A DNA stretch of 64,000 bases from Candidatus Saccharimonadales bacterium (lineage in GTDB: Bacteria > Patescibacteriota > Saccharimonadia > Saccharimonadales > UBA4665): positions 5,726 to 69,725 of the forward strand of contig JAXLZZ010000008.1 of assembly GCA_046350675.1 (NCBI GenBank), in the 5' to 3' direction. This document shows positions 1 to 64,000 of the stretch, one piece after another. Under the pieces are notes generated by a model, which saw only the letters and a list, made by a program, of their open reading frames with translations, was not told the DNA's origin and made no database searches. The translations under genes were made by a program, and so were the position numbers. Within the stretch, counting starts at the first letter, position 1; every line of letters begins with the position of its first letter.

Positions 1-2300
1 GTAGTAGCAATATCAACAGTGGCAGCAGCGGTGCCAATCACACCTCCGGTAGGAAGATCTGCAATGTTCAGAGCTGTTAACACGGTGCTGCTTTCGTTGA
101 TGAAGCTGTTGCCGGCCGATACTGTCAGACCACCGTCAAAGGTTGCCAGACCAGTAACATCCAAGGTGCTTGCCAAGGTGGTTGCATCAGTTACGTCCAA
201 GGTACCTCCGAGGGCTGTTGCACCATCGAACACCGTAAAGTCGTTGCCAGTGGTGACGATAGTATTACCGTTTAGCGATACCGCGCCAGTGCCTGTAGAG
301 AATGTCCCTGCCCCTGTTTGCAAGAAGTTTGAATCATTGTTAATCGTTACACCTCCGCTAAAAGTAGCCAGCCCGGTGAACGACGATGTGCCGGTCACAT
401 CAAAGATTCCGCCCACCGATGCGTCGCCAGCCACATCAAGCAGACCACCCAACGTTGTGGCACCTGTGCCCACAGTGAAAGTATTTGAGCCAGTCACTGA
501 GGTGTTGCCGTTTAGCGATACCGCGCCACTGCCTGTTGAGAAGGTGCCAGTGCCGGTTTGGGTGAAATTACTGTTGTTGCCAATTGCCAACCCACCATTC
601 AGTGTCGCCAGACCGGTGAACGTAGAGGTATCTGTCACCGCCAGACTGCCGGTAACACCTAAGTCGCCGCCGATGGAAGCGTCGTTAGTAACAGTCAACC
701 CAGTGCCAGAACCAGATATTGTAACCGTACCGTTAAAGGTCTTATTGCCACCAAAGGTTTGGGTGGTTGCTGTTACCAAACCGGCATAGGTAGCATCTGC
801 TGACTGCAAGTACAGCGTAGTGCCGTCAATTGCGGCGCCATCAGCACTTTTTGCGTACCCATCAAGTGTGCCAATATCGGTAACGCCGGCTGTGCTATTA
901 CCGGTGGTAAGCGCCACCCAAGTGGTGCCATTCCACATAAATGACGCAGATGAACCACTTGCAAGCGGGATGCCATTGATCTGGAATTGTTCAGTGCCCA
1001 CATTACTGACATACAAGAGTCGACCACCGGTGCTATCGGTTGGTGTGGGGAGAGTCAAAGATATACCAGGGGTAGTCTGGTTGACATTTAGCGTGGTTGC
1101 GATGTCCACCGTTGCGGCTGCTGTACCGATAGACCCGCTGGCAGCATGATCGCTAATCGTCAACGCGGCCAACACAGTACTGCTTTCGTTGGTAAACTGG
1201 CTACCTGAACTTATGGTAAGACCACTGTTAAATGTAGCAGCGGCGTTAACCGTAAGGATACCGTTTAGAGTGGTTCCATCAGTTACCGTAAGAGTGCCCC
1301 CAAGTGTTGTTGCTCCGGTGCCAACGGTAAAGCTATTAGCACCTGTAACGCTGGTTGGACCATTGAGGCTTACAGCTCCAGTCCCCGTACTGAAAGTGCC
1401 CGCACCAGTTTGGAGATAATTCGAGGTGTTCGAGATACCTCCGTTAAACGTAGCGGTATCAGTGAACGTTGAGGTGCCCGTAACATCAAAAGTACCGCCC
1501 ACTGTAGTATCACCGGTGACATCCAATGTCCCGCCAAGCGTGGTTGCGCCAGTGCCAACCGTGAAGGTATTTGAGCCAGTTACAGAAGTGTTGCCGTTCA
1601 GCGATACCGCACCGGTGCCAGTGCTAAAGCTTCCGGTACCTGTCTGGGTAATATTACTGTTGTTAGCAACTGTCAGCCCCCCGTTAAGCGTTGCAAGTCC
1701 AGTGAGTGTTGAGGTGCTCGTTACGCTAAGCGTGCCAGTCACGCCAAGATTGCCGCCAATAGAAGCATTATTGGTAACACTTAGTCCAGTGCCGGCACCA
1801 GCCAAAGTAACCACCCCGTTGAATGTTTTATCGCCACCGAACGTTTGGCTGCCGCTCGCAGTTACTAGACCAACATTTGAGGCATCAGCTGATTGCAAGA
1901 AGATCGTGGTACCACTAATTACCGCACCATTTGCACTCTTAGTTTGGCCGTCAAGGGAGCCGACTGTAGTTACACCGGCGGTGCTGTTACCGGTAGTGAG
2001 AGCTATCCAGGTTGTCCCGTTCCAGATGAACGAAGCAGAAGTACCGACCGCCAGTGGAATCCCATCTACATTGACGACTACGCTACCAGTGTTGCTGACA
2101 TACAGGATGCGGCCAGCAGTGGTGTCAGTTGGTGAAGGTAGCGTGAGTGATACTCCAGATGTAGATTGGTTCAGGTTTAGAGTGGTTGCCACATCAACCG
2201 TAGATGCGGCGCTGCCGACTGGCCCACTAGTAGCCTGATCGCTAATAGCAAGTGCACTCAACACGGTACTGGAAGCATTGGTAAATTGATTGCCTGCACC
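1..2300 (-). repeat. divergent tandem coding repeats, period about 1090 nt (about 363 aa), just over 2 units in the window
   Basis: The landmark 'gctaat.gt/ca..caaca..gtact' (protein QFTN[AE]SSTVL.AL.ISD) recurs at about 2241, 1152 and 61, giving offsets of 1089 and 1091 nt. The protein blocks are clearly homologous but not identical. Confidence 0.7.
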
Positions 2301-3296
2301 AACTGTTAGCCCTCCGTTAAACGTACCAAGACCGGTAACTCCCAGCGTGCCAGCAGTGCTGATATTACCACTGGCATCAATCTTAGCCAGGATAGAGCTA
2401 CCGCTGCTATCAAGGAACGTCAGCAGATCAGATGTTTGCCCTGTTAGCGCTTGAATAACAGCCGTGGTTAAGCCTGTGCCGCTGGTTTGGACTCGGAAAT
2501 TTGAGTTCGTTTGCAGACTGGTTGAATTTTGAATATAGCCGCTGCCCCCGGTGGTTGGTGCAAATCCACAAGAAACAGCTGCCTCCAAACAGACGGTACC
2601 ACTGGCATTCGGGAGCAAAATGCTGTTGTTTGCTGTTGGAGTCGTGAAGCTCAAGGTAGCTACATTGCCGCTGTTCGCTGTTTGCAGCTGTGTGGCGCTT
2701 TTCGCCTGGAAGGCGTACGGCACCGCTGTTAGCTTCAGCCGTGGCGACATTTCACCGTCCCAGCTTGGTGATCCACCTGCGCCACCAATTTCCATGGTGA
2801 CGTACAAGCTTTCATCCCAGGATATTGTGCCTGGGAAGGAAGTGATGGATCCAAGGTTCACAGTCAGGTAGCCGTTGACGACGCGTACACCTTGGGAGGC
2901 GCTATTCAGGTAGCTTTCACCCCATAGCGATGATCCACCTGTTGGAGCGTTATATAGCTTGAAACGAACGTTGTAGTTGCCGTCGGCAACAATGGAGCCA
3001 TCGCTGTTTTCGAGTCGAGCTTGGAAGTTGAGGTTGTCGCTTACTGCCGCTGTTGTGTGCTGCGGCTTTAAGGCGATAGAGCCAACGATACCGATGAGGA
3101 TTGCTGCAACGGTTGCCAGCAAAATGATGCGTGACCGAAGGCTGACCCCACGTGTACGTGTGTGCGCACGCGCGCGCGTATAAGAAAAAACAGGGGTGAC
3201 CAAAACAGATAAAAACCCAATAAAAAACACCCTGTCGCTGCTGCGACCGCGGGTGAATCGGAATAGTTCTAGCCACGAGGGCTTGGGTTTTTTCAT
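1..3296 (-). CDS. large repetitive cell-surface protein with N-terminal membrane anchor; 3' end lies beyond the window start (partial, at least 1098 codons)
   Basis: My translation of the minus strand from ATG (3296-3294) stays open to position 1. It is absent from the ORF track because no stop is reached. The N-terminus is MKKPKPSWLELF..., followed by hydrophobic helix IILLATVAAILIGIVGSIAL and then G/T/S/N-rich repeats (TFNGGLTV, GTGAVSLNGNTSVTGSNTFTVGTGATTLGG). The + strand P/V-rich ORFs at 19-2238 all share one frame and are its antisense shadows. Confidence 0.8.
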   Translation of the reverse strand, partial: MKKPKPSWLELFRFTRGRSSDRVFFIGFLSVLVTPVFSYTRARAHTRTRGVSLRSRIILLATVAAILIGIVGSIALKPQHTTAAVSDNLNFQARLENSDGSIVADGNYNVRFKLYNAPTGGSSLWGESYLNSASQGVRVVNGYLTVNLGSITSFPGTISWDESLYVTMEIGGAGGSPSWDGEMSPRLKLTAVPYAFQAKSATQLQTANSGNVATLSFTTPTANNSILLPNASGTVCLEAAVSCGFAPTTGGSGYIQNSTSLQTNSNFRVQTSGTGLTTAVIQALTGQTSDLLTFLDSSGSSILAKIDASGNISTAGTLGVTGLGTFNGGLTVGAGNQFTNASSTVLSALAISDQATSGPVGSAASTVDVATTLNLNQSTSGVSLTLPSPTDTTAGRILYVSNTGSVVVNVDGIPLAVGTSASFIWNGTTWIALTTGNSTAGVTTVGSLDGQTKSANGAVISGTTIFLQSADASNVGLVTASGSQTFGGDKTFNGVVTLAGAGTGLSVTNNASIGGNLGVTGTLSVTSTSTLTGLATLNGGLTVANNSNITQTGTGSFSTGTGAVSLNGNTSVTGSNTFTVGTGATTLGGTLDVTGDTTVGGTFDVTGTSTFTDTATFNGGISNTSNYLQTGAGTFSTGTGAVSLNGPTSVTGANSFTVGTGATTLGGTLTVTDGTTLNGILTVNAAATFNSGLTISSGSQFTNESSTVLAALTISDHAASGSIGTAAATVDIATTLNVNQTTPGISLTLPTPTDSTGGRLLYVSNVGTEQFQINGIPLASGSSASFMWNGTTWVALTTGNSTAGVTDIGTLDGYAKSADGAAIDGTTLYLQSADATYAGLVTATTQTFGGNKTFNGTVTISGSGTGLTVTNDASIGGDLGVTGSLAVTDTSTFTGLATLNGGLAIGNNSNFTQTGTGTFSTGSGAVSLNGNTSVTGSNTFTVGTGATTLGGLLDVAGDASVGGIFDVTGTSSFTGLATFSGGVTINNDSNFLQTGAGTFSTGTGAVSLNGNTIVTTGNDFTVFDGATALGGTLDVTDATTLASTLDVTGLATFDGGLTVSAGNSFINESSTVLTALNIADLPTGGVIGTAAATVDIAT

Positions 3297-3794
3297 GTTT
3301 GTTTTGGGTGCTGGTGCCTGCCAGCTGTTTTAGTTTTGTGGTCCCCCGCTGTTTAGGCGGGAGACCAGTTTGATTTTTTGTTTGTGTGAACCACTGTTTG
3401 TTGATTAGGACCAGGGCTTTTTACAGCTCTAACCCTATGCTTCTAGTATCCGCTCTTTAACAGGGGTCTTCAAGGGTTTTTTGAACAAAATTACTGTGCG
3501 TTTGTTTTAGCTGTTTTTGCTACATTTTCAGCCCTTAGATGTTGTATTTTTTATTTGAACTGAGTTTTTACCCCTGTTTTTCGCTTATGCTTACCGCTGT
3601 AAATCACAGCAAACAATCTTACGTACGTTGTTTTTGTTATAACTCGATTAAGATTCGCTAAAACTTATCCACAGCCGCCTCTGAATTGCTTGTGCTTTTT
3701 GAATCAATTTTTAGCTCAAGCACTTCGGCCCGAAACGAAGATGATAATTCAAGAATTGATATCTTTTCTGAACACAAACCCTGTCGACAACTCG

Positions 3795-3900
3795 CGTAGC
3801 TGAGTGCAGTTTGGTTCAAAAACGAGCACCGCAAAAGAGCCGTACTCAAGGTACGGCGATTGCGGAAGCGAAGCTTTTGGGCCGAAATGTGCCAGCTACG
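3795..3900. repeat. long imperfect hairpin element, family member 1 (core GCCGTAC-tcaag-GTACGGC)
   Basis: Outer arms cgtagctg (3795-3802) and cagctacg (3893-3900) pair. Inner stems are CCGCAA/TTGCGG and GCCGTAC/GTACGGC. The element ends 11 nt from the rplU stop codon. Confidence 0.6.
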
Positions 3901-3911
3901 TGAGTCGTAGC

Positions 3912-4220
3912 TTAGGCGATTTTTTTGATAGTCAGAACGGTTTGTCGCTGACGATGACCGCGTACCGTACGAACACGCTTCTTGGCTTTGTAGCGAATAG
4001 AAGTAACTTTGTCGGTCTGGATATCAGCTTCGGTAATATCAGCCGTTACTTTTGCCTTGGCAACTGTTGGCGTACCAACTGTTACTGTTTCGCCGTCGAT
4101 AACCAAAAGTGGCTCAAACTCAGCGATTTTCTTGTCGCTGTTCAGGAGCTCAACGTTAAGCGTATCGCCCTCTTGGACAAGATACTGCTTTCCGCCGGTA
4201 GTGATGACTGCTTTTTTCAT
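3912..4220 (-). CDS. rplU: 50S ribosomal protein L21
   Basis: MKKAVITTGGKQYLVQEGD... is a typical L21 N-terminus. The ORF track starts 4 codons earlier (4232), but GAGGA abuts that ATG, so the second ATG (4220) is preferred. Confidence 0.9.
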   Translation of the reverse strand: MKKAVITTGGKQYLVQEGDTLNVELLNSDKKIAEFEPLLVIDGETVTVGTPTVAKAKVTADITEADIQTDKVTSIRYKAKKRVRTVRGHRQRQTVLTIKKIA

Positions 4221-4325
4221 ACTCTGTTTCATTCCTCAGAAATAAAGTTACCGATAGATGATATCAAATTACACCGCCTCTGTAAACCCCTTACGCTGGC
4301 CTTGCATACGTGCTGGTATGCAGAT

Positions 4326-7232
4326 CTAGGCTTTATCAAACGCTATCGTAAGCTCAGCACCATCAATTTTGGCAGTTGTCGTATAGTTTTTTACATCGTT
4401 GTTATTTATGCTATTTGCAAGCGTTTCTTGCAGTATCACATCTGTTAATTGTTCGTTTCTTAACAACGTTGTAATTGAATCATCAACTGATTCAAGCCGT
4501 AAATTGATACGATCGTCTACTTCCAAACCGGCGTCTTTACGAGCCTTCTGCACGTTACGAACAACCTCCCGCATTAAACCTTCTTGCGCAAGTTCAGGTG
4601 TAATTTCGAGGTCAAGTGTTACGTCTTGGATGCCAGCTTCACCTAGCACTACCTCTTTAACGTTGACCTCTTCCTTCGCAATTGCTTTAAACAACTCTTC
4701 GTACTCACTGGTAAAGGGTGTCGCCGGAGCTAGTAGAAGCTCGCCAAGTGGTTGGCGCACTTTAATCCCCTCTTTAGCACGAATCGCTAAGGCCTCGGTA
4801 ATGCCCTGACGCAGTGCTGCCATGTCTCGAACTAATAGCTCGTTTATATGGCCTGACTCTGGCCAATCCAGTAGATGCACTGATTCGCCGTCTGTTAGCT
4901 TTTGGTACAGCTCTTCGGCTAAGAACGGTGTAAACGGCGCTAGAATTAGGCTCAACTGCGTCAAAACGTAGTGCAACGTCTTATAGGCCTGCTGCTTGTC
5001 TGGCCCGTTATCCGACTTCCAGAAACGCTTGCGGCTGCGACGGACATACCAGTTGCTGGCATCATCGATAAACGGCAGAATCGGTTTGAGTGCATTCGGT
5101 AGATCGTAGCGATCCATATGCTGTTCCACCTCTTGGCCAAGCTGATGGACACGGCTGACGATCCACTCATCGAGTATATTCTCGAGTTCTGGCGTTGGAT
5201 CTGCAGGAAGCGCACCCTTTTCTAGCCCTGAATCCCATCCATCTACATCGGCGTACAGCGTAAAGAAGTCGTACATGTTCCAAATCATGCTTAGTTTTCG
5301 TGCCACATCGCCAACCTCTTTATCTTGAAGCGAAAAGTCTTCAGCATTCATTACCGGCGAGCTTAGTAGCAGGAAGCGCAAGCTATCGGCACTATACTGA
5401 TCCATCAACACATTCGGATCGGTGTAGTTTCCGTAGCTTTTGCTCATTTTACGGCCATCATTGCCGGCTAGCGTCCCCGTTACAATAACGTTTTTGAAGG
5501 CGTTGTTCTCAAACAGCCCGGTTGAGACAGCATGCAAATAGTAGAACCAGGCGCGCACTTGGCCAACGTACTCAGCAATAAAATCACCTGGGAAATTATT
5601 CTCAAATTTTTCAACATTCTCAAACGGATAGTGGAACTGGGCGAACGGCATCGAGCCACTCTCGAACCAGCCGTCAATCACCTTATCGATGCGCTTGTAC
5701 TGCACGCCATCAATTTCGAACGTTACATCATCGATCCATGGACGGTGATAGTCTTCGAGCTCTACGCCTGATAACTCTTTAAGCTCCGCATAACTCCCCA
5801 CGACTTTAACCTGCTCATTGCCATTGGCGTCTGTACCTTTCCAGACTGGCATGGCCGTTGCCCAGAATCGGTCACGACTAAGGTTCCAGTCAGGTGCAGA
5901 CTCTACCGTTTTGGTGAATCTGCCCTGTTTTATATGCTCGGGGAACCAATGAATATCACCATTTTGTTCTAGCATCTGCTGCCGTTGATTGGCGATATCC
6001 ATGAACCAGCTTGGGTGTGCCCTATATATAAGCTTGGTGCCGCAACGATGGCAGTGCGGATAGCTGTGGCGAATGTAGTCAATCTTCCAGACTATTCCAC
6101 GCTCGTGCAGCGTCTTGGCGATTTGTTTATTGATATCCCAGACCTGCTCGCCTTGCCACTCGCCTGACGTATAGAAGCCGTTGTCGTCCAACGTAGAGAC
6201 TAACGGGATGTTATATTCTTGGGCTAAATTGTAGTCTTCTTCACCATAGGCAGGAGCAATATGGACAAGGCCAGTCCCGTCTTCGGCACTCACAAAATCA
6301 GCTGCCCAGACCTTGTGTGCATTTTTACCACGTTCCTCAAAAAGCGGCTCGTATTCTAGCCCGACGAGCTCTTTACCCCTGTAAGTATTCTTTACAACAT
6401 AATCGAGACTGTTGTGTTTTTCATCAACGAGTACTTTATTTATAAGCTCTTTTGCCAGAATAAATTGCTCACCACCAACCTCAACTTCTGCATACTCAAG
6501 CTCCGGGTTAATTGCCACCGCCGTGTTGGCTGGAAGCGTCCAAGGTGTTGTAGTCCATACAAGAAGTGGCACGTCTCGATCAACTAATTTGAACTTTACG
6601 AAGACTGATGGATCCGTAACATCCTGATAAGAATTGTCCATATTCACTTCGGCTTTGCTAATTGGCGTAGCGTCGCGAATACAATACAGCAAGACTTTCT
6701 CGCCCTCGTAGATTTTGCCCTTCTCATAGAGCTCTTTGAATGCCCACCATATAGATTCCATGTATTCTTTATCCATGGTTTTGTAGGCACCCTTAAAGTC
6801 GACCCAGCGTCCGATACGATCGATTACATCTTCCCACTGATTGCCTGTTTGAATCATATTCTCTCTACAGGTGTTAATGTACTCTTCTAGACTAATCTTA
6901 GTGCCAATATCTCTTTTATCTTTTATGCCGAGCTTTTTCTCGGTAAACACCTCGGCAGGCAAACCATGGCAATCCCAGCCCCAGACACGCTCCACTCTCT
7001 TACCTTTCATGGTTTGGTAGCGTGGCACTGCATCCTTGATAATACTTGAGAGTAAGGTGCCGTGATGTGGCACCCCAGTAATAAACGGCGGGCCATCGTA
7101 AAACACATAGGCGTTACTAGCCGGTCGCTGCTCTACCGACTTCTCAAAGGTCTTATGCTGCTTCCAGTACTGTACGAGGTCTTTTTCGTATTCAATTGCT
7201 CGTCGTCTGGTGCCCTTTTGGAATTTCATCAC
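4326..7232 (-). CDS. ileS: isoleucine--tRNA ligase
   Basis: 968 aa with a class I HIGH-type motif (PHHGT) and KMSKS (RKMSKSYGNY). Overall IleRS-like sequence. AAGAGGAG Shine-Dalgarno 5 nt upstream. Confidence 0.97.
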   Translation of the reverse strand: MMKFQKGTRRRAIEYEKDLVQYWKQHKTFEKSVEQRPASNAYVFYDGPPFITGVPHHGTLLSSIIKDAVPRYQTMKGKRVERVWGWDCHGLPAEVFTEKKLGIKDKRDIGTKISLEEYINTCRENMIQTGNQWEDVIDRIGRWVDFKGAYKTMDKEYMESIWWAFKELYEKGKIYEGEKVLLYCIRDATPISKAEVNMDNSYQDVTDPSVFVKFKLVDRDVPLLVWTTTPWTLPANTAVAINPELEYAEVEVGGEQFILAKELINKVLVDEKHNSLDYVVKNTYRGKELVGLEYEPLFEERGKNAHKVWAADFVSAEDGTGLVHIAPAYGEEDYNLAQEYNIPLVSTLDDNGFYTSGEWQGEQVWDINKQIAKTLHERGIVWKIDYIRHSYPHCHRCGTKLIYRAHPSWFMDIANQRQQMLEQNGDIHWFPEHIKQGRFTKTVESAPDWNLSRDRFWATAMPVWKGTDANGNEQVKVVGSYAELKELSGVELEDYHRPWIDDVTFEIDGVQYKRIDKVIDGWFESGSMPFAQFHYPFENVEKFENNFPGDFIAEYVGQVRAWFYYLHAVSTGLFENNAFKNVIVTGTLAGNDGRKMSKSYGNYTDPNVLMDQYSADSLRFLLLSSPVMNAEDFSLQDKEVGDVARKLSMIWNMYDFFTLYADVDGWDSGLEKGALPADPTPELENILDEWIVSRVHQLGQEVEQHMDRYDLPNALKPILPFIDDASNWYVRRSRKRFWKSDNGPDKQQAYKTLHYVLTQLSLILAPFTPFLAEELYQKLTDGESVHLLDWPESGHINELLVRDMAALRQGITEALAIRAKEGIKVRQPLGELLLAPATPFTSEYEELFKAIAKEEVNVKEVVLGEAGIQDVTLDLEITPELAQEGLMREVVRNVQKARKDAGLEVDDRINLRLESVDDSITTLLRNEQLTDVILQETLANSINNNDVKNYTTTAKIDGAELTIAFDKA

Positions 7233-7485
7233 GCTCCTCTTATGCTTATTTACATCACTTATGATGTTGAATCTTGGTTTTTATGTATTAATAAAACAAA
7301 AAACCACTCTTTTAAGTCCATCGGATCCCTAATGTGGGAGGTACCATCCGATTTCCTTTGAGTGATCTCAAAAGCTCTTTATTACGACGATTACGGTGTC
7401 GGCCGATAGGTTCTACTTGATCCTAAGATCGTTCTTCCCACTCCTCGCGGTTGATAGCCGCTCTTGGATTAGCTCCAACGGATTC
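7233..7485 (-). promoter_or_regulatory. candidate T-box leader with Ile (AUC) specifier, upstream of ileS
   Basis: Read on the minus strand:
- AAAUCGGA-UGGUACC-UCCC-acauua-GGGA-UCCGAU (window 7320-7354) has antiterminator architecture. Helix A1 is AUCGGA/UCCGAU, the 7-nt bulge is UGGUACC, and helix A2 is UCCC/GGGA.
- It resembles the T-box consensus AAnnnGGGUGGnACCGCG.
- The hairpin GCGG-CUAUCAA-CCGC (7447-7461) displays AUC followed by A.
- The leader length of about 250 nt is typical. Confidence 0.5.
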
Positions 7486-7491
7486 ATCAAC

Positions 7492-7520
7492 ACTATAGCA
7501 CAGAGGTAAACGCTTGTGAA
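7492..7520 (-). promoter_or_regulatory. candidate sigma70-type promoter for the ileS leader
   Basis: Minus strand TTCACA-17 nt-TATAGT. Confidence 0.4.
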
Positions 7521-7525
7521 TATGT

Positions 7526-7795
7526 CTACGCACGGGCGTAGGCAACGACGTCATCGATTCGAGGCAGGCTATCCCCAACCCAGCTCTGCTGGACTGAACC
7601 GTTATCAGCTAGAACTAATATGGCTGGGTGTTGCAAAATATCATAGAGGCTAGCGGTTGCGCTACCGTCACGACTATCGATGCTAATCACTTCTAGACGA
7701 TACCCTTGATCGTGTCGACGCTCAAACTCACGTATAAATTCTTCGACAGACCTGGCCTGTTCCGAGTTCGGCCGATAAATCACAAGCACTTTCAT
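7526..7795 (-). CDS. hypothetical small protein (89 aa)
   Basis: Clean ORF MKVLVIYRPNSEQARSVEEF... packed between the nrdJ terminator and the ileS leader. I recognise no motif. Confidence 0.6.
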   Translation of the reverse strand: MKVLVIYRPNSEQARSVEEFIREFERRHDQGYRLEVISIDSRDGSATASLYDILQHPAILVLADNGSVQQSWVGDSLPRIDDVVAYARA

Positions 7796-7810
7796 ACTCT
7801 AAATTCTACC

Positions 7811-7838
7811 ACACAAAAAGACCCCTGCGATGGGTCTT
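7811..7838 (-). terminator. intrinsic terminator downstream of nrdJ
   Basis: Minus strand AGACCC-atcgcag-GGGTCT followed by TTTTGTGT. Confidence 0.6.
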
Positions 7839-7848
7839 AAGGTTGCAA

Positions 7849-7964
7849 GGTGCTCATACTTGAGTACAGTCTGAGATTGAAACCGAGCACTGAAGCGCAG
7901 CGTACTTACGGTACGTGAGCACCAGCGCGCAGATTTCAACTCAGAATGTCCAAGTATGGGTGCC
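7849..7964. repeat. long imperfect hairpin element, family member 2 (core CGTAC-ttacg-GTACG)
   Basis: Arms ggtgctcatacttg (7849-7862) and caagtatgggtgcc (7951-7964) pair. Inner arms ctgag..ttgaaa and tttcaa..ctcag also pair. The element ends 2 nt from the nrdJ stop codon. Confidence 0.6.
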
Positions 7965-7966
7965 GT

Positions 7967-10753
7967 CTATGAACAGCCGGTGGTGCTACCGCAGGAAGTG
8001 CAGACATAACAACTGCCTGACCTTTGGGTCTGATTGCCACAGTTAAAGCATAGCGGTGCCGCCTCATCGACAATCGCTGGCTTTTTCTTGCTGGCCGCAG
8101 GAGCAGCCTGCTCTACAGTAGGTGCAGGCTGTATCACTGGCGCTTCTACAACCGTAGGCGCGGGTGCCGCAACTGGCTCTTCGACAGGTAGTACTGTCTG
8201 CGCCTCAAGCTCAGGCATGTCATCGAGTGATGCCAAGCCAAGCTCTAATCGATCGTCAAAGCTGAGGTAATCAAGCGCGAGTCGGCGCACGATGTAATCA
8301 GTGATTGAACTCGCAGTACGGATATCTGCATCATCAGTGATACCTGATGGAGCGAAGCTGGCGCCACGAAGTGTCCTGACATAGCTCTTAAGCGGTACAC
8401 CGAATTGCAGACCATGGCTGACACTGATAGCGAATGAGTCCATCAAACCCGACAAGGTTGAACCTTGTTTGCTGACATTGATGAATAGTTCGCCTGGTGT
8501 GCCATCCTCGTACTCGCCAACGGTGAAGTAGCCTTCTAGGTCGGCAATCTGGAACTTGTAGGTCTTAGAGTTGCGTACCTGTGGCAAACGGCGTCGTACT
8601 GCACCCTTTACGACAAATTTGTCAGTTGCTTCTTCAACTGAAGCAGTTGCTGGCGCATCTTGTTTGTCGCCTTCTTTCTTCGCCATGCTAAGTGGCTGCG
8701 CAACCTTACAGTTATCGCGGTAGATAGCTACTGCTTTGAGGCCCATCTTCCAAGAGTCGATGTGAATCTGCTCGATATCTTCAACAGTTGCTTCTTCTGG
8801 CATATTGACGGTCTTACTGATTGCACCGCTAAGGAACGGCTGTACTGCAGACATCATCTTGACGTGGCCAAGATAGTGAATTGCGTTATCGCCCATTGAG
8901 CAGGCAAAGACTGCTTTGTGTTCGTCTTTGAGTGCTGGTGCACCGAGAATGGTCTTTTCTTCGTCGATGTAAGCCACAATAGCGTCGATCTGAGACTTGG
9001 TGTAGCCGAGCGCTTTGAGGGCGCGTGGCACAGTTTGGTTTACGATACTCATCGTACCGCCACCAACAAGCTTCTTGAGCTTCACGAGGCCAAGATCTGG
9101 TTCGATACCAGTGGTATCGCAGTCCATCATTAGGCCGATGGTGCCGGTTGGTGCCAACACGCTCGCCTGGCTATTGCGCACACCATATAGTTCACCAAGC
9201 TCGACCGCTTCGTCCCATGCAGCTTGTGCGGCGCTGAGTAGGTCTTCTGAGACCAAACTGGCGTCGATCTTTGAAACTTCTGCGCGGTGCATACGAAGTA
9301 CATTAAGCATGCCGTCGCGGTCTTTGCGGTAGCCCGCAAATGGCCCAACGCGGTTAGCGATCTTAGCACTTGTAGCGTATGACTGACCGGTAAGCAATGC
9401 GGTAATCGCAGCTGCTTGGGCGCGGCCTTCGTCGCTGTCGTATGGCAAACCTTGAGCCATTAGGAGCGCACCGAGGTTGGCATACCCGATACCAAGCTCG
9501 CGGTAGGCTTTTGCGTTCTTACCGATAGCTTCAGTTGGATACTCACTGTAGCCAACGAGAATTTCTTGGGCAGTAAAGATTAACTCAACTGTATGGATGA
9601 ACGCCTTTACATCAAAGGTATTGTCTTCGTTGAGGAACTTAAGCAAGTTTAGGCTTGCGAGGTTACAGGCTGAGTTATCCAAGTGCATGTACTCACTACA
9701 AGGGTTGGAGCCGTTGATACGACCAGCATTTGGTGTAGTGTGCCACTTGTTAATAGTCGTGTCGAACTGCATGCCTGGATCTGCACATTCCCAGGCTGCT
9801 TCAGCAAATTGACGGAATAGATCACGAGCCTTTACTTTTTTAACACTCTTACCACTGGTAACAGCACGAAGGTCCCACATATCGTCGTTCTCGACTGCTT
9901 GCATGAATTCATCAGTAACACGCATTGAAATGTTAGCGTTCTGGTACTGCACACTAAAGGAGTCTTTACCATCAAGGCTCATATCCCAGCCGAGATTCTG
10001 AAGATCACGTGCTTTGCGCTCTTCGATTGCTTTACTCCAAATGAACTCTTCAATATCTGGGTGCTCAGCATTGAGGATTACCATCTTGGCTGCACGGCGT
10101 GTCTTACCGCCACTCTTAATAGCACCAGCCGACGCATCGGCGCCGCGCATAAAGCTGAGTGGACCAGAAGCAGTACCGGCGCTCTTGCCAAGCTGCTCAA
10201 CGCTAGAACGGATCGGGCTGATGTTAATACCAGAACCTGAACCGCCCTTGAAGATCATGCCTTCTTCGACATACCAATTAAGAATAGCTGGCATAGTATC
10301 TTCGATACCAAGGATGAAACAAGCGCTTGCCTGTTGCGCGCGCTCTTTTACACCGATGTTAAACCATACTGGACTGTTAAATGCAGCGCGCTGCGTTGCC
10401 AAAATATACTTCAGTTCTTCGCGGTAATCTTCGGCTTCGGCATCGCTCTCAAAGTAGCCTTCTTGCAAACCTTGGCGGGTAACCGTATCAACCACACGAT
10501 CAATAAGATCTTTTAAAGAACTCTCTCGCTCTGGTGTACCAGGCGTACCGCTAAAGTATTTTTGTGAAACAATATTAATTGCGTTCAGCGACCAGCCCTC
10601 TGGAAATTCAACGCCTAATTGTTCAAAGACGTTCTTGCCAGTGCCGGGGTTTTTGATGATTGAATCACGCTTAACCCATTTGAGTTGATCATATGCTTTA
10701 CTTTTTTTGGGGGTAAAAAGCCGCTCCACCCCTAAGTTGGTTGTTTGTCCCAT
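7967..10753 (-). CDS. nrdJ: adenosylcobalamin-dependent (class II) ribonucleotide reductase
   Basis: 928 aa with the active-site region NPCSEYMHLDNSACNLASLNL. Cys-rich C-terminus CFNCGNQTQRSGSCYVCTSCGSTTGCS, typical of NrdJ. Confidence 0.93.
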   Translation of the reverse strand: MGQTTNLGVERLFTPKKSKAYDQLKWVKRDSIIKNPGTGKNVFEQLGVEFPEGWSLNAINIVSQKYFSGTPGTPERESSLKDLIDRVVDTVTRQGLQEGYFESDAEAEDYREELKYILATQRAAFNSPVWFNIGVKERAQQASACFILGIEDTMPAILNWYVEEGMIFKGGSGSGINISPIRSSVEQLGKSAGTASGPLSFMRGADASAGAIKSGGKTRRAAKMVILNAEHPDIEEFIWSKAIEERKARDLQNLGWDMSLDGKDSFSVQYQNANISMRVTDEFMQAVENDDMWDLRAVTSGKSVKKVKARDLFRQFAEAAWECADPGMQFDTTINKWHTTPNAGRINGSNPCSEYMHLDNSACNLASLNLLKFLNEDNTFDVKAFIHTVELIFTAQEILVGYSEYPTEAIGKNAKAYRELGIGYANLGALLMAQGLPYDSDEGRAQAAAITALLTGQSYATSAKIANRVGPFAGYRKDRDGMLNVLRMHRAEVSKIDASLVSEDLLSAAQAAWDEAVELGELYGVRNSQASVLAPTGTIGLMMDCDTTGIEPDLGLVKLKKLVGGGTMSIVNQTVPRALKALGYTKSQIDAIVAYIDEEKTILGAPALKDEHKAVFACSMGDNAIHYLGHVKMMSAVQPFLSGAISKTVNMPEEATVEDIEQIHIDSWKMGLKAVAIYRDNCKVAQPLSMAKKEGDKQDAPATASVEEATDKFVVKGAVRRRLPQVRNSKTYKFQIADLEGYFTVGEYEDGTPGELFINVSKQGSTLSGLMDSFAISVSHGLQFGVPLKSYVRTLRGASFAPSGITDDADIRTASSITDYIVRRLALDYLSFDDRLELGLASLDDMPELEAQTVLPVEEPVAAPAPTVVEAPVIQPAPTVEQAAPAASKKKPAIVDEAAPLCFNCGNQTQRSGSCYVCTSCGSTTGCS

Positions 10754-10896
10754 TGTTCTATCCTCTTCCCTCCGTCACCTGACGGAACCCTCATTTTATT
10801 TATATTGTTTTTGAAATTTTTGTTTAGAGTTCTGATGGTCTGTCTCTCAACTCAGACTATCATTTTGAGCTCTCTGCGACTCCTAATGTCTACTGC

Positions 10897-10940
10897 GATT
10901 ATATATCTATGCGCACCGAGATGTATATAGATATATGATC
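10897..10940. promoter_or_regulatory. AT-rich inverted repeat upstream of nrdJ (possible operator; weak match to the NrdR box)
   Basis: gattATATATctat (10897-10910) and atagATATATgatc (10927-10940) are inverted copies with centres 30 bp apart. The C..G flanks of the NrdR-box consensus are missing. Confidence 0.3.
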
Positions 10941-11026
10941 ACATTCCGCATCGGAAACCGGAGAGAACCCATCAAAGATTCTAAACGCTGCTTTTATACC
11001 TGGGTAGCTCCCAGATATATCAGCAG

Positions 11027-11503
11027 CTATTCTTTGATTTCGCTTAAATGCTTGCCTTGTCGCACTAACGATAGCTCCTTTTCGAAGCCGGCTATGTCAG
11101 TGAAGCGTCGATAGACACTTGCAAAGCGCACATACGCTACCTCGTTGAGCCGTGCCAGTCGCTCCATAACTAACTCGCCGACTCGAGTCGAGCGTACTTC
11201 CTGCTCGCCACAGGCATAGAGCTCTTGCTCAATATCATCAACCATCTTTTCGAGTTGCAGGCTGGTGACCGGCGTCTTTTCGGACGCACGATACAAACCG
11301 GCTAACAACTTGGCGCGGTTAAAGAGCTGCCTGGTGCCATCATTTTTGATGACAATTAATTGTGGGCGCTCTAATCGCTCATAAGTAGTAAATCGATATC
11401 CGCAGGCTACGCACATGCGGCGGCGGCGTATTGCTTGACCCTCTGCTACGTCACGAGACTCAATAACTTTGATGTCATCGCTTTGGCATTGGTTGCATTT
11501 CAT
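11027..11503 (-). CDS. nrdR: transcriptional repressor NrdR
   Basis: MKCNQCQSDDIKVIESR...CVACGYRFTTYERLE zinc ribbon followed by an ATP-cone-like region. Adjacent to nrdJ. Confidence 0.93.
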   Translation of the reverse strand: MKCNQCQSDDIKVIESRDVAEGQAIRRRRMCVACGYRFTTYERLERPQLIVIKNDGTRQLFNRAKLLAGLYRASEKTPVTSLQLEKMVDDIEQELYACGEQEVRSTRVGELVMERLARLNEVAYVRFASVYRRFTDIAGFEKELSLVRQGKHLSEIKE

Positions 11504-11760
11504 ATGCTGCCTCCTAACCCCACAAGACCTTTGCAGACTTGGTGATTTTCATACACATAATTGTGTTCGAAATTATTCACAACAAAGTCTATTTATAGGT
11601 ACTTTTTTGGGTTAATTCTTTGTTTAATGTGCGCACACCTACTTGTGCGAATCCCCACATATAGTGGTGTGTGCTCTTAATATAGCCCTAGCTGTGGTGT
11701 TTTGCAAGCAATTTAACGCTGTATTATTTAATACAGACCTCTCAGAGGTGGTCAGTTTAC

Positions 11761-13116
11761 TTACAGAGACTTTTCGTCATTAGAATCGTCTTTTTTGTCG
11801 TCGTCTTGGTGCTTATTGCGACGGCCTAATCGGCGCAGGAATGATGGCTTATCGAGCTCTTCTTCCATACTAGAGCTCACGACTTGATGCTCATCAGCAT
11901 CGTCATCTTTGTGTTTGTCGTCATTGTCTTTCTTGTCGTTATCGTCTTCATCATTAGACTTATCGTCGTCGTTCTCTTTGTCGTGCATAGCCCAGATATT
12001 AGGCAGATCATGTTCGTCGTGTTCACGGTGGAATTCTGGAGACTCCTCGTCGTCGCCGAGGCTCATATCCATCTCAGACATTTCTTTTTCCTGCTTCTTG
12101 CTGGCATTCAGGGTAACTGGCTTAACTGCTGGCTCGCCCGCATCGCGCTTGGCGTAGTATGAGGCATCAAAACCAGTTGCCACCACAGTGATGATAACTT
12201 CATCACCGAGCTGTGGGTTGATCGTTGCACCGAAGATGATGTTTGCATCTGGGTCTGCAGCTGAAGTAATAGCTTCGGCAGCTGCATTAATTTCGTGCAT
12301 TGATAGATCGTTGCCACCAATTACATTAAAGAGTACGCCACGCGCACCATCGATCGATACTTCGAGCAGCGGCGACTCGATAGCTTGCTGTGCAGCACTA
12401 ATAGCGCGGTCTTCACCACTTGCGCGGCCGATACCCATCAAAGCAGAACCAGCCTTAGCCATAACGGTCTTCACGTCGGCAAAGTCAAGGTTGATCAGAC
12501 CGTGGACGGTAATGAGATCTGAAATACCTTGTACGCCTTGGCGGAGTACATCATCAGCAACCTTAAAGGCCTCCATAAGTGGTGTGTCGCGATCAATGGT
12601 TTGGAGTAGACGATCGTTTGGAATAATGATCAATGTGTCGACTGATTCGCGCAATTTATCAATTGCAGTGTCAGCATTGCGGCGACGCTTTTCGCCTTCA
12701 AAGGCAAACGGCTTAGTTGCAAAACCAACTACCAAAATGCCGAGATCGGTAGCAACTTGTGCAACCACGTGGCCAGCACCACTGCCGGTACCGCCACCAG
12801 CACCTATTGTGACAAATACCATGTCTGCGCCTTCAATTGCTTTGCGTATTTCGTCACGCGATTCTTCTGCAGCTAGCTCGCCAACTGCCGGATCGGCACC
12901 CGCGCCTAAGCCCCGTGTAGCATCCTTACCAATATGAATCTTGGTCGTAGCCTTAGAATGGTGCAACGCCTGCGCGTCCGTATTAATAGCTATGAATTCG
13001 ACGTTTTCGATTCCGGCCTCAACCATGCGGTTGATGGCTGCGCCGCCGGCGCCACCAACACCAATTACTTTTATCTGTGCAAATGTTTCGATTGCTGGCT
13101 CAACAACTTCTGGCAT
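11761..13116 (-). CDS. ftsZ: cell division protein FtsZ with long charged C-terminal linker
   Basis: Contains [13 protein letters not shown] and [13 protein letters not shown] tubulin-type motifs. The C-terminal peptide is [13 protein letters not shown]. Confidence 0.97.
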
Positions 13117-13153
13117 TGATTATCCCCTTTAAACCCCTAAACTTTATGCCCGT

Positions 13154-13182
13154 AGTATAGCTCAGCTCTCTGTAAAGTTCAA
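13154..13182 (-). promoter_or_regulatory. candidate promoter for ftsZ
   Basis: Minus strand TTGAAC-17 nt-TATACT. Confidence 0.4.
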
Positions 13183-13295
13183 CAAATTTATACGGCACAA
13201 ATCCACACCATGATTTGTGCTCCACTTTTGTACCTACAATTGTGTTCGTCAAAAAAGTAGAACAACCTGCTTATAAAAAATGTGTACGTTCGTAC

Positions 13296-14528
13296 TTATT
13301 TAGAGCGAAAACGCCCAAACAAACCACCAACAAATGCCTTGGCACCGCCGCCTGCTCCACCATGAACTGGCGGTAAGGCCGGCAGTAAAAGCATGTCTAA
13401 TAGCATCAATCCTACAACAGTCGTGAAGGCTGGATCTTCAACAGTGTCCACCAATCCACCCACATTATGAAGCTTACCTATGCGTGCTGGCAGCTGCAGT
13501 TTTTCGCGCGCAAATTCATCAATGCCTGGTAGTTTGGCCGTGCCGCCGGTAATCACAATTCCGCCCGGCAACTTACGCGAACGTTTGATTTTGTGAAGCT
13601 CTTTATCAACGTATTCAAACAACTCGTCCATGCGCGCTTCAACAATCATGGAAATCTCTTCGAACTTAAAGTTGTGTGCTTTATTGCCAACCTTTACCAT
13701 AGCGTTGGTTTTCTTTGGCTCACTGTGCACATCTGCGTGCTGAACCTTTACCTGCTCAGCAACATCAATATCAGTCTTTAGACCGATAGCCAGATCGTTG
13801 GTAATATGCTGGCCGCCGATTGGCAACACAGATACATGCTGCACCTCGCCATCTTCAAAGACAATCAAGTTCGTCGTACCGGCACCGATGTCGATTAGGG
13901 CTGTACCGGCTTCACGCTGCTGACGTGTCAGCACAGATTCTGCAGCAGCTAGACCTGATACGGTGTGGTGCGTCGGTGCGACTTCAGCTTTTTCTAAAGC
14001 CATATCAAGATTACGCAAGTTAGGAGACGCGGCAGTCACAATATGTGCATCCACTTCTAAGCGAACCCCATGCATGCCTACCGGATCTTTAATGTTCTTT
14101 TGGCCATCTAGACTGTAGTTCTTGGCAAAGAACTGTACAATCTCGCGATTTGGCGGCAGTGATACGATAGTAGCCGCCTCTTCTACTCGCATGCGATCTT
14201 CTGGAGTAATCTCGCGATCAGCAGCAGAAATAGCAATCACACCTTCTGAATTCAAACCACTGACGTGTGAGCCGTTCACGTTAACTGTAGCGTGCTTAAT
14301 CTGCATACCCGAAATACGCTCTGCCTCGGTAACAGCTTTGATAATCGCCTCGGCCACATCATCAACGTGTACCACCGCACCGCGGCGCATGCCTTGATTA
14401 GCCGCTTGCCCGTGGCCAATTATAGACGGCATACTGCTGCCGTTTGGATCATACATACCGACCACACAGCGCACGGCGCTCGTGCCGATATCAAGACCGA
14501 TAAAATGTTCTGCGTTTTGATTATTCAT
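13296..14528 (-). CDS. ftsA: cell division protein FtsA
   Basis: GLDIGTSAVRCVVG actin-fold phosphate-1 motif and ALIDIGAGTTNL. Located upstream of ftsZ. Confidence 0.95.
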   Translation of the reverse strand: MNNQNAEHFIGLDIGTSAVRCVVGMYDPNGSSMPSIIGHGQAANQGMRRGAVVHVDDVAEAIIKAVTEAERISGMQIKHATVNVNGSHVSGLNSEGVIAISAADREITPEDRMRVEEAATIVSLPPNREIVQFFAKNYSLDGQKNIKDPVGMHGVRLEVDAHIVTAASPNLRNLDMALEKAEVAPTHHTVSGLAAAESVLTRQQREAGTALIDIGAGTTNLIVFEDGEVQHVSVLPIGGQHITNDLAIGLKTDIDVAEQVKVQHADVHSEPKKTNAMVKVGNKAHNFKFEEISMIVEARMDELFEYVDKELHKIKRSRKLPGGIVITGGTAKLPGIDEFAREKLQLPARIGKLHNVGGLVDTVEDPAFTTVVGLMLLDMLLLPALPPVHGGAGGGAKAFVGGLFGRFRSK

Positions 14529-14563
14529 AGATGTCAGTACTAAACAACTTTATACTGGCATCA

Positions 14564-14593
14564 GTATATCGCTATTGCTTCCCTGATAGCAAG
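14564..14593 (-). promoter_or_regulatory. candidate promoter for ftsA
   Basis: Minus strand TTGCTA-18 nt-TATACT. Confidence 0.35.
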
Positions 14594-14609
14594 TTGAACA
14601 GGGGTCAGA

Positions 14610-15365
14610 TTACAGTTGCGTAAGGATTTCTGCGCCATTTTTGGTGATCAATACTGTGTGCTCGAAGTGCGCCGCCCAAGAACCGTCTTTGGTCATAATC
14701 GTCCAACCGTCAGGCGCTAGATATACACCATCACCGCCGAGCGTCACCATCGGCTCAATTGCAATTGTCATGCCTTCACTCAACCACGGACCAGTGTCGG
14801 CGCGACCGTAATTAGGAATGTTGGGGTCCTCGTGTACATGATGGCCCACGCCATGCCCTACCAAATCTCGCACAATACCATACCCAAACTTATTGAGATA
14901 GCGTTCGATTGGCTCGCCAATATCGCCGGTACGCACTTGATCATGAACAGCATTGATACCTCGATGCATGGCAATCTCGGTGTTTTTAACTAGTTCAATG
15001 TGCTCTTTCTGTTTTGGCGTACCAGCAATCACGCTAATCGCCGAGTCAGTAATCATGGCTTTGTATCTCACACCAAAATCTAAACTAACAATATCGCCAC
15101 TTTTGATAATCTTCTCTTTGTTGGGGATGCCATGCACCACCTGTTCGTTCACAGAAATACAAATCACATCCGCGAAACCTTGATAGCCTTTAAACGCTGG
15201 TTCGCCACCAAGTGTCCGTAGTTCAGCCGCCGCAAAATCAGCCAGCTCTTTGGTGCTCACCCCTGGCACAACTTGAGGCTTCAACGCCTCAAGCACGGTA
15301 GCCAACATGCGACCACTTTCACGCATCGCCTTAATTTCAGATTTGGTCTTTACTCTCGTTTGCAT
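14610..15365 (-). CDS. map: type I methionine aminopeptidase
   Basis: 251 aa with metal-ligand context DIVSLDFGV, DSAISV, GHGVGHHVHE and EPM. Confidence 0.95.
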   Translation of the reverse strand: MQTRVKTKSEIKAMRESGRMLATVLEALKPQVVPGVSTKELADFAAAELRTLGGEPAFKGYQGFADVICISVNEQVVHGIPNKEKIIKSGDIVSLDFGVRYKAMITDSAISVIAGTPKQKEHIELVKNTEIAMHRGINAVHDQVRTGDIGEPIERYLNKFGYGIVRDLVGHGVGHHVHEDPNIPNYGRADTGPWLSEGMTIAIEPMVTLGGDGVYLAPDGWTIMTKDGSWAAHFEHTVLITKNGAEILTQL

Positions 15366-15386
15366 ACTGTTACTGTAGCAGCGCGC

Positions 15387-15923
15387 TTATTTCTTGTCGA
15401 TGTAGCTCATGATCTCATCATGAACGGCGATTGGTTCTTGGGCGGCGTCGATATCGTACACGTTTACGCCAGCTTTTCTAAAATGATCGAGAATCGGCAA
15501 CGTAGTTGATTCATACTCTTTGAAACGATTAGCGATAGCTGATTCTGTATCGTCTTGGCGACCGCGAGCTAGCAAACGCTCTTTCACGACCTCTGGAGAA
15601 GCAGCTAAATTGAAAATTGCATTCAATTTAAAGCGACCGGCTTTTACTTGGTCCAACAACCAATCAGCCTGCACTTCAGTACGAGGGAATCCGTCAAGCA
15701 AGAACTCTTCATTCACATCAATGAGGTCAAGCGTTTTATCTATCAACTTAATAACCTCTTCGTCGCTCAACAACTTGCCCTCAAGCATCTGCTGGCGGCG
15801 CTTACCTGTTACCAACACACGGAATAATTCACCCGTAGAAATCCATGCATAGCCATGCTCATCAGCGAACAATCGCCCTTGCATACTCTTACCAGCACCA
15901 GCCACACCCATCAGAATGATCAT
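15387..15923 (-). CDS. adk: adenylate kinase (short-lid type)
   Basis: GVAGAGKSMQG P-loop and ISTGELFR motif. 178 aa, directly upstream of map as in spc-type operons. Confidence 0.85.
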   Translation of the reverse strand: MIILMGVAGAGKSMQGRLFADEHGYAWISTGELFRVLVTGKRRQQMLEGKLLSDEEVIKLIDKTLDLIDVNEEFLLDGFPRTEVQADWLLDQVKAGRFKLNAIFNLAASPEVVKERLLARGRQDDTESAIANRFKEYESTTLPILDHFRKAGVNVYDIDAAQEPIAVHDEIMSYIDKK

Positions 15924-16050
15924 TGATTTTCTCCGTTTACTGTTTTCCGTTTACTGTTTTCCATGCTTTTACCGTTATCCATGCTCTGCTCAACGGCAAA
16001 CAGAACCCGGTGAATGCCTGGTAAACGGTTGAGGGTTACTGGTAAATGGC

Positions 16051-16503
16051 TCACTGCGTGAGTCTCTCCTTTGTTAGTCGTGCAATTATTGAACCGTCGG
16101 CACTGCCAGCTGTTTTGGCACGCACACCAGCAATTACTTTGCCCATGTCACGCTGACTTTCAGCACCTGTTTCTTCTATAACCTCATCTACAATACCGGC
16201 AATTTCGTCTTCGCTCAACTGTTCTGGCAAATATTCTTCAATAATCGCCTTCTCAGCCAATTCTTTGTCGGCTTTATCCTGCGCATTGCCCTGCACATAC
16301 ATATCAGCGCTCTCTTGGCGCTTCTTGGCCTCTTTACTAAAGATAGTGATAACTTCCTGGTCTGATAAACCACTATCGCGTTTACCCTCAGCCACCTTCA
16401 CATTCAATAACGTACTCTTAAGCGTCCGAAGCGTAGTTGCACGAGCAGAATCTCCTGCTAGCAGGGCTTTCTTAATATCATCTTCAAGACGTTGCTCTAA
16501 CAT
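16051..16503 (-). CDS. GatB/YqeY domain protein
   Basis: MLEQRLEDDIKKALLAGD...LRTLKS...EYLPEQLSEDEI is YqeY-like. The start is moved to ATG 16503 (GGGAGAA upstream). The 23-codon N-terminal extension in the ORF track lies in the hairpin element. Confidence 0.8.
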   Translation of the reverse strand: MLEQRLEDDIKKALLAGDSARATTLRTLKSTLLNVKVAEGKRDSGLSDQEVITIFSKEAKKRQESADMYVQGNAQDKADKELAEKAIIEEYLPEQLSEDEIAGIVDEVIEETGAESQRDMGKVIAGVRAKTAGSADGSIIARLTKERLTQ

Positions 16504-16524
16504 TGGGTTCTCCCGGAGGCGTGA

Positions 16525-16644
16525 GGATTCGCATACAATAGTGCGGTTTGGGATGAGATGCGAAGCCCGCAAAGAAGCCGTACTAAAGGTACGGCGCCTG
16601 CGGACTGGAACAGCTCGCCCAAAACGCGCATTGTATGTGGATCC
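16525..16644. repeat. long imperfect hairpin element, family member 3 (core GCCGTAC-taaag-GTACGGC)
   Basis: Arms ggattcgcatacaat (16525-16539) and attgtatgtggatcc (16630-16644) pair with two G-U wobbles on the + strand. The core cccgcaaagaagccgtactaaaggtacggcgcctgcgg is homologous to 3829-3866. The last base overlaps the rpsU stop codon. Confidence 0.6.
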
Positions 16645-16859
16645 TACCTTTGGCCTAGCTTGATCTTTTTCAATTTCACAGCCTTGCGCTCCTGACGGAT
16701 AATGGCCTTGCGGCGACGCTCAGTCTTGCTGATTGGCTTCTGAAAATACTGGTTGCCTTTAACAACGGCAATCGCACCAGACTGCTGCACCTTTCGGTTG
16801 AAACGGCGCAATAGGTTCTCGGTAGATTCTTTAGAGTCTTTACGGGTTACTTGTATCAT
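16644..16859 (-). CDS. rpsU: 30S ribosomal protein S21
   Basis: MIQVTRKDSKESTENLLRRFNRKVQQSG...RRRK is a typical S21. Confidence 0.93.
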   Translation of the reverse strand: MIQVTRKDSKESTENLLRRFNRKVQQSGAIAVVKGNQYFQKPISKTERRRKAIIRQERKAVKLKKIKLGQR

Positions 16860-16998
16860 CGAGGTATCACTATACCTGACCGAAGAGAATTATGCAAGAG
16901 TTTAGCCGCAGTTTTCTCCTCCGGTTTTGGACTCCACTCCAATTGCTTGGGCGTCAGCCCACACGGCCGGCGATCATATTCGTGAACCCCGGCGTATG

Positions 16999-17259
16999 TC
17001 AATCCAGAAAGCCGTGACCGTCATATTCATCACCGCAATACTCCCTATAGCCCCGCCTTTTAGCGTTGCTAGTAAAGTTTTCCTTACCCGCATTGACTTG
17101 CTCGGTCCGATGTTCATCTATAAGTTCTTCTAACTGCGAATCTGTCAAACTCAGCACCCCACTGGGCAGGTACACGGCCCCTTTCTTCAAGAGCTCAGCA
17201 TCACGAATTGTACGAGTTTTAGTGGATTGTGCTTGTTCTGGCGACATTTTTTCAACCAT
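16999..17259 (-). CDS. hypothetical protein (86 aa)
   Basis: ORF only; no recognised motif. Confidence 0.45.
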   Translation of the reverse strand: MVEKMSPEQAQSTKTRTIRDAELLKKGAVYLPSGVLSLTDSQLEELIDEHRTEQVNAGKENFTSNAKRRGYREYCGDEYDGHGFLD

Positions 17260-17313
17260 ATATTCATAGTAGCACAGAATTGCTAAAAAGTCAAGGTTTG
17301 TATCTGTTGGGTA

Positions 17314-17604
17314 TTAGCCGGTGACGCGTTTTTGCTGGGCTGAGCGTTGTGATTTCAACACGATGCTTTGGAGCTCGCGAAAGATTGGGAACTGCTTGTT
17401 TGTAGAATAAACTTTGGTGTTGCCCTGGCGTTCACTAACGAGGAAACCAACTTTTTCGAGACGCTTAAGTTCGCGCTGGATATTGCCTGCATCCTCTTTG
17501 ATAAGCTTGGCCAAACCCCTTACGTGAGTCTTAAAATCTGGATATTTAGCATAAATCACAATGATTTTGCGGCGTACTCGTGAAGTGATAAAGATATCTA
17601 ACAT
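17314..17604 (-). CDS. winged-helix (ArsR/MarR-like) transcriptional regulator, putative
   Basis: MLDIFITSRVRRKIIVIYAKYPDFKTHVRGLAKLIKEDAGNIQRELKRLEKVGFLVSERQGNTKVY has an HTH-plus-wing pattern. The internal ATG (17604) is preferred over the basic 42-aa extension in the track. Confidence 0.55.
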   Translation of the reverse strand: MLDIFITSRVRRKIIVIYAKYPDFKTHVRGLAKLIKEDAGNIQRELKRLEKVGFLVSERQGNTKVYSTNKQFPIFRELQSIVLKSQRSAQQKRVTG

Positions 17605-17863
17605 GCTTATGTTTCCCAATTCCCTTATTGTTATCCAAACAACGTTAATTTTTAGTATAGCTCGCGTTTTTGGCTTTGGCAAGACCTTCTGCAAAAATTT
17701 TATACGTTTTTGCCGTTTACCCTTTGCCATTTACCTTTTACCGTGCATTTACCCTTCGGCCATTTTCGCGTATTAAGGGCTAACAGCACATGGCTACCGC
17801 ACAGAAAACGGATCATGATAAACAGAAAACGGCCTATAGTCTAGCGGCTGCTAAACTATAGGC

Positions 17864-19864
17864 ATGTATTACTACTTCGTGTGGGTGCGCAGTAATCGCT
17901 ACCATGGCAGCGATCCGTTAACGTATTCGAGTGAACAAAAACTTACCACTGGTAGCGTGGTGCGCGTAGAACTGCAACGACAAGTGGTGATGGGCGTGGT
18001 GAGCGGCGTAACGACCGAGCCACGATTCAAGACCAAACCGATCACTGAAATCTTGGATATACCGCCTATTCCAGCGCCGTTACTCAAGACGGCGCAGTGG
18101 TTGCAAGCCTACTACCCTGCTCCTTTAGGGATTATCTCCCAGCAATTAATCCCCGCTTCGCTGACAGAGAAGCGACTGAAAGATACTTCGCCAACATTGT
18201 TTGATGTGCCAGATCTTTCTACATTGCCGAAGCTAACTCACGAGCAAACCGCTGCACTAGAAAAAATGACCGAGCGCGATACCTATTTACTGCACGGCGT
18301 AACGGGCAGCGGAAAAACACGCGTATATATAGAGCTAGTGGCACGAGCTATAGAAGATGGTAAATCTGCAGTTGTGCTGACACCAGAGATTAGCCTGACT
18401 TCGCAGCTGGCTAGTAATTTTGAAAGAATATTTGGCAATCGCGTGATTGTGCTCCACTCACAGCAAACACCAGCCGAGCGAGAGAAAGCCTGGTTGGCTT
18501 GCCTGCGTGCCACTGAGCCTGTGGTGGTGATCGGGCCGCGCTCTGCCCTGTTCAGCCCCGTTCAAAAACTAGGCATAATCATCCTCGATGAGGCACATGA
18601 ATCAGCCTACAAGCAAGAGCAGTCGCCGCAGTATCAAACTGTGCGCGTAGCTTCGTATTTGGCCGGCGTAACTCGGTCCAGCTTGGTGCTTGGGTCCGCA
18701 ACCCCATCTGTTAGTGACTATTATCTGGCTGAACGGAAGAAGAAGCCGATCATTGAACTGACAACTTTGGCCGCCAAAGCTGTCATCCTGAGCGAAGCCG
18801 AAGGATCTCGTACGAAAGAACAAACGGGATCTCTCGACTCAGCTCGAGATGACAGAGTTACAGTTGAGATTGTCGATAAGAAAGAATTCAGCCTATTCTC
18901 TAAGTCATCAATGCTCAGCCAGCCACTTTTGGATGCTATAAAAGCAGCTTTGTCGCGTGGCGAACAAACGCTACTGTATCTGAACCGACGCGGCACTGCC
19001 CGGATGGTGATGTGTGAACATTGTGGCTGGCAAGCTACCTGTCCACACTGTGATCTACCGCTGACGTATCATGGTGATAGTCATGAATTGCGCTGTCATA
19101 GCTGTAGCTATCACACCAACTCGCCCGGTAGCTGCCCAGCCTGCAAACATCCAACTATTATGTTCAAAACCGCGGGCACCAAGGCTGTTGCCGAAGAAGT
19201 AGAGCGATTATTCCCACAGGCAAAAGTAGCACGGTTCGACACCGACAACACCAAAGCCGAGCGCTTTGAACAGCAGTATCAAGGTATTCGCGACGGCAAG
19301 GTCGATATTCTAGTTGGTACGCAGTTACTAGCAAAAGGGTTGGATCTACCAAAACTCAGCACACTAGGAGTTATCCTGGCCGATACCAGCTTATATATGC
19401 CTGATTTCTCGGCCCAAGAGCGCACCTTCCAGCTCATCAATCAGGTGTTAGGGCGAGTGGGGCGAGGGCATGTGGCTGGACACGCCATTATCCAAACCTA
19501 CCATCCAGAACATCCGGCTTTGAAAGCGGCTATTGAGGCTGACTATCCAGCATTTTATAAGGCTGAGCTAGCGAGCAGAGAGAAATTCCTATTCCCCCCA
19601 CTCTGCTATTTGCTTAAGATAAGTGTTCGGCGCGCTTCCCTGAAAGCAACCGCGGCCGCGGCCGAGAAACTAAAGAAAGATATTCAAGAACAGGGGTATA
19701 AAGTCCGAGTGGAGGGCCCCGCACCATCATTCTACGAACGCTTTCAAAATAAGTACCAGTGGCAACTAGTAGTAAAAGCCACCGAACGCTCAGAACTCCT
19801 AAAAGTCATCGCCGGCCTACCGGCCAACTGCTCCTACGACATTGACCCGTTAGATTTACTCTAG
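17864..19864 (+). CDS. priA: primosomal protein N' (replication restart helicase PriA), carrying a 24-codon repeat-element insertion
   Basis: Walker A GVTGSGKT, DEAH box (ILDEAHES) and the Cys-rich zinc region CEHCGW..CPHC..CHSC..CPAC. Confidence 0.95.
   Translation: MYYYFVWVRSNRYHGSDPLTYSSEQKLTTGSVVRVELQRQVVMGVVSGVTTEPRFKTKPITEILDIPPIPAPLLKTAQWLQAYYPAPLGIISQQLIPASLTEKRLKDTSPTLFDVPDLSTLPKLTHEQTAALEKMTERDTYLLHGVTGSGKTRVYIELVARAIEDGKSAVVLTPEISLTSQLASNFERIFGNRVIVLHSQQTPAEREKAWLACLRATEPVVVIGPRSALFSPVQKLGIIILDEAHESAYKQEQSPQYQTVRVASYLAGVTRSSLVLGSATPSVSDYYLAERKKKPIIELTTLAAKAVILSEAEGSRTKEQTGSLDSARDDRVTVEIVDKKEFSLFSKSSMLSQPLLDAIKAALSRGEQTLLYLNRRGTARMVMCEHCGWQATCPHCDLPLTYHGDSHELRCHSCSYHTNSPGSCPACKHPTIMFKTAGTKAVAEEVERLFPQAKVARFDTDNTKAERFEQQYQGIRDGKVDILVGTQLLAKGLDLPKLSTLGVILADTSLYMPDFSAQERTFQLINQVLGRVGRGHVAGHAIIQTYHPEHPALKAAIEADYPAFYKAELASREKFLFPPLCYLLKISVRRASLKATAAAAEKLKKDIQEQGYKVRVEGPAPSFYERFQNKYQWQLVVKATERSELLKVIAGLPANCSYDIDPLDLL
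18782..18853 (+). mobile_element. 72-nt palindromic repeat element (GTCAT..CGAG / CTCGAGATGAC ends) inserted in frame in priA
   Basis: gtcatcctgagcgaagccgaaggatctcg-tacgaaagaacaaac-gggatctctcgactcagctcgagatgac. It has the same ends as the elements at 22265, 36120, 36505 and 59463. It starts on a codon boundary and encodes VILSEAEGSRTKEQTGSLDSARDD. Confidence 0.7.
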
Positions 19865-19872
19865 TATCACAA

Positions 19873-20388
19873 CTAGGCGTCAGGGCTTTGTTGCGCTTGG
19901 ATTGAAACAATTTCCTGGAATGTTTCAGGTGTATAGAATGGTGTAACCGTGTACTCTGGCAAAAGATCATCAGGCATGTCTCCTGAGCCGAGTTTGAGGA
20001 CTGGATCATAGCCCTTTCGATCATCTCCTTCTGGGCGAGGTGTTATTACACCAAAATGCATAAATCGAGGATTGCCAAAAGCGAACTCTGGTGCTGTTGA
20101 CTCAAATGCCGCAACGACTACTTCTTGTTTAGTTGAAGGATCTTCTAGTTTTGTAACTACCAATTCTCCTGGGTAAGGCCCTCCATCTCGGACACTTTCC
20201 CAAGACAGTGGCTCGACAGGTGGTGGACGCATCTCTGTTAACTGCCATTCATGATGCTGGTCTTTCGGCAACTTGAGCAGTTTATTCAATTGTCTGTTTA
20301 AAATTCTTTTAACTTTCTTTTCAGCTCTGCTTAGTTCAGCGGAATCTTCGTGATTCGGTTCTGGAAATTGTATTTGTTTTTCTGACAT
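19873..20388 (-). CDS. hypothetical protein (171 aa)
   Basis: Begins MSEKQIQFPEPNHED... from ATG 20388. The longer ORF in the track (to 20808) overlaps def and is rejected. Confidence 0.6.
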   Translation of the reverse strand: MSEKQIQFPEPNHEDSAELSRAEKKVKRILNRQLNKLLKLPKDQHHEWQLTEMRPPPVEPLSWESVRDGGPYPGELVVTKLEDPSTKQEVVVAAFESTAPEFAFGNPRFMHFGVITPRPEGDDRKGYDPVLKLGSGDMPDDLLPEYTVTPFYTPETFQEIVSIQAQQSPDA

Positions 20389-20463
20389 AGTATATACATT
20401 ATACTCAACTATACTTAATTTGTCAATATCGTAACTACTTCCGTATCTGTTATACTTCTGGGA

Positions 20464-21039
20464 ATGACTAAAGACGATATCATCACATTGCCAAATCCGC
20501 ACCTGCGAGAAAAGTCGAAGCGGGTTGGCGTAATCACCGATCAGATTAAAGAGATTGTTCAGGAAATGGAAGCCGCCACCATGGACTGGGACAAGAGCCG
20601 AGACCATGAAGTTGGCGTGGCTTTGGCAGCTGTGCAAATTGATCGTTTGTACAAAATAGTTATTGTGCGTGATGATTATGAAGATAAAAATAACAACAGC
20701 TTCACGGTCTTTATTAACCCTGAAATCACGAAACGTGAGGGTGAAGTAGTAGAGGACTTTGAGGGTTGTTTGAGCGTCAAGAACATATACGGCAAGGTGC
20801 CTCGACATACTAAAGTGAAGGTCAAAGCACTCGACCTAGAGGGTCGGGAATTCCGTGTTACAGCAACCGATTTCCTAGCCCGAATCTTCCAGCACGAGAT
20901 CGATCATACTAACGGGATTGTGTTCATAGATCACATCAAAGACAAGCCGAATGCATTTTTTAAGCTTGATGATGATGGCAAGTTACAAGCACTGGATTAT
21001 AAGGATGAAGTTGAACAAAATCCTGTTCTTTGGCAATGA
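20464..21039 (+). CDS. def: peptide deformylase
   Basis: Contains the GCLS and HEIDH metal-binding motifs. Confidence 0.95.
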   Translation: MTKDDIITLPNPHLREKSKRVGVITDQIKEIVQEMEAATMDWDKSRDHEVGVALAAVQIDRLYKIVIVRDDYEDKNNNSFTVFINPEITKREGEVVEDFEGCLSVKNIYGKVPRHTKVKVKALDLEGREFRVTATDFLARIFQHEIDHTNGIVFIDHIKDKPNAFFKLDDDGKLQALDYKDEVEQNPVLWQ

Positions 21040-21922
21040 GCGCCTGGCAACCGGCCTTAGCACGACCGCGCCTACTCTCCGTGCATTAATTGCTGCTGGT
21101 TATGATATTACGGGTGTAGTGGTAGCGCAAAAACAGATTGGGAAGTCGAGAAATGCGCGAGACCTAGAAATTGTTCAAGTCGCTACTGCTCATGACATAC
21201 CTGTGTTCAGTCCGGACAAGTTGACTGACTTTGCGGACGAATTGCGTGCGATGCAAGCCGATGCAGCCGTACTGGCAGCCTACGGCAAGATCGTTCCGCA
21301 AAGCATCATCGACCTGTTCCCCCGCGGCATCATCAACATCCACCCATCCATGCTGCCAAAGCACCGCGGGTCGATACCAATTGAAAGCGTGATACTGAAT
21401 GGAGAGACAGAAACTGGTGTATCGATCATGCAACTGGTCGCCAAAATGGATGCTGGCCCGGTGTACAAACAACAACAAGTTTCAGTATCAAAAAATGTAT
21501 CTAAACAAGTTCTAGCAGACCAACTGCAACAGCTTGGTGCTGAACTCCTAATCGAAAACCTACCCGCTATTCTGGATGGCTCCCTACAGCCCATTCCGCA
21601 AGATGACTCCGCCGCAACCTACGACGAACGCATCACAAAAGAACAAAGCCAACTAGATTTTTCTAAAACAGCCGAGCAGCTGGAACGCGAAGTCCGTGCC
21701 TATGCTGTCTGGCCTCGCAGCCGCACTACACTTGGTGCGATTGAGTGTATCATTACGAGCGCTCACGTGGAGCCCGGTGAAGGTACTAGCGGTGAGCTCT
21801 GGCGCGACGCACAGCAAATAGGAGTATACTGCTCGCAAGATATACTAGTCGTCGATACTTTACTGCCAGCCGGAAAAAAAGAAATGCCAGCTTCATCATT
21901 TATTGCTGGCTACCAGATCTAA
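21005..21922 (+). CDS. fmt: methionyl-tRNA formyltransferase
   Basis: MKLNKILFFGNERLA..., HPSMLPKHRGSIPIE motif, downstream of def. The start is set at ATG 21005, overlapping the def 3' end. Confidence 0.93.
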   Translation: MKLNKILFFGNERLATGLSTTAPTLRALIAAGYDITGVVVAQKQIGKSRNARDLEIVQVATAHDIPVFSPDKLTDFADELRAMQADAAVLAAYGKIVPQSIIDLFPRGIINIHPSMLPKHRGSIPIESVILNGETETGVSIMQLVAKMDAGPVYKQQQVSVSKNVSKQVLADQLQQLGAELLIENLPAILDGSLQPIPQDDSAATYDERITKEQSQLDFSKTAEQLEREVRAYAVWPRSRTTLGAIECIITSAHVEPGEGTSGELWRDAQQIGVYCSQDILVVDTLLPAGKKEMPASSFIAGYQI

Positions 21923-22186
21923 TTGCACCTCTTTGCCAATTCCTACACCGCCAGTCCATGCAATGGTTGATTCGGACTGAGGCGGAGCAAGCTCAATTCC
22001 GGTTCCTTCAAAAGGGTTATTGGGCGATGGTAGCTTGGCGAGACTTCCTCCCTCTGGATCAATAGGCGGTATTTCACCCCCGACAATAATCTCTTTGTTG
22101 CTAATCATCTTTGCTAATTGCTCAAAGACTTGAGGATTGCCTACGCTCTCATGCTCGCTGCCAAAAGACTTACCTTCTATACCCAT
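21896..22186 (-). CDS. hypothetical protein (96 aa)
   Basis: ORF only; overlaps the fmt 3' end by 27 nt in convergent orientation. Confidence 0.35.
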   Translation of the reverse strand: MGIEGKSFGSEHESVGNPQVFEQLAKMISNKEIIVGGEIPPIDPEGGSLAKLPSPNNPFEGTGIELAPPQSESTIAWTGGVGIGKEVQLDLVASNK

Positions 22187-22264
22187 CCTTAGAATTACCC
22201 CTGTTTACAGGCATATACTACTGGCTGTTGCATCGCGTTTCAGTGAGATATTTTGCTTTTCCCT

Positions 22265-22347
22265 GTCATTTCGAACGCATGTGAGAGATCTCGGCAAGCC
22301 CGTGTGGACCCCGAGAGATTTCTCCCAGCTTCGCTACTCGAAATGAC
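22265..22347 (-). mobile_element. 83-nt ORF-less palindromic repeat element (reverse orientation)
   Basis: gtcatttcgaacgcatgtgagagatctcgg...ccgagagatttctcccagcttcgctactcgaaatgac. The gagaaatctc-type half is on the minus strand. It ends 9 nt from the stop codon at 22357-22359. Confidence 0.7.
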
Positions 22348-22356
22348 AGTGTGATA

Positions 22357-23028
22357 CTACTGTTGAGGAGATGGACCAGCTGGTGGCTGCTGCCCAGGAA
22401 ATTGCTGCTCAGGTGGCTGTTGATACTGCTGAGGGGCAGCTTGAGGCTGAGGCGGCTGGTATGGTTGCTGTGCTGGCTGTTGTTGAGGGGTAGCAAACTG
22501 ATCCTGTTGCGGCTGTTGATACTGGGGTTGTGGCTGTTGATACTGCTGAGGGGCAGCTTGAGGCTGAGGCGGCTGGTATGGTTGCTGTGCTGGCTGTTGT
22601 TGAGGGGTAGCAAACTGATCCTGTTGCGGCTGTTGATACTGGGGTTGTGGCTGTTGATACTGCTGAGGGGCAGCTTGAGGCTGCTGAGCTGCAGGCGCTG
22701 GTGCTTGTTGCACGTTGGCTTGGCTAGCCGCCAGAATCTGCGGTGCATTCTGAGCTACTTCGGCTTTTAGCTTGTCGAATTCTTGTTGCACGATCTCCTT
22801 ATAGTTCGGAAAATTGGTCTCTAGCCACTTAAAGGCACCGGCATCATCTTTTGCTTCAAAATAGCGCTCAAATTCATCGAGCTGTTCGTTTGTCATTTGG
22901 TCTGCTAGGCGCACGCCTACACGCATCTCTAACGTCTCATAGATGTGCTTTAGAAAGCTGTTCTTCTCTGTATCAGGCAAGCCTGCCAATCCGAGTTCCT
23001 GTAGTAAGTTATTATCTATCTTTAGCAT
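22357..23028 (-). CDS. hypothetical protein with globular N-terminal domain and Q/P-rich repeat tail
   Basis: 223 aa. The C-terminal half is QAAPQQYQQPQPQYQQPQQDQFATPQQQPAQQPYQPPQP repeated. Confidence 0.8.
   Translation of the reverse strand: MLKIDNNLLQELGLAGLPDTEKNSFLKHIYETLEMRVGVRLADQMTNEQLDEFERYFEAKDDAGAFKWLETNFPNYKEIVQQEFDKLKAEVAQNAPQILAASQANVQQAPAPAAQQPQAAPQQYQQPQPQYQQPQQDQFATPQQQPAQQPYQPPQPQAAPQQYQQPQPQYQQPQQDQFATPQQQPAQQPYQPPQPQAAPQQYQQPPEQQFPGQQPPAGPSPQQ
22415..22683 (-). repeat. 117-nt (39-codon) tandem repeat, about 2.3 copies, apparently identical
   Basis: ggctgttgatactgctgaggggcagcttgaggctg recurs at 22415, 22532 and 22649. Confidence 0.85.
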
Positions 23029-23044
23029 ATGCTCATTGTACCAT

Positions 23045-24820
23045 TTATAGTTTACGCTGGACGGCTTCTCTGGTGAAGAATTCTATACGATCGCCTTCTT
23101 GGAGTTCTAAACGCTTTTGGGTAGCCAAGCTTATACCGCACATCTCACCTTCAAACACTTCTTTGGCTTCAGCTGGACCACGCTTGAGACCAGTCACTTC
23201 CACCTCGGCCAGTTCCTCGCCATCACGCGTTACGCGAGCAAGCGCTGGTGCTACTAGCTTACCTTTGGTCACCTCACCACCGCAGATAACTGCTGATTTT
23301 GTAGTGTTGAATATGCCCTTCACGACTAGACGACCCAGTTCATTCTCAACAATTTCTGGACTCAACAACTCTGACATCTCAGTTTTAACATCATCAATCA
23401 GCTCATAAATCACCTTGTACAAACGCACACGCACCTTGTCGCGACCGGCTTTTTGCTTGCTACTCGTTGGTAGATCTACGTTAAATCCATACACAATGGC
23501 GTTTGAGCTCTGAGCTAAATGTAAGTCGTTTTCGCTGATAGCACCGATACCAGAGCTTACAACGCGCACCGATACTTCATCGGTGTCCATAGCTTTGAGG
23601 CTGTCGATTACAGAGGTGAGTGAACCTTGCACGTCAGCTTTCACGATAATATTAAGCTCTTGGAGCTTATTGTCACGGTTGATGAGACGGATGAGCTCAG
23701 AACTGCCGATGTTGCCTTTGCCGCCCCCGGATTGCTTCTCATGAGCAGTCACCTCTGCTTTGGCACGAGCCTCTTTTTCGTTCTTGACCACCACAAATTC
23801 ATCACCAAATTCTGGCAATGTTTTAAAACCGGTGATCGTAACGGGCATCGAGGGGCCAGCTTTTTGCAGTGGATCTCCCTCTGTCCTCTCAAGATTGCGA
23901 ATTTTAGCATAGCTGCCACCAGCTACGATAAAGCTACCAGGAGTCAGCACACCAGCCTCAACCAGTGCGTGCGCCACAGGACCACGGCCCTGCTCTACGT
24001 GTGCTTCGATAATAAGTCCGCGAGCCGGTACATCTACGTCAGCCTTCAGTTCTTCTACATCTGTTACAAGCAATACCATATCGAGTAACGCAGGAATACC
24101 TTCTTTAGTCTTTGCAGACACAGGTAGCACCGGTGTGTCGCCACCATTCCAACCGTCCCACATCAAGCCGTGCTCACTGAGCTGGCTATAGAGGCGGTTG
24201 ATGTCAGCGCCTTCTTTATCCATCTTGTTGGCTGCTACTACAATCTTAACGCCGGCTTTTTTGGCAAAGCGGATGGCTTCGATGGTTTGAGGCTTAATAC
24301 CATCATCGGCAGCAACTACCAAAATTACAATGTCGGTTAGGTGTGCGCCGTGTTCACGAATAGCTGCAAAAGCTTCGTGACCTGGGGTGTCCAAGAATGT
24401 AATGTAACGATCGTCGTGCTTAATCTGATAGGCAGAAATGTGCTGCGTGATACCGCCAGCCTCACCCTTCACGACATCCGCCTCACGAATTGCATCTAGC
24501 AAGCTGGTTTTACCATGATCCACGTGGCCCATCACCGCCACAACCGGTGGGCGTGCCTGGGCTTTATCGCTAACAGCTGGTTTTTCGCGCTTAGGCGCAA
24601 CTTCTTCGGCTGCCTTCTTGCTGATCTCGACACCGAGGTTCAGTTCACCAACAATAATCTGCGCTGTATCAAAATCAATACGCTCATTTACGGTGGCCAT
24701 AACCCCGTTTTTCATGAGCTCACCAATTAAGCGAGTTACCGGAATCGAAAGCCGTTCAGCCAGCGTGCCGACGGTGATCATATCTTCGATTTCAATGGTG
24801 GTGACTTCGTTTTCTGCCAT
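23045..24820 (-). CDS. infB: translation initiation factor IF-2 (short form)
   Basis: GHVDHGKTSLLD G1 motif, DTPGHEAF, NKMD. Confidence 0.97.
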   Translation of the reverse strand: MAENEVTTIEIEDMITVGTLAERLSIPVTRLIGELMKNGVMATVNERIDFDTAQIIVGELNLGVEISKKAAEEVAPKREKPAVSDKAQARPPVVAVMGHVDHGKTSLLDAIREADVVKGEAGGITQHISAYQIKHDDRYITFLDTPGHEAFAAIREHGAHLTDIVILVVAADDGIKPQTIEAIRFAKKAGVKIVVAANKMDKEGADINRLYSQLSEHGLMWDGWNGGDTPVLPVSAKTKEGIPALLDMVLLVTDVEELKADVDVPARGLIIEAHVEQGRGPVAHALVEAGVLTPGSFIVAGGSYAKIRNLERTEGDPLQKAGPSMPVTITGFKTLPEFGDEFVVVKNEKEARAKAEVTAHEKQSGGGKGNIGSSELIRLINRDNKLQELNIIVKADVQGSLTSVIDSLKAMDTDEVSVRVVSSGIGAISENDLHLAQSSNAIVYGFNVDLPTSSKQKAGRDKVRVRLYKVIYELIDDVKTEMSELLSPEIVENELGRLVVKGIFNTTKSAVICGGEVTKGKLVAPALARVTRDGEELAEVEVTGLKRGPAEAKEVFEGEMCGISLATQKRLELQEGDRIEFFTREAVQRKL

Positions 24821-24866
24821 CGTCGACTCCTTTCTGGCCTCCCGGCCGATTCCTTAACTACACATA

Positions 24867-25958
24867 TTATTTCTTGGCTTTGGTAGTTTTACCCTTAGCT
24901 TCTTTGAGGCTAAGTGCAATTTTGCGGTTTTCGGTATCGATATCTAGTACCTTAAACTGCTTCTTTTCGTTCAACTGGAAGAGTTGCTCTGGGTCTACTG
25001 TCTCGTCGTCGCTCATCTCTGATACATGCACGAGTGCTTCAACACTTGGGCTGAGCTGCACGAAGGCACCAAATGGCGTAATTCGTGTAACTTTACCTTC
25101 TACAACATCGCCCGCCTTAAAGGCTTTAACCTGCTCGAGCCATGGGTCTTCGCTCATCTGCTTCAAGCTGAGGCTCAAGCGATCCTTGTCGATAGCAATG
25201 ATCTTGGCTTTGACTTCTTCGCCAACCTTCACATAATTGCGCGGGTTATCTACACGCTCCCAGGAGATTTCTGAGATGTGAATCAAGCCTTCGATACCAT
25301 CAACATTGATGAATGCACCAAAGTCGATAACACCGGTTACAACGCCTTCGACAACATCGCCAACCTTAAGTTTGGCAAATCGATCCTGCATGTCGTCTTT
25401 TACAGCTTCTTTCTCGGAGAAGATAAGCTTGTTGTCTTTGCGACTCACATCGAGCACACGCACACGTAGCGGCTTATTGGTAAGCGCATTGAGCTTCTGT
25501 AGAATCTCGTCCTTGTCTGCACCACTTACGCGTGGATAGTGACCAGCTGCAAGCTGTGACACTGGCAAGAAACCACGAATACCTTCCATCTCTACCAAGA
25601 GACCGCCGCGATTGGCGTCATATGGCACGATTTCAACGATATCGTTGGCTTCGTGTACACGTTGCAGTTCGTCCCAACCTCGGTCCTTAACTGCTCGCTT
25701 CATGCTTAGTAAGGCGTAGCCCTCATCAAGCTCAGGGTCAATCACGCTAACGGTGACGGTTTGCCCTGCTTCTAATTTTTGGCCGTAGCCAATTTCGCGT
25801 CGCATAACGACACCGGTACCTCGAGCGCCAAGATCAATCCAGGCCTCGTTCTTCTTAACAGAGATAATCGTACCTTCAACTACCTCTCCAGCTGCTAATT
25901 GTGTAATATCGCTGCCGGCTAAAAGCTCATCCATAGTGAGCGTACTTGCTTTTGACAT
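24867..25958 (-). CDS. rpsA: 30S ribosomal protein S1 (four S1 domains)
   Basis: Repeated S1 OB-fold pattern (G.VV.G.V..I..FGAF..). AGGAGG lies 10 nt before ATG 25958 but only 1 nt before the track's start at 25967. Confidence 0.9.
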   Translation of the reverse strand: MSKASTLTMDELLAGSDITQLAAGEVVEGTIISVKKNEAWIDLGARGTGVVMRREIGYGQKLEAGQTVTVSVIDPELDEGYALLSMKRAVKDRGWDELQRVHEANDIVEIVPYDANRGGLLVEMEGIRGFLPVSQLAAGHYPRVSGADKDEILQKLNALTNKPLRVRVLDVSRKDNKLIFSEKEAVKDDMQDRFAKLKVGDVVEGVVTGVIDFGAFINVDGIEGLIHISEISWERVDNPRNYVKVGEEVKAKIIAIDKDRLSLSLKQMSEDPWLEQVKAFKAGDVVEGKVTRITPFGAFVQLSPSVEALVHVSEMSDDETVDPEQLFQLNEKKQFKVLDIDTENRKIALSLKEAKGKTTKAKK

Positions 25959-26112
25959 GTATTCCATGCCTCCTTCGAATGTATTTTCTCAGTAGCAAAC
26001 AGATAGTTTTTCGCTAAAACTTCCGCTTTTCACTTAGAACCAGTTAGTTTGCTGACTTAAGATTACCTATAAGTATAGATGATTCCTCCCTGATAGTAAA
26101 GGGTTAGCGATG

Positions 26113-26121
26113 TGCTAAAAT
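26113..26121 (+). promoter_or_regulatory. extended -10 element TGcTAAAAT; the predicted start would coincide with the ATG at 26128 (possibly a leaderless mRNA)
   Basis: tgctaaaat ends 6 nt before the ATG. No Shine-Dalgarno sequence fits in between. Confidence 0.4.
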
Positions 26122-26127
26122 CTAGAT

Positions 26128-26967
26128 ATGTATGTGGGAATCGATATCGGTGGCACCAAGGTTTTGGTAGTAGCCCTGAATCAACACGGTGAAATCGTTG
26201 AACGGTTTAAATTCCCCACTCCAAAAAAGTACGAAGATTTCTTAAGCCAGCTCCGTATCGCCTTGCGAGGCTTCAAACATCAAGAATTTAAAGCTGGCGC
26301 CGTGGCTGTTCCTGGAGTGCTCGATCGAAAACACGGCATCGTTACTAGTTTCGGCAACTTACCCTGGAAAAATGTACCAGTCCAGCGCGACATGGAAGCA
26401 ATCTGCGGCTGCCTCATGGCTATTGATAACGATGCAAAACTAGGTGGTTTGTCTGAATCTATGCTCTTAAAAGGTCAATACAGCAAAGTTCTCTACGTTA
26501 CAGTCAGTACCGGTATTGGCATCGCGCTCATTGTCGATAATAAAATTGATGACAATATTTTTGACGGAGGTGGTCGCACCATTTTACTGGAGCATCAAGG
26601 CAAGATGGTGCCATGGGAGTCCTTCGCCTCAGGTAGAGCCATTGTGGAACGCTACGGCAAACGTGCCTCAGATATCAATGATAAGGCTACCTGGACTAAA
26701 ATAACTCGAGATCTATCTCTTGGCATAATCGAGCTCATTGCCGTTGCGCAGCCTGATGTAATTATCATCGGTGGTGGCGTAGGCACTTATTTTGATCGGT
26801 ATGGAGACTTGCTTGACAAGTCGCTCCAAAAATATCACCTGCCCCTTGCAACCATTCCGCCAATCATGGGAGCCCAACGCGCAGAAGACGCCGTGGCCTA
26901 TGGATGCTATGATTTAGCTAGGCAGGTTTTCGGGAATGCAAGAACTCATCACACAACTTCGAATTAA
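26128..26967 (+). CDS. ROK family sugar kinase / regulator-like protein
   Basis: MYVGIDIGGTKVLVVAL N-terminal ATPase motif and ROK-like GGGVG region. Confidence 0.8.
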   Translation: MYVGIDIGGTKVLVVALNQHGEIVERFKFPTPKKYEDFLSQLRIALRGFKHQEFKAGAVAVPGVLDRKHGIVTSFGNLPWKNVPVQRDMEAICGCLMAIDNDAKLGGLSESMLLKGQYSKVLYVTVSTGIGIALIVDNKIDDNIFDGGGRTILLEHQGKMVPWESFASGRAIVERYGKRASDINDKATWTKITRDLSLGIIELIAVAQPDVIIIGGGVGTYFDRYGDLLDKSLQKYHLPLATIPPIMGAQRAEDAVAYGCYDLARQVFGNARTHHTTSN

Positions 26968-27430
26968 GTTCCCTACTCTAAAGTTTAGGGTGGGTGATCA
27001 GTTTTATTGGTCGCCCGAAACCAAAGAAATTTTCTATAAGGATGTTTCCAACCAAAAAGCCACCTGGTCCCTGTTGCATGAAACTGGCCATGCGCTACTC
27101 AAGCATAAAAATTATAAGGCAGACTTTGAGCTCATTCGTTTGGAGATCGACGCCTGGCAAAAAGCTCGAGAAATCGCCCACGATCTTGATATAACCATCA
27201 GCGAAGATCATATCGAAGATTGCCTCGACACTTATCGAGATTGGCTCTACAAGCGCAGTATTTGCCCCAACTGCACCAATAAATCTCTGCAGCAGGATGA
27301 TTACATCCACTACCACTGCTTCAACTGCGGCACTGTCTGGAAAGTGACCGCCAGCCGCTTCTGCCGCGCCTATCGCAGCACCAAAAACATCCCCCAGCCC
27401 ACCAAACTCCACCTGTCAAACGGTTTATAA
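26936..27430 (+). CDS. putative HExxH zinc metallopeptidase with C-terminal CxxC..CxxC zinc ribbon (SprT/ImmA-like architecture)
   Basis: LLHETGHALLKH followed by CPNC...CFNC. Confidence 0.55.
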   Translation: MQELITQLRIKFPTLKFRVGDQFYWSPETKEIFYKDVSNQKATWSLLHETGHALLKHKNYKADFELIRLEIDAWQKAREIAHDLDITISEDHIEDCLDTYRDWLYKRSICPNCTNKSLQQDDYIHYHCFNCGTVWKVTASRFCRAYRSTKNIPQPTKLHLSNGL

Positions 27431-27832
27431 AGGAATTGTTTTTCGAATTTGAGCACAATTCTCAAGAGGCTGACTCACGCGTGGGTTACTATATCCTGTC
27501 ACAATTTCTTTACCGTCAGCATTTAGTTCAGTTGCCACCACAACCACCTCGCTACACCCAGCATATCCGCACATAACTTCTCGAGTTGCACCGGTATGCG
27601 TTTCGGTTGGTGGGTGAACATTCTGCGTTTTTGATACATCTTCCACAAAAATCTCTGGTCGAGCTACTAGAGGCTGTAGCGCTTCTCGCAAACACCGCTC
27701 ACCACGGCCTAGCGTTGTTTGCTGGCCGCCATAATGAGTCCCAGCAATCTTGTCTTGATAACTTTCTTTATCGCTCATATATTCACTCAATACATTTGTG
27801 GAGCCCTTGGAAACAAGGGCTCCGATAGACAA
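27425..27832 (-). CDS. hypothetical protein (135 aa)
   Basis: ORF only. Confidence 0.45.
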   Translation of the reverse strand: MSIGALVSKGSTNVLSEYMSDKESYQDKIAGTHYGGQQTTLGRGERCLREALQPLVARPEIFVEDVSKTQNVHPPTETHTGATREVMCGYAGCSEVVVVATELNADGKEIVTGYSNPRVSQPLENCAQIRKTIPL

Positions 27833-27838
27833 CCTGGA

Positions 27839-28036
27839 TTAGGCTGTCTTCTTGGTGCGACGGCTAATGCGTCCACCTTTTGCGCCAGCTTGACGAGCTA
27901 GCTCACGGTCAGCAAAAAAGCCGCCGGTTTTACCGAGCTTACCGCCCTTAGCACCGATTTTTGCGTAAAAATCGCTACCGTACTTATCTTTGTTAGTTGC
28001 TGCTGCGGCCTTGCCGCCTGCTTTCGTACCTGCCAT
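27839..28036 (-). CDS. KGG-repeat general stress protein (YciG/GsiB-like)
   Basis: MAGTKAGGKAAA...YAKIGAKGGKLGKTGGF...AGAKGGRISRR. Confidence 0.75.
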   Translation of the reverse strand: MAGTKAGGKAAAATNKDKYGSDFYAKIGAKGGKLGKTGGFFADRELARQAGAKGGRISRRTKKTA

Positions 28037-28184
28037 TGGATTACTCCTTGGTTAGTTGGTTTACACCTCCTGGAGAAATAAAAAGAGTCTCCCGCCTTGT
28101 GAGAAGCGGAAAACCCTCTTTCTTCTTCAGAATTACGCTTATGATATCACGCTATTGCTAATAAGTCAATAAGCTTGTGCCTTT

Positions 28185-28379
28185 TTATGATCTTCGAGAG
28201 ATCGCACCACCTATAGCGCCATACTGACTGGCGCGTTTTCGGCCTTCAGCTCCAGCCGCAAAACCACCGGTATGCCCTTTTTGGCCACCCATTTTACCAA
28301 TCCGTGCATAAAAGTCAGCACCATATTTCTTACGATTCTTTTCGGCCGCCAAACGACCGCCTTTAGCTGTACCTGCCAT
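28185..28379 (-). CDS. KGG-repeat general stress protein paralog
   Basis: MAGTAKGGRLAAEKNRKKYGADFYARIGKMGGQKGHTGGF... is colinear with the 27839-28036 product. Confidence 0.75.
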   Translation of the reverse strand: MAGTAKGGRLAAEKNRKKYGADFYARIGKMGGQKGHTGGFAAGAEGRKRASQYGAIGGAISRRS

Positions 28380-28445
28380 GGTCCCTCCTGTGTTAACAAT
28401 GCTTATGCTAACACCGTGGGGATAGTCGGTCTGTAAGATATTTAC

Positions 28446-29531
28446 TTACTGCGTAGTACTTCTGCTAGCTGGTACGCTCGTCTGAGTGTTGCTGATTTGG
28501 ATTGGCGAAATTGTAATCACTTTGTTGGTGCTTGGTCGATACAAGAATGCCTTGCGTGAATTTACATACAGCAGCACTTTGTCGCCGTCTTCGGCCTTTG
28601 CGTAAAAATCAGCTTGTTTGCGTGCCACATTCGCATCCGTGACTGTCTGCACGGTAGGCTGCTCAGTAGTAGGCAATGAAGTAACTTTGGAAACTTTTGC
28701 TACCAAGTCATTAACCTGTCGATTGATTTCCTCCTGGGGATTGGCTTTTAGCGTAGTGAGCTGCTGCTGAAGGTTCTTTTTGTCGTTGTACAACGTCCAG
28801 CTCCACAGACCGACTCCTGCCACAAGCAAGACCAACACAAGGATAATTGCATCGCGACCATAGTGATGTACTTTCTTGCCAACCGTGGGGGCTGCCTGAG
28901 TCGCCTCAGGGGTTGCAGCGCTGTCGTTCACAGCTGCTGCAGGTGTGTCGCTTGCTACAGGTTCGCTAGGCACTTCAGGAGTGATGCTAGAACCTGGCTC
29001 GGGTGCAGGATCTGCAGCAGTTTCTGCTGCGGCCGCCTCAGGGGTGATGAATTCTTCTTTGGTGTCAGTATTCTCTGGCTCTGGTGCGTTATCTGCTGCC
29101 TCGGGGGTTACAGGTTCTTCTGGCACGTCATCTGTTGCAGGTGTTTCGGCAGCATCGCTCGTAACTTCTGCTGGTTGCTCTGTCTTTTCTGCTGGAACCT
29201 CTGGTGCAGATGGTGCATCGGATTCTTGATCAGCCTCTTGCTCTGTTCCTTGCTCAGGCGTAGCATCTGCTACCTCTGTAGCTGCCTCTTGCTGCGGTGC
29301 TTCCTCTGCTGCTGTGGATGCTTCTTCAGAGCTATTATCTGTAGCGCTAGCCTCTTCTGCTACTGGCGTCTCCTCTGTTTGAGTATCATTTGATTCTGGC
29401 TGTGCCTGTGTTGCATCGCTGCCATCTGTTACTGCTACCTTTGTAGCCTCAGATTCATTCGATTCATTGCCTTCAGTCTTTGCATCAAAATCCTCATCTT
29501 CCGATGGCCATTTCACATCTACTTGAGCCAT
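28446..29531 (-). CDS. membrane-anchored protein with about 200-aa acidic E/T/A/P-rich N-terminal region
   Basis: A low-complexity acidic region, then a single helix AIILVLVLLVAGVGLWSWTLY, then a C-terminal domain of about 110 aa. Confidence 0.7.
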   Translation of the reverse strand: MAQVDVKWPSEDEDFDAKTEGNESNESEATKVAVTDGSDATQAQPESNDTQTEETPVAEEASATDNSSEEASTAAEEAPQQEAATEVADATPEQGTEQEADQESDAPSAPEVPAEKTEQPAEVTSDAAETPATDDVPEEPVTPEAADNAPEPENTDTKEEFITPEAAAAETAADPAPEPGSSITPEVPSEPVASDTPAAAVNDSAATPEATQAAPTVGKKVHHYGRDAIILVLVLLVAGVGLWSWTLYNDKKNLQQQLTTLKANPQEEINRQVNDLVAKVSKVTSLPTTEQPTVQTVTDANVARKQADFYAKAEDGDKVLLYVNSRKAFLYRPSTNKVITISPIQISNTQTSVPASRSTTQ

Positions 29532-29562
29532 AGTGGCTGCCCTCCCTTTCTTCTTATGGTTA

Positions 29563-29590
29563 ATTGTACCGATAAACAGAGGCGCGTCAA
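29563..29590 (-). promoter_or_regulatory. candidate promoter for 28446-29531
   Basis: Minus strand TTGACG-16 nt-TACAAT. Confidence 0.4.
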
Positions 29591-29804
29591 GTAATATTTA
29601 CGAAGTTATCAACATGCTTGTGATTATTGGTATCGCAGCAAACTATTGATGTAATTATAATAACGAAAATAAATACCCTCTGGGCTAATTTATAAAAAAT
29701 GTGTACGTTGTAAGAATTTGGGAAACGTTCATTTTCCTCCCTGTTAAAACCGTAAAATGTATACAGACCTTGTTTGTTTGGAATTTACAATTGTTGTTTT
29801 AACA

Positions 29805-30062
29805 TCAATATTCTGGTTCGAAAACGTGTCGCGGGAGCATTGACCCGTGCATATGCCCCGCCCTGCGCTTCGCATAGTCTGGATCGACTAATCGCATAAT
29901 CTTTACACAAAGTCGCATTGAAACAATAAACAGGCTCATGGTAACGATAAGTGGCACATATTGAGTAATAAATTCTAACCCCTGGGCACCGAAGCTAACA
30001 ACGCTCAAACCGCCCAATATAATGAGCTGCGCGAAAATTAGATACTGGTGGTGGCGTTGCAT
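29805..30062 (-). CDS. small membrane protein (85 aa, two predicted helices)
   Basis: Hydrophobic stretches YLIFAQLIILGGLSVVSF and YVPLIVTMSLFIVSM. Confidence 0.5.
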   Translation of the reverse strand: MQRHHQYLIFAQLIILGGLSVVSFGAQGLEFITQYVPLIVTMSLFIVSMRLCVKIMRLVDPDYAKRRAGHMHGSMLPRHVFEPEY

Positions 30063-30166
30063 GTTTTTATATTTTTACTACTACCAACCTCATTTAACCA
30101 CCCCTCTCGGCAATACGCAATAGCAAAGAGATATATGATTGGACTCTTTCGGTAAAGCACCTGACC

Positions 30167-30955
30167 TTAGTGGAAAAAGGTCATCTCAGGTGAAGCAAGA
30201 AGGCGTCGTCTTACCTCATCTCTTTCTATCCTCTTAGCATCTGCAATCGCAAGGTACTCTGGACTAATTGGCCCCGGAAGTTGCACGTCACCACTGTTTG
30301 CATATCGTAAAGTGTCGCGCCTCCAGTCTGGGTCGGACAAATCTTGTAAGTGTACGGTGGCCAGACGTTCATTGATAACCTCTGGCGCAAGAGGGTCAAC
30401 CTCCAGCAAGACTATCGCTGCGTCGGTTTTTAGAAGCTTTTCAATATACTTATCACGCATAATGGCTGCCTGCTGTCTGGTCTGATCATCGAGCACCTCG
30501 CCCGTAGCAAGCTGGTTTAGATTTTGAATAAAGAAGGTGAGGCGCTCAGGTATACCGTAGCTACGAGCCTCCAATAGGCTGTCTGGTGTCTCGTTCGCAC
30601 TCTCAACAACAGATGAAAGGTATACGCCTCGGGGGCTCTGTGCCTCCTCATCATAGCCCCTTCCTATAATGTAGTGATCGAAGCGCTCCTTTTGCCCCAA
30701 ATCCTTGGCGCCACCGCTCCGCTCAAAGGCGTCAGCCAGAAAGGCTACATCAGGCTCCTCGATTAACTCACTGCTAGCGTGGAGACCCTCACTGGCAATT
30801 GTATCTAGATTTGTGCTATGCGTTGCATGAAAAAGACGGGTCGATGCGTACGCCTCAAGCGCCTCGTGACCGTACTGGGTAAAGAACTTCTGTATTTCAG
30901 GATTTGTGCCCTCGAGGAGATTCAGATCATTTTTGTTTTCTTCATGGTTCTTCAT
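30167..30955 (-). CDS. hypothetical protein; weak H-Y-E ADP-ribosyltransferase-like motif pattern
   Basis: LFHATHSTNLDTIASEGL, then RGVYLSS, then AIVLLEVD. This is motif-level resemblance only. Confidence 0.65.
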   Translation of the reverse strand: MKNHEENKNDLNLLEGTNPEIQKFFTQYGHEALEAYASTRLFHATHSTNLDTIASEGLHASSELIEEPDVAFLADAFERSGGAKDLGQKERFDHYIIGRGYDEEAQSPRGVYLSSVVESANETPDSLLEARSYGIPERLTFFIQNLNQLATGEVLDDQTRQQAAIMRDKYIEKLLKTDAAIVLLEVDPLAPEVINERLATVHLQDLSDPDWRRDTLRYANSGDVQLPGPISPEYLAIADAKRIERDEVRRRLLASPEMTFFH

Positions 30956-31019
30956 GATTATACATTATAGCATAAAAATGTGTATAACGCAATAAATGCT
31001 TGTGTTTACGCGAAGGTAT

Positions 31020-31048
31020 AGAAAAAGACCTCCATTTCTGGAGGTCTT
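31020..31048 (-). terminator. intrinsic terminator after 5S rRNA
   Basis: Minus strand AGACCTCC-agaaat-GGAGGTCT followed by TTTTTC. Confidence 0.7.
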
Positions 31049-31055
31049 TATCAAA

Positions 31056-31170
31056 ATTTGGCACCGTGCTATTTTCCCAGGGGTGAACCCCAAGTATTGT
31101 AACCGCTACGAGGCTTAACTGCTGTGTTCGGTATGGGAACAGGTGTTACCCTCGCGCCATGGGCACCAAG
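31056..31170 (-). rRNA. rrf: 5S ribosomal RNA
   Basis: The reverse complement reads cttggtgcccatggcgcgagggtaacacctgttcccataccgaacacagcagttaagc...gggaaaatagcacggtgccaaa. This aligns with the bacterial 5S core (CCGAAC..AGTTAAGC). The ends are approximate. Confidence 0.9.
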
Positions 31171-31797
31171 CACGGCTTTCGCCGTGCAATTATCAATTAT
31201 CAATTCGCAATTTACAATAAATTACCAATTATCAATTAACCATTGCCGCGAAAATCATGCTTGATGACCAACTCGGTGCTTATGAGATAGCTTGTTAACA
31301 AACGGGTGCTAATGCACCAATAACTAGTCAATTAAACACTTCTGATTCCAGAACACTGCATCTGTGTGCTCTATGGATATTTACAGCGAGGATCGGATGC
31401 GAGCTGTATGAAAATACTGCTCGGACCGAACCGGAACTGCAAATTCCGTAGAGTGCCAGAAACTGTTAGGAAAGACGGCTATGCCGGCTTTTTAACAGTG
31501 GTGCAATGTTCTGGTCGTAAAAAGTCAATGCCTCTATTAGTACGCTTCGACTACATACGTTACCGCACTTCCATCTTGCGCCTATCAACCTGATCGTCTT
31601 TCAGGGAGGTCATAGGGAAATCTAATCTTGAAGGAGGCTTCGCGCTTAATATGCTTTCAGCGCTTATCCCGTCCGCACGATAGCTACTCAACAATGCTCT
31701 TGGTAGAACAATTGATACACCAGCGGTGCGTTCAACCCGGTCCTCTCGTACTAGGGTCAACTCTTCTCAAATTTCCTTGCGTCCACAGCGGATATAA

Positions 31798-31831
<34 letters not shown>

Positions 31832-31859
31832 ACGTACCTCTTTAACCGGCGAACAGCCG

Positions 31860-31890
<31 letters not shown>

Positions 31891-32198
31891 AGATGAGCCG
31901 ACATCGAGGTGCCAAACAGCGCCGTCTATGTGAACTATTGGGCGCTATAAGCCTGTTATCCCCGGCGTAACTTTTATCCGAAAGCGCTGCCGATACCACA
32001 CTCTTGTACAAAAATGTACTGACAGCGGAAAACTTACTCCTACTTTCGTACCTGCTTGGATTGTACTCCTCACAGTCAAGCTAGCTTATGCGTATACACT
32101 ATCACTACGATTTCCATCCGTAGTTAGCTAACCTTTGAACGCCTCCGATACTCTTTAGGAGGCAACCGCCCCAGTTAAACTACCCACCAGACACGGTC

Positions 32199-32381
32199 CC
32201 AGAACCAGAAATCACACACAAACTATCTCTCTCAAGTCATTCCAATCTTGAATTGGAAACTAGTAATTTTGAGTGCCGATGGCACACTTAATATACTGGG
32301 TCCTGAATCAAGTTCAGGATGACGGAAAAAGGCTTATATGCACTTTGTGGTCCTGGTAAGAACAAGATCATAACAAGGGTG
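32199..32381 (-). other. 23S insertion 1 (about 140 extra nt, between E. coli-equivalent CCACCAGACAC.GTCC and GGGTGGTATTTCA, domain V near the L1-stalk side)
   Basis: About 183 nt here against about 40 nt in E. coli between the same conserved flanks. No ORF. Confidence 0.6.
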
Positions 32382-33401
32382 GTATTTCACGGATGACTCC
32401 ACCTAGGCTAGCGCCTAAGCTTCAAAGTCTCCCACCTATCCTACACATGTTATAACCCGGCTCAATGCCAAGCTGTAGTAAAGCTGCACGGGGTCTTCTC
32501 GTCCTGCTGCGGACAGACGGCATCTTTACCGTCAATGCACTTTCACCGAGCTCTTCGTCGAGACAGTGCCCATATCATTACGCCATTCGTGCGGGTCAGA
32601 ACTTACCTGACAAGGAATTTCGCTACCTTAGGACGGTTATAGTTACCGCCGCCGTTCACCGGGGCTTCAGTTTGAAGCGTGAACCTCTCCCCTTAACCTT
32701 CCGGCACCGGGCAGGCGTCAGCCCCTATACATCCACTTTCGTGTTAGCAGAGACCTATGTTTTTGGTAAACAGTTGCATGGGCTCCTTAGTTGCAGCCCC
32801 ATCACGCTACCCACAAAGTGGTTGCGCCATGAAGCAAGCTTCTAGGATTAAAAATCCAAGAAACTCGTTATATCATCACGCTCAGTTCCTTTCTGAGCAC
32901 TGTGATGGGGCAGGCCTTATTCCGAAGTTACGGCCGCTTGTTTGCCGAGTTCCTTGACGAAGAATCACTCGTACACCTTGGTCTTCTCGACCTGAGCACC
33001 TGTGTCGGTTTGCGGTACGGATAGTGTAATCCACGCGTTAAATTGCTTTTCTAGTCAGTACTTTGACCGGAATCGAACCTAATGGTTCTTTCATTCGTAG
33101 GCATTTCTCCTACTTAGACGGGTATAACCATGAACCCGCTCCGGCGAATATACCGCGCACATCTAACAAAACTACACTAGTACGGGAATATTAACCCGTT
33201 GTCCATCGCCTACGCTACGCGCCTCGGCTTAGGACCGACTAACCCTGGGACGATTACCGTGGCCCAGGAAACCTTGCTCTTTCGGTGGGCAGGATTCTCA
33301 CCTGCCTTATGGTTACTCATTCCAGCATTCTCACTTGATACCGCTCCACCGGACCTCGCAGTCCGACTTCAACGCTGATATCAACGCTCCTCTACCACTG
33401 A

Positions 33402-33572
33402 CGCTACGCACTCCGTGCTGAGCTTAATTGGCAATTAGCGATTTACAATTTACGATGAATTATCGATTAGCTATGAGCCATGATGCGACTTAATCGCTCC
33501 TGGCTAATTGCTAATTCATTGGTCATCGCTAATTGCTATTAGCTAATTGCGTTCAGCACAAAGTGCGTAACG
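33402..33572 (-). other. 23S insertion 2 at the helix 45 position (a classical IVS site), about 150 extra nt
   Basis: The closing stem pairs cgctacgcactccgtgctgagc with gcgttcagcacaaagtgcgtaacg. The interior is AT-rich 'aatt' words. The flanks match E. coli ACCGAAG.. and GGTAGGGGAGCGTT. Confidence 0.7.
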
Positions 33573-34087
33573 CCAATCCATATCTTCGGTGCTATGCTTA
33601 GCCCCGTTACATTTTCCGCGCGAGATCTCTTGACGAGTGAGCTGTTACGCACTCTTTAAATGAATGGCTGCTTCTAAGCCAACATCCTCGTTGTTTAAGA
33701 AATCTCACCTCGTTTCCCACTTAGCATAGACTTAGGGACCTTAGATGATGGTCTGGGCTGTTTCCCTTTTGAGCGACGAGCTTAGCCCCGCCGTTCTAAC
33801 TGCTGTAGTTCCACAGATGGTATTCGTAGTTTGTCAAGGGTGGGTAATCGTAAGACCCCCAGTCCGAAACAGAGCTCTACCCCCATCTGCTACCGTACAA
33901 CGCTAGCCCTAAAGCTATTTCGAGGAGAACCAGCTATCTCCGAGTTCGATTGGCATTTCACCTCTAACCACAGGTCATCCGGGCATTTTGAAACATGCTA
34001 CGGTTCGGCCCTCCACGCAGTTTTACCTGCGCTTCAGCCTGCCCATGGTTAGGTCACCCGGTTTCGGGTCTATTTATTGCTACTAAC

Positions 34088-34250
34088 GGGGTCTTATGGC
34101 TACCGGAATTGTCGTGAGAACTAAAATCAGTTGCCTGAAATTGCGGAAAATTTTTGAGGCGTATTGCATAATACGTCTCGGCAAATTTTACACAATTTAC
34201 AGACTCTGATTTTTGCTCTCGCGGTTCAATTCAGGCAGTCATAAGACCCC
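34088..34250 (-). other. 23S insertion 3, a long hairpin of about 145 extra nt (domain II, E. coli CUUAACUGGGCGUUAAG hairpin position)
   Basis: ggggtcttatggctaccgg pairs with (c)ggcagtcataagacccc. The interior has nested inverted repeats, with apical hairpin gaggcgtattgcataatacgtctc. Confidence 0.65.
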
Positions 34251-34605
34251 TTCGGCCTATTCAGCCTCGCTTTCACTACGCCTACGACAAATGTCTTAAG
34301 CTTGCAACAACAAATAACTCGCTGGATCGTTCTACAAAAAGCACGCCGTCACCAATAAATTGGCTCCGACTCCTTGTACGCACATAATTTCAGGATCTAT
34401 TTCACTCCCCTTCCGGGGTTCTTTTAACCTTTCCCTCACGGTACTTGTACACTATCGATCGTAAGATATATTTAGCCTTGGAAGGTGGACCTTCCAGATT
34501 CAATCAGGGTTTCACGTGTCCCGACCTACTCGACACTAGAAATGATAAAGTTCGTAACATTTGGCGTACCGGGCTATCACCGTCTTTGGCCAGACTTTCC
34601 AGACT

Positions 34606-34905
34606 GTTCTGCTCACATTACGAATTTCTTACTTTATGAGAATGGTGGTAGCACTCTCCTCCTTATGCAGGTTGCCGGCCGAAACCGGCCGCCCACAAAA
34701 GGGTATTTCTAGGTCACAACCCCTGGCTTGCATTCAGCTACCACTTTATTCAAGTGTCGCTTCACTCAAGAATTTTCAATTTACAAATAGCAATTTACAA
34801 ATAATTGACCAATGATCATTGATAATTCAATGAAAATTGAACATTGAGAATTGTTAATTGTTTGCTTGAAAAGTCCAGTGCGAAGCACTACTTGAAAGCA
34901 AACTA
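34606..34905 (-). other. 23S insertion 4, about 265 extra nt in domain I (between GCGAGCGAAC..-type and UCUGGAAAG-type conserved blocks)
   Basis: About 300 nt here against about 35 nt in E. coli. It contains caatttaca twice and a GC hairpin gccggccgaaaccggccgc. No ORF. Confidence 0.6.
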
Positions 34906-35629
34906 GGTTTGGGCTCATCCGCGTTCGCTCGCCACTACTTACGGAATCATTGGTTATTTTCTCTTCCTCTGGGTACTAAGATGTTTCAGTTCCCCAGCTT
35001 ACCGCTCTCCGATTCTATATATTCAAACCGGCGCCACTGGACATAACTCCAGCGAGGTTTCCCCATTCGGACATCTTCGGATCAAAGCATAGTAGGCTGC
35101 TCCCCGAAGCTTATCGCAGCTCCTCACGTCCTTCATCGGTATCTTACGTCAAGGCATTCTTTATGCGCGCTTGAGTAACTTTTTACGTTATATATGCACC
35201 AACCCGAAAGGATTGATACATACAGTGCAATTGACTAGTTATTGGTGATCCCAAAATATTTTTCATTTTACAGTTATCATTTACCGAATTAGTTGCCAGT
35301 TCCCATTTGTCATTTCTGAAAATGGTAATTTGAACAATAATTGGTTAATGAGAATTGCGTAAATGGTAATTGTTTAGGCCAATAGCCGTTTGTCTAATAG
35401 ATATACATACGAAAAAAATGTATATCTCAAATTGCTTATCTCTGAATCAATCTGCAAAAATTGATTCAATTTCTTCTATGAATTGTTAAGTTGCGAAACT
35501 CAAGAGGTTGTATCTGTTGACGCACATAAAAGTGCCACCCATCTATAACCCTTGAAGCTTGAGTTTACGATTGATTCCGCCTGGTGTATCCCCTACGGGC
35601 ATCTACCTAAACTCAAGCGACTCCAACTA

Positions 35630-35658
35630 GTTTAGCAAAAATAACAGAGGCGGTCAAC
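35630..35658 (-). promoter_or_regulatory. candidate promoter for the 23S-5S unit
   Basis: Minus strand TTGACC-17 nt-TAAACT, about 445 nt upstream of the 23S 5' end. It has the same architecture as the candidate 16S promoter. Confidence 0.4.
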
Positions 35659-35760
35659 ACCTAGATGCTGTCAAACTTGCTACAACTTATCACCTGGCAG
35701 CGCGCGATTTCTGAAAGAATCATTAACTTTTGCTGGATTTTCTAGACGTCTTATACGTAG

Positions 35761-35964
35761 GTGGCGTATCGTAACGGTATGGACAGGCCATCAGACGAAC
35801 TCGCCCAACTCACACAAGCTGTGCACGACCTAGAAGCACTGGTGCGTGAGGAGTTGGTTGCCCTGCAATACGAAGTTATGGGCACCCGTGATGCGCTAAG
35901 CGAAGAATTGGCAACTCATATAGACTCACTCAAACGCCAGATACGCATGCAGCGTCGGGGCTAA
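35761..35964 (+). CDS. hypothetical small coiled-coil-like protein (GTG start)
   Basis: ORF only; weak. Confidence 0.3.
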   Translation: MAYRNGMDRPSDELAQLTQAVHDLEALVREELVALQYEVMGTRDALSEELATHIDSLKRQIRMQRRG

Positions 35965-35975
35965 TCAGCACTTCT

Positions 35976-36005
35976 GTCATTCCGAGCCTAAGCGAGGAAT
36001 CTCTC
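35976..36005 (+). mobile_element. left-end copy of the GIY-YIG element (gtcattccgagcctaagcgaggaatctctc)
   Basis: Homologous to the left end at 36120-36148 and followed by the same spacer type (..accccg/c..) and gene start. Confidence 0.6.
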
Positions 36006-36023
36006 TATACCCCGTATTGAGTC

Positions 36024-36080
36024 ATGAAAACATACTGGATTTACATTATGTCGAATCGTGCCAGAACTGTGCTTTATATT
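36024..36080 (+). pseudogene. 5' fragment (19 codons) of a GIY-YIG gene, truncated by another element end
   Basis: atgaaaacatactggatttacattatgtc... has its first 29 nt identical to 36166-36194 (MKTYWIYIMSNRARTV). It is interrupted at 36081 by tgtcatctcgag. Confidence 0.65.
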
Positions 36081-36119
36081 TGTCATCTCGAGTCCCTCCG
36101 TCCTTTCGAACCTCCCTCC

Positions 36120-36454
36120 GTCATTTCGAACGAAGAGAGAAATCTCTCCAAACCCCCTAAGGACTATGAAAACATACTGGATTTACATTATGTCTAACCG
36201 CGCGAGAACTGTTATGTATATAGGTGTAACCAACAATTTGGAAAGACGAGTTTTCGAGCACCAGTCCGGAGCCATTTCTGGTTTTACAAAACTCTACAAC
36301 TGTACTGATTTGGTCTATTACGAAGAGGCTGGTTCGCCTTTACCTGCAATTGAACGTGAAAAAGAGCTTAAGAAATGGTCGAGGAACAAGAAAGACCAAC
36401 TTATTCGCGACTTTAATCCTCTTTTGAGAGATCTCTCAGTATCTTCGAGATGAC
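36120..36454 (+). mobile_element. 335-bp candidate autonomous element: 29-bp imperfect terminal inverted repeats flanking a GIY-YIG nuclease gene
   Basis: The left end is gtcatttcgaacgaagagagaaatctctc. The reverse complement of the right end is gtcatctcgaagatactgagagatctctc. They match at 22 of 29 positions, including the outer 11 nt (with 1 mismatch) and the inner tctctc. Confidence 0.6.
36166..36453 (+). CDS. GIY-YIG nuclease family protein (COG2827/UPF0213-like, 95 aa)
   Basis: MKTYWIYIMSNRARTVMYIGVTNNLERRVFEHQSG..GFTKLY....LVYYEE......AIEREKELKKWSR.KK..LI...NP..RDL. The track's longer ORF (from 36058) reads through repeat sequence. Confidence 0.85.
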   Translation: MKTYWIYIMSNRARTVMYIGVTNNLERRVFEHQSGAISGFTKLYNCTDLVYYEEAGSPLPAIEREKELKKWSRNKKDQLIRDFNPLLRDLSVSSR

Positions 36455-36504
36455 ATACCTAATTATTTCGGCCGTCCCCCTGTAATTTCGACCCCTCCTC
36501 TTCT

Positions 36505-36582
36505 GTCATTTCGAGCAAAGCGAGAAATCTCTTGCTACTAAATAACTCAGTTGCTACAAATCCCTTGTGCCTTCGAGATGAC
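36505..36582 (+). mobile_element. 78-nt ORF-less repeat element
   Basis: gtcatttcgagcaaagcgagaaatctct...ttcgagatgac. It ends 9 nt from the stop codon of the giant gene (36592-36594). Confidence 0.65.
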
Positions 36583-36591
36583 AAACCGTAC

Positions 36592-39500
36592 TTACTCGAC
36601 GATGAAGTAGTCGAAGGTATACGTGGTATTAGGCGCCAGGGTCTGACCGGTGCTGAGCATGAAGTCGTTGACCGTCTTGCCCTTAGGATAGATGCGGGAG
36701 TTGACGCTGTTATCATCCTGGCCGGTCAGCAACACTTTAGGCGTCTTGCCGAAGACCTTGCTGAAGTCCACCTTGGTCAAGTCGCCAGCACTGACCCCTG
36801 TTGCACCGGTGGTAATGGTAATTGTGCCCGAGGTGTCATTACCGTCGATATTGACCGCCGCACCACTGCCGGCTGCCGTCAGGATATTACCCACCGGCGC
36901 CCCGCCCTTGGTAATGATATGTCCACTGACTTCTATATCAGCAACCTTAAGCGTGGTAACTGTTAGCGTGCCTTCAATATCGGCGTCACCTGTAACTGTT
37001 AGGGCAGCTATGCTTGCGCTATTGGTTACGGTTAAGCTGCCGGTGGTTGCAGACCCAGCTACAGATAAATCTCCGTCTATCGCAGCGTTACTTGTTACAT
37101 TAAGCGATTGAAGCGTGCTGGTCCCTGAAGCGTTTAAACCACCGCTAAAGCTGGCAGTGCCACTGTTCGAGATATTAGTGCTATTAAGTTGAGCGGTACT
37201 AAAGCTGGTGTTATAGCCATTTAGCTTGTTGACGATGGCCTTTTCACCGCCCCATAGGTAGCCATAGACACTGAACCAATCGGGTTGCGGGTTACCGTTG
37301 CTGTCGTTTGTTGGCGTTAGATTCGCAGGTAAATATTCTGATATTACGCCGGTACGTACCCCCGCCGCCCCGTCATTCCATTCGTAGTTAAATATAGGAG
37401 TTGCAGATATTTCACCCAGAATGCGATCAAGATTTACTTCGTCTATCTGGTTGATATTGTGCTTGTAGTTTTGTGAGCTAGAACAGTTAGATAGTATGTT
37501 TGAGCCATTCCTACACACGGGATTACCTGCTCCGCCAGCAACTAGACTAGTCTGAATTATGCCCGTAACGATTAAGTTTTGACCGACATTAGTATCAGCT
37601 CCGGAGTTTAGGCTACCCACTGCGGTAACATAGCCTGCGGCAATTATCCAGTTATCAGAGAAAATACCAGATCCTGCCCTCAGGTAAGTCGAAGATTTGA
37701 TGTAAGTACCGTCATTATACAGGTAAGCACCGGATTGGCCGCTAAGCCAAAATGAACCACCCAAAAACAGTCCGGTATTAGAGTACAGGCCATAGGAGTT
37801 GTGCGAACCGAGGTACCAACTCGTCTGATCGCCGCCGCCCAAATCTGTACGACCCGGATATATGTATCCAGCCGTTCGCAAACCACCAGATCCAAGATAT
37901 GCAACATGGGTTCCACCGGTGTTATTTGCTAAGAACTGTATCCAGCCAGATTTAGTGTATAACTCGTTGTAGGTGCCGCCACCATAAGCTATGTTTTGAC
38001 TAGCACTCTGTAAATATGACCCTGTGTTTATAGCGCCCGTGGAACTTATAGTGCTGGAGCCAGTTACAGCGCCAGTCACGGCTAGGGTTGATGAAATAGC
38101 CGCTGTGCCGGAGACTTGCAGTGTGGCGCCACCGCTGGTCACTGATGAGCCGATACCGACTTCTCCCGTTGAAGCAACAACTAAGCGTCGTGTCAGCGAG
38201 GTGTCAGAAGTTAGTGATTTGGTAGCAATATACACATTACCCGCACCACCGCCAGCGCTATTAGCCTGTATATCAGTACCGATGCTGGCGTATCTTCCTA
38301 TGTTGGTGTCGGCAACAGCGCCAAGCACTACTTCACCGCCGCCGTTAACTGTAAAGCTATTATTAGTGAGCAAGATACGAGCGTCCTTTTGGCCGACTGT
38401 GGTCGAAGTCGTTGCTGGGCCAGTAACAGTTAGCGTATTACCAAGACTCGTTGTGCTGGTAACTGCAAGTGTACTCTGTAGCGTGGTTGCCCCGGCTACG
38501 ACGAGAGCATCATCGGTCTTTAGGGTGTTGCTAGTAGAGCGATATAGATTGGTATCTGTACCGAATGTTATGCCAGTACTAGCTGTTCCGCCAGTTCCTC
38601 CGAGCTGTAATGAGTAAGTGTCAGCTGCCCCAATATAGATACCGACGTCACTAGATCCAGCTGTCTGAGGGTCAACATATATTCCATAATTATTGGTTAT
38701 TGTACCTCCACCGCTATTTATTGCAGCCTGGGCATATAGACCGTACGCTGTACTAATTGTGCCTGTGCTGCTATTTTGTATAACACCGTTTACTCCGTAA
38801 GCATTACTAATACTTCCGGTATTTGAATTAGTGATTATCCCGCGCACACCGTAGCCAGAACCCAAAGTAGCACCGGCAACAGTGTTTTGGGTATTTCCGT
38901 AAATACCAAACAACCTAGAATTTGCATTCACATTTGTGTTGCCTACAGTTGTATTACTTGTGAATGATACAAAGTCTGTCAGAGATCCAGGTGCGCTTGC
39001 TGGCGACACTGTCAAATTATTTGATGTCATTGTATTTACACCAGAAATTGCAGTACTTGTAAGCGATAAGGTGTTGCTTGATCCAGATACTGTTATGCCA
39101 GCTTGTCCAGTGATTGAGCCCACCACAGATAAAGAGTCGTCTGTTTTTAATGTATCCGCCGCGGAGCGGTAAAGGTTCGTATCACCGCCAATTGTTATGC
39201 CGGTGTTTGAGCCAGTTGATGAAAGTTGCAATGTTGTTTTACCGCCAGCGTTGCTTACGGTCAAAGCCGAGCCAGTACTGACCGTACCAGAAGCCGAAGT
39301 GAGTGTTAGAGCGGCGCTGCCACCTGACTGAATGCTCAAGTAACCTGTGCTGCTTAGACTTCCGTCAGATAAAGTGGTGCTGCCAGCACCAACCACCACA
39401 CCGCCGAGGAAATAACCCTGGAAGAAACGGTTACTTTGGGTTGCGTAATCGTTAGCGCTGGTAACAGCACCGATATTCTGAGCCGTGTATTTAGTGATCG

Positions 39501-42500
39501 TCGCATTTCCTGTGAATCCAGCCGTCGTGCCATAACTGACCGCCGGACTAATTGTAAGTGTGGTCGTGCCACCACCCGCGGTGATGCGAGTATAGTAATC
39601 TTGTCCGCTACCGCCGGTGTTATCTACAAAAATAATATCGCCATTCGCAAAAGCGCCGGCCGCAGACAGTGTAATAGTTGTAACATTTGTGCCTCCCGTG
39701 CCGCTGGTTGTACCCGTAGTGCCAGTCGCCACCGCATTGGCTACCAGGTCGCCGTTAGCAATCAGCTTATTGTTGCTGGTTGTATCAGCTGTAAATAGTG
39801 CATTGCCGCCGGAATTTTGAATCTGGAATTTAGTAGCGCTATTGCCCCCAGCGGCACCGCCTATCATAAGCGCATCGTCGGTGGTTAAAGTGTCTGCTGC
39901 ACTGCGGTAGAGGTTGGTGTCGCCACCGATAGTGATGCCTGTGTTACTGCCAGTTGAGCTGAGTTGTAGTGTTGTCTTACCGCCGTTGTTGCTGATATCC
40001 ACGGCCGACCCCGTGCCAACCGTTCCCGAGGCGGAGGTCAGCGTCAATTGACTGCTGCCGCCCGACGCGACTGCGAGCGCGCCATTGGCTGTGAGGTTAA
40101 GTGAGGTGCCAAGGCTAACGGTATTTGAGCCACCTTGTAGCGTAAGGTTACCAATAGTGGTGCTAATAGTGCTGGCTGCGCCAGCCGTGACAGTGATAGC
40201 GCTCGCGCTCACGAGACTGATAGCTCCGGCTGCGCTGTTGCCAATGCTCACGGTGCCGGTGCTTGTACCGGTGTTGATATTAGTGTTGTTGTTGCTGTTA
40301 TTGTTGAGCTGGACGGTGCCGCCGGCGATTGTGCTAGCACCGGTAATTGTCGCGCCGCCAGCCGAGACAGTCAGGCCACCACTGGTAACGGTCGCGCCGC
40401 TAGCTACCGTCAGTGTACCGGCAATCGTAGAACTACCGATGCCATTGACAGTTAGAACGCCTGCTTGAACACTATCACCTGCTTCGTTGACGCTGTACTT
40501 ACTGCTGCCATTGACCTGTAGATTGATCAAGTTGCCGGTAAAACCATTGGCAGCGTTAATCACCGTGTTGCCGGCGTAGGTCAAGGTGGTGCCAGACTCG
40601 CTCAGACCAGAGTCTGCAACGGTGTTAGAAGCAGTAAACTTGGCCAATTTGCCCGGGGTACCGCTACCCAGCACGCCGCCGCCCGTACCTGCACAGTTGG
40701 CCAGAGTCAGCAGACAGACGGTGTCACTAGAGCCACCGGCGATACTCGGGAGCTGGATGGTGGCGTTACCGGTGCCGGTAGGATTCAAGCCCTGTAGCAC
40801 GACTAGTCGTGAGGATGTGGAGTTGGCCAGATTCAAGCTACCTGTGACCGATGCGCCAACGCCAAGCGTCAGTCCGCCTGCTCCCTGCACCGCCACCGTA
40901 CCCGTAAAGTTAGCGCTGCTACTGATAGTCTGGCCGTTGATTAGACCGGAAGTGATAGTTCCGCTGCCGGCATTGATGTTGGCGTTGTTGGTGACAATAC
41001 CCCCATTGGCATTGAGTTGACCAGTCAAGGTGGTGGCACCGGTTACGGCTAGGGTTGATGAAATAGCCGCTGTGCCGGAGACTTGCAGTGTGGCGCCACC
41101 GCTGGTCACTGATGAGCCGATACCGACTTCTCCCGTTGAAGCAACAACTAAGCGTCGTGTCAGCGAGGTGTCAGAAGTTAGTGATTTGGTAGCAATATAC
41201 ACATTACCCGCACCACCGCCAGCGCTATTAGCCTGTATATCAGTACCGATGCTGGCGTATCTTCCTATGTTGGTGTCGGCAACAGCGCCAAGCACTACTT
41301 CACCGCCGCCGTTAACTGTAAAGCTATTATTAGTGAGCAAGATACGAGCGTCCTTTTGGCCGACTGTGGTCGAAGTCGTTGCTGGGCCAGTAACAGTTAG
41401 CGTATTACCAAGACTCGTTGTGCTGGTAACTGCAAGTGTACTCTGTAGCGTGGTTGCCCCGGCTACGACGAGAGCATCATCGGTCTTAAGCGTGTCGGCA
41501 GCTGAGCGGTAGAGGTTGGTGTCAGTGCCGATAAGCAGTCCCCCCGAAGAGCCAGTGGCCAGCACGCTCAAGCGGCCGTTGGAGTCAATGGTTAGTCTCT
41601 GAGCACCGGCGGTCTCGTCGGATATCGAGAAGGTACCGGCACGCGAACCAACCACAAACTGTCGACCCGTTCCTGACGCAGTATCACTGAAGTACATGCT
41701 GGCAGCGTTCCAGACTACAGAGCTGTCGCCCGTCAGTTCAATCGGGCCGCCCTGGACACCAAACTTGCTGCCACCGCTATAGCCACCGACCGATAAGTAG
41801 CCACCGATGGCGGCGTTGTTCGTAACAGATAGGGCCGTACCTGCTGCACTGAAGGTATTGGCAGCACTAAAGTTGTTGGCTTGGTTCAAGTAGGCCACAT
41901 TATTGAGGGTGCCTGCGGTGTTGATGTTGGCCCCACCCAGCTGGATGGCGCCGGTGGCGTTGAAAGTGCCGGTAGCCGTTATCACGCTGCCACTTTCACT
42001 CAACAATGAGTCACCAATCGTCCCAGCACCGGTGAACTTAGCAATCGTGCCGGTAGTACCGCTGCCGGTGATGCCACCGCCACTGCCAGCACAGTTGCCC
42101 AGGGTGACAAGACAGACATCATCAGTTGAGCCACCGGCGATAGTCGGAATACGAATGGTGGCATTACCAGTACCACTTGGGTTAAGACCCTGAATGATAA
42201 CCTGTCGTGAAGATGATGAGTTTGCTAGGTAGAGACTGCCGGCAGTGGTACCTGGTGTACCAATACTGACACTAGCTCCTTGGACAGCCAGGGTGCCGGT
42301 GAAGACAGGGCTACTGACAATGTCGAGCGTATTGCTGCTGAAGCCACCACCAGCGGTGCCGCTGACCGTACCAGTCAGATTACCGCTGCCGGTGAAGCTC
42401 AGGCTAGTGTTACCTTGGGCGGCGGTGCCGCTGGTAGAACCGTAACTCACATTAAGCGTTGTGCTACTACCAAGAGCTACACTACCACCGCCGGTCAAGC

Positions 42501-45500
42501 CAGTACCAGCAGTAACAGTGAGAGCACCGCTACCTACCAGACGAGCGTTGGCGACAGTGCCGGTTGTAATAGCGGTACCGTTGAGGTTTGTTAGAGCTGA
42601 AGCATTGAGTGCTGGCAAGTAGCCTGAGCCATCAAGCTGTACGAGCTGGTTAGCGCCGTTGAAGGTGTTGCCCTGGAGCGTAACGTTGCTGCTGAGATAG
42701 GTGTCTCCGACCGTACCAGAGCTGATGTTGCTGCCGTTGAGGTTCGTTATACCTGAGCCATTGCCAGTGAAGGTATTGCTACCAATGTTGATATTGCCAA
42801 ACCCACTAGCGATGCTACCAGCACTCAGGGCTCCGGTGCCGGTGATGTTGCTGAAGGTACCAGCCTGCAAATCGGCGTTGACAATTGCGCCGGTACTCAA
42901 CACCCCACTCCCATTGGTGTGGACGACACCGGCGCTGTTAAGGCCAGAGAAAGTGATGGTGCCAGCGGCGGTCAAGCCACCACTGATACTAGCACCGCCG
43001 GTTGTAACACTGAGAGCTCCATTGAGAGTTAGGCCAGCAAAGGTTGGTGTGGCAGCAGTGCTGATGCCTTGGATAGTGTTGACCGTACCACTACTGACAC
43101 TGAAGTTAGTACTGTTGAACTGGGCGATGCCCTTCTGTGAAGTTGAAGCGTCGTCGATGGTGATGGTGCCAGCCGAACCGCTGGAGTTGGCTAGAGTCAG
43201 TACGCCGGTCTGGCCATCCAGACTGGTCACGCCACCGCCGGCGCCGCCAGTACAAGCGGCGAAGCTCAAAACGCCGGAACCATTAGACTGAAGGCAGTCG
43301 CCGTTCGCTCCCGCTGTGGTTGGCAGGGTGAGTGTGAAGGTAGAGCCCGAAACGCCGGACTGGAGCGTCACGGTATTACCATTGGTAGCATTCTTGAAGG
43401 CGATAGAACCTGTGTTTGTGCTAGCGGTGCCCAGTGTTAGGCTGCCACTACCTTGCACTACAACACTGCCCGAGGCCGTCACCACACTGCCCGACTCACT
43501 CAAGCTGGAATCGGCGATAGTGCCGCTACCAGTAAACTTAGCAATCTGGCCGCTCGTGCCAGAGCCAGTGATACCGCCACCACTACCGGCACAGTTGCCT
43601 AGAGTTACCAGGCAGACATCATCAGTACTACCACCAGCTATGCTTGGGATTCTAATGGTGGCATTACCGGTACCACTTGGGTTTAGACCTTGCAGTATGA
43701 CTTGGCGGGAGGAGCTAGCATTAGCTAGGTATAAGCTACCAGCTGTAGTACCTGGTGTACCAATACTGACACTAGCTCCTTGGACAGCCAGGGTGCCAGT
43801 GAAGTTCGCACTGGAGCTGATGGTTTGGCCGTTATAGGTGCCACCGGTGACGGTGCTAGCTACAGCAAGTGTGCCAGTGAAATTAGCGGCACTAGAGATA
43901 GTCTGACCATTGATGTTGCCAGAAGTGATAGTGCCACCAATACTCACGTCATTCGTCACACTCAACGCCGTACCAGCCGCACTGAAGGTATTGGCTGCAC
44001 TGAAGTTATTAGCTTGGTTCAAGTAGGCGACGTTGGTAAGCGTGCCTGCTGTATTGATGTCTGCGCCACCAAGCTGTAATGCGGTCGTGGCATTGACGGT
44101 ACCGCCCTGGACGGTAGCAGTGGTAGTGATGTTATTGCCTGTAGAGATAGTGCCAAACCCACTAGCGATGCTACCAGCACTCAGGGCTCCGGTGCCGGTG
44201 ATGTTGCTGAAGGTACCGCTGGCTAGGTTGCTATTGGTGATCTTACCATTGACGATGGCACTGCCGTTGTACTGGAGGACATCACCACTGCTTATTGAGC
44301 TGATGGTCAGTGTAGTACCTTGGAGCTTGGCAATGGTTGGGTTTGGATAGGTGCCGGTTAGGTCACCACCAGCTGCACCAGAAGCACCGGCACAGTTGCC
44401 AAGGGTGTAGAGACACACCGTATCTGTACTACCACCAGCTATGGTTGGGAATTGGATGGTGGCATTCCCCGTACCGCTTGGGTTTAAGCCCTGTAGGATG
44501 ACTTGGCGAGATGAGCTAGAGTTGGCGAGGTAGAGTGAGCCAGTAGTGGTACCTGGTGTACCAATACTGACACTAGCTCCTTGGACAGCTAGGGTACCGG
44601 TGAAGACAGGGCTACTGACAATGTCGAGCGTATTGCTGCTGAAGCCACCACCAGCGGTGCCGCTGACCGTACCAGTCAGATTACCGCTGCCGGTGAAGCT
44701 CAGGCTAGTGTTACCTTGGGCGGCGGTGCCGGCCCCACTGCCATAGGTGACACTCAACGTCGGCGTGCTGCCTGCTCCGCTGTTGCCAGTGGTACTGAGG
44801 CCGGTGAGTGTACCGAGAGTGGCCACGTAGTTACCCGTGGTCTCTGAGCCCAGAGCTACAGCGCCGGTACTCAACACCCCACTCCCATTGGTGTGGACGA
44901 CACCGGCGCTGTTAAGGCCAGAGAAAGTGATGGTGCCAGCGGCGGTCAAGCCACCACTGATACTAGCACCGCCGGTTGTAACACTGAGAGCTCCATTGAG
45001 AGTTAGGCCAGCAAAGGTTGGTGTGGCAGCAGTGCTGATGCCTTGGATAGTGTTGACCGTACCACTACTGACACTGAAGTTAGTACTGTTGAACTGGGCG
45101 ATGCCCTTCTGTGAAGTTGAAGCGTCGTCGATGGTGATGGTGCCAGCCGAACCGCTGGAGTTGGCTAGAGTCAGTACGCCGGTCTGGCCATCCAGACTGG
45201 TCACGCCACCGCCGGCGCCGCCAGTACAAGCGGCGAAGCTCAAAACGCCGGAACCATTAGACTGAAGGCAGTCGCCGTTCGCTCCCGCTGTGGTTGGCAG
45301 GGTGAGTGTGAAGGTAGAGCCCGAAACGCCGGACTGGAGCGTCACGGTATTACCATTGGTAGCATTCTTGAAGGCGATAGAACCTGTGTTTGTGCTAGCG
45401 GTGCCCAGTGTTAGGCTGCCACTACCTTGCACTACAACACTGCCCGAGGCCGTCACCACACTGCCCGACTCACTCAAGCTGGAATCGGCGATAGTGCCGC

Positions 45501-48500
45501 TACCAGTAAACTTAGCAATCTGGCCGCTCGTGCCAGAGCCAGTGATACCGCCACCACTACCGGCACAGTTGCCTAGAGTTACCAGGCAGACATCATCAGT
45601 ACTACCACCAGCTATGCTTGGGATTCTAATGGTGGCATTACCGGTACCACTTGGGTTTAGACCTTGCAGTATGACTTGGCGGGAGGAGCTAGCATTAGCT
45701 AGGTATAAGCTACCAGCTGTAGTACCTGGTGTACCAATACTGACACTAGCTCCTTGGACAGCCAGGGTGCCAGTGAAGTTCGCACTGGAGCTGATGGTTT
45801 GGCCGTTATAGGTGCCACCGGTGACGGTGCTAGCTACAGCAAGTGTGCCAGTGAAATTAGCGGCACTAGAGATAGTCTGACCATTGATGTTGCCAGAAGT
45901 GATAGTGCCACCAATACTCACGTCATTCGTCACACTCAACGCCGTACCAGCCGCACTGAAGGTATTGGCTGCACTGAAGTTATTAGCTTGGTTCAAGTAG
46001 GCGACGTTGGTAAGCGTGCCTGCTGTATTGATGTCTGCGCCACCAAGCTGTAATGCGGTCGTGGCATTGACGGTACCGCCCTGGACGGTAGCAGTGGTAG
46101 TGATGTTATTGCCTGTAGAGATAGTGCCAAACCCACTAGCGATGCTACCAGCACTCAGGGCTCCGGTGCCGGTGATGTTGCTGAAGGTACCGCTGGCTAG
46201 GTTGCTATTGGTGATCTTACCATTGACGATGGCACTGCCGTTGTACTGGAGGACATCACCACTGCTTATTGAGCTGATGGTCAGTGTAGTACCTTGGAGC
46301 TTGGCAATGGTTGGGTTTGGATAGGTGCCGGTTAGGTCACCACCAGCTGCACCAGAAGCACCGGCACAGTTGCCAAGGGTGTAGAGACACACCGTATCTG
46401 TACTACCACCAGCTATGGTTGGGAATTGGATGGTGGCATTCCCCGTACCGCTTGGGTTTAAGCCCTGTAGGATGACTTGGCGAGATGAGCTAGAGTTGGC
46501 GAGGTAGAGTGAGCCAGTAGTGGTACCTGGTGTACCAATACTGACACTAGCTCCTTGGACAGCTAGGGTACCGGTGAAGACAGGGCTACTGACAATGTCG
46601 AGCGTATTGCTGCTGAAGCCACCACCAGCGGTGCCGCTGACCGTACCAGTCAGATTACCGCTGCCGGTGAAGCTCAGGCTAGTGTTACCTTGGGCGGCGG
46701 TGCCGCTGGTAGAACCGTAACTCACATTAAGCGTTGTGCTACTACCAAGAGCTACACTACCACCGCCGGTCAAGCCAGTACCAGCAGTAACAGTGAGAGC
46801 ACCGCTACCTACCAGACGAGCGTTGGCGACAGTGCCGGTTGTAATAGCGGTACCGTTGAGGTTTGTTAGAGCTGAAGCATTGAGTGCTGGCAAGTAGCCT
46901 GAGCCATCAAGCTGTACGAGCTGGTTAGCGCCGTTGAAGGTGTTGCCCTGGAGCGTAACGTTGCTGCTGAGATAGGTGTCTCCGACCGTACCAGAGCTGA
47001 TGTTGCTGCCGTTGAGGTTCGTTATACCTGAGCCATTGCCAGTGAAGGTATTGCTACCAATGTTGATATTGCCAAACCCACTAGCGATGCTACCAGCACT
47101 CAGGGCTCCGGTGCCGGTGATGTTGCTGAAGGTACCGCTGGCTAGGTTGCTATTGGTGATCTTACCATTGACGATGGCACTGCCGTTGTACTGGAGGACA
47201 TCACCACTGCTTATTGAGCTGATGGTCAGTGTAGTACCTTGGAGCTTGGCAATGGTTGGGTTTGGATAGGTGCCGGTTAGGTCACCACCAGCTGCACCAG
47301 AAGCACCGGCACAGTTGCCAAGGGTGTAGAGACACACCGTATCTGTACTACCACCAGCTATGGTTGGGAATTGGATGGTGGCATTCCCCGTACCGCTTGG
47401 GTTTAAGCCCTGTAGGATGACTTGGCGAGATGAGCTAGAGTTGGCGAGGTAGAGTGAGCCAGTAGTGGTACCTGGTGTACCAATACTGACACTAGCTCCT
47501 TGGACAGCTAGGGTACCGGTGAAGACAGGGCTACTGACAATGTCGAGCGTATTGCTGCTGAAGCCACCACCAGCGGTGCCGCTGACCGTACCAGTCAGAT
47601 TACCGCTGCCGGTGAAGCTCAGGCTAGTGTTACCTTGGGCGGCGGTGCCGGCCCCACTGCCATAGGTGACACTCAACGTCGGCGTGCTGCCTGCTCCGCT
47701 GTTGCCAGTGGTACTGAGGCCGGTGAGTGTACCGAGAGTGGCCACGTAGTTACCCGTGGTCTCTGAGCCCAGAGCTACAGCGCCGGTACTCAACACCCCA
47801 CTCCCATTGGTGTGGACGACACCGGCGCTGTTAAGGCCAGAGAAAGTGATGGTGCCAGCGGCGGTCAAGCCACCACTGATACTAGCACCGCCGGTTGTAA
47901 CACTGAGAGCTCCATTGAGAGTTAGGCCAGCAAAGGTTGGTGTGGCAGCAGTGCTGATGCCTTGGATAGTGTTGACCGTACCACTACTGACACTGAAGTT
48001 AGTACTGTTGAACTGGGCGATGCCCTTCTGTGAAGTTGAAGCGTCGTCGATGGTGATGGTGCCAGCCGAACCGCTGGAGTTGGCTAGAGTCAGTACGCCG
48101 GTCTGGCCATCCAGACTGGTCACGCCACCGCCGGCGCCGCCAGTACAACTGTCAAAGCTGAGGTTACCGCTAGCGTCCGTAATCAAGCAGTCACCGTTAG
48201 CGCCAAGATCAGTTGGCAGCGTCAGATTGAAGCTAGAATTGGCAACACCGGATTGCAACGTCACAGTGTTGGCATTAGTGTCATTGTTGAACACAATCGC
48301 CCCATTAACCGTGGAACCTACACCGAGCACCAACCCACCTCCACCCTGTGCCGTAACCGTCCCGCTAAAGGTCGGGTTATTGATAATGCTGATATCACTA
48401 CAAGCACCCCCGGACCCAAGCGTAATCACATCGCCGCCGCCGCTCAGATTGCCGGTGCCGCTGGCACAGGTCAGCGTTACGTTACCCTGGACGGCCGTGC

Positions 48501-51375
48501 CGGCCCCACTGCCATAGGTGACACTCAACGTCGGTGTACTGCCTGCTCCACTGTTGCCAGTGGTACTGAGGCCGGTGAGTGTACCGAGAGTGGCCACGTA
48601 GTTACCAGTGGTTTCAGTGCCGAGAACTACCGAGCCGGTGCTCAGATTACCAGATCCATCAGCCCGCACTACGCCGCCACTGTTCAAGCTAGAGAAGGTG
48701 ATGGTTCCGGTTGCAGAGAGGCCGCCAGCCGCAACAGTCAAGCCGGTACCAACATCCAAGCTGCCGGCCACATTGGTATTACCATTGACATCCAGTTTGT
48801 AACTGGCGCCCGGGCTACTGGTAGCCACCCCGATTGAGGTGCCGTTATCGTAGAGCAAGGAATTGCCAAGCTGATTAGCACCAGCGTTAGTAAACTTTGG
48901 AATGTAAAATTGCGTGCCGCCACTGACCGTCACGCCACCACCCGAACCGACACAGTTGCCAAGGTTGAGTAGACAGACCGTATCACTGGCTACGCTGGAC
49001 ACCGGAATAGTTATCGTTTGGTTCTGCCCGGCAGGTGCCAGGGCCTGCAAGGTCGTAAAGTGGCTGTTGCTCGCGTTATAGAAAGTCAGGCTGCCGGCAG
49101 TCGTACTGGCCACGCCCAGACTCAAGCCGGCGCTACCCTGTACGCTGGCCCCACCGCTGGTCACCACATTACCTGAGCCATCCACCGTGAAGCTACCGCC
49201 AGCGATGCTCAGCGTACCGCCTTGCATCGCGGCCGTCGTAGAGATAGCGTTACCGGTTGAGATACTACCGAAGCCCGAAGCGATGCTGCCACTGGTAAGC
49301 GCGCCAGTCGTCGTGATATTGCCTTGCACGGCCGTCGGCAAAGTCTGGCTCAGGCTCGGCACGCTTGAACCGTTGGTGACCAGTACGCTGTTGGCTGCTG
49401 ACGCGGTCACTTGCAGCGCCGAGGTACCATTGCCGTAAAGGATGCCGTTAAGAGTTAAGTTGTTAGCGCCGGTACCACCGTTCGCTACGCTCAACTCACT
49501 GGTAAAGTAACTGGTGCTATTACGATCAACCACGCCACTCGTCAGATTACCGCTCCCATCGCTGTATAGTAGCCCGGCACCATAACTACTGAACTGTACC
49601 GCCCCACCGACCGTTAAATCGTTAGCCACACTCAGGGCATCGCCGACCGTCAGCGTGCCAGCGATCGACGAAGTACCGCTGCCATTCACCGTCAGCGTGC
49701 CGCCGTGAATGATATTGCCCAGCTGATCGACACTCAGCTTGCTGCTCCCATTGACTGCTAAGTTCAGCAGGTTGCCAGTGAAGCCGCTGGCGGCGTTGAC
49801 GATCAGGTTGCCGCCATACGTCAAGCTGGTACCGGACTCCGTCAGATTCGAATCGGTGATATCGCCCGACGCATCGAACTTGGCGATGTGACCGATGGTA
49901 CCGAAACCAGTGATACCACTACCGGCACCGGCACAGTTACCGGTCGTCAGACAGATGCCCACCGACGCAACGCCAGGATCCGGCAGGATGTAGGTCGTGT
50001 TCTGGCCGAGCACCGCCGATTGAATCGTGCCGACGTAGGCATTGCTGCTGTTCGCAAAACTGATTGATCCATTGGATGTGCCTGGTTGGCCCAAGTTAAG
50101 CCCACTAAATGTTGGGGTTGATCCAGTAGCAATATCTTGTGGTAATGACAACGTTAGAGAACCGCTGCTTGCCGAAGCAATGACTTGATTTGCTGTACCA
50201 GTAATACTTACAACACCGGTGTTGTTAATCTGATTACCGGTGTTGCTGAGCCCTGCTCCAAGCGTAAATGCACCGCTATTACCTGCAATTGAACTAACGA
50301 TACTTGGTGCTCCCTGGACCTGGCTCCAGCCAATGGTGCCGGTAGTAATTTGCCCTGTTTGATTTACAACAAAAACATTTGTGCTGTTGTTTGCAAGTTG
50401 AAGCAAATTGCCGGTTCCTGTTTTATTGATGTTGATTGATGAGGTATTGGTAGGATCAACCTGAGCTGAACTCGGACCCAACGCAACCGTACCTCCACCG
50501 CCTGAACCCGCTACGCTCACAGTGTAATTCCCATTGCCGTCATTCCCCACGGTTAGGTCTGCCGAGGTAGATGTAAGCGTGACTACTCCGTTATTCCGGA
50601 TGGTAGTACCACTGATGCCTATGCCGGTGCCTGCCACAAGTCGAACATCACCCGTTAAGCCCTGTAGACTATTCACCCGAGGTGTGTTCAAACTGCCATT
50701 TATGTTTTGTAACAGATTGGCGGAGATGTTCAACTGACCATTCGTCATGCTAAGGGTATTGCCCAACCCGATGATGCCAGCCGCACCACCCAAGCTGGTA
50801 ACCGTCTGTGGAATAGCAGTCGGTGCCATGCTGATAAACTGCGTACCGTTGAAGTAAAACAGCGTGTTCGAAGCTTTGTCGAAGTAAATTTGACCAGCTA
50901 CCGGTGCGGATGGTGCCGAGCCCGGCGAGAGTACGAAGGTGTTTTTAACGATCAGCTGGCCATTTACTGAAAGTTTGTCGGCCTGTCCGAGTTTAAGCGT
51001 ATCATTCGGCTTGACGTCGTTCACCGAAAGTTGCGTGGCAGAATAATTAGTCTTGTTACGCTCTGCCGCTGATTTATCATCTGCCGAGGGATTATTGCCG
51101 AATAGCATAATCCCAAGAATGCCAACGACAAAAATCACAACTAGCGCTGCAGCAGTGATAAGTAAGGCACTTTTGTTGAACTTGAATAGTGAGGGGCCTT
51201 TAGGTGCAAGCTCACTCCGAGGTACCTCAAGGGCGGTTGGAGTCGGGATTACAGAGGGTTCAGAAGATGGCGATACCACAGTAGATGGCGTAGCCTGAAC
51301 AGACTGTGCTGATTTAGGCAGCTCCAATATAGCGTCATAGTCATCATTTTCTAAGCTCTTATAGCTAGGACCCAT
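36592..51375 (-). CDS. giant membrane-anchored fibre/adhesin-like surface protein (4927 aa)
   Basis: A single uninterrupted 14,784-nt ORF with one N-terminal helix (aa 69-92). It is followed by thousands of residues of G/T/S/A/N-rich repeats with recurring modules: ..LQGLNPSGTGNATIQFPTIAGGSTDTVCLYTLGNCAG.., ..LDGQTGVLTL..DDASTSQKGIAQFN.., ..TNLYRSAADTLKTDD.. The + strand shadow ORFs are P/V-rich. Confidence 0.93.
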   Translation of the reverse strand: MGPSYKSLENDDYDAILELPKSAQSVQATPSTVVSPSSEPSVIPTPTALEVPRSELAPKGPSLFKFNKSALLITAAALVVIFVVGILGIMLFGNNPSADDKSAAERNKTNYSATQLSVNDVKPNDTLKLGQADKLSVNGQLIVKNTFVLSPGSAPSAPVAGQIYFDKASNTLFYFNGTQFISMAPTAIPQTVTSLGGAAGIIGLGNTLSMTNGQLNISANLLQNINGSLNTPRVNSLQGLTGDVRLVAGTGIGISGTTIRNNGVVTLTSTSADLTVGNDGNGNYTVSVAGSGGGGTVALGPSSAQVDPTNTSSININKTGTGNLLQLANNSTNVFVVNQTGQITTGTIGWSQVQGAPSIVSSIAGNSGAFTLGAGLSNTGNQINNTGVVSITGTANQVIASASSGSLTLSLPQDIATGSTPTFSGLNLGQPGTSNGSISFANSSNAYVGTIQSAVLGQNTTYILPDPGVASVGICLTTGNCAGAGSGITGFGTIGHIAKFDASGDITDSNLTESGTSLTYGGNLIVNAASGFTGNLLNLAVNGSSKLSVDQLGNIIHGGTLTVNGSGTSSIAGTLTVGDALSVANDLTVGGAVQFSSYGAGLLYSDGSGNLTSGVVDRNSTSYFTSELSVANGGTGANNLTLNGILYGNGTSALQVTASAANSVLVTNGSSVPSLSQTLPTAVQGNITTTGALTSGSIASGFGSISTGNAISTTAAMQGGTLSIAGGSFTVDGSGNVVTSGGASVQGSAGLSLGVASTTAGSLTFYNASNSHFTTLQALAPAGQNQTITIPVSSVASDTVCLLNLGNCVGSGGGVTVSGGTQFYIPKFTNAGANQLGNSLLYDNGTSIGVATSSPGASYKLDVNGNTNVAGSLDVGTGLTVAAGGLSATGTITFSSLNSGGVVRADGSGNLSTGSVVLGTETTGNYVATLGTLTGLSTTGNSGAGSTPTLSVTYGSGAGTAVQGNVTLTCASGTGNLSGGGDVITLGSGGACSDISIINNPTFSGTVTAQGGGGLVLGVGSTVNGAIVFNNDTNANTVTLQSGVANSSFNLTLPTDLGANGDCLITDASGNLSFDSCTGGAGGGVTSLDGQTGVLTLANSSGSAGTITIDDASTSQKGIAQFNSTNFSVSSGTVNTIQGISTAATPTFAGLTLNGALSVTTGGASISGGLTAAGTITFSGLNSAGVVHTNGSGVLSTGAVALGSETTGNYVATLGTLTGLSTTGNSGAGSTPTLSVTYGSGAGTAAQGNTSLSFTGSGNLTGTVSGTAGGGFSSNTLDIVSSPVFTGTLAVQGASVSIGTPGTTTGSLYLANSSSSRQVILQGLNPSGTGNATIQFPTIAGGSTDTVCLYTLGNCAGASGAAGGDLTGTYPNPTIAKLQGTTLTISSISSGDVLQYNGSAIVNGKITNSNLASGTFSNITGTGALSAGSIASGFGNINIGSNTFTGNGSGITNLNGSNISSGTVGDTYLSSNVTLQGNTFNGANQLVQLDGSGYLPALNASALTNLNGTAITTGTVANARLVGSGALTVTAGTGLTGGGSVALGSSTTLNVSYGSTSGTAAQGNTSLSFTGSGNLTGTVSGTAGGGFSSNTLDIVSSPVFTGTLAVQGASVSIGTPGTTTGSLYLANSSSSRQVILQGLNPSGTGNATIQFPTIAGGSTDTVCLYTLGNCAGASGAAGGDLTGTYPNPTIAKLQGTTLTISSISSGDVLQYNGSAIVNGKITNSNLASGTFSNITGTGALSAGSIASGFGTISTGNNITTTATVQGGTVNATTALQLGGADINTAGTLTNVAYLNQANNFSAANTFSAAGTALSVTNDVSIGGTITSGNINGQTISSAANFTGTLAVASTVTGGTYNGQTISSSANFTGTLAVQGASVSIGTPGTTAGSLYLANASSSRQVILQGLNPSGTGNATIRIPSIAGGSTDDVCLVTLGNCAGSGGGITGSGTSGQIAKFTGSGTIADSSLSESGSVVTASGSVVVQGSGSLTLGTASTNTGSIAFKNATNGNTVTLQSGVSGSTFTLTLPTTAGANGDCLQSNGSGVLSFAACTGGAGGGVTSLDGQTGVLTLANSSGSAGTITIDDASTSQKGIAQFNSTNFSVSSGTVNTIQGISTAATPTFAGLTLNGALSVTTGGASISGGLTAAGTITFSGLNSAGVVHTNGSGVLSTGAVALGSETTGNYVATLGTLTGLSTTGNSGAGSTPTLSVTYGSGAGTAAQGNTSLSFTGSGNLTGTVSGTAGGGFSSNTLDIVSSPVFTGTLAVQGASVSIGTPGTTTGSLYLANSSSSRQVILQGLNPSGTGNATIQFPTIAGGSTDTVCLYTLGNCAGASGAAGGDLTGTYPNPTIAKLQGTTLTISSISSGDVLQYNGSAIVNGKITNSNLASGTFSNITGTGALSAGSIASGFGTISTGNNITTTATVQGGTVNATTALQLGGADINTAGTLTNVAYLNQANNFSAANTFSAAGTALSVTNDVSIGGTITSGNINGQTISSAANFTGTLAVASTVTGGTYNGQTISSSANFTGTLAVQGASVSIGTPGTTAGSLYLANASSSRQVILQGLNPSGTGNATIRIPSIAGGSTDDVCLVTLGNCAGSGGGITGSGTSGQIAKFTGSGTIADSSLSESGSVVTASGSVVVQGSGSLTLGTASTNTGSIAFKNATNGNTVTLQSGVSGSTFTLTLPTTAGANGDCLQSNGSGVLSFAACTGGAGGGVTSLDGQTGVLTLANSSGSAGTITIDDASTSQKGIAQFNSTNFSVSSGTVNTIQGISTAATPTFAGLTLNGALSVTTGGASISGGLTAAGTITFSGLNSAGVVHTNGSGVLSTGAIVNADLQAGTFSNITGTGALSAGSIASGFGNINIGSNTFTGNGSGITNLNGSNISSGTVGDTYLSSNVTLQGNTFNGANQLVQLDGSGYLPALNASALTNLNGTAITTGTVANARLVGSGALTVTAGTGLTGGGSVALGSSTTLNVSYGSTSGTAAQGNTSLSFTGSGNLTGTVSGTAGGGFSSNTLDIVSSPVFTGTLAVQGASVSIGTPGTTAGSLYLANSSSSRQVIIQGLNPSGTGNATIRIPTIAGGSTDDVCLVTLGNCAGSGGGITGSGTTGTIAKFTGAGTIGDSLLSESGSVITATGTFNATGAIQLGGANINTAGTLNNVAYLNQANNFSAANTFSAAGTALSVTNNAAIGGYLSVGGYSGGSKFGVQGGPIELTGDSSVVWNAASMYFSDTASGTGRQFVVGSRAGTFSISDETAGAQRLTIDSNGRLSVLATGSSGGLLIGTDTNLYRSAADTLKTDDALVVAGATTLQSTLAVTSTTSLGNTLTVTGPATTSTTVGQKDARILLTNNSFTVNGGGEVVLGAVADTNIGRYASIGTDIQANSAGGGAGNVYIATKSLTSDTSLTRRLVVASTGEVGIGSSVTSGGATLQVSGTAAISSTLAVTGATTLTGQLNANGGIVTNNANINAGSGTITSGLINGQTISSSANFTGTVAVQGAGGLTLGVGASVTGSLNLANSTSSRLVVLQGLNPTGTGNATIQLPSIAGGSSDTVCLLTLANCAGTGGGVLGSGTPGKLAKFTASNTVADSGLSESGTTLTYAGNTVINAANGFTGNLINLQVNGSSKYSVNEAGDSVQAGVLTVNGIGSSTIAGTLTVASGATVTSGGLTVSAGGATITGASTIAGGTVQLNNNSNNNTNINTGTSTGTVSIGNSAAGAISLVSASAITVTAGAASTISTTIGNLTLQGGSNTVSLGTSLNLTANGALAVASGGSSQLTLTSASGTVGTGSAVDISNNGGKTTLQLSSTGSNTGITIGGDTNLYRSAADTLTTDDALMIGGAAGGNSATKFQIQNSGGNALFTADTTSNNKLIANGDLVANAVATGTTGTTSGTGGTNVTTITLSAAGAFANGDIIFVDNTGGSGQDYYTRITAGGGTTTLTISPAVSYGTTAGFTGNATITKYTAQNIGAVTSANDYATQSNRFFQGYFLGGVVVGAGSTTLSDGSLSSTGYLSIQSGGSAALTLTSASGTVSTGSALTVSNAGGKTTLQLSSTGSNTGITIGGDTNLYRSAADTLKTDDSLSVVGSITGQAGITVSGSSNTLSLTSTAISGVNTMTSNNLTVSPASAPGSLTDFVSFTSNTTVGNTNVNANSRLFGIYGNTQNTVAGATLGSGYGVRGIITNSNTGSISNAYGVNGVIQNSSTGTISTAYGLYAQAAINSGGGTITNNYGIYVDPQTAGSSDVGIYIGAADTYSLQLGGTGGTASTGITFGTDTNLYRSTSNTLKTDDALVVAGATTLQSTLAVTSTTSLGNTLTVTGPATTSTTVGQKDARILLTNNSFTVNGGGEVVLGAVADTNIGRYASIGTDIQANSAGGGAGNVYIATKSLTSDTSLTRRLVVASTGEVGIGSSVTSGGATLQVSGTAAISSTLAVTGAVTGSSTISSTGAINTGSYLQSASQNIAYGGGTYNELYTKSGWIQFLANNTGGTHVAYLGSGGLRTAGYIYPGRTDLGGGDQTSWYLGSHNSYGLYSNTGLFLGGSFWLSGQSGAYLYNDGTYIKSSTYLRAGSGIFSDNWIIAAGYVTAVGSLNSGADTNVGQNLIVTGIIQTSLVAGGAGNPVCRNGSNILSNCSSSQNYKHNINQIDEVNLDRILGEISATPIFNYEWNDGAAGVRTGVISEYLPANLTPTNDSNGNPQPDWFSVYGYLWGGEKAIVNKLNGYNTSFSTAQLNSTNISNSGTASFSGGLNASGTSTLQSLNVTSNAAIDGDLSVAGSATTGSLTVTNSASIAALTVTGDADIEGTLTVTTLKVADIEVSGHIITKGGAPVGNILTAAGSGAAVNIDGNDTSGTITITTGATGVSAGDLTKVDFSKVFGKTPKVLLTGQDDNSVNSRIYPKGKTVNDFMLSTGQTLAPNTTYTFDYFIVE
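37225..37488 (-). other. peptidase S74-like intramolecular chaperone (tail-fibre/endosialidase C-terminal) motif region inside the giant protein
   Basis: NCSSSQNYKHNINQIDEVNLDRILGEISATPIFNYEWNDGAAGVRTGVISEYLPANL...SVYGYLWGGEKAIVNKL follows the S..(R/Y)K.NI / LDKIL..PV.F.Y / G.IAQE..P / V.Y..L....I.A.KEL pattern. It starts 298 aa before the C-terminus. Confidence 0.5.
38078..38520 (-). repeat. 443-nt repeat, copy A (identical by eye to 41045-41487)
   Basis: The offset is 2967 nt. Boundaries were set at the first mismatches (38077/41044 and 38521/41488). The shadow-ORF translations are identical. Confidence 0.85.
41045..41487 (-). repeat. 443-nt repeat, copy B
   Basis: See 38078-38520. Confidence 0.85.
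42244..48148 (-). repeat. 5.9-kb mosaic of near-identical modules inside the giant gene
   Basis: Three block matches:
- 42887-44731 = 44861-46705 (offset 1974).
- 44151-45229 = 47070-48148 (offset 2919).
- 42244-42861 = 46519-47136 (offset 4275, at least 2 synonymous differences).
Boundaries were set at the first mismatches. Several shadow ORFs are identical in translation. Confidence 0.85.
51100..51171 (-). other. single predicted transmembrane helix of the giant protein (aa 69-92)
   Basis: SALLITAAALVVIFVVGILGIMLF, preceded by KFNK. Confidence 0.7.
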
Positions 51376-51523
51376 CGTTATTTTTCGCTCTTTTATGTTA
51401 TTTTTTGGATTTTGATGTTCTTATCCGTAATTTTATTTTACCACCCCCGTTTGGCACATACAAGAAAATTGAATAAAAAAGTAGTGCAATTTTGCATATT
51501 TTTTCACCCCTGTTGCTAAGGTG

Positions 51524-52345
51524 TTATCGCAGCAGGAAGAAAATTATTGCACCGGCCAAAACGGCGGTAATAACTGCCATGAGCACCACCGAGCTAAGCG
51601 AACGAAAGATTGCATTTTTGGCAAGTGGATTGCGTCCGATAGAGATAATACTACCGTAAATTGCCCCGTAAATCAGGGTAATTAACACCGTAATAGCAAT
51701 GACCGCTACGACGATACTGATGACGATTCTGGCCGGTGATATCACCTTGCCAGTCAATGACTTTGCGAACCGTTGCAATCCTGTAAGTTCCTCGCCGTTA
51801 CCGGCTGATGTATCCGAGCCTACCCCTATCGTAATTCGCACCATGCCCACGTCAATAGAGCTGGTTTTGCCAGACTTGTCAGTCACCTGTTTGCGCACTA
51901 CACCATCGGTAGAGGAGTTCAGCTCTGTCAGAGCCAAGCCAATGACGTTCGCACCAGGGGTAGATTTCATGCCAATCCCGTCAAACGGCGAGACACTAAT
52001 CAAATCTCCGACCTTTATGGGTCCGTTGAGCGTACTTGCCAACACCGTAGCAGATCCAGTTGTAGCAACCTGTACTTTCCCACCTTGAGAATCAACTGCC
52101 AACAGCGAGTCCTCACTCTTCACGGCCACGCCAAAAAGCTGCGAGCCATTGGCAGTATTTGCTAGTTGCACATAGCCAGATTTACTGGGGTCAAGACTTA
52201 CAAGACTGCTATCTGGGATATCTTGGCTGGTTTTGTATGCTTTTGATATTTCAGCTGCAATCGCGCCGGCTACAGATACGCCTGCGACTAACAGGAATAC
52301 GCTCACCACTGTAAGTACATGCCGATAGCGGCGCAACACCTTCAT
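51524..52345 (-). CDS. membrane protein (N-terminal signal/anchor, extracytoplasmic domain, two C-terminal helices), directly upstream of the giant gene
   Basis: MKVLRRYRHVLTVVSVFLLVAGVSVAGA... and C-terminal IVISIVVAVIAITVLITLIYG / VVLMAVITAVLAGAIIFFLL. Confidence 0.75.
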   Translation of the reverse strand: MKVLRRYRHVLTVVSVFLLVAGVSVAGAIAAEISKAYKTSQDIPDSSLVSLDPSKSGYVQLANTANGSQLFGVAVKSEDSLLAVDSQGGKVQVATTGSATVLASTLNGPIKVGDLISVSPFDGIGMKSTPGANVIGLALTELNSSTDGVVRKQVTDKSGKTSSIDVGMVRITIGVGSDTSAGNGEELTGLQRFAKSLTGKVISPARIVISIVVAVIAITVLITLIYGAIYGSIISIGRNPLAKNAIFRSLSSVVLMAVITAVLAGAIIFFLLR

Positions 52346-52514
52346 ACTGGTTACGATTATACCACCTTGCCTCTCTGTAAACTACGCGAACCGAACCTAT
52401 ACTGCCATTACAAAACCCTAAATTTTGTATTCATGTACGAAATGCAACAAAATAACAGATACAAATGGCAACCAAAATTGCAATTTTAACAACAATACAA
52501 TCAATAAATTATTG

Positions 52515-52540
52515 ATCAAAAATAGGGCTCTCAAGCCCTT
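52515..52540 (-). terminator. intrinsic terminator after 52562-53590
   Basis: Minus strand AGGGCT-tgag-AGCCCT followed by ATTTTTGATC. Confidence 0.5.
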
Positions 52541-52561
52541 CGGGTCACATAGGCGCAAGGC

Positions 52562-53590
52562 CTAAGCTGCTGTCTTTAGCTTCTCACTCGCTTCTTGCTG
52601 CACGGCACCACCTTGAATGAGGGTAAATTCTGGGGGGGCCATATCAACTACTTCGATCTTGTCCGAAGGCTGTGCTCTTACTTCTAGCATACGTTGCGCC
52701 TGAAGCCGTACAGACTCTTTGTACTCCTTGGACATATTGGCTCCGGGCATTATGTGCCCGCTAGCCACTTCTTCAAGTGCAAATCGCACAAGAGTAGCCT
52801 CATAGCCGCGAAGGTCAAAGACGGTCTTGCCTTCTTGAAGATTGCGATTCATCTGCGCAAAATCAGTTTGCAAAGTTCGACCCTCTTGAGCCTCAATACT
52901 CTTAAGCATCTCTACTGCTCTCTCGGCAGCTATGGTTTCTTCAGCATTATATAGGCGCATATATTGGTTGTTGGGAATTTCCTGACCAGTTGCCCTGTCT
53001 ATCCACTTTGGATCCGGTTGAGCAGGTGCCCATTTTTCACCATGAACAACTGCTTCGATGCGAAGCTTTGAGGCAAGGCGACGCTCACCTTCTGCTTCAG
53101 AATCTCTATTCAGTTTCTCTAGAATTGATGCGACTCGATAAGGCAGCTCTGCCTTCTCTTTGAGTGGGCTATTGACCTCGTTCAACATACGTATTGCCGG
53201 GATTTGCGGCGCATTGCGATCTGTCGATCTCGCAACTGCATGCAAAGCCTCGAGGGCTGCCTTACCTGGCGTTCCCTCGAATACTGGAGTATCTTCATTC
53301 TGTAACTGCTCTTGAATCTCATGTATGCCACTACCATGCTCATCTGGGTGCTCCATAACCTCCATCAAAGCGGGCGTATCAGGAGTGACCACTTCGGGAT
53401 GCTGCTGTACCCAGCCAAGCACTCTTCCCATTTCAAGTTTTGCTTCACGATCTCCCAACTCAACTGCCAGCATTGGCTCTGGGACATTTTCTGATTGTAG
53501 TTCAACCGTGAGGTTCATGAGTTTCCTGTTTAGGTGTTTGTTTTGTAAAGATCTACCTTCCACTATAACGCTACTGCTATATGGAATCAA
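52562..53590 (-). CDS. hypothetical protein (342 aa, acidic, helical-looking)
   Basis: ORF only; the start is uncertain (an internal MNLTVELQ.. start is possible). Confidence 0.65.
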   Translation of the reverse strand: MIPYSSSVIVEGRSLQNKHLNRKLMNLTVELQSENVPEPMLAVELGDREAKLEMGRVLGWVQQHPEVVTPDTPALMEVMEHPDEHGSGIHEIQEQLQNEDTPVFEGTPGKAALEALHAVARSTDRNAPQIPAIRMLNEVNSPLKEKAELPYRVASILEKLNRDSEAEGERRLASKLRIEAVVHGEKWAPAQPDPKWIDRATGQEIPNNQYMRLYNAEETIAAERAVEMLKSIEAQEGRTLQTDFAQMNRNLQEGKTVFDLRGYEATLVRFALEEVASGHIMPGANMSKEYKESVRLQAQRMLEVRAQPSDKIEVVDMAPPEFTLIQGGAVQQEASEKLKTAA

Positions 53591-53727
53591 CAGCTAAGTG
53601 AAACTTTTTACAGAACTTTTTACCTTTTTGCTATTTGTTAAGATTTTTGATGTTTTTATTCTTGAACATCATTTGCATATTACCATAAGCATCTTAAAAT
53701 GTCAATGTGATAAAGCCCACAGGAACA

Positions 53728-54339
53728 CTACTGAGGTTTGTTGAACGATAGCACAGATGAGTTCGTGCTGTCGGTGTATTGAGTGTGCAAAGTTACAAGA
53801 TTCCGCTTGGCGCGTGTGCGAGCAATATCGCCCGCAAATGCCCGGCCCCCTGCATATATAACCAAGCCACCGATTGCACCAACTGCAAACGGATTAGCGC
53901 CTTGCTGCTCAACATTCTCGCTGTAGTTTGCTGCAAAAGCACTCAAGCCAAGTGTACAGGCAATAGTAGCAGCCCATCGCATTGGGCGAGACAGTTTAAG
54001 TTGTGTCTTGCGTATTGTACTGGCGAAATCAGCTCGAGCAGTATATTCCGGCATTTGAGCAGCATTTGCCTGGGCTTCTTTAAGGCTCTCACGGAGGGTA
54101 TTCCTGCGCTCTATAGAGGTTACCTGTTCTTGGGCTTGTTCATACCGACGCTCTCGTCGCTTGATCTCCTGAGGTGAAAAACAATAGCCATTACGAACTG
54201 CAGCCTGCACAGCATCTTCACGAGCTGCATCTAGTACTTGTGGATCGTGAGCCGCAATGACAGCTAAGGGCAAATGCTTCTCATCTGCTACATCTGTTTC
54301 AAGGATTAGTTGCTGCAACGATAGTTGCTCTGTATGCAT
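53728..54339 (-). CDS. hypothetical membrane protein (203 aa)
   Basis: C-terminal hydrophobic segments WAATIACTLGLSAFAA and FAVGAIGGLVIYAGG. Confidence 0.65.
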   Translation of the reverse strand: MHTEQLSLQQLILETDVADEKHLPLAVIAAHDPQVLDAAREDAVQAAVRNGYCFSPQEIKRRERRYEQAQEQVTSIERRNTLRESLKEAQANAAQMPEYTARADFASTIRKTQLKLSRPMRWAATIACTLGLSAFAANYSENVEQQGANPFAVGAIGGLVIYAGGRAFAGDIARTRAKRNLVTLHTQYTDSTNSSVLSFNKPQ

Positions 54340-54380
54340 GAACTTATTATTGCAGTGCCAGGATGGTATGCAAGCATGAG

Positions 54381-54411
54381 CAAAATAAAAAACATCTCGC
54401 GGTGAGATGTT
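54381..54411 (-). terminator. intrinsic terminator after tRNA-Ile
   Basis: Minus strand AACATCTC-accgc-GAGATGTT followed by TTTTATTTTG. Confidence 0.7.
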
Positions 54412-54418
54412 TATATTT

Positions 54419-54495
54419 TGGTGGGCGATGAGGGATTCGAACCTCCGACCTCGTCATTATCAGTGACGCGCTCTAACCAACTGAGCTAATCGCCC
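54419..54495 (-). tRNA. tRNA-Ile (anticodon GAU), CCA encoded
   Basis: The reverse complement is gggcgattagctcagttggttagagcgcgtcaCTGATAAtgacgaggtcggaggttcgaatccctcatcgcccacca. It forms a cloverleaf with an acceptor of 7 bp. My fold leaves one A-C mismatch in the T stem. Confidence 0.9.
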
Positions 54496-54651
54496 TGGCT
54501 TTTGTTTTACAAAAGCAATTATCAGATAGCAATTTTCATTTTTCAAGTATGGCCAGCTGGTGCTGATACTATTATTTCAAAAGCCAGCGGCTTTTGTCCT
54601 ACATTGGTAAATGAGAATTGTAAATTGTTAATTGCTTTACGTAGTAAAGCT

Positions 54652-54728
54652 TGGTGGAGACACGGGGACTCGAACCCCGGACCCCCTGCTTGCAAAGCAG
54701 GTGCTCTAGCCAACTGAGCTATGTCCCC
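54652..54728 (-). tRNA. tRNA-Ala (anticodon UGC), CCA encoded
   Basis: The reverse complement is ggggacatagctcagttggctagagcacctgcTTTGCAAgcagggggtccggggttcgagtccccgtgtctccacca. The G3-U70 identity pair is present. Confidence 0.93.
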
Positions 54729-54748
54729 ATTTTTTAAACTACCGAAGT

Positions 54749-54777
54749 ATTTTACCTGAATTACCTCTATTAAACAA
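54749..54777 (-). promoter_or_regulatory. candidate promoter for the tRNA-Ala/tRNA-Ile unit
   Basis: Minus strand TTGTTT-17 nt-TAAAAT, about 20 nt upstream of the tRNA-Ala 5' end. Confidence 0.35.
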
Positions 54778-54785
54778 GAGCTACC

Positions 54786-55478
54786 CTACGAGGTTGGCGG
54801 TTTTTCAGACGGAAAGTTTGGCGTCGGTATGTAGTGCTGTTGGGCTAGGGCGCGTTGGTTAAAGACGCTTAAGCCCCTCAATGCCTCGTTGATGGATTGC
54901 TGTTTGACCTCTTCTTGATCAAAGATTTGTGGATCAGCCTTAAGCATATCAATGTACTCGGAGATTCGTTGCGACTGCGTACCAATAAATCGATGTCCGT
55001 CGATCGCCCCATATATCACATGAGCTCCTATGAGATCTGGTGCAAGATAATGGTGTGAGCCGCGCTGGCTCTCAATAGCTTCCGGCGGTGACAGATTCAC
55101 ATATGCAGCGTGTAAGACCGGCAAGTTGTCATTCTGGAGGTCTATCGGATGCTCAGACAAGCTGCGAGCCAGTAAGTGCCCGGTGTAACTGTGTAGACGA
55201 TCATTCTTCTTTTCGTCTTCTAGCTCAGGACGCGCATTCGGCTCTTCTGCTTCCCAAAGTAGGTTATGCAACACATGCTCTTCAAATGGCTGTAAGGTGC
55301 GTTTTGGATCTAGCAAGAAGTCATGTGCATGCACCAGTGGCACGTCAGAATGCTCCTCTAGATGGGCCGCGGTTTTACGGGTGGCAACCACGTTCATATC
55401 GGCTTCGTGAATTGCTCCAGCGAGCTCAACAACCCCAGTCTTATCACTGGCCATAAGTAATACGTTTCTTTCAGACAT
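54786..55478 (-). CDS. MGS-like domain protein (resembles the N-terminal domain of PurH/methylglyoxal synthase fold)
   Basis: VLLMASDKTGVVELAGAIHEADMNVVATRKTAAHLEEH..VPLV resembles the PurH N-terminus (ALISVSDKTGIVEFA..L...GVELLSTGGTA..L). The rest is unrecognised. Confidence 0.6.
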   Translation of the reverse strand: MSERNVLLMASDKTGVVELAGAIHEADMNVVATRKTAAHLEEHSDVPLVHAHDFLLDPKRTLQPFEEHVLHNLLWEAEEPNARPELEDEKKNDRLHSYTGHLLARSLSEHPIDLQNDNLPVLHAAYVNLSPPEAIESQRGSHHYLAPDLIGAHVIYGAIDGHRFIGTQSQRISEYIDMLKADPQIFDQEEVKQQSINEALRGLSVFNQRALAQQHYIPTPNFPSEKPPTS

Positions 55479-55564
55479 AGACAGTATATTATAACACTCT
55501 AAATAAATTTATGCAATGCAGTTGTGCTCATGGTTTACAGGGGCCCTTATAGTATAATTCCCGC

Positions 55565-56155
55565 ATGATACATCAAGAAGGCTTTCCTAATACCCGTAGA
55601 AAAGTTGCCTTGTGGGGCACAATACTCGGACTCACAGTCGCGGGAATTGGCTGTGGCGAGAACGATGAGAAGCAAAGTGCTGCAAGCCAGACCACTCCTC
55701 CAGCAGTTAAAGTACCGAGCAATGCCGATCTGCCACTGCAATGCGCAGATGAAAGTTATGTCGCTAAACAAGGTGAATTAATACGCATCAAGCTCGATGA
55801 CGACTATCGAATAAGCGTGGTAAACGCTGGCATTGCATATGGTGCGCATTTAATTGCTGCTACTCTTTATGATCGCCAAACTGAGCAAAATGTCGACTCC
55901 CAGATGGCTGATAATCTAAAAGATATAAATTTTGTCCGCCACCTACCTGCGACTGGTGAGACAGAAACTGTATATCGAGTAGAGACAGAAGCAATTCCCG
56001 GCAACACTCAAGAAGTAAGCATCAGTCTTTGCTCTCGAAGCCCAAGCGATATGGATGCAACGTGGCAGCACGTAAAAGATGATGCATTCAGCATTATCCA
56101 ACCTCCCACTGGCCCTACCACAAATCAACCCTCAGCCCACAATAGCCAGATTTAA
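55565..56155 (+). CDS. putative lipoprotein (196 aa)
   Basis: The signal-like segment VALWGTILGLTVAGIGCG carries a lipobox-like AGIGC. Confidence 0.65.
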   Translation: MIHQEGFPNTRRKVALWGTILGLTVAGIGCGENDEKQSAASQTTPPAVKVPSNADLPLQCADESYVAKQGELIRIKLDDDYRISVVNAGIAYGAHLIAATLYDRQTEQNVDSQMADNLKDINFVRHLPATGETETVYRVETEAIPGNTQEVSISLCSRSPSDMDATWQHVKDDAFSIIQPPTGPTTNQPSAHNSQI

Positions 56156-56163
56156 TGGCAAAC

Positions 56164-56190
56164 TAAAAAGAGTCCTCTCGCAAGGAACTC
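56164..56190 (-). terminator. candidate intrinsic terminator about 270 nt downstream of 16S
   Basis: Minus strand GAGT(T)CC-ttgcgaga-GGACTC followed by TTTTTAG (one bulge). Confidence 0.5.
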
Positions 56191-56460
56191 TTAGTAGTCA
56201 GTGGCTCGAACGCGAACGTTCTAAAACTGAATTGTGCATTCTAACCTTACGGCTAGATAAATCACTTCCTCGGGTTTAGGTTGGTGCAAGCACCAACCTA
56301 ACTCCTGCGGAGTGCATTATCAACGTCAGTCGTAGTTTACAGAAACTGAGTGGTGTCGACCACCGAAGTGGTAAGTGGATTGTCAGTACTGATTTACAAT
56401 CCATCGACATCGACCTAGTTCACTTGTGATTACTCGACGAGTGACTAGTATATCTCCCTA

Positions 56461-57925
<1,465 letters not shown>

Positions 57926-58311
57926 GATGGAGGTCGTCTCATCTGGTTAAACCTCATGAACGCTGACGGCGTAAACGCCGTATTAACGATCAACAAGGTT
58001 CATCCTGAGTCAACAACGAGCTCTCCAAAAAAGAATCTATTCCTAAACTTCAGTCAAAACATGTCTTGTTTACGACCCTAAGGTCGAAACGAAACCTGAC
58101 TTACTGTTGAGAGCCGTGGAAGGCTCTCGTGTTTAAAACATAGTTCGTGTATCCCGAAGGATACTGAACTGACGTTGATTGTCCACTCAAGGTAAGAGTG
58201 GACATCGGTTCTCTACCGAAGTAGATTGCCGATTTGCACAATTCAATTTTTAACGTTCAAATGGCCGATTTTAGAGACACTCGTAGAGCACCCACGTCAA
58301 CCATTCGTACT

Positions 58312-58340
58312 ATCTTAGCGCACTATTCCCCCTCGGTCAA
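58312..58340 (-). promoter_or_regulatory. candidate 16S promoter
   Basis: Minus strand TTGACC-17 nt-TAAGAT, about 390 nt upstream of the 16S 5' end. Confidence 0.4.
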
Positions 58341-58400
58341 GGGGTAAACTGCCCAAAGTCGCTGTAATTCCCGCAACATGCTTACGCTTTACAGTAGCGT

Positions 58401-58709
58401 CTACAGACCTTGATCCAGCTCGATGGCTGTTACTGCGAATTCAATGAGGTCTAGGCCTTTGTGCAGTTTGATGGGGTCACCACTCAGTTCATTCCTGCGA
58501 ACTTCACTGTGTGCCATGCTTTGATATGTTTCAGAGTCTAACAAGTGTGCTCGAAGCCAAGTCAAGTGCATGGTGCTACGGTCGTTACGATCTGGAATAT
58601 TAAACCTACCGATAACACTTACCATACGCTCATTCCCCTTGTAGTCCACCATCTCCACCACCCCATGACGTTGGAGCCAGTACCAAAATGGAGAATCTTC
58701 CATGTCCAA
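58401..58709 (-). CDS. hypothetical protein (102 aa)
   Basis: ORF only. Confidence 0.5.
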   Translation of the reverse strand: MDMEDSPFWYWLQRHGVVEMVDYKGNERMVSVIGRFNIPDRNDRSTMHLTWLRAHLLDSETYQSMAHSEVRRNELSGDPIKLHKGLDLIEFAVTAIELDQGL

Positions 58710-58889
58710 TTCTGGATTCGCAAAACGTTCGCCCAGCGTTTCAAAACGCTCCTTTGGCGTTTCTGGTGGGATAGATTGTAGTTCGAGCCGAGCAGCTCGG
58801 TACGGACGATTGATTGGTGTTCTCCTGCGCTAGCTAATAATATGCCTTATTGTACACATTATAGCATAAGCTGTATGTTTTTGCAAGGG

Positions 58890-59123
58890 TTAGACTTTGG
58901 CGTTGTAGGGCATGTTCATGTAGGCAGTGCCGTCGGCCAGTTCGTCGAGCATCTGGTTGAGACGTTTGATGCGCGTCTCTTCTTTCTTGGCACGGGTAAT
59001 CCAGCCAATGTAATCATTCTGCTGATATTCGGGGCGTGCCAGATATTCATCCATCAAAGCCCGAGCTTCGAGCGCAAGCTGCACATCATCTGGCATTGGA
59101 TATCGAGGTCGTTGTAGTGCCAT
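58890..59123 (-). CDS. YdeI/OmpD-associated family protein (77 aa)
   Basis: RPEYQQNDYIGWITRAKKEETRIKRLNQMLDELADGTAYM matches the family signature as I remember it. Confidence 0.75.
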   Translation of the reverse strand: MALQRPRYPMPDDVQLALEARALMDEYLARPEYQQNDYIGWITRAKKEETRIKRLNQMLDELADGTAYMNMPYNAKV

Positions 59124-59462
59124 ATACCTACTATAGCAAGCCTTAACTGCCTGTCTGTTAATAATCCCTCGCCTTCAGCGAGGCGCCATGGCGGTTGTGC
59201 GAGCATCAACAGTCGTAACGTGATTTGAAAGCTGTGAAAGCAACAATTCTTGTTTTGGACTCTGCTGAGTGAGATTCCTATGGAATCTATAACGAGCGAA
59301 GTCGACTGAAAGGAGATGTTCAAAACATTGTTGCGCTTTACAGCATTCAAGTCAGGTGGAGGCTGTGCTCTTGGGTTTTTGCCTACTTTTGGGCTAAGCC
59401 AAAAGCTTGCCCTCAACTAGATTGGGGGTAGGAACTTGGTTCTTTGTTGAAAGAACATAGGT

Positions 59463-59523
59463 GTCATTCCGAGCGATAGCCGAGGAATCTTGTACGAGAT
59501 CTCTCCACTGCGGTCGAGATGAC
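59463..59523 (+). mobile_element. 61-nt ORF-less repeat element
   Basis: gtcattccgagcgatagccgaggaatct-tgtac-gagatctctccactgcggtcgagatgac. It ends 9 nt from the gyrA stop codon (59533-59535). Confidence 0.7.
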
Positions 59524-59532
59524 AGTTGAGGG

Positions 59533-62139
59533 TTATTTATCTGCTTTTGGGGCTTTGGCGGGCTTTTTGGCGGGTTTGTCGTCGAGGGGTAGTTCTTCGG
59601 GCGTATCAGCTTCTTCGGCTTCTTCTACCTTGTCTACGAGTGCGAGAGACACAATCTCGTCACCGTCATTGAGGCGCATGATGCGTACACCTTGCGTGGC
59701 ACGACCGAGTGAGGAAATATCTTTTAGGCCAAGGCGGATCGTTTGACCCTGCTGGCTAATGATGATGATCTCCTGCTCTTCGCCCATCAAGCGTTTTACG
59801 CCTACAAGTTCACCAGTCTTATCGTTGACGACTGCTGATCGGATACCAACACCGCCACGAGCGTGAGCCGTGAATTGGTCAATGCTAGTTCGCTTACCGT
59901 AGCCGTATTTACTGATGACGAAGATGTCTGAGCCTTCTTCTACAATATCCATGCCGATGACGTTATCGCCTGGGCGGAGTCGAATACCGCGTACACCGCG
60001 AGCCACACGGCCCATTGGGCGGGCGCCCTTTTCGTGGAAGCGGATTGCCTGGCCCTGTGCGGTGCTAATCACCACCTCGTTGTCACCGGTTGTCATGCGG
60101 ATCCACTTAAGCTCGTCGCCTTCATCGAGGTTGATAGCAATCAAGCCGTTGCTGCGGACGTTTTGGTACTGTTCAAATGGTGTCTTTTTGACGGTGCCGC
60201 GAACGGTACACATGATGAGGTTCTGTGCATCGTGCGTCTTAGATACATTAATGACGCTACTGACAGTCTCTTCTGGTTGCAGCTGCAATAGATTGACCAA
60301 TGCTACACCCTTGGCATTAAGGCCCACTGCCGGCACTTCGTAGGTCTTAAGGCGGAATACGCGGCCCTTATTGGTGAAGAACAGCAGGAAGTCATGAGTT
60401 GAAGCGTTGACCACGTGTTCAATAACGTCTTCTTCGCGTGTCGCCATACCGCGTCGGCCCTTGCCGCCTCGGCCCTGTTTCTTGTAGTCAGCAATTGGGC
60501 TACGTTTGATGTAATTAGCTGCGGTGAGCGTTACCACTACTTGCTCGTCGGCAATCAGGTCTTCGTCGCTCATCTTGCCAAGTTCGCCTGGAATTACTTT
60601 GGTGCGACGATCATCACCATACTGCTTCTTGAGTTCAAGCAGCTCTTCTTTGATGATGGCTAGAATCTTCTTTTCGTCGGCCAGAATACCTTCGAGTTTA
60701 GCGATTAACTTCATGAGTTCGGCAAGTTCGTCTTCGATCTTCTTGCGCTCGAGACCGGCTAGCGCACGGAGCTGCATGGCTAGAATAGCTTTGGCTTGAA
60801 TCTCGCTCAGCTTGAATTTCTTGATCAAATTAGCCGCTGCGTCTTCGGTAGTCTCGCTGGCGCGAATTACCGCAATAACTTCGTCGATGTGATCCAAGGC
60901 GGTTTTAAGACCTTCCAAGATATGAGCACGTTCTTTGGCTTTCTTGAGCTCAAATTCAGTGCGGCGGCGAACCACTTGCTGGCGGTGCTTGATGTGCTCG
61001 TTCAAGATATCTTGCAGCCCAAGTACGCGCGGCTGAATGCCGTCTACCAGCGCCATCATGTTGAAGTGGAAACTCTGCTGCAACGGTGTGAGCTTATAGA
61101 GCTGATTCAACAATTTCTTAGGATAGGCGTCTTTTTTAAGGTCGATTACGATGCGCACTTCGCCGCGAGCAGTTTCGTCGCGGAGATCGCTAATGCCGCT
61201 AAGCTTCTTGTCACGTACCAAGTCGGCAATCTTAAGCACCAATGTCTCTTTATTGAGTGCATACGGGATCTCGGTAATGACAATTTGGTGACGGCCCTTG
61301 GCACCTTCTACAATTTCGGCTACACCACGGGTTACCACGCCACCACGACCCGTTGCGTATGCAGTACGGATTGATTCTTTACCGTAGATAATGCCACCGG
61401 TTGGGAAGTCTGGACCTTTGACGTGTTCGAGCAAATCATCGAGGGTGGCTTCTGGATTGTCGATCAAAGCAACTTCGGCATCGATCAATTCACTGATGTT
61501 GTGTGGCGGAATATTGGTTGCCATGCCTACGGCGATACCGAGCTGACCGTTTAAAAGAAGGTTTGGCAGCTTGGCCGGTAATACGGTTGGCTCTTGGCGA
61601 GTGCTATCGTAGTTATCTCGGTAATCTACCGTATCTTTATCGATATCAGCCAGGGTTTCGTCTGCTAATCGCTCCATTTTTGCCTCGGTATAACGATAGG
61701 CAGCGGGTGGATCACCATCCATAGAACCAAAGTTACCTTGGCCATTTACCAGTGTATAGCGCATTGCCCATGGCTGAGCCATGCGGACCATTGCGTCATA
61801 AATCGAAGAATCACCGTGGGGATGGTAGCGACCCATCACATCACCAACTACGGTAGCTGACTTACGGTGGCGCGCGGTGCTGCGCAAGCCTGATTCGTTC
61901 ATCGTATAGAGAATACGGCGATGCACGGGCTTAAGGCCGTCACGCACATCTGGCAGAGCACGATCAATGATCACACTCATGGAATAACGGAGGTAGCTGT
62001 CCTCCATGACGTTTTCGACACTGCGTCGCTCAACGACACGAGAGTGATCGATATTTACGAGATCTTCCATTGTTTGTTGATCGACATTCGCCTCTTCTGG
62101 CGTTTCGTCGATTGGTAGGTTTGCTTGTTCGTCTGCCAT
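59533..62139 (-). CDS. gyrA: DNA gyrase subunit A
   Basis: 868 aa. [19 protein letters not shown], active-site region [10 protein letters not shown], and C-terminal beta-pinwheel repeats. Confidence 0.97.
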
Positions 62140-62281
62140 ATTAATAGACTCCGTCGATTAATTTGTCATTTGCACAATTTTTATTAGCTAAATTATTTGC
62201 TAATTTCGGATTTGCAAAAAATAGCAAATGGCACCTTGCAAATAATTGGGAAATTGGTAAATGGTGATTGGTAAATTGCAT

Positions 62282-64000
<1,719 letters not shown>

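What the first reader, a model, noticed from the sequence alone, without database searches (positions are those of the whole stretch)
18782..18853. Palindromic repeat element inserted in frame inside priA
- A 72-nt copy of the element starts exactly on a codon boundary (codon 307 of priA).
- It adds 24 residues (VILSEAEGSRTKEQTGSLDSARDD) and leaves the 666-aa ORF open.
- The insertion sits just before the conserved V.IVD segment that precedes the zinc-binding region, so it probably lies in a surface loop.
- An essential replication-restart helicase tolerating a selfish repeat is unusual. It also gives a dated, checkable insertion event.
Basis: seen in the sequence. Interest (0 to 1): 0.65.

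Follow-up and report, generated by a model that had tools for sequence, protein, structure and literature searches.

The report
Selfish hairpin repeat inside priA
A 72-base palindromic repeat, of the same kind as the Rickettsia and Neisseria hairpin repeats that travel with a small GIY-YIG nuclease gene, sits in frame in a floppy linker of the replication-restart helicase PriA of a wastewater Saccharibacterium; this is a known phenomenon seen here in a new lineage, at a site that relatives have filled, swapped and emptied repeatedly.

Summary
Window 18782-18853 is a 72-nt palindrome that starts at codon 307 of an intact 666-aa priA and encodes VILSEAEGSRTKEQTGSLDSARDD. Contigs from four independent studies span it.

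It is two inverted copies of a TGTC/CGTC-tagged REP-type repeat, the superfamily of Neisseria dRS3/NTS and Rickettsia RPE-4/-6, now called Ssn-related motifs. The same termini flank a 95-aa GIY-YIG gene at 36120-36454. They also form intergenic dimers at 22265, 36505 and 59463. A related dimer sits in a 23S rRNA hairpin tip.

Of 105 Saccharimonadales priA loci, 89 have a fixed short loop here and 16 carry inserts, all in this one loop. AlphaFold2 models residues 307-329 as disordered coil between the two helicase lobes.

The site turns over quickly. PriA proteins 95% identical carry different repeat subfamilies, and 90-93% identical ones carry a remnant or nothing.

In-frame REP/RPE dimers of 20-30 aa in replication and repair genes were described in 2000-2013, and the nuclease link in 2025. 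This is therefore a new member of a known kind. The new points are the phylum, the gene and the recurrent occupancy of one linker.

How the repeat moves, and whether it is translated, were not tested directly.

The parts
17864..19864 (+). priA (primosomal protein N'), 666 aa, intact ORF that hosts the insert
   Evidence: ORF listing. Pfam PriA_3primeBD, DEAD, Helicase_C, Zn_ribbon_PriA and PriA_C. PDB PriA E 1e-90. Foldseek 6dcr_A E 1.8e-51, TM 0.79-0.82.
18782..18853 (.). 72-nt palindromic repeat dimer (two inverted TGTC-tagged arms plus spacer), read in frame as residues 307-330
   Evidence: Sequence. Hairpin z -5.1 as RNA and -3.0 as DNA. Absent from 89 of 105 orthologous loci. Spanned by contigs of 4 studies. 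Whole-dimer copies with unrelated flanks on other contigs.
18782..18810 (+). Left arm, GTCATCCTGAGCGAAGCCGAAGGATCTCG
   Evidence: nhmmer profile hit E 1.8e-4. 26/27 identical to the left arm in L162. Metagenome depth 58-191 against 5-9 for the priA flanks.
18811..18824 (.). 14-nt spacer (loop of the long hairpin), not conserved between orthologues
18825..18853 (-). Right arm; reverse complement is GTCATCTCGAGCTGAGTCGAGAGATCCCG
   Evidence: nhmmer E 1.8e-5. 25/26 identical to L162. 21/29 identical to the left arm.
36120..36454 (+). Full-length unit: left arm, 95-aa GIY-YIG nuclease gene, right arm. Likely autonomous partner of the 72-nt dimer.
   Evidence: Sequence. Arms found by nhmmer at 36119-36147 and 36427-36455. 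The same architecture surrounds homologues in two other genomes.
36166..36453 (+). GIY-YIG ORF (Ssn-like). Its last codons ...RDLSVSSR and the TGA stop are encoded by the right arm.
   Evidence: Pfam PF01541 E 1.4e-16. Translation. 262 small homologues of about 95 aa.
35976..36081 (+). Truncated second unit: a left arm plus the first 19 codons of the nuclease gene, followed by arm fragments at 36082-36119
36505..36582 (.). Intergenic 78-nt dimer of the same family
22265..22347 (.). Intergenic 83-nt dimer of the same family
   Evidence: (I1).
59463..59523 (.). Intergenic 61-nt dimer of the same family
   Evidence: (I1).
32236..32323 (-). 88-nt dimer of a second, NTS-like subfamily with perfect 7-bp stems. 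It lies inside a 137-nt insertion at a hairpin tip of the 23S rRNA gene.
   Evidence: arm z -3.3; 137 nt in place of 2 model positions.

Best explanation
The 72 nt are a dimer: two inverted copies of a TGTC/CGTC-tagged REP-type hairpin repeat. This is the superfamily that includes Neisseria dRS3/NTS and Rickettsia RPE-4/-6, recently renamed Ssn-related motifs (SRM). The dimer is the short, gene-less counterpart of the unit at 36120-36454, where the same ends bracket a 95-aa single-domain GIY-YIG nuclease gene.

- **Shown.** The dimer lies in the variable linker between the two RecA-like lobes of PriA and leaves the frame open.
- **Inferred.** It is translated as a 24-residue hydrophilic, disordered loop that the enzyme tolerates. 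It is selfish or neutral DNA that survived because it landed at a permissive site in the only stop-free frame.
- **Shown, history.** The linker is a fast-turnover site in Saccharimonadales. Relatives carry other subfamilies, nested or decayed copies, a remnant, or nothing.
- **Inferred, mobility.** The GIY-YIG protein is the counterpart of Ssn, which cuts single-stranded DNA a few bases 5' of the tag. In a dimer this places one cut at each outer end, one on each strand. Copying into new sites, and homogenisation of the arms, would then depend on host repair or recombination. Homologous recombination between related priA alleles also moves the occupied loop around.
For: **Family membership**
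- The terminal motif is enriched: 8 hits against 0.16 expected.
- Eleven arms in the window share CTGTCATYYYGARC...GAGRRATCTC.
- Whole-dimer copies with unrelated flanks lie on other contigs of the same metagenomes. The left arm is 10-20 times deeper than priA.

**Partner gene**
- A GIY-YIG ORF is bounded by the same arms, with its stop codon inside the terminal ATGACA.
- Homologues 71% and 66% identical, in two other genomes and in different gene neighbourhoods, have the same arms and the same arm-encoded ...DLS.SSR* tail.

**It is an insertion**
- 89 of 105 Saccharimonadales loci have a fixed loop of about 24 nt (21-27) between the anchors.
- Among the 120 best PriA homologues, every repeat-like insert is in this one loop.
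- Arms of this subfamily occur only in loci with an occupied site. There are 0 hits in about 1.0 Mb of empty-site loci.
- Arm density outside priA is 0.148/kb in occupied loci, 0.043/kb in empty ones and 0.034/kb in shuffles.

**Tolerated loop**
- Residues 307-329 have pLDDT below 50 and are coil between strands 296-299 and 333-338.
- phmmer against solved PriA splits exactly at the insert, 30-306 and 351-653.
- A related dimer sits at a 23S rRNA hairpin tip.

**Selection for read-through**
- All 16 occupied loci keep the frame open, although 2 of the 3 forward frames contain stops.
- Elements whose length is not a multiple of 3 (for example 80 nt in L166) are offset by the junction position.

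**Turnover**
- P0004 and P0005 are 95% identical and sisters in 100% of bootstraps, yet carry different subfamilies.
- P0008 (remnant) and P0009 (empty) are 93% identical.
- P0011 (occupied) and P0049 (empty) are 87% identical.

**Arms maintained.** Window against L162: 51 of 53 arm positions are identical, while the gene is 68.5% identical and the flanks 63-64% (P about 6e-7).

**Literature**
- PMC3733652: CGTC/TGTC tag, mostly dimers, intragenic dimers of 20-30 aa, many in replication and repair genes. Its supplement lists peptides VIPAKAGI and ...GMT, like those of P0005.
- PMC11893778: Ssn cuts ssDNA next to NTS/SRM, and NTS-ssnA-NTS looks like an insertion sequence.
Against: - The published SRM search pattern finds nothing in the window. 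This is a variant of the motif.
- Single arms of this subfamily do not fold better than shuffled sequence as ssDNA (z about 0). Their 8-nt stem halves contain two central G.A mismatches, so the small hairpin that defines REP/SRM is not demonstrated thermodynamically.
- I could not compare the GIY-YIG protein with Neisseria SsnA or with CDD cd10448. The closest solved relatives are UPF0213 proteins, at only E 2e-4.
- No target-site duplication and no conserved target sequence are visible.
- The nuclease gene is at one and the same locus in all 13 contigs that carry it. Current mobility in this genome is therefore not shown.
- There is no RNA or protein evidence that the insert is translated.
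Confidence: 0.85

Rival explanations
1. A single ancient insertion. One repeat dimer entered the priA linker once, in an ancestor, and has since been inherited, diverged, lost precisely in most lineages and passed sideways by homologous recombination. It would not have been inserted repeatedly.
For: - The right junction lies at the same nucleotide (21 nt before the downstream anchor) in 7 of 13 occupied sequences from several clades.
- Left plus right flank add up exactly to the empty-site length of 36 nt in L162, L084 and L168.
- priA is a recombination mosaic, with blocks of 65-100% identity between window and L161.
- In L162 against L163 the divergent tract extends beyond the element into both flanks.
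Against: - Occupied lineages are scattered. No bootstrap replicate groups them, while occupied/empty sister pairs have 100% support.
- Sisters 95% identical carry unrelated subfamilies at different offsets, 15 against 12 nt.
- 89 of 105 loci would need precise loss restoring the usual short (about 24-nt) loop.
- Left junction offsets vary: 10, 12, 13, 15 and 18 nt.
Confidence: 0.25
2. The insert has been co-opted. It could act as a flexible acidic linker that tunes PriA lobe movement. It could also act as a DNA or RNA hairpin inside priA that is a regulatory or Ssn-cleavage site, for example limiting recombination of incoming priA DNA.
For: - The arms are 96% conserved between lineages whose priA is 68.5% identical.
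- REPs inside genes are over-represented in replication and repair genes (PMC3733652).
- In Neisseria, NTS-flanked DNA is restricted by SsnA during transformation (PMC11893778).
Against: - 85% of relatives do without any insert.
- The encoded peptide differs completely between subfamilies, and even by reading frame (VILSE..., SHIEG..., VIPAKAG...).
- Decayed copies and a remnant exist.
- The modelled segment is disordered.
- Arm conservation is equally well explained by gene conversion from other copies.
Confidence: 0.1
3. The 72 nt are not translated. They would be removed from the mRNA or bypassed by the ribosome, so the mature PriA lacks the 24 residues.
For: The segment forms a very stable RNA hairpin (-37.7 kcal/mol). 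No RNA data contradict the idea.
Against: - There is no match to any intron or other Rfam family, only sub-threshold generic hairpin hits.
- All occupied orthologues keep the frame open and free of stops, although two of the three forward frames carry stops. That is expected only if the sequence is translated.
- RPE-decorated proteins are reported as expressed in Rickettsia (cited in PMC3733652).
Confidence: 0.03
4. Assembly artefact or chimera: a repeat wrongly joined into priA.
For: Repeats often break or misjoin short-read assemblies. Many contigs end at the arms.
Against: Independent contigs from four studies cross both junctions with 0-16 differences and no gaps. Related species carry related inserts at the same place.
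Confidence: 0.01

Closest known systems
CGTC-tagged REP superfamily (Di Nocera, De Gregorio and Rocco 2013, PMC3733652), which includes Neisseria dRS3 and Rickettsia conorii RPE-4/RPE-6
   Same: - The terminal tag is CGTC or TGTC followed by AT.
- Stem halves are 8 nt and loops are about 4 nt.
- Copies are mostly arranged as inverted dimers.
- Copies are dispersed between genes.
- Some dimers sit in frame inside genes, encode 20-30 aa, and often lie in replication and repair genes.
- P0005's insert encodes VIPAKAG...FGMT, like the R. conorii peptides VIPAKAGI and ...GMT in that paper's supplement.
   Different: - The phylum is Patescibacteria (Saccharimonadales), which is not among the five phyla listed there.
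- priA is not in their list.
- The main subfamily here has two central G.A mismatches in the stem and a TCTC tail instead of CCA.
- The same host site is reused by several subfamilies.
Ssn-related motifs (NTS/SRM) with the Ssn GIY-YIG ssDNA nuclease (Chenal et al. 2025, PMC11893778)
   Same: - A small single-domain GIY-YIG gene of about 94 aa is flanked on both sides by (C/T)GTCAT-tagged hairpin repeats.
- Those repeats are also scattered through the genome.
- The arrangement looks like an insertion sequence.
   Different: - Their degenerate SRM pattern does not match these arms (0 hits).
- They report NTS as rarely intragenic (2% in N. meningitidis).
- Nuclease activity and cd10448 membership are untested for this protein.
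- Here the right repeat supplies the last codons and the stop of the nuclease gene.
Rickettsia palindromic elements (RPE-1 and relatives; Ogata et al. 2000, from my own knowledge and as cited in PMC3733652)
   Same: A palindromic selfish repeat inserted in frame in essential genes at positions compatible with the protein fold. It adds a few dozen residues.
   Different: - RPE-1 is longer (about 100-150 nt) and is found in an obligate intracellular alphaproteobacterium.
- No sequence comparison with RPE-1 was made here.
- Recurrent occupation of one orthologous site by different subfamilies is not a described feature of RPEs, as far as I know.
REPIN/RAYT systems and bacterial MITEs (for example Correia/NEMIS, Coxiella QMITEs, PMC5896051)
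   Same: Short non-autonomous inverted-repeat elements with a single-copy protein partner. They are occasionally in frame within genes.
   Different: - The partner here is a GIY-YIG nuclease, not a tyrosine (HUH) transposase or a DDE transposase.
- The tag is not GTAG.
- No target-site duplication is seen.

Membership tests
CGTC-tagged REP superfamily (PMC3733652) | Unpaired CGTC (or TGTC/CCTC) tag at one end of each unit | tested here: met
   Of the 11 window arms in the nhmmer alignment, 10 begin TGTCAT and one CGTCAT. A further CGTCAT arm lies in the 23S insertion.
CGTC-tagged REP superfamily (PMC3733652) | Short stem-loop: 8-9 bp stem starting with A-T pairs, loop of 4-5 nt | tested here: inconclusive
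   - The layout fits, for example TTCCGAGC-CTAA-GCGAGGAA.
- Positions 5 and 6 of the stem are G.A mismatches.
- Single arms fold no better than shuffles (z -0.7 to +1.6).
- The NTS-like arm at 32294-32323 folds well (z -3.3).
CGTC-tagged REP superfamily (PMC3733652) | Units mostly paired in inverted orientation (dimers) and dispersed in many copies | tested here: met
   There are five dimers and one nuclease-containing unit in 64 kb. Extra copies lie on other contigs, and the arm is 10-20 times deeper than its flanks.
CGTC-tagged REP superfamily (PMC3733652) | Intragenic copies are in frame and encode about 20-30 aa per dimer | tested here: met
   24 aa here, and 15-33 aa for most of the related priA inserts, longer only in the nested or expanded copies of P0007 and P0035.
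Ssn-related motif, SRM (PMC11893778) | Match to the published degenerate pattern HGTCWYN(0-2)YYVSBRHN(0-5)WNVSBRGN(0-2)RNCYNB | tested here: not met
   0 matches in the window on either strand, against 0.34 in shuffles.
Ssn-related motif, SRM (PMC11893778) | Repeats flank a small ssnA-type GIY-YIG gene on both sides | tested here: met
   Seen at window 36120-36454 and in L179 and L181.
Ssn-related motif, SRM (PMC11893778) | Bound and cut as single-stranded DNA by the cognate Ssn, in one orientation only | not testable with these tools
   This needs purified protein and oligonucleotides.
Ssn nuclease family (cd10448) | Single-domain GIY-YIG protein of about 94 aa | tested here: met
   95 aa, with PF01541 covering residues 4-76 at E 1.4e-16 and no other domain. 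Homologues are 87-131 aa.
Ssn nuclease family (cd10448) | Assignment to CDD cd10448, or BLAST E below 1e-10 to N. meningitidis SsnA (NMB0047) | not tested
   Neither CDD nor the SsnA sequence was available. PDB hits are UPF0213 proteins only, at E 2e-4. NCBIfam gives no specific model.
MITE (transposase-derived miniature inverted-repeat element) | Terminal inverted repeats plus a target-site duplication, derived from an IS that encodes a transposase | tested here: not met
   Inverted ends are present. No duplication flanks any of 13 priA inserts or 4 intergenic dimers. The long partner encodes a nuclease, not a transposase.
Intron, intein or other known RNA element | Match to a curated RNA family, or intein/homing-endonuclease motifs in the insert | tested here: not met
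   Rfam gives only miRNA-precursor hits far below threshold, 22.5 bits against 99. A 24-aa peptide is too short for an intein.

The most novel reading that the evidence does not exclude
The PriA inter-lobe linker may not be merely permissive. It could be a preferred landing site, meaning that the nuclease-associated hairpin dimers integrate site-specifically, or home, into one short stretch of priA and into rRNA hairpin tips. That would make the GIY-YIG/hairpin pair a distinct class of ssDNA-nuclease-driven mobile element that colonises essential genes in ultra-small bacteria. Its arms would be kept uniform by nuclease-dependent conversion.
Probability: 0.15. Interest if true: 0.7.

Novelty: new member of a known kind. 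Interest (0 to 1): 0.4.

Why it matters
- **Range.** It extends the REP/RPE-type 'selfish DNA inside proteins' phenomenon, and the Ssn-type nuclease/hairpin pairing, to Saccharibacteria. These organisms have tiny genomes in which every insertion should be costly.
- **A natural experiment.** One 8-residue linker of an essential helicase is found empty, filled by two different repeat subfamilies, nested, decayed or reduced to a remnant among PriA proteins 87-95% identical. This gives a tractable case for asking how these repeats are gained, homogenised and lost.
- **Annotation.** It explains length heterogeneity, and odd VILSE.../...ARDD, SFRAKRGI-like or VIPAKAG... peptides, in CPR proteins. 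Such segments should be masked in alignments and phylogenies.
- **What it does not show.** It reveals no new mechanism by itself.

Tried and rejected
- **Published SRM pattern.** It gives 0 hits, so I used my own motif and an nhmmer profile instead.
- **Single-arm folding.** As ssDNA the arms fold no better than shuffles, so I do not claim the small hairpin for this subfamily.
- **Peptide searches for other host proteins.**
  - The exhaustive representative search gave 0 hits at E 0.001 or better.
  - A query this short is simply too weak.
- **RNA-level test.** Four RNA runs give no usable coverage of priA.
- **An apparent 'skips 64' joint in run X3** looked like a deletion allele. At lower stringency it has 67 divergent letters between the two sides. 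It is the P0002-like allele with a different left arm, not an empty site.
- **Multi-copy nuclease gene.** All 13 contigs carry it at the same locus next to the giant ORF. Only one strain (L174) differs to the left of the cluster.
- **Target-site duplication or conserved target sequence at the junctions.** None was seen.
- **Rfam.** Only sub-threshold generic hairpin matches for the element.
- **Supplement of PMC11893778, for the SsnA sequence.** It is not held.
- **Protein-guided codon alignment across the insert.** It was unreliable, so the arms were compared directly.
Full report
**1.

priA is an uninterrupted 666-aa ORF at 17864..19864. It has every PriA domain: the 3' DNA-binding domain, the DEAD and Helicase_C lobes, the Cys-rich zinc ribbon and the C-terminal domain. 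It matches solved PriA structures both by sequence (E about 1e-90) and by fold (6dcr_A E 1.8e-51, TM 0.79-0.82).

Codon 307 begins at 18782. The next 72 nt, GTCATCCTGAGCGAAGCCGAAGGATCTCG-TACGAAAGAACAAA-CGGGATCTCTCGACTCAGCTCGAGATGAC, encode VILSEAEGSRTKEQTGSLDSARDD.

The stretch is a strong palindrome:
- As RNA it folds at -37.7 kcal/mol, z -5.1.
- As DNA it folds at -15.9 kcal/mol, z -3.0.
- Only one of the three forward frames lacks a stop codon.

It is not an assembly artefact. Contigs from four sequencing runs of four separate wastewater and activated-sludge studies (2018-2025) cross both junctions without gaps.

**2. It belongs to a repeat family present in the same window**

- The terminal 12-mer occurs 8 times against 0.16 expected.
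- Eleven arms share CTGTCATYYYGARC....GAGRRATCTC.
- They form inverted dimers between genes at 22265-22347, 36505-36582 and 59463-59523.
- In the metagenomes that hold this organism, near-complete copies of the same dimer (75 nt, about 8 differences) lie on other contigs with unrelated flanks. The left arm is 10-20 times deeper than the surrounding priA sequence.

**3. The long form carries a nuclease gene**

At 36120-36454 the same two ends bracket a 95-aa ORF that is a single GIY-YIG domain (PF01541, E 1.4e-16). Its last residues (...RDLSVSSR) and its TGA stop codon are encoded by the right arm.

A truncated second copy lies just upstream, at 35976-36081.

Homologues 71% and 66% identical sit in two other genomes in quite different gene neighbourhoods. 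Each is flanked by the same arms and has the same arm-encoded tail. The unit 'arm - nuclease - arm' is therefore conserved as a block while its location is not.

In this species the gene is at one locus in all 13 contigs that carry it. One strain has different DNA to the left of the cluster, with the breakpoint at the end of the element.

**4. What the literature calls this**

Di Nocera et al. 2013 (PMC3733652) defined a superfamily of REP-like palindromes tagged by CGTC, often TGTC.
- Stems are 8-9 bp and loops 4-5 nt, and copies are mostly arranged as dimers.
- The superfamily includes Neisseria dRS3 and Rickettsia RPE-4/RPE-6.
- Intragenic copies are in frame, and dimers encode 20-30 aa.
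- They noted that CGTC REPs lacked a dedicated enzyme.

Chenal et al. 2025 (PMC11893778) supplied the enzyme.
- A 94-aa GIY-YIG protein, SsnA, is flanked by these repeats (NTS, generalised as SRM).
- SsnA cuts single-stranded DNA just 5' of the tagged hairpin, on one strand only.
- They remarked that NTS-ssnA-NTS looks like an insertion sequence.

The window element fits this picture in tag, dimer form, dispersal, in-frame coding and nuclease partner. Three points do not fit or remain untested:
- The published SRM pattern finds nothing here.
- The arms of the main subfamily carry two central G.A mismatches and do not fold better than shuffles on their own.
- I could not test the protein against SsnA or cd10448.

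**5. It is an insertion, in one particular loop**

- Between anchors at PriA residues 304 and 334, 41 of 43 GTDB Saccharimonadales representatives have a short spacer, 24 nt in nearly all of them (18-27).
- Over all 105 loci with both anchors, 89 are empty and 16 occupied.
- In the 120 closest PriA proteins, every repeat-like insert is in this loop.
- The AlphaFold2 model (mean pLDDT 79) gives pLDDT below 50 and coil for residues 307-329. This segment lies between the last strand of helicase lobe 1 (296-299) and the first strand of lobe 2 (333-338).
- phmmer alignment to E. coli PriA breaks exactly there.
- The peptide is hydrophilic: 9 charged and 4 hydrophobic residues out of 24.

A second essential gene shows the same logic. 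The 23S rRNA gene carries a 137-nt insertion in place of a 2-nt hairpin tip, and that insertion contains an 88-nt dimer of an NTS-like subfamily.

**6. The site has a busy history**

The DNA of occupied orthologues shows several states:
- The same subfamily as the window (L162).
- A variant with a different left arm read in another frame (L161, 89% identical protein).
- An NTS-like subfamily encoding VIPAKAGTQ...FGMT (L163).
- Decayed copies (L081, L001).
- A copy with two right ends (L168), a nested copy (L005), and one followed by a tandem GNGRGD expansion (L166).
- A probable remnant (L170).

A bootstrapped neighbour-joining tree with the loop masked gives:

| Pair | PriA identity | Sister support | States |
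|---|---|---|---|
| P0004 / P0005 | 95% | 100% | different subfamilies, at different offsets |
| P0008 / P0009 | 93% | 100% | remnant / empty |
| P0011 / P0049 | 87% | 100% | occupied / empty |

No replicate groups the occupied lineages together.

The arms are maintained far better than the host gene. Window against L162 gives 51 of 53 identical arm positions, against 68.5% for the gene and 63-64% for the adjoining codons (P about 6e-7). The spacer is unrelated.

Arms of this subfamily occur only in loci whose priA site is occupied, with none in about 1.0 Mb of empty-site loci. Overall arm density outside priA is 3.5 times higher in occupied loci. Occupation of priA therefore tracks invasion of the genome by the family.

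**7. One origin or many?**

Evidence for site preference, or for a common origin spread by recombination:
- The right junction is at the same nucleotide in 7 of 13 sequences.
- In three sequences the flanks add up exactly to the empty length.
- priA is visibly mosaic between relatives.
- In L162 against L163 the divergent tract extends beyond the element.

Evidence for several events:
- Left junctions vary (10-18 nt).
- Subfamilies differ.
- Occupied and empty sisters are interleaved in the tree.

My reading is several gains and replacements plus recombinational exchange, but the present data do not settle it.

**8. Mechanism, and what is shown or inferred**

Shown:
- Family membership.
- The nuclease-bearing partner.
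- Insertion relative to orthologues.
- Location in a predicted disordered linker.
- Conservation of an open frame in all occupied loci.
- Rapid turnover.

Inferred:
- **Translation of the insert.** The frame constraint argues for it, since 2 of 3 forward frames have stops, yet all 16 loci are open and elements of non-multiple-of-3 length are compensated at the junction.
- **Neutrality.** 85% of relatives lack the insert, and the peptides are unrelated between subfamilies.
- **Mobilisation through an Ssn-like nuclease.** It would cut ssDNA 5' of each outward-facing tag, and host repair or recombination would do the copying.

No target duplication or target motif was found. No current mobility was seen in this species.

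**9. Verdict**

This is a real feature, correctly spotted. It is an instance of a known phenomenon (RPE / CGTC-REP / SRM dimers in frame in housekeeping genes), found in a new phylum and a new host gene. The recurrent occupation and turnover of one linker is moderately interesting. Interest 0.4; new member of a known kind.

Noticed in passing
window 32236-32323, within the 23S rRNA gene at 31516-35185 (minus strand): The 23S rRNA gene has a 137-nt insertion replacing a 2-nt hairpin tip (model positions about 2238-2240). The insertion contains an 88-nt inverted dimer of an NTS-like hairpin repeat (GTCATCCTGAACTTGATTCAGGACCCAG ... TTCCAATTCAAGATTGGAATGAC). This is the rRNA counterpart of the priA loop insertion.
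   Followed up: partly
window 31516-35185: The 23S match spans 3670 nt for a 2925-nt model, about 745 nt extra. Only 137 nt are explained above. AT-rich repeats (AATTATCAATTATCAATT...) at 33426 and 34771 lie inside the gene and recur at 31188, 31220 and 54517, next to the 5S and tRNA genes. These may be further intervening sequences.
   Followed up: no
window 31056-57924: The rRNA genes are all on the minus strand but are split. The 16S gene (56462-57924) and two tRNAs (54422-54728) are separated from 23S-5S (31056-35185) by about 19 kb. That gap holds a giant ORF and the nuclease/repeat cluster.
   Followed up: no
window 36592-51375 (minus strand): A 4927-aa ORF is built from long internal repeats: 300-nt units that are 66-100% identical, several of them perfectly duplicated (families D1-D12). 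It is probably a giant surface protein. Contigs of other assemblies break inside it.
   Followed up: no
window 22413-22683: There are 2.3 perfect tandem copies of a 117-nt unit immediately next to the intergenic repeat dimer at 22265-22347.
   Followed up: no
priA, window 17864-19864 compared with L161 370-2373: Identity to the closest relative alternates between blocks of 95-100% and 65-75% along the gene. This is a recombination mosaic inside an essential gene.
   Followed up: partly
L174 1-400 compared with window 35600-35975: A strain 99% identical from the nuclease cluster onwards has entirely different DNA to its left: an unrelated ORF instead of the 23S upstream region. The breakpoint is at the left end of the element. 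It is preceded by three tandem fragments of the tag (GTCATTTCGCCCCTCCC...).
   Followed up: partly
L166 5997-6120 (PriA P0007): Directly after the repeat dimer, this orthologue has a degenerate tandem repeat encoding GNGRGDKGNGRGDVGNG... It lengthens the same loop to 78 residues.
   Followed up: no
L181 about 1900-1930: Downstream of a homologous nuclease unit of the GAGC-type subfamily lies a hairpin of the NTS-like subfamily (GGGATCCCAGCCTGCGCTGGGATGACG). The two subfamilies therefore coexist in other genomes too.
   Followed up: no

Follow-up and report, generated by a model that had tools for sequence, protein, structure and literature searches.

We found that the cluster at positions 35976-36582 of the window (the whole stretch of DNA that was analysed, 64,000 nucleotides of a Candidatus Saccharimonadales genome) is probably, at a probability of about 0.8, an Ssn-type nuclease cassette accompanied by its cognate SRM hairpins. 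Read from sequence, this placement rests on the protein domain, on the published residue positions, on the repeat determinants and on the identity to a related protein (L027), and the locus adds a further example of the Ssn/SRM system with a variant repeat, not a new kind of element.

Proteins of the Ssn family (Chenal et al., Nat Commun 2025, PMC11893778) are single-domain GIY-YIG nucleases of ~94 aa (under 150 aa; cd10448) whose binding target is an oriented hairpin repeat with the tag CGTC (NTS/SRM) in single-stranded form, and which cut a few nt upstream of it; the enzymes studied were those of N. meningitidis, N. elongata, N. wadsworthii and Wolbachia. Membership was assigned there by BLASTP to N. 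meningitidis SsnA (CAX49033.1; E < 1e-10 and 75% coverage) or by cd10448 as the top CDD match. The ssn genes are typically flanked by repeats, on both sides for 42% of them, and the NTS-ssnA-NTS arrangement is IS-like (PMC11893778). The original prediction that no such system had been described is thus outdated, since the Ssn/SRM association, its biochemistry and its IS-like layout were published in 2025 (PMC11893778) and the CGTC-tagged REPs in 2013 (PMC3733652). Searches of the literature collection used here returned no follow-up study on Ssn and nothing relevant for GIY-YIG combined with COG2827, REP, MITE, YhbQ, REPIN/RAYT or Rickettsia palindromic elements, and searches with the repeat sequences gave only unrelated papers, mostly eukaryotic gene-expression studies.

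The nuclease gene and its cluster

The sole content of the 335-bp unit is, as predicted, a gene coding for a 95-aa GIY-YIG protein (Table 1), preceded by an AAGGA ribosome-binding site 4 nt 5' of the gene. The PF01541 domain spans residues 4-76 and no other domain was found in the protein. The alignment of 26 homologues showed that Y18 is invariant and that Y7 and E65 are nearly so. These residues correspond to Y6, Y17 and E64 of SsnA shifted by one residue, an offset inferred from the published numbering, and mutation of Y6, Y17 or E64 kills the N. meningitidis enzyme (PMC11893778). The protein exhibits 53% identity with the L027 protein, whose gene is flanked by TGTCATTCCCGCGAAAGCGGGAATCTCT, which agrees with the Neisseria NTS consensus at 25 of 28 positions. 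The nearest solved structures are UPF0213 proteins (PDB 1YWL and 1ZG2), at only E = 2e-4; no specific family was found in the NCBIfam search and no match in the PADLOC scan. By analogy with the studied Ssn enzymes, the protein is very probably a repeat-directed ssDNA nickase. With dN/dS of ~0.10 and dS of 1.4-1.9, at which synonymous sites are saturated, strong purifying selection acts on the gene, and the left arm is still identical at 28 of 30 positions between the window and a relative (L016) despite this saturation.

Table 1. Repeat and gene features in the window (dimer fold z-scores in the last column)
Feature	Position	Strand	Description
Full repeat head opening the upstream truncated cassette copy	35976-36005	+	TGTCAT TCC GA GC-CTAA-GC GA GGA AT C TCTC
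Truncated duplicate, first 19 codons of the nuclease gene	36024-36080	+	88% identical to 36166-36221
Two tandem half-heads	36082-36099, 36100-36119	+	tag, 5' stem half and C-rich filler, without 3' half
Left repeat head of the intact cassette	36120-36148	+	CGTCAT TTC GA AC-GAA-GA GA GAA AT C TCTC
ssn-like gene, 95-aa single-domain GIY-YIG nuclease	36166-36453	+	Pfam PF01541, E=1.4e-16
Right repeat head of the cassette	36426-36454	-	TGTCAT CTC GA ... GA GAG AT C TCTC; overlaps RDLSVSSR codons and stop
Two decayed half-heads preceding the next full head	36466-36481, 36482-36504	+
Gene-less repeat dimer	36505-36582 (78 nt)	+	left head intact; right head decayed to terminal TCGAGATGAC; z = -2.9
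Gene-less dimer, in frame in priA (ORF 17864-19864)	18782-18853 (72 nt)	+	adds VILSEAEGSRTKEQTGSLDSARDD; z = -3.0
Gene-less dimer, arm types in opposite order	22265-22347 (83 nt)	+	z = -3.3
Gene-less dimer, 9 nt past the stop of gyrA (59533-62139, -)	59463-59523 (61 nt)	+	z = -1.0

The cassette arms, at 36120-36152 and 36422-36454, are inverted, 33 nt long and 76% complementary, which bears out the imperfect inverted repeats first reported around the gene. The last 9 codons (LRDLSVSSR) do lie within the right repeat, and the stop codon is also inside this arm. Upstream, the reported duplicate of the gene's 5' end was recovered with its first 29 nt identical, as part of a ~143-nt tandem duplication comprising the left end, the spacer and the gene start. 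End motifs of the cluster are found on the + strand at 35976, 36082, 36120 and 36505 and on the - strand at 36454 and 36582. The count of four left and two right ends therefore holds for the motifs, but the element at 36082, and likewise that at 36100, is only a half-repeat and not a full end. The surplus left ends, which had been taken for the remains of nested or iterative self-insertion, form instead a tandem half-repeat array with units of ~20-21 nt that recurs in many phyla. Such arrays, with a unit of ~21 nt, extend outward from both ends of ssn cassettes, and the main text of Chenal 2025 (PMC11893778) appears not to mention them. The promoter and terminator scan of the cluster gave nothing above shuffles, T-run terminators being absent.

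Among 10 contigs carrying an identical nuclease, 9 match the cluster of the window. In the remaining one (L004) the first head is a variant, two half-heads are added and the upstream DNA has diverged. Between strains, the first head of the cluster marks the exact point at which identity rises from 78% to 98.6%.

Repeat heads and gene-less dimers

The heads exhibit the layout (T/C)GTC - AT - 3 nt - GA - 2 nt - loop 3-4 - 2 nt - GA - 3 complementary nt - AT - C, with nine stem positions of which two are G.A/A.G, loops mostly of 3-4 nt and a CTC(TC) tail; as ssDNA, the head at 35976-36005 folds as (((((..((....))..))))). The pattern GTCATYYCGAR was found 10 times in the 64-kb window for 0.13 expected, and 0 of 100 shuffles reached 10. 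The tag is one base longer than originally described, TGTCAT in 11 of the 12 ends and CGTCAT in 1 of 12. The determinants established for the SRM by mutagenesis, GTC before the palindrome and C directly after it in a fixed orientation (PMC11893778), are present in both cassette arms and in the 10 window heads. A class-specific pattern imposing no complementarity gathered 213 heads in 51 loci, in which C follows the palindrome in 199 and T or C precedes GTC in 202. Outer stem pairing was observed at 93% of positions in these heads, compared to 66% (maximum 69%) with permuted partners, and 8 fully complementary outer-stem variants were present among them.

The published SRM motif, HGTCWYN(0-2)YYVSBRHN(0-5)WNVSBRGN(0-2)RNCYNB, which was sought there within 500 bp on both sides of the gene (PMC11893778), gave 0 matches on both strands of the whole window and matches within 500 bp of only 7 of the 86 homologues; it misses the window repeats because its position B forbids the A of the G.A step. 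Repeats with this step were found in 51 of roughly 165 loci scanned, in many phyla. Folding of single arms as ssDNA under nearest-neighbour energies was no better than that of shuffles (z = -0.15 to -0.9), a result that we treat as uninformative because the energy model gives no credit to tandem G.A pairs, and the dimers fold at z ~ -3 except that at 59463. The repeats had no Rfam match at gathering scores.

All four predicted ORF-less palindromes of 61-83 nt, at 18782, 22265, 36505 and 59463, were confirmed. They keep the asymmetric arm pair of the cassette, one arm being of the type that codes for RDLS in the gene, and each of the four other contigs of the species also carries the dimer next to gyrA. 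A target-site duplication, for which the original prediction proposed to look, was found at none of the ends (cassette, dimers and priA site). The three intergenic dimers are all located 9 nt after the stop codons of minus-strand genes, namely a 4927-aa gene for the dimer at 36505-36582, the gene at 22357-23028 (-) for that at 22265-22347, and gyrA. This 3/3 spacing, found also at one further locus (L011), was rejected as a fixed stop-to-tag distance, being across loci a weak mode (5/40 heads).

This position leads to a different reading, which we consider possible if rather doubtful, in which the repeats are retained for a host function independent of mobility and the nuclease is a domesticated partner, as proposed for Neisseria. 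The repeats could act as mRNA stabilisers or terminators, in the form of RNA or DNA hairpins located at the 3' ends of genes, or as marks limiting recombination with incoming DNA. Besides the dimers lying behind stop codons, such a function would fit the argument that many repeats of this type are transcribed (PMC3733652), the reduced transformation by NTS-bearing DNA in the presence of SsnA (PMC11893778), and the identity step at the first head, which resembles a recombination junction at a repeat. However, the missing T-runs speak against terminators, the in-frame priA copy cannot serve as a 3' end signal, the 9-nt spacing is weak across loci, and a host function accounts for the persistence of the copies but not for their arrival at new sites.

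Distribution among relatives and candidate mechanism

The predicted association between the ends and GIY-YIG genes was found well beyond the window. Of 86 homologues from many phyla, 40 have inverted repeats on their flanks that exceed the 99th percentile of 2961 controls of the same geometry, and repeat heads are ~45-fold denser beside the gene, with 1.48 per kb at up to 300 nt and 0.03 per kb at 3-10 kb. Left and right arms covary across phyla while the TGTCAT termini remain fixed. In close relatives, the same framing was found in three different genomic contexts. One of them (L013) is in the division cluster, where the cassette is bordered by the FtsI gene and by a 115-aa gene occupying the ftsL position; another, the SNase/glycosyltransferase site, is common to two species whose orthologous neighbours are only 75% and 58% identical. 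No cassette-empty SNase/GT2 or ftsI site was found among the loci compared.

At the priA site, the repeat is present in three separate clades, all of them supported by 100% bootstrap, and absent from at least 30 orthologues, and the five filled taxa were never monophyletic (0/100 replicates). Differences between empty and filled sites, as anticipated, thus exist between species at priA, but none was found between strains of the species: no empty site was observed for the gyrA-side dimer among the four other contigs, and a strain-level search with the exact 223-aa neighbour protein gave no database record.

Several of these observations would also suit an autonomous IS, the 335-bp unit having the GIY-YIG protein as its transposase and the palindromes as its currently active MITEs: the inverted ends around a single gene are IS-like, the gene-less dimers retain the two arm types, the cassette occupies three contexts among relatives, a truncated second copy adjoins the intact one, and the priA repeat is present or absent. 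We nevertheless regard this reading as unlikely. The 64-kb window holds one intact copy, besides the truncated one, and the cassette has been kept at the SNase/glycosyltransferase site in two diverged species. With saturated dS and a dN/dS of 0.1, this site retention matches a gene that is inherited vertically and kept by the host, as RAYTs are. Target-site duplications and polymorphism among strains of the species are both lacking, and the known Ssn enzymes nick ssDNA with neither a covalent intermediate nor strand transfer (PMC11893778).

A free-standing GIY-YIG homing endonuclease, which cuts an empty allele and spreads via break repair, is very improbable. The weak match to the group I intron endonuclease model TIGR01453 (E=0.0027, 17.8 bits, below the cutoff of 56) is in its favour, but the protein has only 95 aa and no DNA-binding domain, the gene is outside any intron, intein or phage, the genes most closely related to it are chromosomal and have hairpin repeats on either side, and the dispersed gene-less dimers would be left unexplained. 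Least probable of all is an accidental inverted repeat, a conserved gene 3' end resembling an unrelated upstream hairpin: the inner right arm (GAGATCTC) does encode a D-L(-S) motif, and its D and L hardly vary among the family's proteins, including those whose repeat is located past the stop codon, but this scenario, raised with the original prediction, was excluded by the arm covariation with fixed termini, by the stem pairing and by the head structure, the right arm being on its own strand a complete head (tag, stem and following C), and it fits neither the dimers carrying both arms nor the 40 of 86 genes above the controls.

For the Ssn-type cassette, Ssn biochemistry (PMC11893778) suggests that the protein would bind heads solely as single-stranded DNA with a folded hairpin, that it would read GTC before the stem and C after it, and that it would nick this strand a few nt 5' of the tag. 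The cassette, like each dimer, would then be nicked once immediately beyond either end, the two nicks falling on opposite strands. Neither excision nor insertion is explained by a single nick per strand alone. From the comparative data, heads and dimers appear to have spread to new sites in the lineage and the cassette to have changed its genomic place, which would amount to REPIN/RAYT-like behaviour with a GIY-YIG nickase replacing the HUH enzyme. That the protein is itself the agent spreading the repeats is conceivable at somewhat under even odds, and the wider proposal, in which an Ssn nickase spreads YGTC-tagged hairpin dimers as a GIY-YIG counterpart of the REPIN/RAYT replicators, is put forward only tentatively. 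If it is true, the ~21-nt half-repeat arrays would be footprints of a cut-and-copy cycle, and the repeated filling of the priA loop would reflect site choice and not tolerance alone. For the host, one possible benefit might be a control over recombination with DNA from outside, as in Neisseria.

This locus would add a Saccharimonadales (CPR) genome to the range of the Ssn/SRM system and reveals a large SRM class, with a tandem G.A stem step, that escapes the published search motif; current counts of repeat-bearing genomes are therefore likely underestimates. Whether and how the repeats spread was left open in PMC11893778, and three observations bear on this question: the priA loop filled in three clades, the gene-less dimers with the two unlike arms of the cassette, and the phased half-repeat arrays exactly at the enzyme's expected cutting positions. 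The G.A-class repeat with its enzyme is also a candidate new specificity for the development of ssDNA tools.

Comparison with known systems

The UPF0213 proteins have in common with the window protein the GIY-YIG fold and a single domain of ~100 aa, but they form a separate subfamily, a sister group of weak similarity (E about 2e-4), and are not known to have a repeat partner. The homing endonucleases I-TevI and Seg share the GIY-YIG catalytic fold, whereas they carry DNA-binding domains and cut duplex DNA. IS200/IS605 elements also have end hairpins recognised as ssDNA and insert without target duplication; their transposase, however, cuts both ends on one strand and rejoins them, whereas the window heads are on opposite strands and their enzyme is not known to join ends.

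The likeness to REPIN/RAYT is found in the single conserved, vertically inherited nuclease gene between inverted hairpin repeats, in the dispersed inverted doublets, and in an enzyme that reads a folded single strand and a short tag. The RAYT enzyme forms an HUH covalent tyrosine intermediate where a GIY-YIG hydrolytic nick would be made here, and the tag is GTAG there and YGTC here. Membership of the REPIN/RAYT (REPtron) class was ruled out by the enzyme, which is GIY-YIG and not HUH-Y1, and by the YGTC tag, leaving a resemblance of layout only.

The CGTC-tagged REPs, which include Neisseria dRS3 and Rickettsia RPE-4/RPE-6 (Di Nocera et al. 2013, PMC3733652), have an unpaired CGTC/TGTC tag at one end, a stem of 8-9 bp that opens with A-T, T-A, a loop of 4-5 nt and a tail fitting CCA; no dedicated enzyme for them was found in PMC3733652. 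By their CGTC/TGTC tag and A-T stem opening, the window repeats appear to fit this class, and they have further in common with it that the copies are mostly inverted dimers, often of two unlike units, and that some lie inside replication or repair genes, here priA, in frame as the RPEs are. They differ in the stem broken by G.A pairs, in the loop of 3-4 nt and in the CTC(TC) tail.

Compared with Ssn/SRM itself, the window repeats have a tandem G.A/A.G step in the stem, the gene's last 9 codons fall within the downstream repeat, and the host is one of the Saccharimonadales (CPR), which the main text of PMC11893778 does not name. The remaining features agree: a single-domain GIY-YIG protein of ~94-95 aa with corresponding catalytic positions, a gene framed on both sides by inverted oriented hairpins with further genomic copies, a (C/T)GTC tag with an A-T stem opening and a C after the stem, and flanked homologues at 47% here compared to 42% in PMC11893778.

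The nuclease cassette and its hairpin repeats

The coordinates of the features are collected in the table. The nuclease gene carries a ribosome-binding site (AAGGA) 4 nt 5' of its ATG, and residues Y7, Y18 and E65 are conserved in its product. The NCBIfam search showed no specific family and PADLOC no model for this protein, the nearest solved structures being UPF0213 proteins (E = 2e-4). Purifying selection on the gene is strong, with a dN/dS of ~0.10 at a dS of 1.4-1.9 between the window and the close-relative loci L016 and L011; across that divergence, 28 of 30 positions of the non-coding left arm are identical between the window and L016. The left stem of the cassette is ATTTC/GAAAT and the right stem ATCTC/GAGAT followed by CTCTC. 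The right arm, which covers the stop and the nine codons before it, codes there for R-D-L-S, and the closest homologues, with 66-78% identity, read through the same arm and end in RDLSxxSR. Since the D and L are nearly invariant across the protein family, also where the repeat sits past the stop, this overlap is a feature of the window's lineage. A copy of the cassette's 5' portion, comprising left end, spacer and first 19 codons, lies ~143 nt upstream with 81-88% identity. The original prediction had described gene, arms, ends, palindromes and 5' duplicate accurately, and its coordinates and counts were reproduced.

Features of the window
Feature	Position	Strand	Remarks
Gene-less dimer in priA	18782-18853		single-strand folding z = -3.0
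Gene-less dimer	22265-22347		single-strand folding z = -3.3
223-aa protein	22357-23028	-	C-terminal half a Q/P-rich tandem repeat of QQPQPQYQQPQQDQFATPQQQPAQQPYQPPQPQAAPQQY
rRNA genes	31056-57924	-	split
23S rRNA match	31516-35185	-	3670 nt; model 2925 nt
Half-repeats	36082-36099, 36100-36119		tag and 5' half-stem, then C-rich filler; without 3' half
Cassette arms	36120-36152, 36422-36454	inverted	33 nt, 76% complementary
GIY-YIG nuclease gene	36166-36453	+	95 aa; PF01541 (E=1.4e-16, residues 4-76) sole domain
Decayed half-repeats	36466-36504		ahead of head at 36505
Gene-less dimer	36505-36582		single-strand folding z = -2.9
Decayed head	36582		one in the window
4927-aa ORF	36592-51375	-	kilobase-scale internal repeats; G/S/T/A/N-rich; stop 9 nt from repeat dimer
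tRNA-Ala, tRNA-Ile	54419-54728
16S rRNA	56462-57924	-
23-nt indel	59405-59427		GCTTGCCCTCAACTAGATTGGGG
Gene-less dimer	59463-59523		single-strand folding z = -1.0
gyrA	59533-62139		product identical to MFO0781961.1, annotated 'Candidatus Saccharimonadales bacterium'

There are 10 occurrences of the end motif GTCATYYCGAR in the 64 kb against 0.13 expected, a number attained in 0 of 100 shuffles. On its own strand, each end reads 5' to 3' (T/C)GTC - AT - NNN - GA - NN - loop - NN - GA - N'N'N' - AT - C - TC, and each arm is therefore a short hairpin, its stem containing a tandem G.A/A.G step, with a fixed tag before it and a fixed C after it. A search of ~165 non-redundant loci with a pattern that imposed no complementarity gave 213 such oriented units (heads) in 51 loci. 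Their three outer stem positions were paired in 93%, compared to 66% with permuted partners (maximum 69%, 500 permutations). Eight fully complementary stem variants were found: TTC/GAA (48), TCC/GGA (33), TCT/AGA (30), CCT/AGG (20), GTC/GAC (18), CTC/GAG (17), CCC/GGG (10) and CTT/AAG (8). A C directly follows the palindrome in 199 of the 213 heads; GTC is preceded by T in 187 and by C in 15. Ten full heads lie in the window itself, six on the plus and four on the minus strand.

All rRNA genes have minus-strand orientation, yet 16S and the two tRNA genes lie apart from 23S and 5S, the DNA between the parts holding the 4927-aa gene, the nuclease cluster and a 67-aa gene. The 4927-aa ORF resembles a giant surface protein. 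From its length relative to the model, the 23S match contains ~745 nt of inserted sequence. The rRNA strand has no ORF of at least 110 aa there, and the Rfam gathering score was attained by no intron family.

Conservation of gene, heads and dimers, and movement of copies

The cassette is flanked by the 67-aa and 4927-aa genes in the window, by staphylococcal-nuclease-like and glycosyltransferase genes in L011 and L016, and by the FtsI gene and a gene of 115 aa that occupies the ftsL position in a division cluster in L013, another close relative. These three contexts are mutually unrelated, and the framing TGTCATYTCGA...GAGARATCTC - gene - AGATCTCTC...TCGAGATGAC is retained in all of them. Homologues were then scanned in one genome per species (80 loci, many phyla), and the 150 nt upstream of each gene were aligned to the reverse-complemented 85-nt stretch that surrounds the stop codon, with 2961 controls of the same geometry. 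Inverted flanks exceeded the 99th percentile in 40 of 86 genes and the 95th in 52. The TGTCAT/ATGACA termini recur across phyla, and the inner arms vary with left/right complementarity maintained. Full-head density falls from 1.48 per kb within 0-299 nt of the gene to 0.26 at 300-999 nt, 0.08 at 1-3 kb and 0.03 at 3-10 kb, which bears out the predicted association of nuclease genes with these ends. Gene, heads and dimers are shown to be linked, conserved and covarying.

Each of the four window dimers combines one CTC/GAG-type head with one of the other type, so that the right-arm type is present in gene-less copies though these are free of coding constraint. That the inverted repeat is only the gene's 3' end plus an unrelated hairpin, a refuting case named in the original prediction, is excluded, as the dimers mirror the two unlike arms of the cassette. 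The mirroring fits dimers that derive from the cassette ends or stay matched to them. In three places of the window (36583-36591, 59524-59532 and 22348-22356) and in L011 (10266-10274), exactly 9 nt separate a repeat's outer end (ATGAC) from the stop of a converging gene, a spacing that is only a weak mode across loci (5 of 40 heads with an ORF stop within 40 nt). The indel near gyrA, missing from the same-species contigs L179 and L180, includes CCCTCAACT, which is reverse-complementary to the 9 nt between dimer and gyrA stop. The exact sequence of the 223-aa protein was absent from the public protein collection.

The priA dimer, exactly 72 nt long, lies in frame in a 666-aa gene and adds VILSEAEGSRTKEQTGSLDSARDD. 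The same loop is filled in 4 of 80 metagenomic loci with priA relatives: L103 and L102 have full dimers of differing stem subtypes, likewise one CTC/GAG-type and one other-type head, the left arm is decayed in L099, and both arms are decayed in L100. The short loop LAQxxDHxxTEVxVVD is found in at least 30 orthologues; orthologous sites thus differ by presence or absence, which the original prediction had required. In a bootstrapped neighbour-joining priA tree (623 columns, loop masked, 41 taxa), window+L099, L102+L103 and L100+L109 (the loop of L109 being empty) were each supported at 100%, and the five filled taxa were monophyletic in 0 of 100 replicates. Therefore, either at least three insertions went into this one loop or an old insert was precisely lost many times. 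The element has moved under either history, and copies are shown to have reached new sites; among strains of the window's species, no presence/absence polymorphism was found.

Half-repeat arrays beside the cassettes

The original prediction ascribed the surplus left ends to nested or iterative self-insertion. We found instead tandem half-repeats without a 3' half, recurrent in many phyla. The units, a tag and 5' half-stem with C/T-rich filler, precede full heads: for 48 of the 213 heads, the first 10 nt recur (at most 2 mismatches) within 70 nt upstream, where ~5 such matches in total are expected by chance. Copy-to-head spacing peaks at 20-22, 40-44 and 61-66 nt, and successive tags close to genes are spaced with a peak at 20-22 nt. 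Arrays were found in Alphaproteobacteria, Chloroflexota, Clostridia, Calditrichota, Gammaproteobacteria and Roizmanbacteria, 32 of 35 lying within 1 kb of an ssn gene. In the homologue locus L086 (1000-1650) they run outward from both cassette ends, similarly in L048 (9800-10470), and they occupy the expected cut position of the enzyme.

L004, a strain of the same species, carries two additional half-repeat units 5' of its first head (345-381). Its identity to the window (L004 1-381) is ~78% in the 67-aa gene upstream and steps up to 98.6% precisely at the first head (35975/35976), as if recombination had left a junction at the repeat. By analogy with the biochemistry of the family, the nuclease would bind the folded head in single-stranded DNA and nick 5' of the tag, so that a cassette or dimer would receive one nick just beyond each end, on opposite strands. 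Made at replication forks or in incoming DNA, such nicks could lead to copying or recombination that spreads dimers, and might also create junctions like that of L004.

Relation to the Ssn/SRM system

CGTC-tagged REPs, with tag CGTC or TGTC and an A-T stem opening, were defined by Di Nocera et al. 2013; they are mostly dimers, some within replication/repair genes, include Neisseria dRS3 and Rickettsia RPE-4/-6, and were said to 'lack a dedicated transposase' (PMC3733652). Their partner, the Ssn nuclease, was found by Chenal et al. 2025 (PMC11893778). The ssnA product is a single-domain GIY-YIG protein of 94 aa (CDD family cd10448), and homologues have a repeat nearby in 71% and on both sides in 42% of cases. 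Binding of the N. meningitidis enzyme to the oriented repeat CGTCATTCCCGCGMAVGCGGGAATCYRG takes place solely in the single-stranded form, and the cut falls a few nt upstream, cutting being set by the three nt 5' of the palindrome and binding by the C 3' of it. In this species, DNA that bears the repeat transforms less owing to the system. The same authors likened NTS-ssnA-NTS to an insertion sequence and proposed domestication, by analogy with REP/RAYT (PMC11893778).

The original prediction, which knew of no described system, stands as an observation and partly as an interpretation; the Ssn/SRM system is already known. Neither half-repeat arrays nor Patescibacteria are mentioned in the main text of that paper (PMC11893778), and no later papers on Ssn were found in the literature searched; in the literature available, no description was found of the arrays, of priA as a recurrent site or of the overlap with coding sequence. 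The published degenerate SRM motif has 0 sites in the window because it excludes the G.A step. In the homologue locus L027, whose nuclease is 53% identical to that of the window, a near-canonical NTS flanks the gene. The window locus shares with the Ssn system protein size, architecture, Y7/Y18/E65, tag, following C, repeat orientation and flanking, and on these sequence features it most likely belongs to the Ssn/SRM system, with a variant repeat.

What the first reader, a model, noticed from the sequence alone, without database searches (positions are those of the whole stretch)
36592..51375. 4,927-aa membrane-anchored fibre-like giant protein occupying 23 percent of the window
**Architecture**
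- One uninterrupted 14.8-kb ORF.
- About 68 N-terminal residues, one transmembrane helix, then about 4,800 residues nearly devoid of charged amino acids.

**Repeated modules**
- Each module carries a Cys pair, for example DTVCLYTLGNCAG, DDVCLVTLGNCAGSGGG and GDCLQSNGSGVLSFAACTGG.
- There are tail-fibre-like 'DDASTSQKGIAQFNSTNF' segments and recurrent 'TNLYRSAADTLKTDD' punctuation.

**Why it matters**
- In an epibiotic, reduced-genome lineage such as Saccharibacteria, a cell-anchored fibre of this size is a prime candidate for host attachment.
- The module grammar does not match any adhesin family I can name.
- The gene directly upstream (51524-52345) encodes a membrane protein and may be a partner.
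Basis: partly seen in the sequence, partly recalled or inferred. Interest (0 to 1): 0.8.

Follow-up and report, generated by a model that had tools for sequence, protein, structure and literature searches.

The report
Giant membrane-anchored tail-fibre-like surface protein
A soil or wastewater Saccharibacteria genome encodes a real 4,927-residue, membrane-anchored surface fibre built from phage-tail-fibre-type parts, one member of a large uncharacterised family that comes with a conserved helper gene and may mediate contact with host cells.

Summary
The 14.8-kb ORF (36592-51375, minus strand) is real.

It is not an orphan. Its last ~180 residues (a beta-solenoid plus a confidently predicted beta-sandwich) define a Saccharibacteria-restricted family:
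- at least 756 clusters at 50% identity;
- lengths from about 250 to more than 4,600 residues, with still longer gene calls beside partner homologues.

Just upstream of that module sits a divergent Peptidase_S74 intramolecular-chaperone domain with an intact Ser-x4-Lys dyad (Ser4633/Lys4638). Many relatives carry a Peptidase_G2-type chaperone domain at the same position, and never both.

The upstream 273-residue gene is a conserved neighbour. Its ectodomain is homologous to that G2-type domain but lacks the catalytic Glu.

The partner-fibre cassette lies between 16S-tRNAs and 23S-5S, here and in other genomes.

Best reading: a trimeric, cell-anchored, tail-fibre-like appendage matured by a C-terminal self-cleaving assembly module, helped by a membrane-tethered chaperone-like partner. 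Host attachment is plausible but untested. The copy number of the perfect 1.8-kb internal repeats is unverified.

The parts
36592..51375 (-). Whole giant ORF: 4,927 codons plus the stop codon
51172..51375 (-). N-terminal tail, residues 1-68, predicted cytoplasmic. It contains a KSLEN motif ('SLE'), which recurs in the N-terminal tails of many family members.
51097..51171 (-). Single transmembrane helix (signal anchor), about residues 69-93
   Evidence: Kyte-Doolittle 19-residue mean of up to 2.98. Nearly all complete family members have an N-terminal hydrophobic helix.
50506..51078 (-). Conserved juxtamembrane region, about residues 100-290, including AGQIYFDKASNTLFYFNGTQF
   Evidence: It aligns to P0025, P0038, P0044, P0046 and the L085 giant. 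The GQIYFD motif is also present in L003 and L069.
40681..50028 (-). Mosaic repeat region, residues 450-3565, carrying 13 of the 14 Cys pairs. The module types are LYLAN...D.VCL..GNC, F.N..N..TLQ...GDCL..C, DUF5907-like GDLTGTYPNPT, KGIAQF, ETTGNYV and YGS..GTA.QGN.
42887..44731 (-). Copy 1 of the perfect 1,845-bp direct repeat (in-frame period of 1,974 bp = 658 codons)
44861..46705 (-). Copy 2 of the perfect 1,845-bp direct repeat
47161..47286 (-). DUF5907-like repeat, residues 1364-1405. Further copies lie at 46216-46341 and 44242-44367.
   Evidence: Distant hits that carry Pfam PF19264 align exactly here.
38056..40680 (-). Cys-free distal shaft, residues 3566-4440, punctuated by TNLYRS..TLKTDD. 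It includes a 496-bp repeat at 97% identity (38069-38564 = 41036-41531).
37480..38055 (-). Aromatic-rich segment, residues 4441-4632 (W+Y+F 11.9% against about 4% elsewhere). It ends in the Cys4621/Cys4631 loop. It would be the tip of the mature fibre if S74 cleavage occurs. It is not conserved in the closest C-terminal relative, P0001.
37141..37479 (-). Divergent Peptidase_S74-type intramolecular chaperone domain, residues 4633 to about 4745. The putative dyad is Ser4633/Lys4638 (SSQNYKHNI).
   Evidence: - Pfam on the whole protein: E 0.21.
- Pfam on the isolated segment: E 0.0015, 19.2 bits against a cut-off of 22.
- The Ser and Lys columns are invariant in the 13-sequence alignment.
- The family profile matches solved intramolecular chaperone domains 8jov, 6f45, 8hqz, 7dc3 and 3gud.
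36937..37140 (-). Beta-solenoid linker, residues 4746-4813
   Evidence: Weak Bactofilin/FapA-type solenoid matches in relatives. AF2 predicts strands at pLDDT 55-75.
36595..36936 (-). Family-defining C-terminal beta-sandwich, residues 4814-4927, H-type-lectin-like
   Evidence: - AF2 pLDDT of 96-98.
- Conserved in 27 database proteins, 104 genome loci and at least 756 clusters.
- Weak Pfam H_lectin matches in 7 of 24 and 7 of 56 relatives.
- Foldseek similarity to phage proteins labelled H-type lectin and to Helix pomatia agglutinin.
51524..52345 (-). Partner gene, 273 residues: signal peptide, an ectodomain related to the Peptidase_G2 chaperone domain but without the catalytic Glu, and a C-terminal two-helix hairpin with an IGRNPLA loop
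56462..57924 (-). 16S rRNA gene, upstream context on the same strand
54419..54728 (-). tRNA-Ala(TGC) and tRNA-Ile(GAT) between the 16S gene and the cassette
31056..35185 (-). 23S rRNA (31516-35185) and 5S rRNA (31056-31170), downstream context on the same strand

Best explanation
The ORF encodes a cell-surface appendage built like a greatly elongated phage tail fibre.

**Proposed layout and assembly**
- A short N-terminal tail stays in the cytoplasm, and one transmembrane helix anchors the chain.
- About 4,800 residues are exported. They form a homotrimeric, beta-structured shaft made of recombining tail-fibre-type modules, many clasped by a short disulfide loop.
- Folding and chain registration are nucleated at the C-terminus by a conserved cassette: an S74-type intramolecular chaperone domain, a beta-solenoid, and a lectin-like beta-sandwich.
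- The Ser4633/Lys4638 dyad then probably cuts the chain. This releases or unmasks the cassette and leaves an aromatic-rich, variable domain (residues 4441-4632) as the distal tip.
- The upstream 273-residue protein is a membrane-tethered, non-catalytic paralogue of the alternative (Peptidase_G2-type) chaperone domain. It most likely acts in trans as an assembly or docking factor next to the membrane.
- The mature fibre would reach roughly 200 nm. This is my estimate, scaled from T4 long tail fibres (recalled from memory: about 0.05 nm per residue). It is comparable to the size of the cell.
- Its most likely use is contact with glycan or protein receptors on host bacteria.

**Shown here**
- The ORF, the anchor helix and the composition.
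- Family membership.
- The S74 motif.
- The conserved partner and its homology to the in-line G2-type domain.
- The conserved genomic position.

**Inferred**
- Trimer formation, cleavage, the role of the partner, and adhesion.
For: **Anchor and export**
- There is a single hydrophobic helix after a 68-residue tail. Nearly all complete relatives have the same N-terminal helix.

**Tail-fibre nature**
- S74-type domain: the Ser and Lys columns are invariant. 12 of 13 family segments match Pfam Peptidase_S74, best E 4e-17.
- The family profile matches solved intramolecular chaperone domains of tail fibres and of MYRF (8jov at 6e-17, 6f45 at 5e-13, 8hqz, 7dc3, 3gud).
- Relatives of the modules carry S74, Collar, DUF5907, Gly_rich_2 and YadA_stalk/T7-tail domains.
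- There is a cyanophage 'tail fiber-like' match.

**Conserved cassette with a variable tip**
- The C-terminal module is found in 104 genome loci, almost all Saccharibacteria, and in at least 756 clusters at E <= 1e-30, always at the C-terminus.
- The closest relative, P0001, aligns only from residue 4628 onward.
- The AF2 model of the terminal domain has pLDDT 96-98. It resembles phage fibre ends and H-type lectins.

**Partner**
- Homologues lie adjacent in about 20 loci, next to both 300-residue and giant members.
- Its ectodomain profile matches an in-line domain in 107 of 253 family sequences, 98-275 residues (mostly 155-235) from the C-terminus. That domain is mutually exclusive with S74 (26 of 253).
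- The in-line domain is Peptidase_G2-type (13 of 56 members, best E 2.6e-9). It has a D.AE motif in 62 of 85 cases.

**Chromosomal, not viral**
- GC3 equals that of the neighbouring genes.
- The flanking genes are housekeeping genes.
- The position between 16S-tRNAs and 23S-5S is the same in CAWIDU010000001.1. The 23S gene lies directly downstream in three more genomes.

**Variability expected of a recognition organelle**
- A contig from run SRR7877888 is 99.8% identical up to residue 443, then switches to different modules.
- Near-perfect in-gene duplications recur in relatives.
Against: - The giant's own S74 segment is below Pfam's curated cut-off (19.2 bits against 22). It has TGVISEY where relatives have G.IAQE, so catalytic competence is uncertain.
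- The S74 domain is not at the C-terminus, unlike every characterised case. Cleavage would detach the very domain that defines the family.
- Short members (about 300 residues) have the solenoid and C-terminal domain with no chaperone domain. The C-terminal domain may therefore be a functional head, not merely an assembly handle.
- The monomer AF2 model of the 659-residue repeat period was uninformative (mean pLDDT 52). Neither the trimeric state nor the shaft fold is shown.
- No Foldseek match to the PDB reached E < 1e-3.
- There is no evidence on expression, localisation, binding or host.
- The hydrophobic segment could be a cleaved long signal peptide, in which case the fibre is secreted, not anchored.
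- The exact 4,927-residue product is absent from the 15-billion-protein collection. The perfect 1.8-kb repeats make copy number, and therefore length, unverified.
Confidence: 0.55

Rival explanations
1. The protein is a non-adhesive envelope structure. It would form a glycocalyx-like or S-layer-like coat, a spacer, or a shield (for example against phages or desiccation), or it would mediate self-aggregation rather than host recognition.
For: - The composition is very low in charge and rich in Gly/Ser/Thr/Asn, with 132 N-x-S/T sequons.
- Several genomes carry multiple paralogues: L008 and L017 on one contig; L010, L016 and L050 in one bin.
- Short members of about 300 residues have the same C-terminal domain but cannot reach far from the cell.
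Against: - Tail-fibre-type chaperone domains and a variable segment upstream of the conserved cassette are hallmarks of receptor-binding fibres.
- Strain-level module swapping suggests diversifying selection on a recognition surface.
- The lectin-like terminal fold points the same way.
Confidence: 0.22
2. The giant length is partly an assembly artefact. The perfect repeats have the wrong copy number, or contigs from different strains were joined, so the true gene is shorter, longer or split.
For: - A 1,845-bp repeat at 100% identity and a 1,084-bp repeat at 99.9% lie inside the gene.
- The exact product is not on record.
- An independent short-read contig breaks and diverges after residue 443.
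- Most database relatives are fragments at contig ends.
Against: - All repeat offsets are in frame.
- Both ends of the ORF have the family's canonical N-terminal and C-terminal architecture, and the same flanks as in another genome: partner upstream, 23S downstream.
- Many relatives exceed 3,000-4,600 residues, some on contigs of several hundred kb to more than 1 Mb.
- Near-perfect in-gene repeats recur in relatives, including on large contigs of 540-720 kb.
Confidence: 0.15
3. It is a prophage-borne or tailocin-borne tail fibre gene, a viral structural protein and not a cellular surface protein.
For: - S74-type and G2-type chaperone domains, DUF5907 and Collar-containing relatives are typical of phage fibres.
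- Foldseek matches to uncultured Caudovirales proteins reach E 1.6e-12.
Against: - The protein has an N-terminal membrane anchor.
- There is no PHROG match.
- There are no phage genes nearby. The neighbours are gyrA/B, rRNA, tRNA, IF2, FtsZ and others.
- The chromosomal position is conserved across genomes.
- GC3 equals that of the host genes.
- The C-terminal domain has no relative in 2.9 million IMG/VR contigs.
Confidence: 0.03
4. It is a monomeric beta-solenoid adhesin. The S74-like segment is a degenerate relic with no trimerising or cleaving role.
For: - The giant's S74 score is below the Pfam cut-off and the G.IAQE motif is altered.
- NCBI's annotation names related fragments 'beta strand repeat-containing protein'.
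Against: - The Ser and Lys of the dyad are retained in all 13 aligned members despite only 17-44% identity.
- A second type of trimerising chaperone domain (G2) occupies the same position in other members. This argues that the function of that slot is maintained.
Confidence: 0.05

Closest known systems
Phage tail fibres and tailspikes with a C-terminal Peptidase_S74 intramolecular chaperone domain (K1F/endoNF endosialidase; T5 L-shaped fibre pb1, PDB 6f45 and 8hqz; fibre 8jov)
   Same: - The Ser-x4-Lys motif, in an S[SD]xx[LYF]Kx[ND][IV] context.
- Beta-rich, low-charge fibre modules.
- A variable segment directly upstream of the putative cleavage site.
- Profile matches at E 6e-17 to 5e-10.
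   Different: - The chain has an N-terminal transmembrane helix, not attachment to a virion.
- It is 5-10 times longer.
- The S74 domain is followed by about 180 further residues (solenoid plus beta-sandwich) instead of ending the chain.
- The giant's own domain scores below Pfam's cut-off.
- The gene is chromosomal, in a conserved cellular locus.
Bacillus phage phi29/GA-1 pre-neck appendage protein gp12 (Peptidase_G2 autoproteolytic intramolecular chaperone domain, PF11962)
   Same: - The in-line domain in 107 of 253 family members matches PF11962 (13 of 56 members, best E 2.6e-9) and carries the D.AE motif.
- The partner's ectodomain is homologous to that in-line domain, with E down to 1e-24.
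   Different: - The partner is a separate, signal-peptide-bearing membrane protein with a C-terminal helical hairpin.
- It has Q/K/H/R in place of the Glu, so it is presumably non-proteolytic.
- It does not match PF11962 directly.
Myelin regulatory factor (MYRF; PDB 7dc3)
   Same: A cellular membrane protein that uses an S74-type intramolecular chaperone domain. From the literature, recalled from memory, that domain trimerises the protein and cuts it. The profile match is E 2.6e-9.
   Different: - It is eukaryotic.
- Cleavage frees an N-terminal transcription factor from a C-terminal anchor.
- Here the anchor is N-terminal and the released piece would be extracellular.
Trimeric autotransporter adhesins (YadA, BadA) and other giant bacterial adhesins (serine-rich repeat proteins; RTX adhesins such as the Marinomonas ice-binding adhesin; Giant1-5 of Apilactobacillus kunkeei, PMC12863079)
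   Same: - Very long, repetitive, surface-exposed fibres thought to bridge cells.
- One distant module relative carries YadA_stalk.
   Different: - No C-terminal beta-barrel anchor.
- No LPXTG motif and no RTX GGxGxD repeats, apart from one chance match.
- No Ig-like repeat domains were detected.
- The anchoring and the maturation logic are different.
H-type lectins (Helix pomatia agglutinin, PF09458) and phage proteins with H-type lectin domains
   Same: - A C-terminal beta-sandwich of about 110 residues.
- Weak Pfam H_lectin matches in relatives (best E 1.4e-4).
- Foldseek probability of 0.75 to 2ce6 and 1.0 to phage 'H-type lectin domain' models, with TM-score (target-normalised) of 0.54.
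   Different: - The giant's own domain has no Pfam match.
- All structural E-values are weak (>= 2e-3 for the entries labelled as lectins).
- Sugar-binding residues were not examined.

Membership tests
Peptidase_S74 intramolecular-chaperone tail-fibre/tailspike proteins | Sequence match to the S74 domain model above the curated threshold | tested here: inconclusive
   - Giant, whole protein: E 0.21, 12.3 bits.
- Giant, isolated segment: E 0.0015, 19.2 bits against a cut-off of 22.
- 12 of 13 homologous segments match, best E 4.3e-17.
- The family profile matches solved intramolecular chaperone domains at E 6e-17.
Peptidase_S74 intramolecular-chaperone tail-fibre/tailspike proteins | Catalytic Ser-Lys dyad spaced Ser-x4-Lys at the start of the domain | tested here: met
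   SSQNYK at residues 4633-4638. The Ser and Lys columns are invariant in the 13-sequence alignment.
Peptidase_S74 intramolecular-chaperone tail-fibre/tailspike proteins | The chaperone domain is the C-terminal end of the protein | tested here: not met
   About 180 residues (solenoid plus beta-sandwich) follow the domain. In relatives the motif sits 253-325 residues from the C-terminus.
Peptidase_S74 intramolecular-chaperone tail-fibre/tailspike proteins | Homotrimer formation and autoproteolytic release of the chaperone domain | not testable with these tools
   The monomer AF2 model of the S74 region has pLDDT below 50. No multimer prediction or proteomics was available.
Saccharibacterial fibre family with the conserved C-terminal solenoid plus beta-sandwich (defined here) | C-terminal GH[IL][IV]..G..P...G.DT.GTITI.TG...F...[FY]...P.V......Y.F.Y module at the very C-terminus | tested here: met
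   Invariant G, H, G, G, D, G, T, T, G, F and Y columns. Matches.
Saccharibacterial fibre family with the conserved C-terminal solenoid plus beta-sandwich (defined here) | N-terminal hydrophobic helix (signal anchor or signal peptide) | tested here: met
Saccharibacterial fibre family with the conserved C-terminal solenoid plus beta-sandwich (defined here) | Adjacent gene for the partner of about 275 residues | tested here: met
   The partner is 148 bp upstream on the same strand. Homologues lie next to family members in about 20 loci. The partner was not seen at every locus.
H-type lectin (PF09458) | Pfam match and lectin fold with sugar-binding residues | tested here: inconclusive
   - The giant's domain has no Pfam match. 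7 of 24 and 7 of 56 relatives match weakly.
- Foldseek gives only weak matches.
- Binding residues were not examined.
Trimeric autotransporter adhesins | C-terminal 12-stranded beta-barrel translocator anchor in an outer membrane | tested here: not met
   There is no such domain in Pfam or in the AF2 model. The only hydrophobic helix is N-terminal.
Sortase-anchored (LPXTG) or RTX-type giant adhesins | C-terminal LPXTG sorting signal, or GGxGxD calcium-binding repeats with a type I secretion signal | tested here: not met
   No LPxTG motif. A single GGxGxD match is consistent with chance.
Peptidase_G2 intramolecular chaperone domain (for the partner protein) | Match to PF11962 and the catalytic D.AE motif | tested here: not met
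   - No partner-family member matches PF11962.
- The Glu position holds Q, K, H or R.
- Homology is only transitive, through the in-line domain.

The most novel reading that the evidence does not exclude
Saccharibacteria possess a lineage-wide, cell-anchored host-recognition organelle derived from phage tail-fibre parts.

- It is a membrane-anchored trimeric fibre of hundreds to nearly ten thousand residues.
- Its variable tip is exposed when a C-terminal self-cleaving cassette (S74-type or G2-type chaperone, plus solenoid, plus lectin-like domain) is cut off.
- Assembly happens at the membrane, with a dedicated membrane-tethered, chaperone-like partner whose helical hairpin may oligomerise.
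- The cassette is embedded in the rRNA operon, which may couple its expression to growth.
- The released lectin-like trimer could itself be a secreted factor.
Probability: 0.2. Interest if true: 0.8.

Novelty: new variant of a known kind. Interest (0 to 1): 0.6.

Why it matters
- How ultrasmall epibiotic bacteria find and hold their hosts is largely open. The papers I could search describe type IV pili and a few generic 'adhesins' (PMC10633639, PMC11665869, PMC12206443), and I found no description of this family.
- This analysis turns an anonymous giant ORF into a defined family with testable parts:
  - an anchor;
  - a recombining shaft;
  - a predicted cleavage site at Ser4633;
  - a conserved C-terminal module that folds confidently and can be expressed;
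  - a partner gene whose ectodomain occurs fused to the fibre in other members.
- That gives concrete handles for proteomics, cryo-ET, glycan arrays and genetics in cultivable Saccharimonadales.
- It also explains why these genes are usually fragmented in metagenome assemblies.
- If the family does mediate host contact, its strain-level mosaicism would be a natural determinant of host range.

Tried and rejected
- The homologue search with the whole protein timed out.
- Pfam, PHROGs, NCBIfam and the PDB sequence search on the whole protein gave nothing significant.
- The exact-sequence look-up of the giant found no record.
- The AF2 monomer model of the 659-residue repeat period was uninformative, with mean pLDDT 52, so no fold search was run on it.
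- The S74 part of the C-terminal model was also low-confidence.
- Foldseek against the PDB gave no match below E 1e-3.
- The IMG/VR scan for the C-terminal domain found no relative.
- The JGI metagenome scan with the N-terminal 440 residues found none.
- The phage-genome tblastn with the C-terminal 302 residues found nothing.
- Promoter and terminator scans around the gene were not above shuffled expectation.
- A profile-profile comparison of the partner against S74 showed no relationship. The two chaperone types are therefore alternatives, not homologues.
- The three ORFs between the tRNAs or the 16S gene and the partner (342, 203 and 230 residues) have no Pfam match and no counterpart in related loci. 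I do not count them as part of the system.
- Foreign origin of the gene was rejected. Its higher G+C comes from second codon positions, that is from amino-acid composition, and GC3 matches the neighbouring genes.
- Literature searches found no description of this family.


Full report
**1.

The window contains one uninterrupted ORF of 4,927 codons at 36592-51375 on the minus strand.
- The protein has a 68-residue N-terminal tail, then a single strongly hydrophobic helix at about residues 69-93.
- The remaining roughly 4,800 residues are 63% Gly/Thr/Ser/Ala/Asn and only 5.7% charged.
- All 28 cysteines fall into 14 consecutive pairs spaced 6-22 residues apart. Random placement never gave more than 7 such pairs in 20,000 trials.
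- One correction: the Cys pairs are limited to residues 475-3561 plus one pair at 4621/4631. The last quarter of the shaft has none.

At the DNA level the gene carries very recent in-frame duplications.
- A perfect 1,845-bp repeat (42887-44731 = 44861-46705).
- A 1,084-bp repeat at 99.9% identity, and several older ones. All offsets are multiples of three.

The higher G+C of the gene comes from second codon positions (0.58 against 0.34-0.45 in neighbouring genes). GC3 is the same as in the neighbours. The composition therefore reflects amino-acid content, not foreign origin.

**2. Organism and context**

The upstream protein is 100% identical to NCBI MFO0781954.1, locus tag U0524_03650, from a 'Candidatus Saccharimonadales bacterium' MAG contig of 69,984 bp.

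The surrounding genes are housekeeping genes: gyrB, gyrA, a class I aminoacyl-tRNA synthetase, ribonucleotide reductase, ftsZ, ftsA, priA, IF-2 and ribosomal protein S1.

The gene lies inside a split rRNA operon, with almost every element on the minus strand:
- 16S rRNA (56462-57924);
- a 230-residue ORF;
- tRNA-Ala and tRNA-Ile;
- ORFs of 203 and 342 residues;
- the 273-residue partner;
- the giant;
- a small GIY-YIG ORF, on the plus strand;
- 23S rRNA (31516-35185);
- 5S rRNA.

**3. It is a member of a large, unnamed family**

Whole-protein searches of Pfam, PHROGs, NCBIfam and PDB sequences gave nothing above threshold. The last ~180 residues tell a different story.
- They are conserved in 27 database proteins.
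- They occur in 104 loci among 185,579 species-representative genomes, nearly all labelled Saccharibacteria, Saccharimonadales or Patescibacteria.
- A profile search of 1.84 billion cluster representatives found 756 proteins at E <= 1e-30 and 3,647 at E <= 1e-10. The domain is always at the C-terminus.
- Lengths run from about 250 to 4,674 residues among the best 150, and 42 of those exceed 2,000.
- In the genome loci, ORFs carrying the domain range from 252 to more than 3,500 residues, where they run off the 10-kb flank.
- A JGI contig has an 8,533-residue gene call directly after a partner homologue. That gene has the same N-terminal tail, helix and juxtamembrane region as the window's protein.
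- In CAWIDU010000001.1 the fibre reading frames span 29 kb. There they are broken into several ORFs, in an assembly that also has frameshifted gyrA and gyrB.
- Sources name these proteins 'hypothetical', 'beta strand repeat-containing protein' or, once, 'fibronectin-binding autotransporter adhesin'.
- Searches of 8 million papers found no description of the family.

**4. Anatomy of the C-terminal part**

AF2 with a 24-sequence alignment predicts residues 4814-4927 as a beta-sandwich at pLDDT 96-98. It is preceded by beta-solenoid strands at moderate confidence.
- Relatives give weak Pfam H_lectin and Bactofilin/FapA-solenoid matches.
- Foldseek against the PDB gives only weak matches: tailspikes, pyocin fibres, the cyanophage Pam1 receptor-binding domain, Helix pomatia agglutinin and carbohydrate-binding modules.
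- Against predicted viral structures it finds uncultured Caudovirales proteins at E 1.6e-12 and 7.9e-9, and phage proteins labelled 'H-type lectin domain' at probability 1.0.

Immediately upstream, residues 4633 to about 4745 are a divergent Peptidase_S74 intramolecular chaperone domain.
- The sequence SSQNYKHNI supplies the Ser-x4-Lys dyad.
- In an alignment with 12 family members that carry the same motif 253-325 residues from their C-termini, Ser and Lys are invariant.
- 12 of 13 segments match Pfam S74, best E 4e-17. The giant's own segment reaches 19.2 bits against a cut-off of 22.
- The profile matches the solved chaperone domains of tail fibres (8jov, 6f45, 8hqz), of phi29 gp12 (3gud) and of MYRF (7dc3).
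- A Cys usually precedes the Ser.
- The 190 residues before the site are aromatic-rich (11.9% W+Y+F). They are not conserved in the closest relative, P0001, which aligns only from residue 4628 onward.
- This is the pattern of phage fibres: a variable receptor-binding end followed by a conserved, removable chaperone.

**5. The shaft**

Homologues of a 659-residue repeat period are mostly Saccharimonadales fragments. More distant hits carry several Pfam domains:
- DUF5907, which aligns exactly to GDLTGTYPNPT... at residues 1364, 1679 and 2337;
- Gly_rich_2;
- Peptidase_S74;
- phage Collar;
- YadA_stalk/T7 tail fibre.

A cyanophage 'tail fiber-like protein' matches weakly.

A monomer AF2 model of the period was uninformative, with mean pLDDT 52. 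This is what one expects of an obligate oligomeric fibre, but it proves nothing.

**6. The partner**

The 273-residue upstream protein has a signal peptide, an ectodomain of about 190 residues, and a C-terminal two-helix hairpin with a conserved IGRNPLA / IARQPLAK loop.
- It has 494 database homologues.
- Homologues lie next to family members in about 20 loci. Some are upstream and co-directional, others downstream and convergent. They accompany both 300-residue and giant members.

The strongest link is this. A profile of the partner family matches an in-line domain in 107 of 253 fibre-family sequences, at E 1e-6 to 1e-24.
- That domain always ends 98-275 residues (mostly 155-235) before the C-terminus, directly before the solenoid.
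- This is the slot that S74 occupies in 26 of the 253. No sequence has both.
- The in-line domain is Peptidase_G2-type, the phi29/GA-1 pre-neck-appendage chaperone domain: 13 of 56 members match, best E 2.6e-9.
- It carries the D.AE motif in 62 of 85 cases, again with a Cys a few residues upstream.
- The partner has Q, K, H or R at the Glu position. It begins at that point of the domain, right after its signal peptide.
- S74 and the partner domain are unrelated by profile-profile comparison.

The family therefore uses two alternative self-cleaving chaperone types in one slot. The partner is a free-standing, membrane-tethered, presumably non-catalytic copy of one of them.

The hairpin weakly resembles ATP-synthase c subunits (PDB E 0.15 and 0.37; one member matches Pfam ATP-synt_C at E 0.0027). 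I record this as a lead only.

**7. Conserved position and variability**

- In CAWIDU010000001.1 the order is gyrB-gyrA-16S-2 tRNAs-partner-fibre-23S-5S, the same as in the window.
- In three more genomes the fibre gene ends 0.4-4.8 kb upstream of a co-directional 23S-5S.
- In a fifth genome the 16S gene is adjacent to the partner-fibre pair.
- The C-terminal domain has no relative in IMG/VR.
- A short-read contig from run SRR7877888 is 99.8% identical to the window across the partner and the first 443 residues. It then switches abruptly to homologous but different modules.
- Near-perfect in-gene duplications also occur in relatives.

**8. Interpretation**

The best-supported reading is a cell-anchored, probably homotrimeric, tail-fibre-like appendage.
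- Its assembly is nucleated by a conserved C-terminal cassette.
- The cassette is probably cut at Ser4633, exposing a variable tip.
- The partner would act as a membrane-proximal assembly or docking factor.

Scaling from T4 long tail fibres (recalled from memory) gives about 200 nm.

Host attachment is the most natural function for an epibiont, but it rests on inference. A coat or shield role cannot be excluded.

Two further points are open.
- Cleavage would remove the family-defining domain, so its role as an assembly handle or a functional lectin head is unresolved.
- The repeat copy number in this assembly is unverified.

**9. Novelty**

The parts are of known kinds: tail-fibre modules, S74 and G2 chaperone domains, and a lectin-like sandwich. 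I did not find the following combination described:
- an N-terminal membrane anchor;
- an internal chaperone domain followed by a conserved solenoid-sandwich;
- a stand-alone membrane-tethered chaperone paralogue;
- a position inside the rRNA operon;
- restriction to Saccharibacteria.

I rate it a new variant of a known kind, of moderate-to-high interest.

Noticed in passing
window 31056-57924; L083/L006 (CAWIDU010000001.1); L026, L034, L048, L001: The rRNA operon is split by about 21 kb. The order is 16S, tRNA-Ala, tRNA-Ile, then the partner and the giant gene, then 23S and 5S, all on one strand. The same arrangement occurs in another Saccharimonadales genome. In three more genomes 23S-5S lies directly downstream of the fibre gene, and in a fifth the 16S gene is adjacent to the pair. 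Whether the cassette is co-transcribed with the rRNA is unknown.
   Followed up: partly
window 51524-52345; family sequences: The partner's ectodomain is homologous to a Peptidase_G2-type domain that sits in-line in 107 of 253 fibre-family sequences. That domain occupies the slot that S74 fills in 26 others, and no sequence has both. The partner lacks the catalytic Glu and starts at that point of the domain, right after its signal peptide.
   Followed up: yes
window 51524-51700 (partner C-terminus): The partner's C-terminal two-helix hairpin has a conserved IGRNPLA / IARQPLAK loop. Its only PDB sequence matches are ATP-synthase c subunits (E 0.15 and 0.37), and one family member matches Pfam ATP-synt_C at E 0.0027. 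This may hint at ring-like oligomerisation. There is no conserved acidic residue in helix 2.
   Followed up: partly
L082 (Logan SRR7877888 contig) against window 50046-52494: A contig from another dataset is 99.8% identical across the partner and the first 443 residues of the giant. It then diverges abruptly into different modules of the same kind. This looks like strain-level mosaic recombination in the shaft.
   Followed up: partly
window 51172-51375 and the N-termini of family members: A short 'SLE' motif (often DSLE or SSLE) recurs in the predicted cytoplasmic N-terminal tails of both 300-residue and giant members. By eye, about 25 of 61 signal-anchor sequences have it, and a looser [ST][LIVM]E pattern hit 33 of 61. 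My own estimate of the chance rate is about 2%. It might be a targeting or binding signal.
   Followed up: partly
window 31516-35185: The 23S rRNA gene spans 3,670 nt against a model of 2,925 positions, so it holds about 745 nt of insertions. No intron family reached threshold here and no endonuclease ORF is present. A relative's 23S gene (L048) does contain a group I intron.
   Followed up: partly
window 36058-36453 (+) and 36093-36131: A small GIY-YIG domain ORF (Pfam E 3e-16) lies on the opposite strand between the giant gene and the 23S gene. A 20-bp tandem repeat of two copies lies at its 5' end.
   Followed up: no
window 52562-53590, 53728-54339, 54786-55478 (all minus strand) and 55565-56155 (+): Four ORFs lie between the 16S gene and the partner. 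The 342-residue and 230-residue ORFs are highly charged, the 203-residue ORF has a C-terminal hydrophobic stretch, and the 196-residue ORF looks like a lipoprotein. None has a Pfam match, and the three minus-strand ORFs that were tested have no counterpart in related loci.
   Followed up: partly
L085 (JGI 3300009098 contig, 58,898 bp); L008/L017; L010/L016/L050: Some genomes carry several family members. One contig has a 4,630-residue gene (CBM_4_9 match) and an 8,533-residue gene flanking a partner homologue. These genes can take up several percent of a genome of about 0.8-1 Mb.
   Followed up: partly
L083 (CAWIDU010000001.1): In this assembly gyrA and gyrB are each split into several ORFs, and the fibre region is broken into 2,610 + 2,997 + at least 3,523 residues. 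This suggests indel errors, so the ORF lengths there are lower bounds.
   Followed up: no

Follow-up and report, generated by a model that had tools for sequence, protein, structure and literature searches.

In-frame mosaic of near-identical kilobase modules in a giant putative surface-fibre gene of a Saccharimonadales bacterium

A giant gene and its predicted product

The window (the whole 64-kb contig stretch that was analysed) spans the 16S, 23S and 5S rRNA genes and a very large open reading frame (ORF), inside which all the repeats described here lie. By Pfam scans of 30 ORFs, the remaining genes of the window belonged to housekeeping families only. The ORF and the main regions of its product are as follows.

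36592-51375, minus strand: giant ORF of 4,927 amino acids (ORF list and translation)
51100-51171, minus strand: predicted N-terminal transmembrane anchor, amino acids ~69-92, LLITAAALVVIFVVGILGIMLFG, read from the translation by eye
37339-37479, minus strand: sub-threshold Peptidase_S74 match (PF13884; tail-fibre intramolecular chaperone), amino acids 4633-4679
36595-36918, minus strand: conserved C-terminal domain of ~107 amino acids (GHIIT...DGNDTSGTITI...TYTFDYFIVE), with 14 invariant columns in the alignment

The translated product contains 813 Gly, 737 Thr, 653 Ser, 496 Ala and 398 Asn residues. It carries 13 copies of a domain of ~90 amino acids, each with a cysteine pair, and is an assembly of old, diverged repeat domains. 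This exact protein was absent from the record, and comparison of the 4,927-aa product with Pfam, NCBIfam and PHROGs gave nothing above threshold. Its homologues were Saccharimonadales or other Patescibacteria proteins, and the relatives were named "tail fiber domain-containing" or "beta strand repeat-containing". The putative anchor is a 23-residue hydrophobic helix, and the predicted topology would leave ~68 residues in the cytoplasm and ~4,830 outside.

The PF13884 match scored 16.1 bits in the giant product, below the gathering cut-off of 22, and exceeded the cut-off in homologues P0004 (26.3 bits), P0013 (59) and P0087 (50). Beyond it, the giant product continues for ~250 residues, which include the conserved terminal domain. 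This domain was modelled by AF2 with a pLDDT of 93-97, and it may be a lectin-like tip. Matches to H_lectin (PF09458) were faint (12 bits in the giant product, 19.9 in P0087; cut-off 24). Foldseek gave no match for the domain at E<=1e-3; its weak matches were to H-type lectins and phage receptor-binding proteins (mostly the latter), and those to Helix agglutinins had E values of 0.06-0.16 and TM scores (target) of 0.38-0.43. There was no significant sequence or fold match in the PDB, and the AF2 monomer model of a 659-aa unit was uninformative (pLDDT 52).

From the transmembrane helix, the names of the homologues and the S74 domain in homologues, we infer that the giant ORF encodes a membrane-anchored, tail-fibre-like surface fibre of this Saccharimonadales (CPR/Patescibacteria) bacterium, with a probable role as a surface fibre or adhesin.

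Identical blocks within the gene

A previous sequence-only reading had picked out by eye three pairs of matching blocks within the gene, and self-comparison located them as follows.

42887-44731, minus strand: 1,845-nt block, copy 1 (modules d e c f a), part of the 1,974-nt tandem unit d e c f a g at 42887-44860
44861-46705, minus strand: 1,845-nt block, copy 2, 100% identical to copy 1
44151-45229, minus strand: 1,079-nt block, copy 1 (c f a g d)
47070-48148, minus strand: 1,079-nt block, copy 2
42244-42861, minus strand: 618-nt block, copy 1 (a b c), holding both synonymous differences
46519-47136, minus strand: 618-nt block, copy 2 (a b c, with a chimeric a)

Computed alignment bore out both the boundaries and the identities that had been judged by eye. 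The first pair was identical at 1845/1845 positions with an offset of 1,974 and the second at 1079/1079 positions (100% each), while the third matched at 616/618 (99.7%); none of the three blocks could be extended by even one base. The 180-nt segment noted at 42245, 44546, 46520 and 47465 was identical in three copies, with two differences in the copy at 42245. These differences, at 42289 and 42295, are at third-codon positions (CTG/CTA, Leu; GGC/GGT, Gly) and are synonymous, as had been read. A further copy-specific difference was found at 44150 vs 47069. The offsets (945, 1974, 2919, 4275 and 4893) are all multiples of 3, so that every block is in frame. In 64 kb, exact repeats of up to ~16 nt would be expected by chance, which excludes a chance origin of the blocks. 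TRF with a period limit of 500 reported only trivial 18-nt arrays.

Another intragenic repeat was detected by self-BLAST and 20-mer segmentation.

38078-38520, minus strand: exact 443-nt core, copy 1
41045-41487, minus strand: exact 443-nt core, copy 2

The full pair, 38069-38564 vs 41036-41531, was 96.8% identical. The flanks of the core held 16 differences, 12 of them synonymous.

Order of the modules and their joints

The same two methods reproduced exactly the module order proposed by eye, P-Q1-T-R-S-T-U-P-Q2-R-S-T-U-P-Q1-T-U-P-Q2-R. In our notation, the plus strand reads a b c [x] d e c f a g d e c f a b c f a g d; followed from start to end of the gene, this becomes D G A F C B A F C E D G A F C E D X C B A. 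Two features help in reading it.

42862-42886, minus strand: spacer x of 25 nt (amino acids 2830-2838, AIVNADLQA)
46520-47464, minus strand: 945-nt extra period (a b c f), from the offset-945 match 46120-46705 = 47065-47650 and the logic of the modules

Spacer x is the only sequence that occurs once within 42244-48148. The overall order is a nested mosaic with one 1,974-nt tandem period, not a head-to-tail array of one unit: it can be reduced to a tandem duplication of 1,974 nt and an insertion of 945 nt, and without this extra period it would be a simple tandem duplication. Removal of both events leaves D G A F C E D X C B A, a reduced scaffold in which exact duplicates of a, c and d remain; further events, or ongoing gene conversion, are therefore required to account for the whole history.

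Every joint lies inside a short segment common to the alternative neighbours. At most block ends, identity drops from 100% to ~30% within 60 nt. The alternative sequences at the joints were recognisably homologous, for example ...LSVTYGSGA/GTAAQGN vs ...LNVSYGSTS/GTAAQGN. The chimeric a of 46519-47136 has bases of the a2/a4 type at its left end and its remainder runs on into b, which maps the crossover to 42296-42430 (equivalent to 46571-46705). The crossovers for the insertion of b are bounded to at most 135 nt in module a and at most 67 nt in module c.

Mosaic structure between lineages

The reading by eye had also called the gene a likely cassette-variable locus and had proposed comparison with sister strains. 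Direct support came from the 5′ part of the gene, and not from the kilobase modules.

49534-50061, minus strand: segment common to different species, 528 nt, 99.4% identical to L014, L015 and L016
50046-50061, minus strand: crossover zone; the match to sister strain L005 stops at 50046 and that to the L014 lineage starts at 50061

The sister strain was 99.8% identical to the window as far as 50046 and ~65% identical beyond. L014, L015 and L016 are three independent assemblies of another species, in which the flanks of the 528-nt segment were ~71-78% identical to ours or not alignable. A 12-nt crossover motif, AGTTTTGC(G/A)AAC, encoding Ser-Phe-Ala-Asn, was found in all three of the window, L005 and the L014 lineage. 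These alignments show the giant gene to be a mosaic between lineages at 49534-50061, with a piece apparently swapped with another species. GC3 along the giant gene ranges from 0.38 to 0.64 (neighbouring genes, 0.43-0.54), and these swings are consistent with mixed ancestry.

Products of the locus varied in length: 805 aa (complete) in L014, 1,787 + 1,568 aa in L006 and 4,927 aa in the window. In L009, a related gene encodes 2,702 aa; rRNA was not detected there. Internal repeats in the relatives' genes were diverged only (66-79%), most of these being short-read assemblies, which are unable to hold identical kilobase repeats.

Origin of the mosaic

We consider ordinary homologous recombination in a membrane-anchored surface-fibre gene, with module exchange between lineages, the best explanation, at a probability of roughly 75%. 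Copies that are 100% identical and in frame, abrupt cliffs of identity and joints in common segments are what unequal crossing-over or gene conversion would produce, in agreement with the origin first suggested by eye. Recombination would have taken place recently between short stretches (67-369 nt) still common to the repeat domains, perhaps by unequal sister-strand exchange or template-switching repair. One event would have been a tandem duplication of the 1,974-nt unit. In another, a 945-nt unit would have been copied from ~4 kb away and inserted; the two events would have lengthened the extracellular stalk by 973 residues, in frame. The same process would also exchange modules between lineages at conserved motif-coding joints, probably through DNA taken up by natural competence, which has been reported for Saccharibacteria (PMC10633639). 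Both the pathway and the recency of the events are inferred. As to recency, the sister strain has diverged by 0.2% (5/2,449 nt), and duplications of that age should show ~6 differences in their 2,919 nucleotides; at most one was seen per pairwise block comparison, which suggests that the duplications are recent. Strains would then be likely to differ in the length and module content of the fibre, and we would expect copy-number variation of kilobase modules at the population level.

It is unlikely that the mosaic is an assembly artefact, with a true gene of fewer or differently ordered modules whose repeat graph was mis-walked or whose copies were homogenised to 100%. The segments a, c and d are branching nodes, as in an unresolved repeat graph, and polishing can erase small differences between copies. 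The reading by eye had warned that short-read assemblies collapse or inflate such regions, and they do break here: most named NCBI homologues are "partial", contigs L005, L008 and L017 end inside the gene, and public short-read assemblies break in this gene family. Repeat-rich giant genes are reported to fragment or mis-assemble (preprint 10.1101/2023.11.21.568195). Faced with exact repeats of 1.8 kb, however, a short-read assembler would break off and would not yield a 64-kb contig with 16S, 23S and 5S, so that the source was most likely long-read, with single reads spanning 6 kb. Copy-specific differences were also kept (two in a1, and 44150 vs 47069). The 14.8-kb ORF is uninterrupted, which is a weak argument since wrong joins between identical in-frame modules would leave the frame intact as well.

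Old duplications of stable copy number, kept identical by continuing gene conversion (concerted evolution), seem quite unlikely. They would account for the exact duplicates of a, c and d left in the reduced scaffold, and the pair 38078-38520/41045-41487, with its exact core and progressively diverging flanks, is typical of a conversion tract. Against them, other paralogous domain copies in the region are at 66-87% and were not homogenised, and protein length at the locus differs greatly among relatives, as given above. Moreover, the whole 1,974-nt period is identical, including segments without any other partner, and one duplication is the simpler explanation.

It is very improbable that the fibre gene is varied by a programmed system, such as cassette antigenic variation, a shufflon or invertase, or a diversity-generating retroelement. 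A surface-exposed giant protein of an obligate epibiont would be a plausible target, and the alternative continuations after common segments look superficially cassette-like. Nucleotide and tblastn searches of the 64-kb window, however, found no module copies outside the gene, and thus no silent cassettes, and the giant gene has no inverted repeats of at least 20 nt. Among the 30 largest neighbouring ORFs, Pfam scans detected neither a reverse transcriptase nor an invertase or a tyrosine/serine recombinase. The joints are coding homology rather than short specific sites. These results for the window point to ordinary homologous recombination.

Comparison with known systems

Homologous recombination among repeats is a textbook mechanism, usual for variable surface proteins, and its form here is unusually clear. 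Adhesins with length-variable repeats include streptococcal alpha-C/Rib, staphylococcal Aap/SasG and Ebh/Embp, enterococcal Esp and Salmonella SiiE. As in these, in-frame DNA repeats of near-100% identity would code for the stalk that a very large surface protein extends outside the cell, are probably made and resized by RecA-type unequal recombination, and defeat short-read assembly. The present gene differs in its composite kilobase blocks (945 and 1,974 nt), which form a nested mosaic instead of a tandem array, in a predicted N-terminal membrane anchor in place of LPXTG or type-1 secretion signals, in a product without recognised adhesin domains, and in its host, a CPR bacterium.

Modular mosaicism is also known from phage tail fibres and tailspikes with the Peptidase_S74 intramolecular chaperone (PF13884). 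The giant product resembles these in its Gly/Ser/Thr-rich, beta-rich character, in the S74-type domain near the C-terminus of homologues, in module exchange at conserved joints and in poor monomer structure prediction, as expected for intertwined trimers. In contrast to them, it has a chromosomal housekeeping context rather than a prophage, a predicted transmembrane anchor, 4,927 amino acids, and a sub-threshold S74 match followed by the additional residues described above. In typical S74 fibres the chaperone forms the C-terminal end and is auto-cleaved once trimers have assembled. The viral collection yielded a single related locus.

In cassette-based antigenic variation (Borrelia vlsE, Neisseria pilE/pilS, Mycoplasma MgPa/MgPar), homologous recombination likewise reshuffles segments of a surface-protein gene. 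Unlike in those systems, silent donors outside the gene were not found in the 64-kb window, and shuffling is within the ORF and between lineages.

The Giant1-5 extracellular proteins of Apilactobacillus kunkeei and its relatives, of 3,000-8,000 aa, diversify by short intragenic recombination tracts and exchange domains between distantly related taxa, with a beta-solenoid domain 99.6% identical across clades (PMC12863079). The evolutionary mode is the same here, with 528 nt at 99.4% across species. The two differ in phylum and have no detectable sequence relationship, and the exact intragenic kilobase duplications that are striking here are not emphasised in that study (PMC12863079).

Implications for host recognition

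Little is known of the means by which Saccharibacteria and other CPR bacteria recognise and hold their host cells, and the only host-attachment factors with genetic support are type IV pili and a few adhesins (PMC10633639). We propose, tentatively, that the giant gene may be to the epibiont what a tail fibre is to a phage, namely an organelle of host recognition whose length and modules could be rapidly retuned by intragenic duplication and by uptake from co-occurring Saccharimonadales species, at a conserved, highly transcribed site between the 16S and 23S rRNA genes. The locus is systematically truncated in short-read metagenome assemblies, and surveys of CPR surface proteins therefore under-count and mis-size the giant fibre gene. 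With its conserved position, its hypervariability and its exchange between species, such a gene is a concrete candidate determinant of host specificity. If the proposal is true, module shuffling would set the host range or attachment distance of these obligate episymbionts.

Repeat structure within the giant gene

All of the repeats lie in one giant gene (36592-51375, minus strand, 4,927 aa), for which the sequence-only reading had proposed three exact repeat pairs. Direct comparison reproduced two of them base for base: 42887-44731 with 44861-46705 (1845/1845 identical) and 44151-45229 with 47070-48148 (1079/1079 identical). The third, 42244-42861 with 46519-47136, has the proposed coordinates but falls short of exact identity (616/618). 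Its two mismatches, at 42289 and 42295, fall on third codon positions of the minus-strand reading frame and are synonymous, as had been suggested. In all three pairs, not one further base matches beyond these ends. Kilobase-scale exact matches in 64 kb cannot be due to chance.

Seven module types were resolved in the repeat zone (42244-48148) by self-BLAST and 20-mer segmentation. Lower-case letters denote the plus-strand order and upper-case letters the order in the gene direction.

Modules of the repeat zone, plus strand
Module a: 186 nt, 4 copies
Module b: 364 nt, 2 copies
Module c: 67 nt, 4 copies
Module d: 369 nt, 3 copies
Module e: 895 nt, 2 copies
Module f: 328 nt, 3 copies
Module g: 129 nt, 2 copies
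Spacer x: 25 nt, one occurrence, unique

The mosaic order that had been read by eye (P-Q1-T-R-S-T-U and onward) was recovered as a b c x d e c f a g d e c f a b c f a g d. Every offset between repeat copies is divisible by three, and the zone corresponds to residues 1076-3044 of the protein. A further in-frame pair was found outside the zone in the same gene, 38069-38564 and 41036-41531 (96.8% identical). Its core of 443 nt is exact, and its flanks carry 16 differences, of which 12 are synonymous; the pair looks like a gene-conversion tract.

Origin of the mosaic

Along the gene direction, the modules run D G A F C B A F C E D G A F C E D X C B A. If a 1,974-nt period (G A F C E D) and a 945-nt period (B A F C) are taken out, D G A F C E D X C B A remains. 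This reducibility points to two recent events, which would have lengthened the gene by 2,919 nt and the protein by 973 residues. Unequal crossing-over could have made the 945-nt piece in two steps, first duplicating at A and then deleting at C; alternatively, a single template-switching repair may have copied a-b-c from about 4 kb away. The inserted a has a2/a4-type bases at its left end, yet it runs on into b; this chimeric copy therefore implies a crossover inside 135 nt, 42296-42430. The second joint of the inserted piece lies inside the 67-nt c. The alternative neighbours of each joint can be recognised as homologues, both as DNA and as protein, and at most block ends identity otherwise drops from 100% to about 30% within 60 nt.

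In the reduced scaffold, a, c and d each still occur twice in identical form. Together with the conversion-like 443-nt pair, these duplicates suggest that gene conversion has also been at work. The sister strain L005 differs from the window by 0.2%, while the 2,919 duplicated nucleotides show essentially no differences; by this rough comparison, the duplications are probably younger than the split between the two strains.

An artefact of assembly seems improbable: short reads are unlikely to have yielded one contig across both the 1.8-kb exact repeats and the three rRNA genes, and copy-specific differences were kept in the assembly. Concerted evolution without any change in copy number could account for parts of the pattern. 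As an explanation of the whole it is improbable; it leaves unexplained both the identical 1,974-nt period and the widely differing lengths of the locus in relatives. A programmed variation system is very improbable, every testable feature of one having failed. Within the 64-kb window, we found no module copies outside the giant gene, no silent cassettes and no inverted copies. The gene has no inverted repeats of 20 nt or more, and Pfam scans of the 30 largest neighbouring ORFs detected neither a recombinase nor a reverse transcriptase. The mosaic bears the marks of RecA-type recombination between repeats that have diverged, rather than of a programmed system.

Mosaicism between lineages

The 273-aa protein encoded upstream of the giant gene is exactly the same in L005 (run SRR7877888) as in the window. 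The two strains are 99.8% identical over window 52494-50046, after which identity falls suddenly to about 65%. In three assemblies of another species from three ENA samples (L014, L015 and L016), identity to the window is no more than 71-78% in the flanks and 47% in the 273-aa neighbour, but 99.4% over window 50061-49534. A joint alignment of the window, L005 and L014 shows the window tracking L005 as far as AGTTTTGC(G/A)AAC and L014 from that motif onward. The L014 gene is complete (805 aa), and its stop is the exact end of the shared segment. Along the giant gene, GC3 is as low as 0.38 (aa 4001-4500) and as high as 0.64 (aa 501-1000), against 0.43-0.54 in neighbouring genes, which is compatible with segments of different ancestry. 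Natural competence is known in Saccharibacteria (PMC10633639) and may have been a route for module exchange.

The products at the same locus in the relative L006 are 1,787 and 1,568 aa long, and contig ends cut short the copies in L008 and L017. L009 has a related gene of 2,702 aa, in a fetched stretch without detected rRNA. L007, listed with an 85% best segment, proved on inspection to be a distant relative only. A search for homologues of the repeat zone gave no match above about 77% identity, and a JGI metagenome scan found no relative. Self-repeat analysis of the relatives' genes gave only repeats of 66-79% identity; these are mostly short-read assemblies, so the comparison is uninformative.

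Genomic setting

The window is ordinary chromosome, with genes for IleRS, class II RNR, NrdR, FtsZ, FtsA, MAP, Adk, PriA, Def, Fmt, IF-2, S1, ROK and GyrA/B. The giant gene lies between the 16S and 23S-5S genes, all on the minus strand, with the rRNA genes 21 kb apart (31056-57924).

rRNA genes of the window
56462-57924, minus strand: 16S gene
31056-35185, minus strand: 23S-5S genes

CPR bacteria are known to have rRNA operons that are split or interrupted by protein genes, but the two Saccharimonadia genomes in PMC8172020 were operonic. Three other Saccharimonadales genomes show all or part of the window's order, GyrB-GyrA-16S-tRNA(Ala, Ile)-[273-aa ORF]-giant gene. In one of them, L006, 23S-5S likewise comes directly after the giant gene. 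The paralogues L018 and L019 are elsewhere in their genomes, not beside rRNA.

Recurrence of the gene order
L006: 4951-21559
L008: 1329-12271
L017: 2240-12136

The ORF of about 273 aa is always just upstream of the giant gene. It has no Pfam match and is 46-47% identical in relatives; L014 carries a second copy after its shortened 805-aa gene.

ORF of about 273 aa
Window: 51524-52345
L008: 8856-9677
L014: 2322-3149 and 5984-6262
L017: 9042-9857

The 23S rRNA gene (31516-35185) is 3,670 nt long, against a model of 2,925 positions. Compared with the L006 23S, extra sequence is present at no fewer than four sites (RNA positions about 280-530, 935-1100, 1613-1785 and 2289-2376), and no intron family was matched when this oversized gene was searched against Rfam by E-value. 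The tRNA-Ala/tRNA-Ile pair (54419-54728) is on the 16S strand in the order 16S-Ala-Ile, with a terminator-like hairpin after tRNA-Ile (54390-54412). The relatives L006 (6708-6881), L008 (4052-4344) and L017 (8641-8820) all have the pair on the other strand, which suggests a local inversion. In another contig, L001 (4020-7394, compared with the window from 59165 downwards), the GyrA protein is identical and the DNA 98.5% identical. L001 diverges 368 nt past gyrA, where Cpn10/GroEL-type genes take the place of 16S; either a close strain is rearranged here or the short-read contig is chimeric.

The giant protein

Gly, Thr, Ser and Ala make up 55% of the giant protein, which has a hydrophobic helix at residues 69-92 and 13 copies of a domain of about 90 aa ending in C-x5-6-C or C-x13-C. 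The whole protein had no match above threshold in Pfam, NCBIfam or PHROGs, and an exact-protein look-up returned no identical record. PDB sequence searches with the whole protein and with a Cys-pair-domain profile gave no significant match. Named homologues come mostly from Candidatus Saccharimonadales or Patescibacteria MAGs and are called 'beta strand repeat-containing' or 'tail fiber domain-containing' at source; most of those in NCBI are labelled 'partial'. A Peptidase_S74 match in the C-terminal region is sub-threshold (16.1 bits, cut-off 22), whereas the homologues P0004, P0013 and P0087 pass the cut-off.

Conservation is strong in the last ~107 residues (36595-36918, aa 4820-4927), a domain (GHIIT...DGNDTSGTITI...TYTFDYF) in which 14 columns are invariant among 22 homologues. 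In an AF2 model of the C-terminal 497 aa, only this domain was predicted with high confidence (pLDDT 93-97). It matched no Pfam family above threshold. Its structural neighbours are weak: phage receptor-binding proteins and H-type lectins, the resemblance to the latter being faint, with no Foldseek PDB hit reaching E<=1e-3. The AF2 model of the 659-aa tandem unit, from a 29-sequence alignment, was uninformative (pLDDT 52). A prophage origin was unsupported, a scan of a viral collection with the alignment of the C-terminus giving one weak locus. From the composition, helix, homologues, C-terminal region and chromosomal context, we infer that the product is a membrane-anchored, tail-fibre-like surface fibre, a predicted role.

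Resizing of giant surface-protein stalks by in-frame identical repeats is classic in Gram-positive and Gram-negative adhesins. A recent description of the Apilactobacillus proteins Giant1-5 includes intragenic recombination and inter-genus domain exchange (PMC12863079), and fragmentation of giant genes by repeats in metagenomes is documented (10.1101/2023.11.21.568195). What is particular here is the base-level mapping of intragenic and inter-species crossovers, the composite, nested kb-scale mosaic, and its occurrence in a tail-fibre-like protein family of a CPR host.
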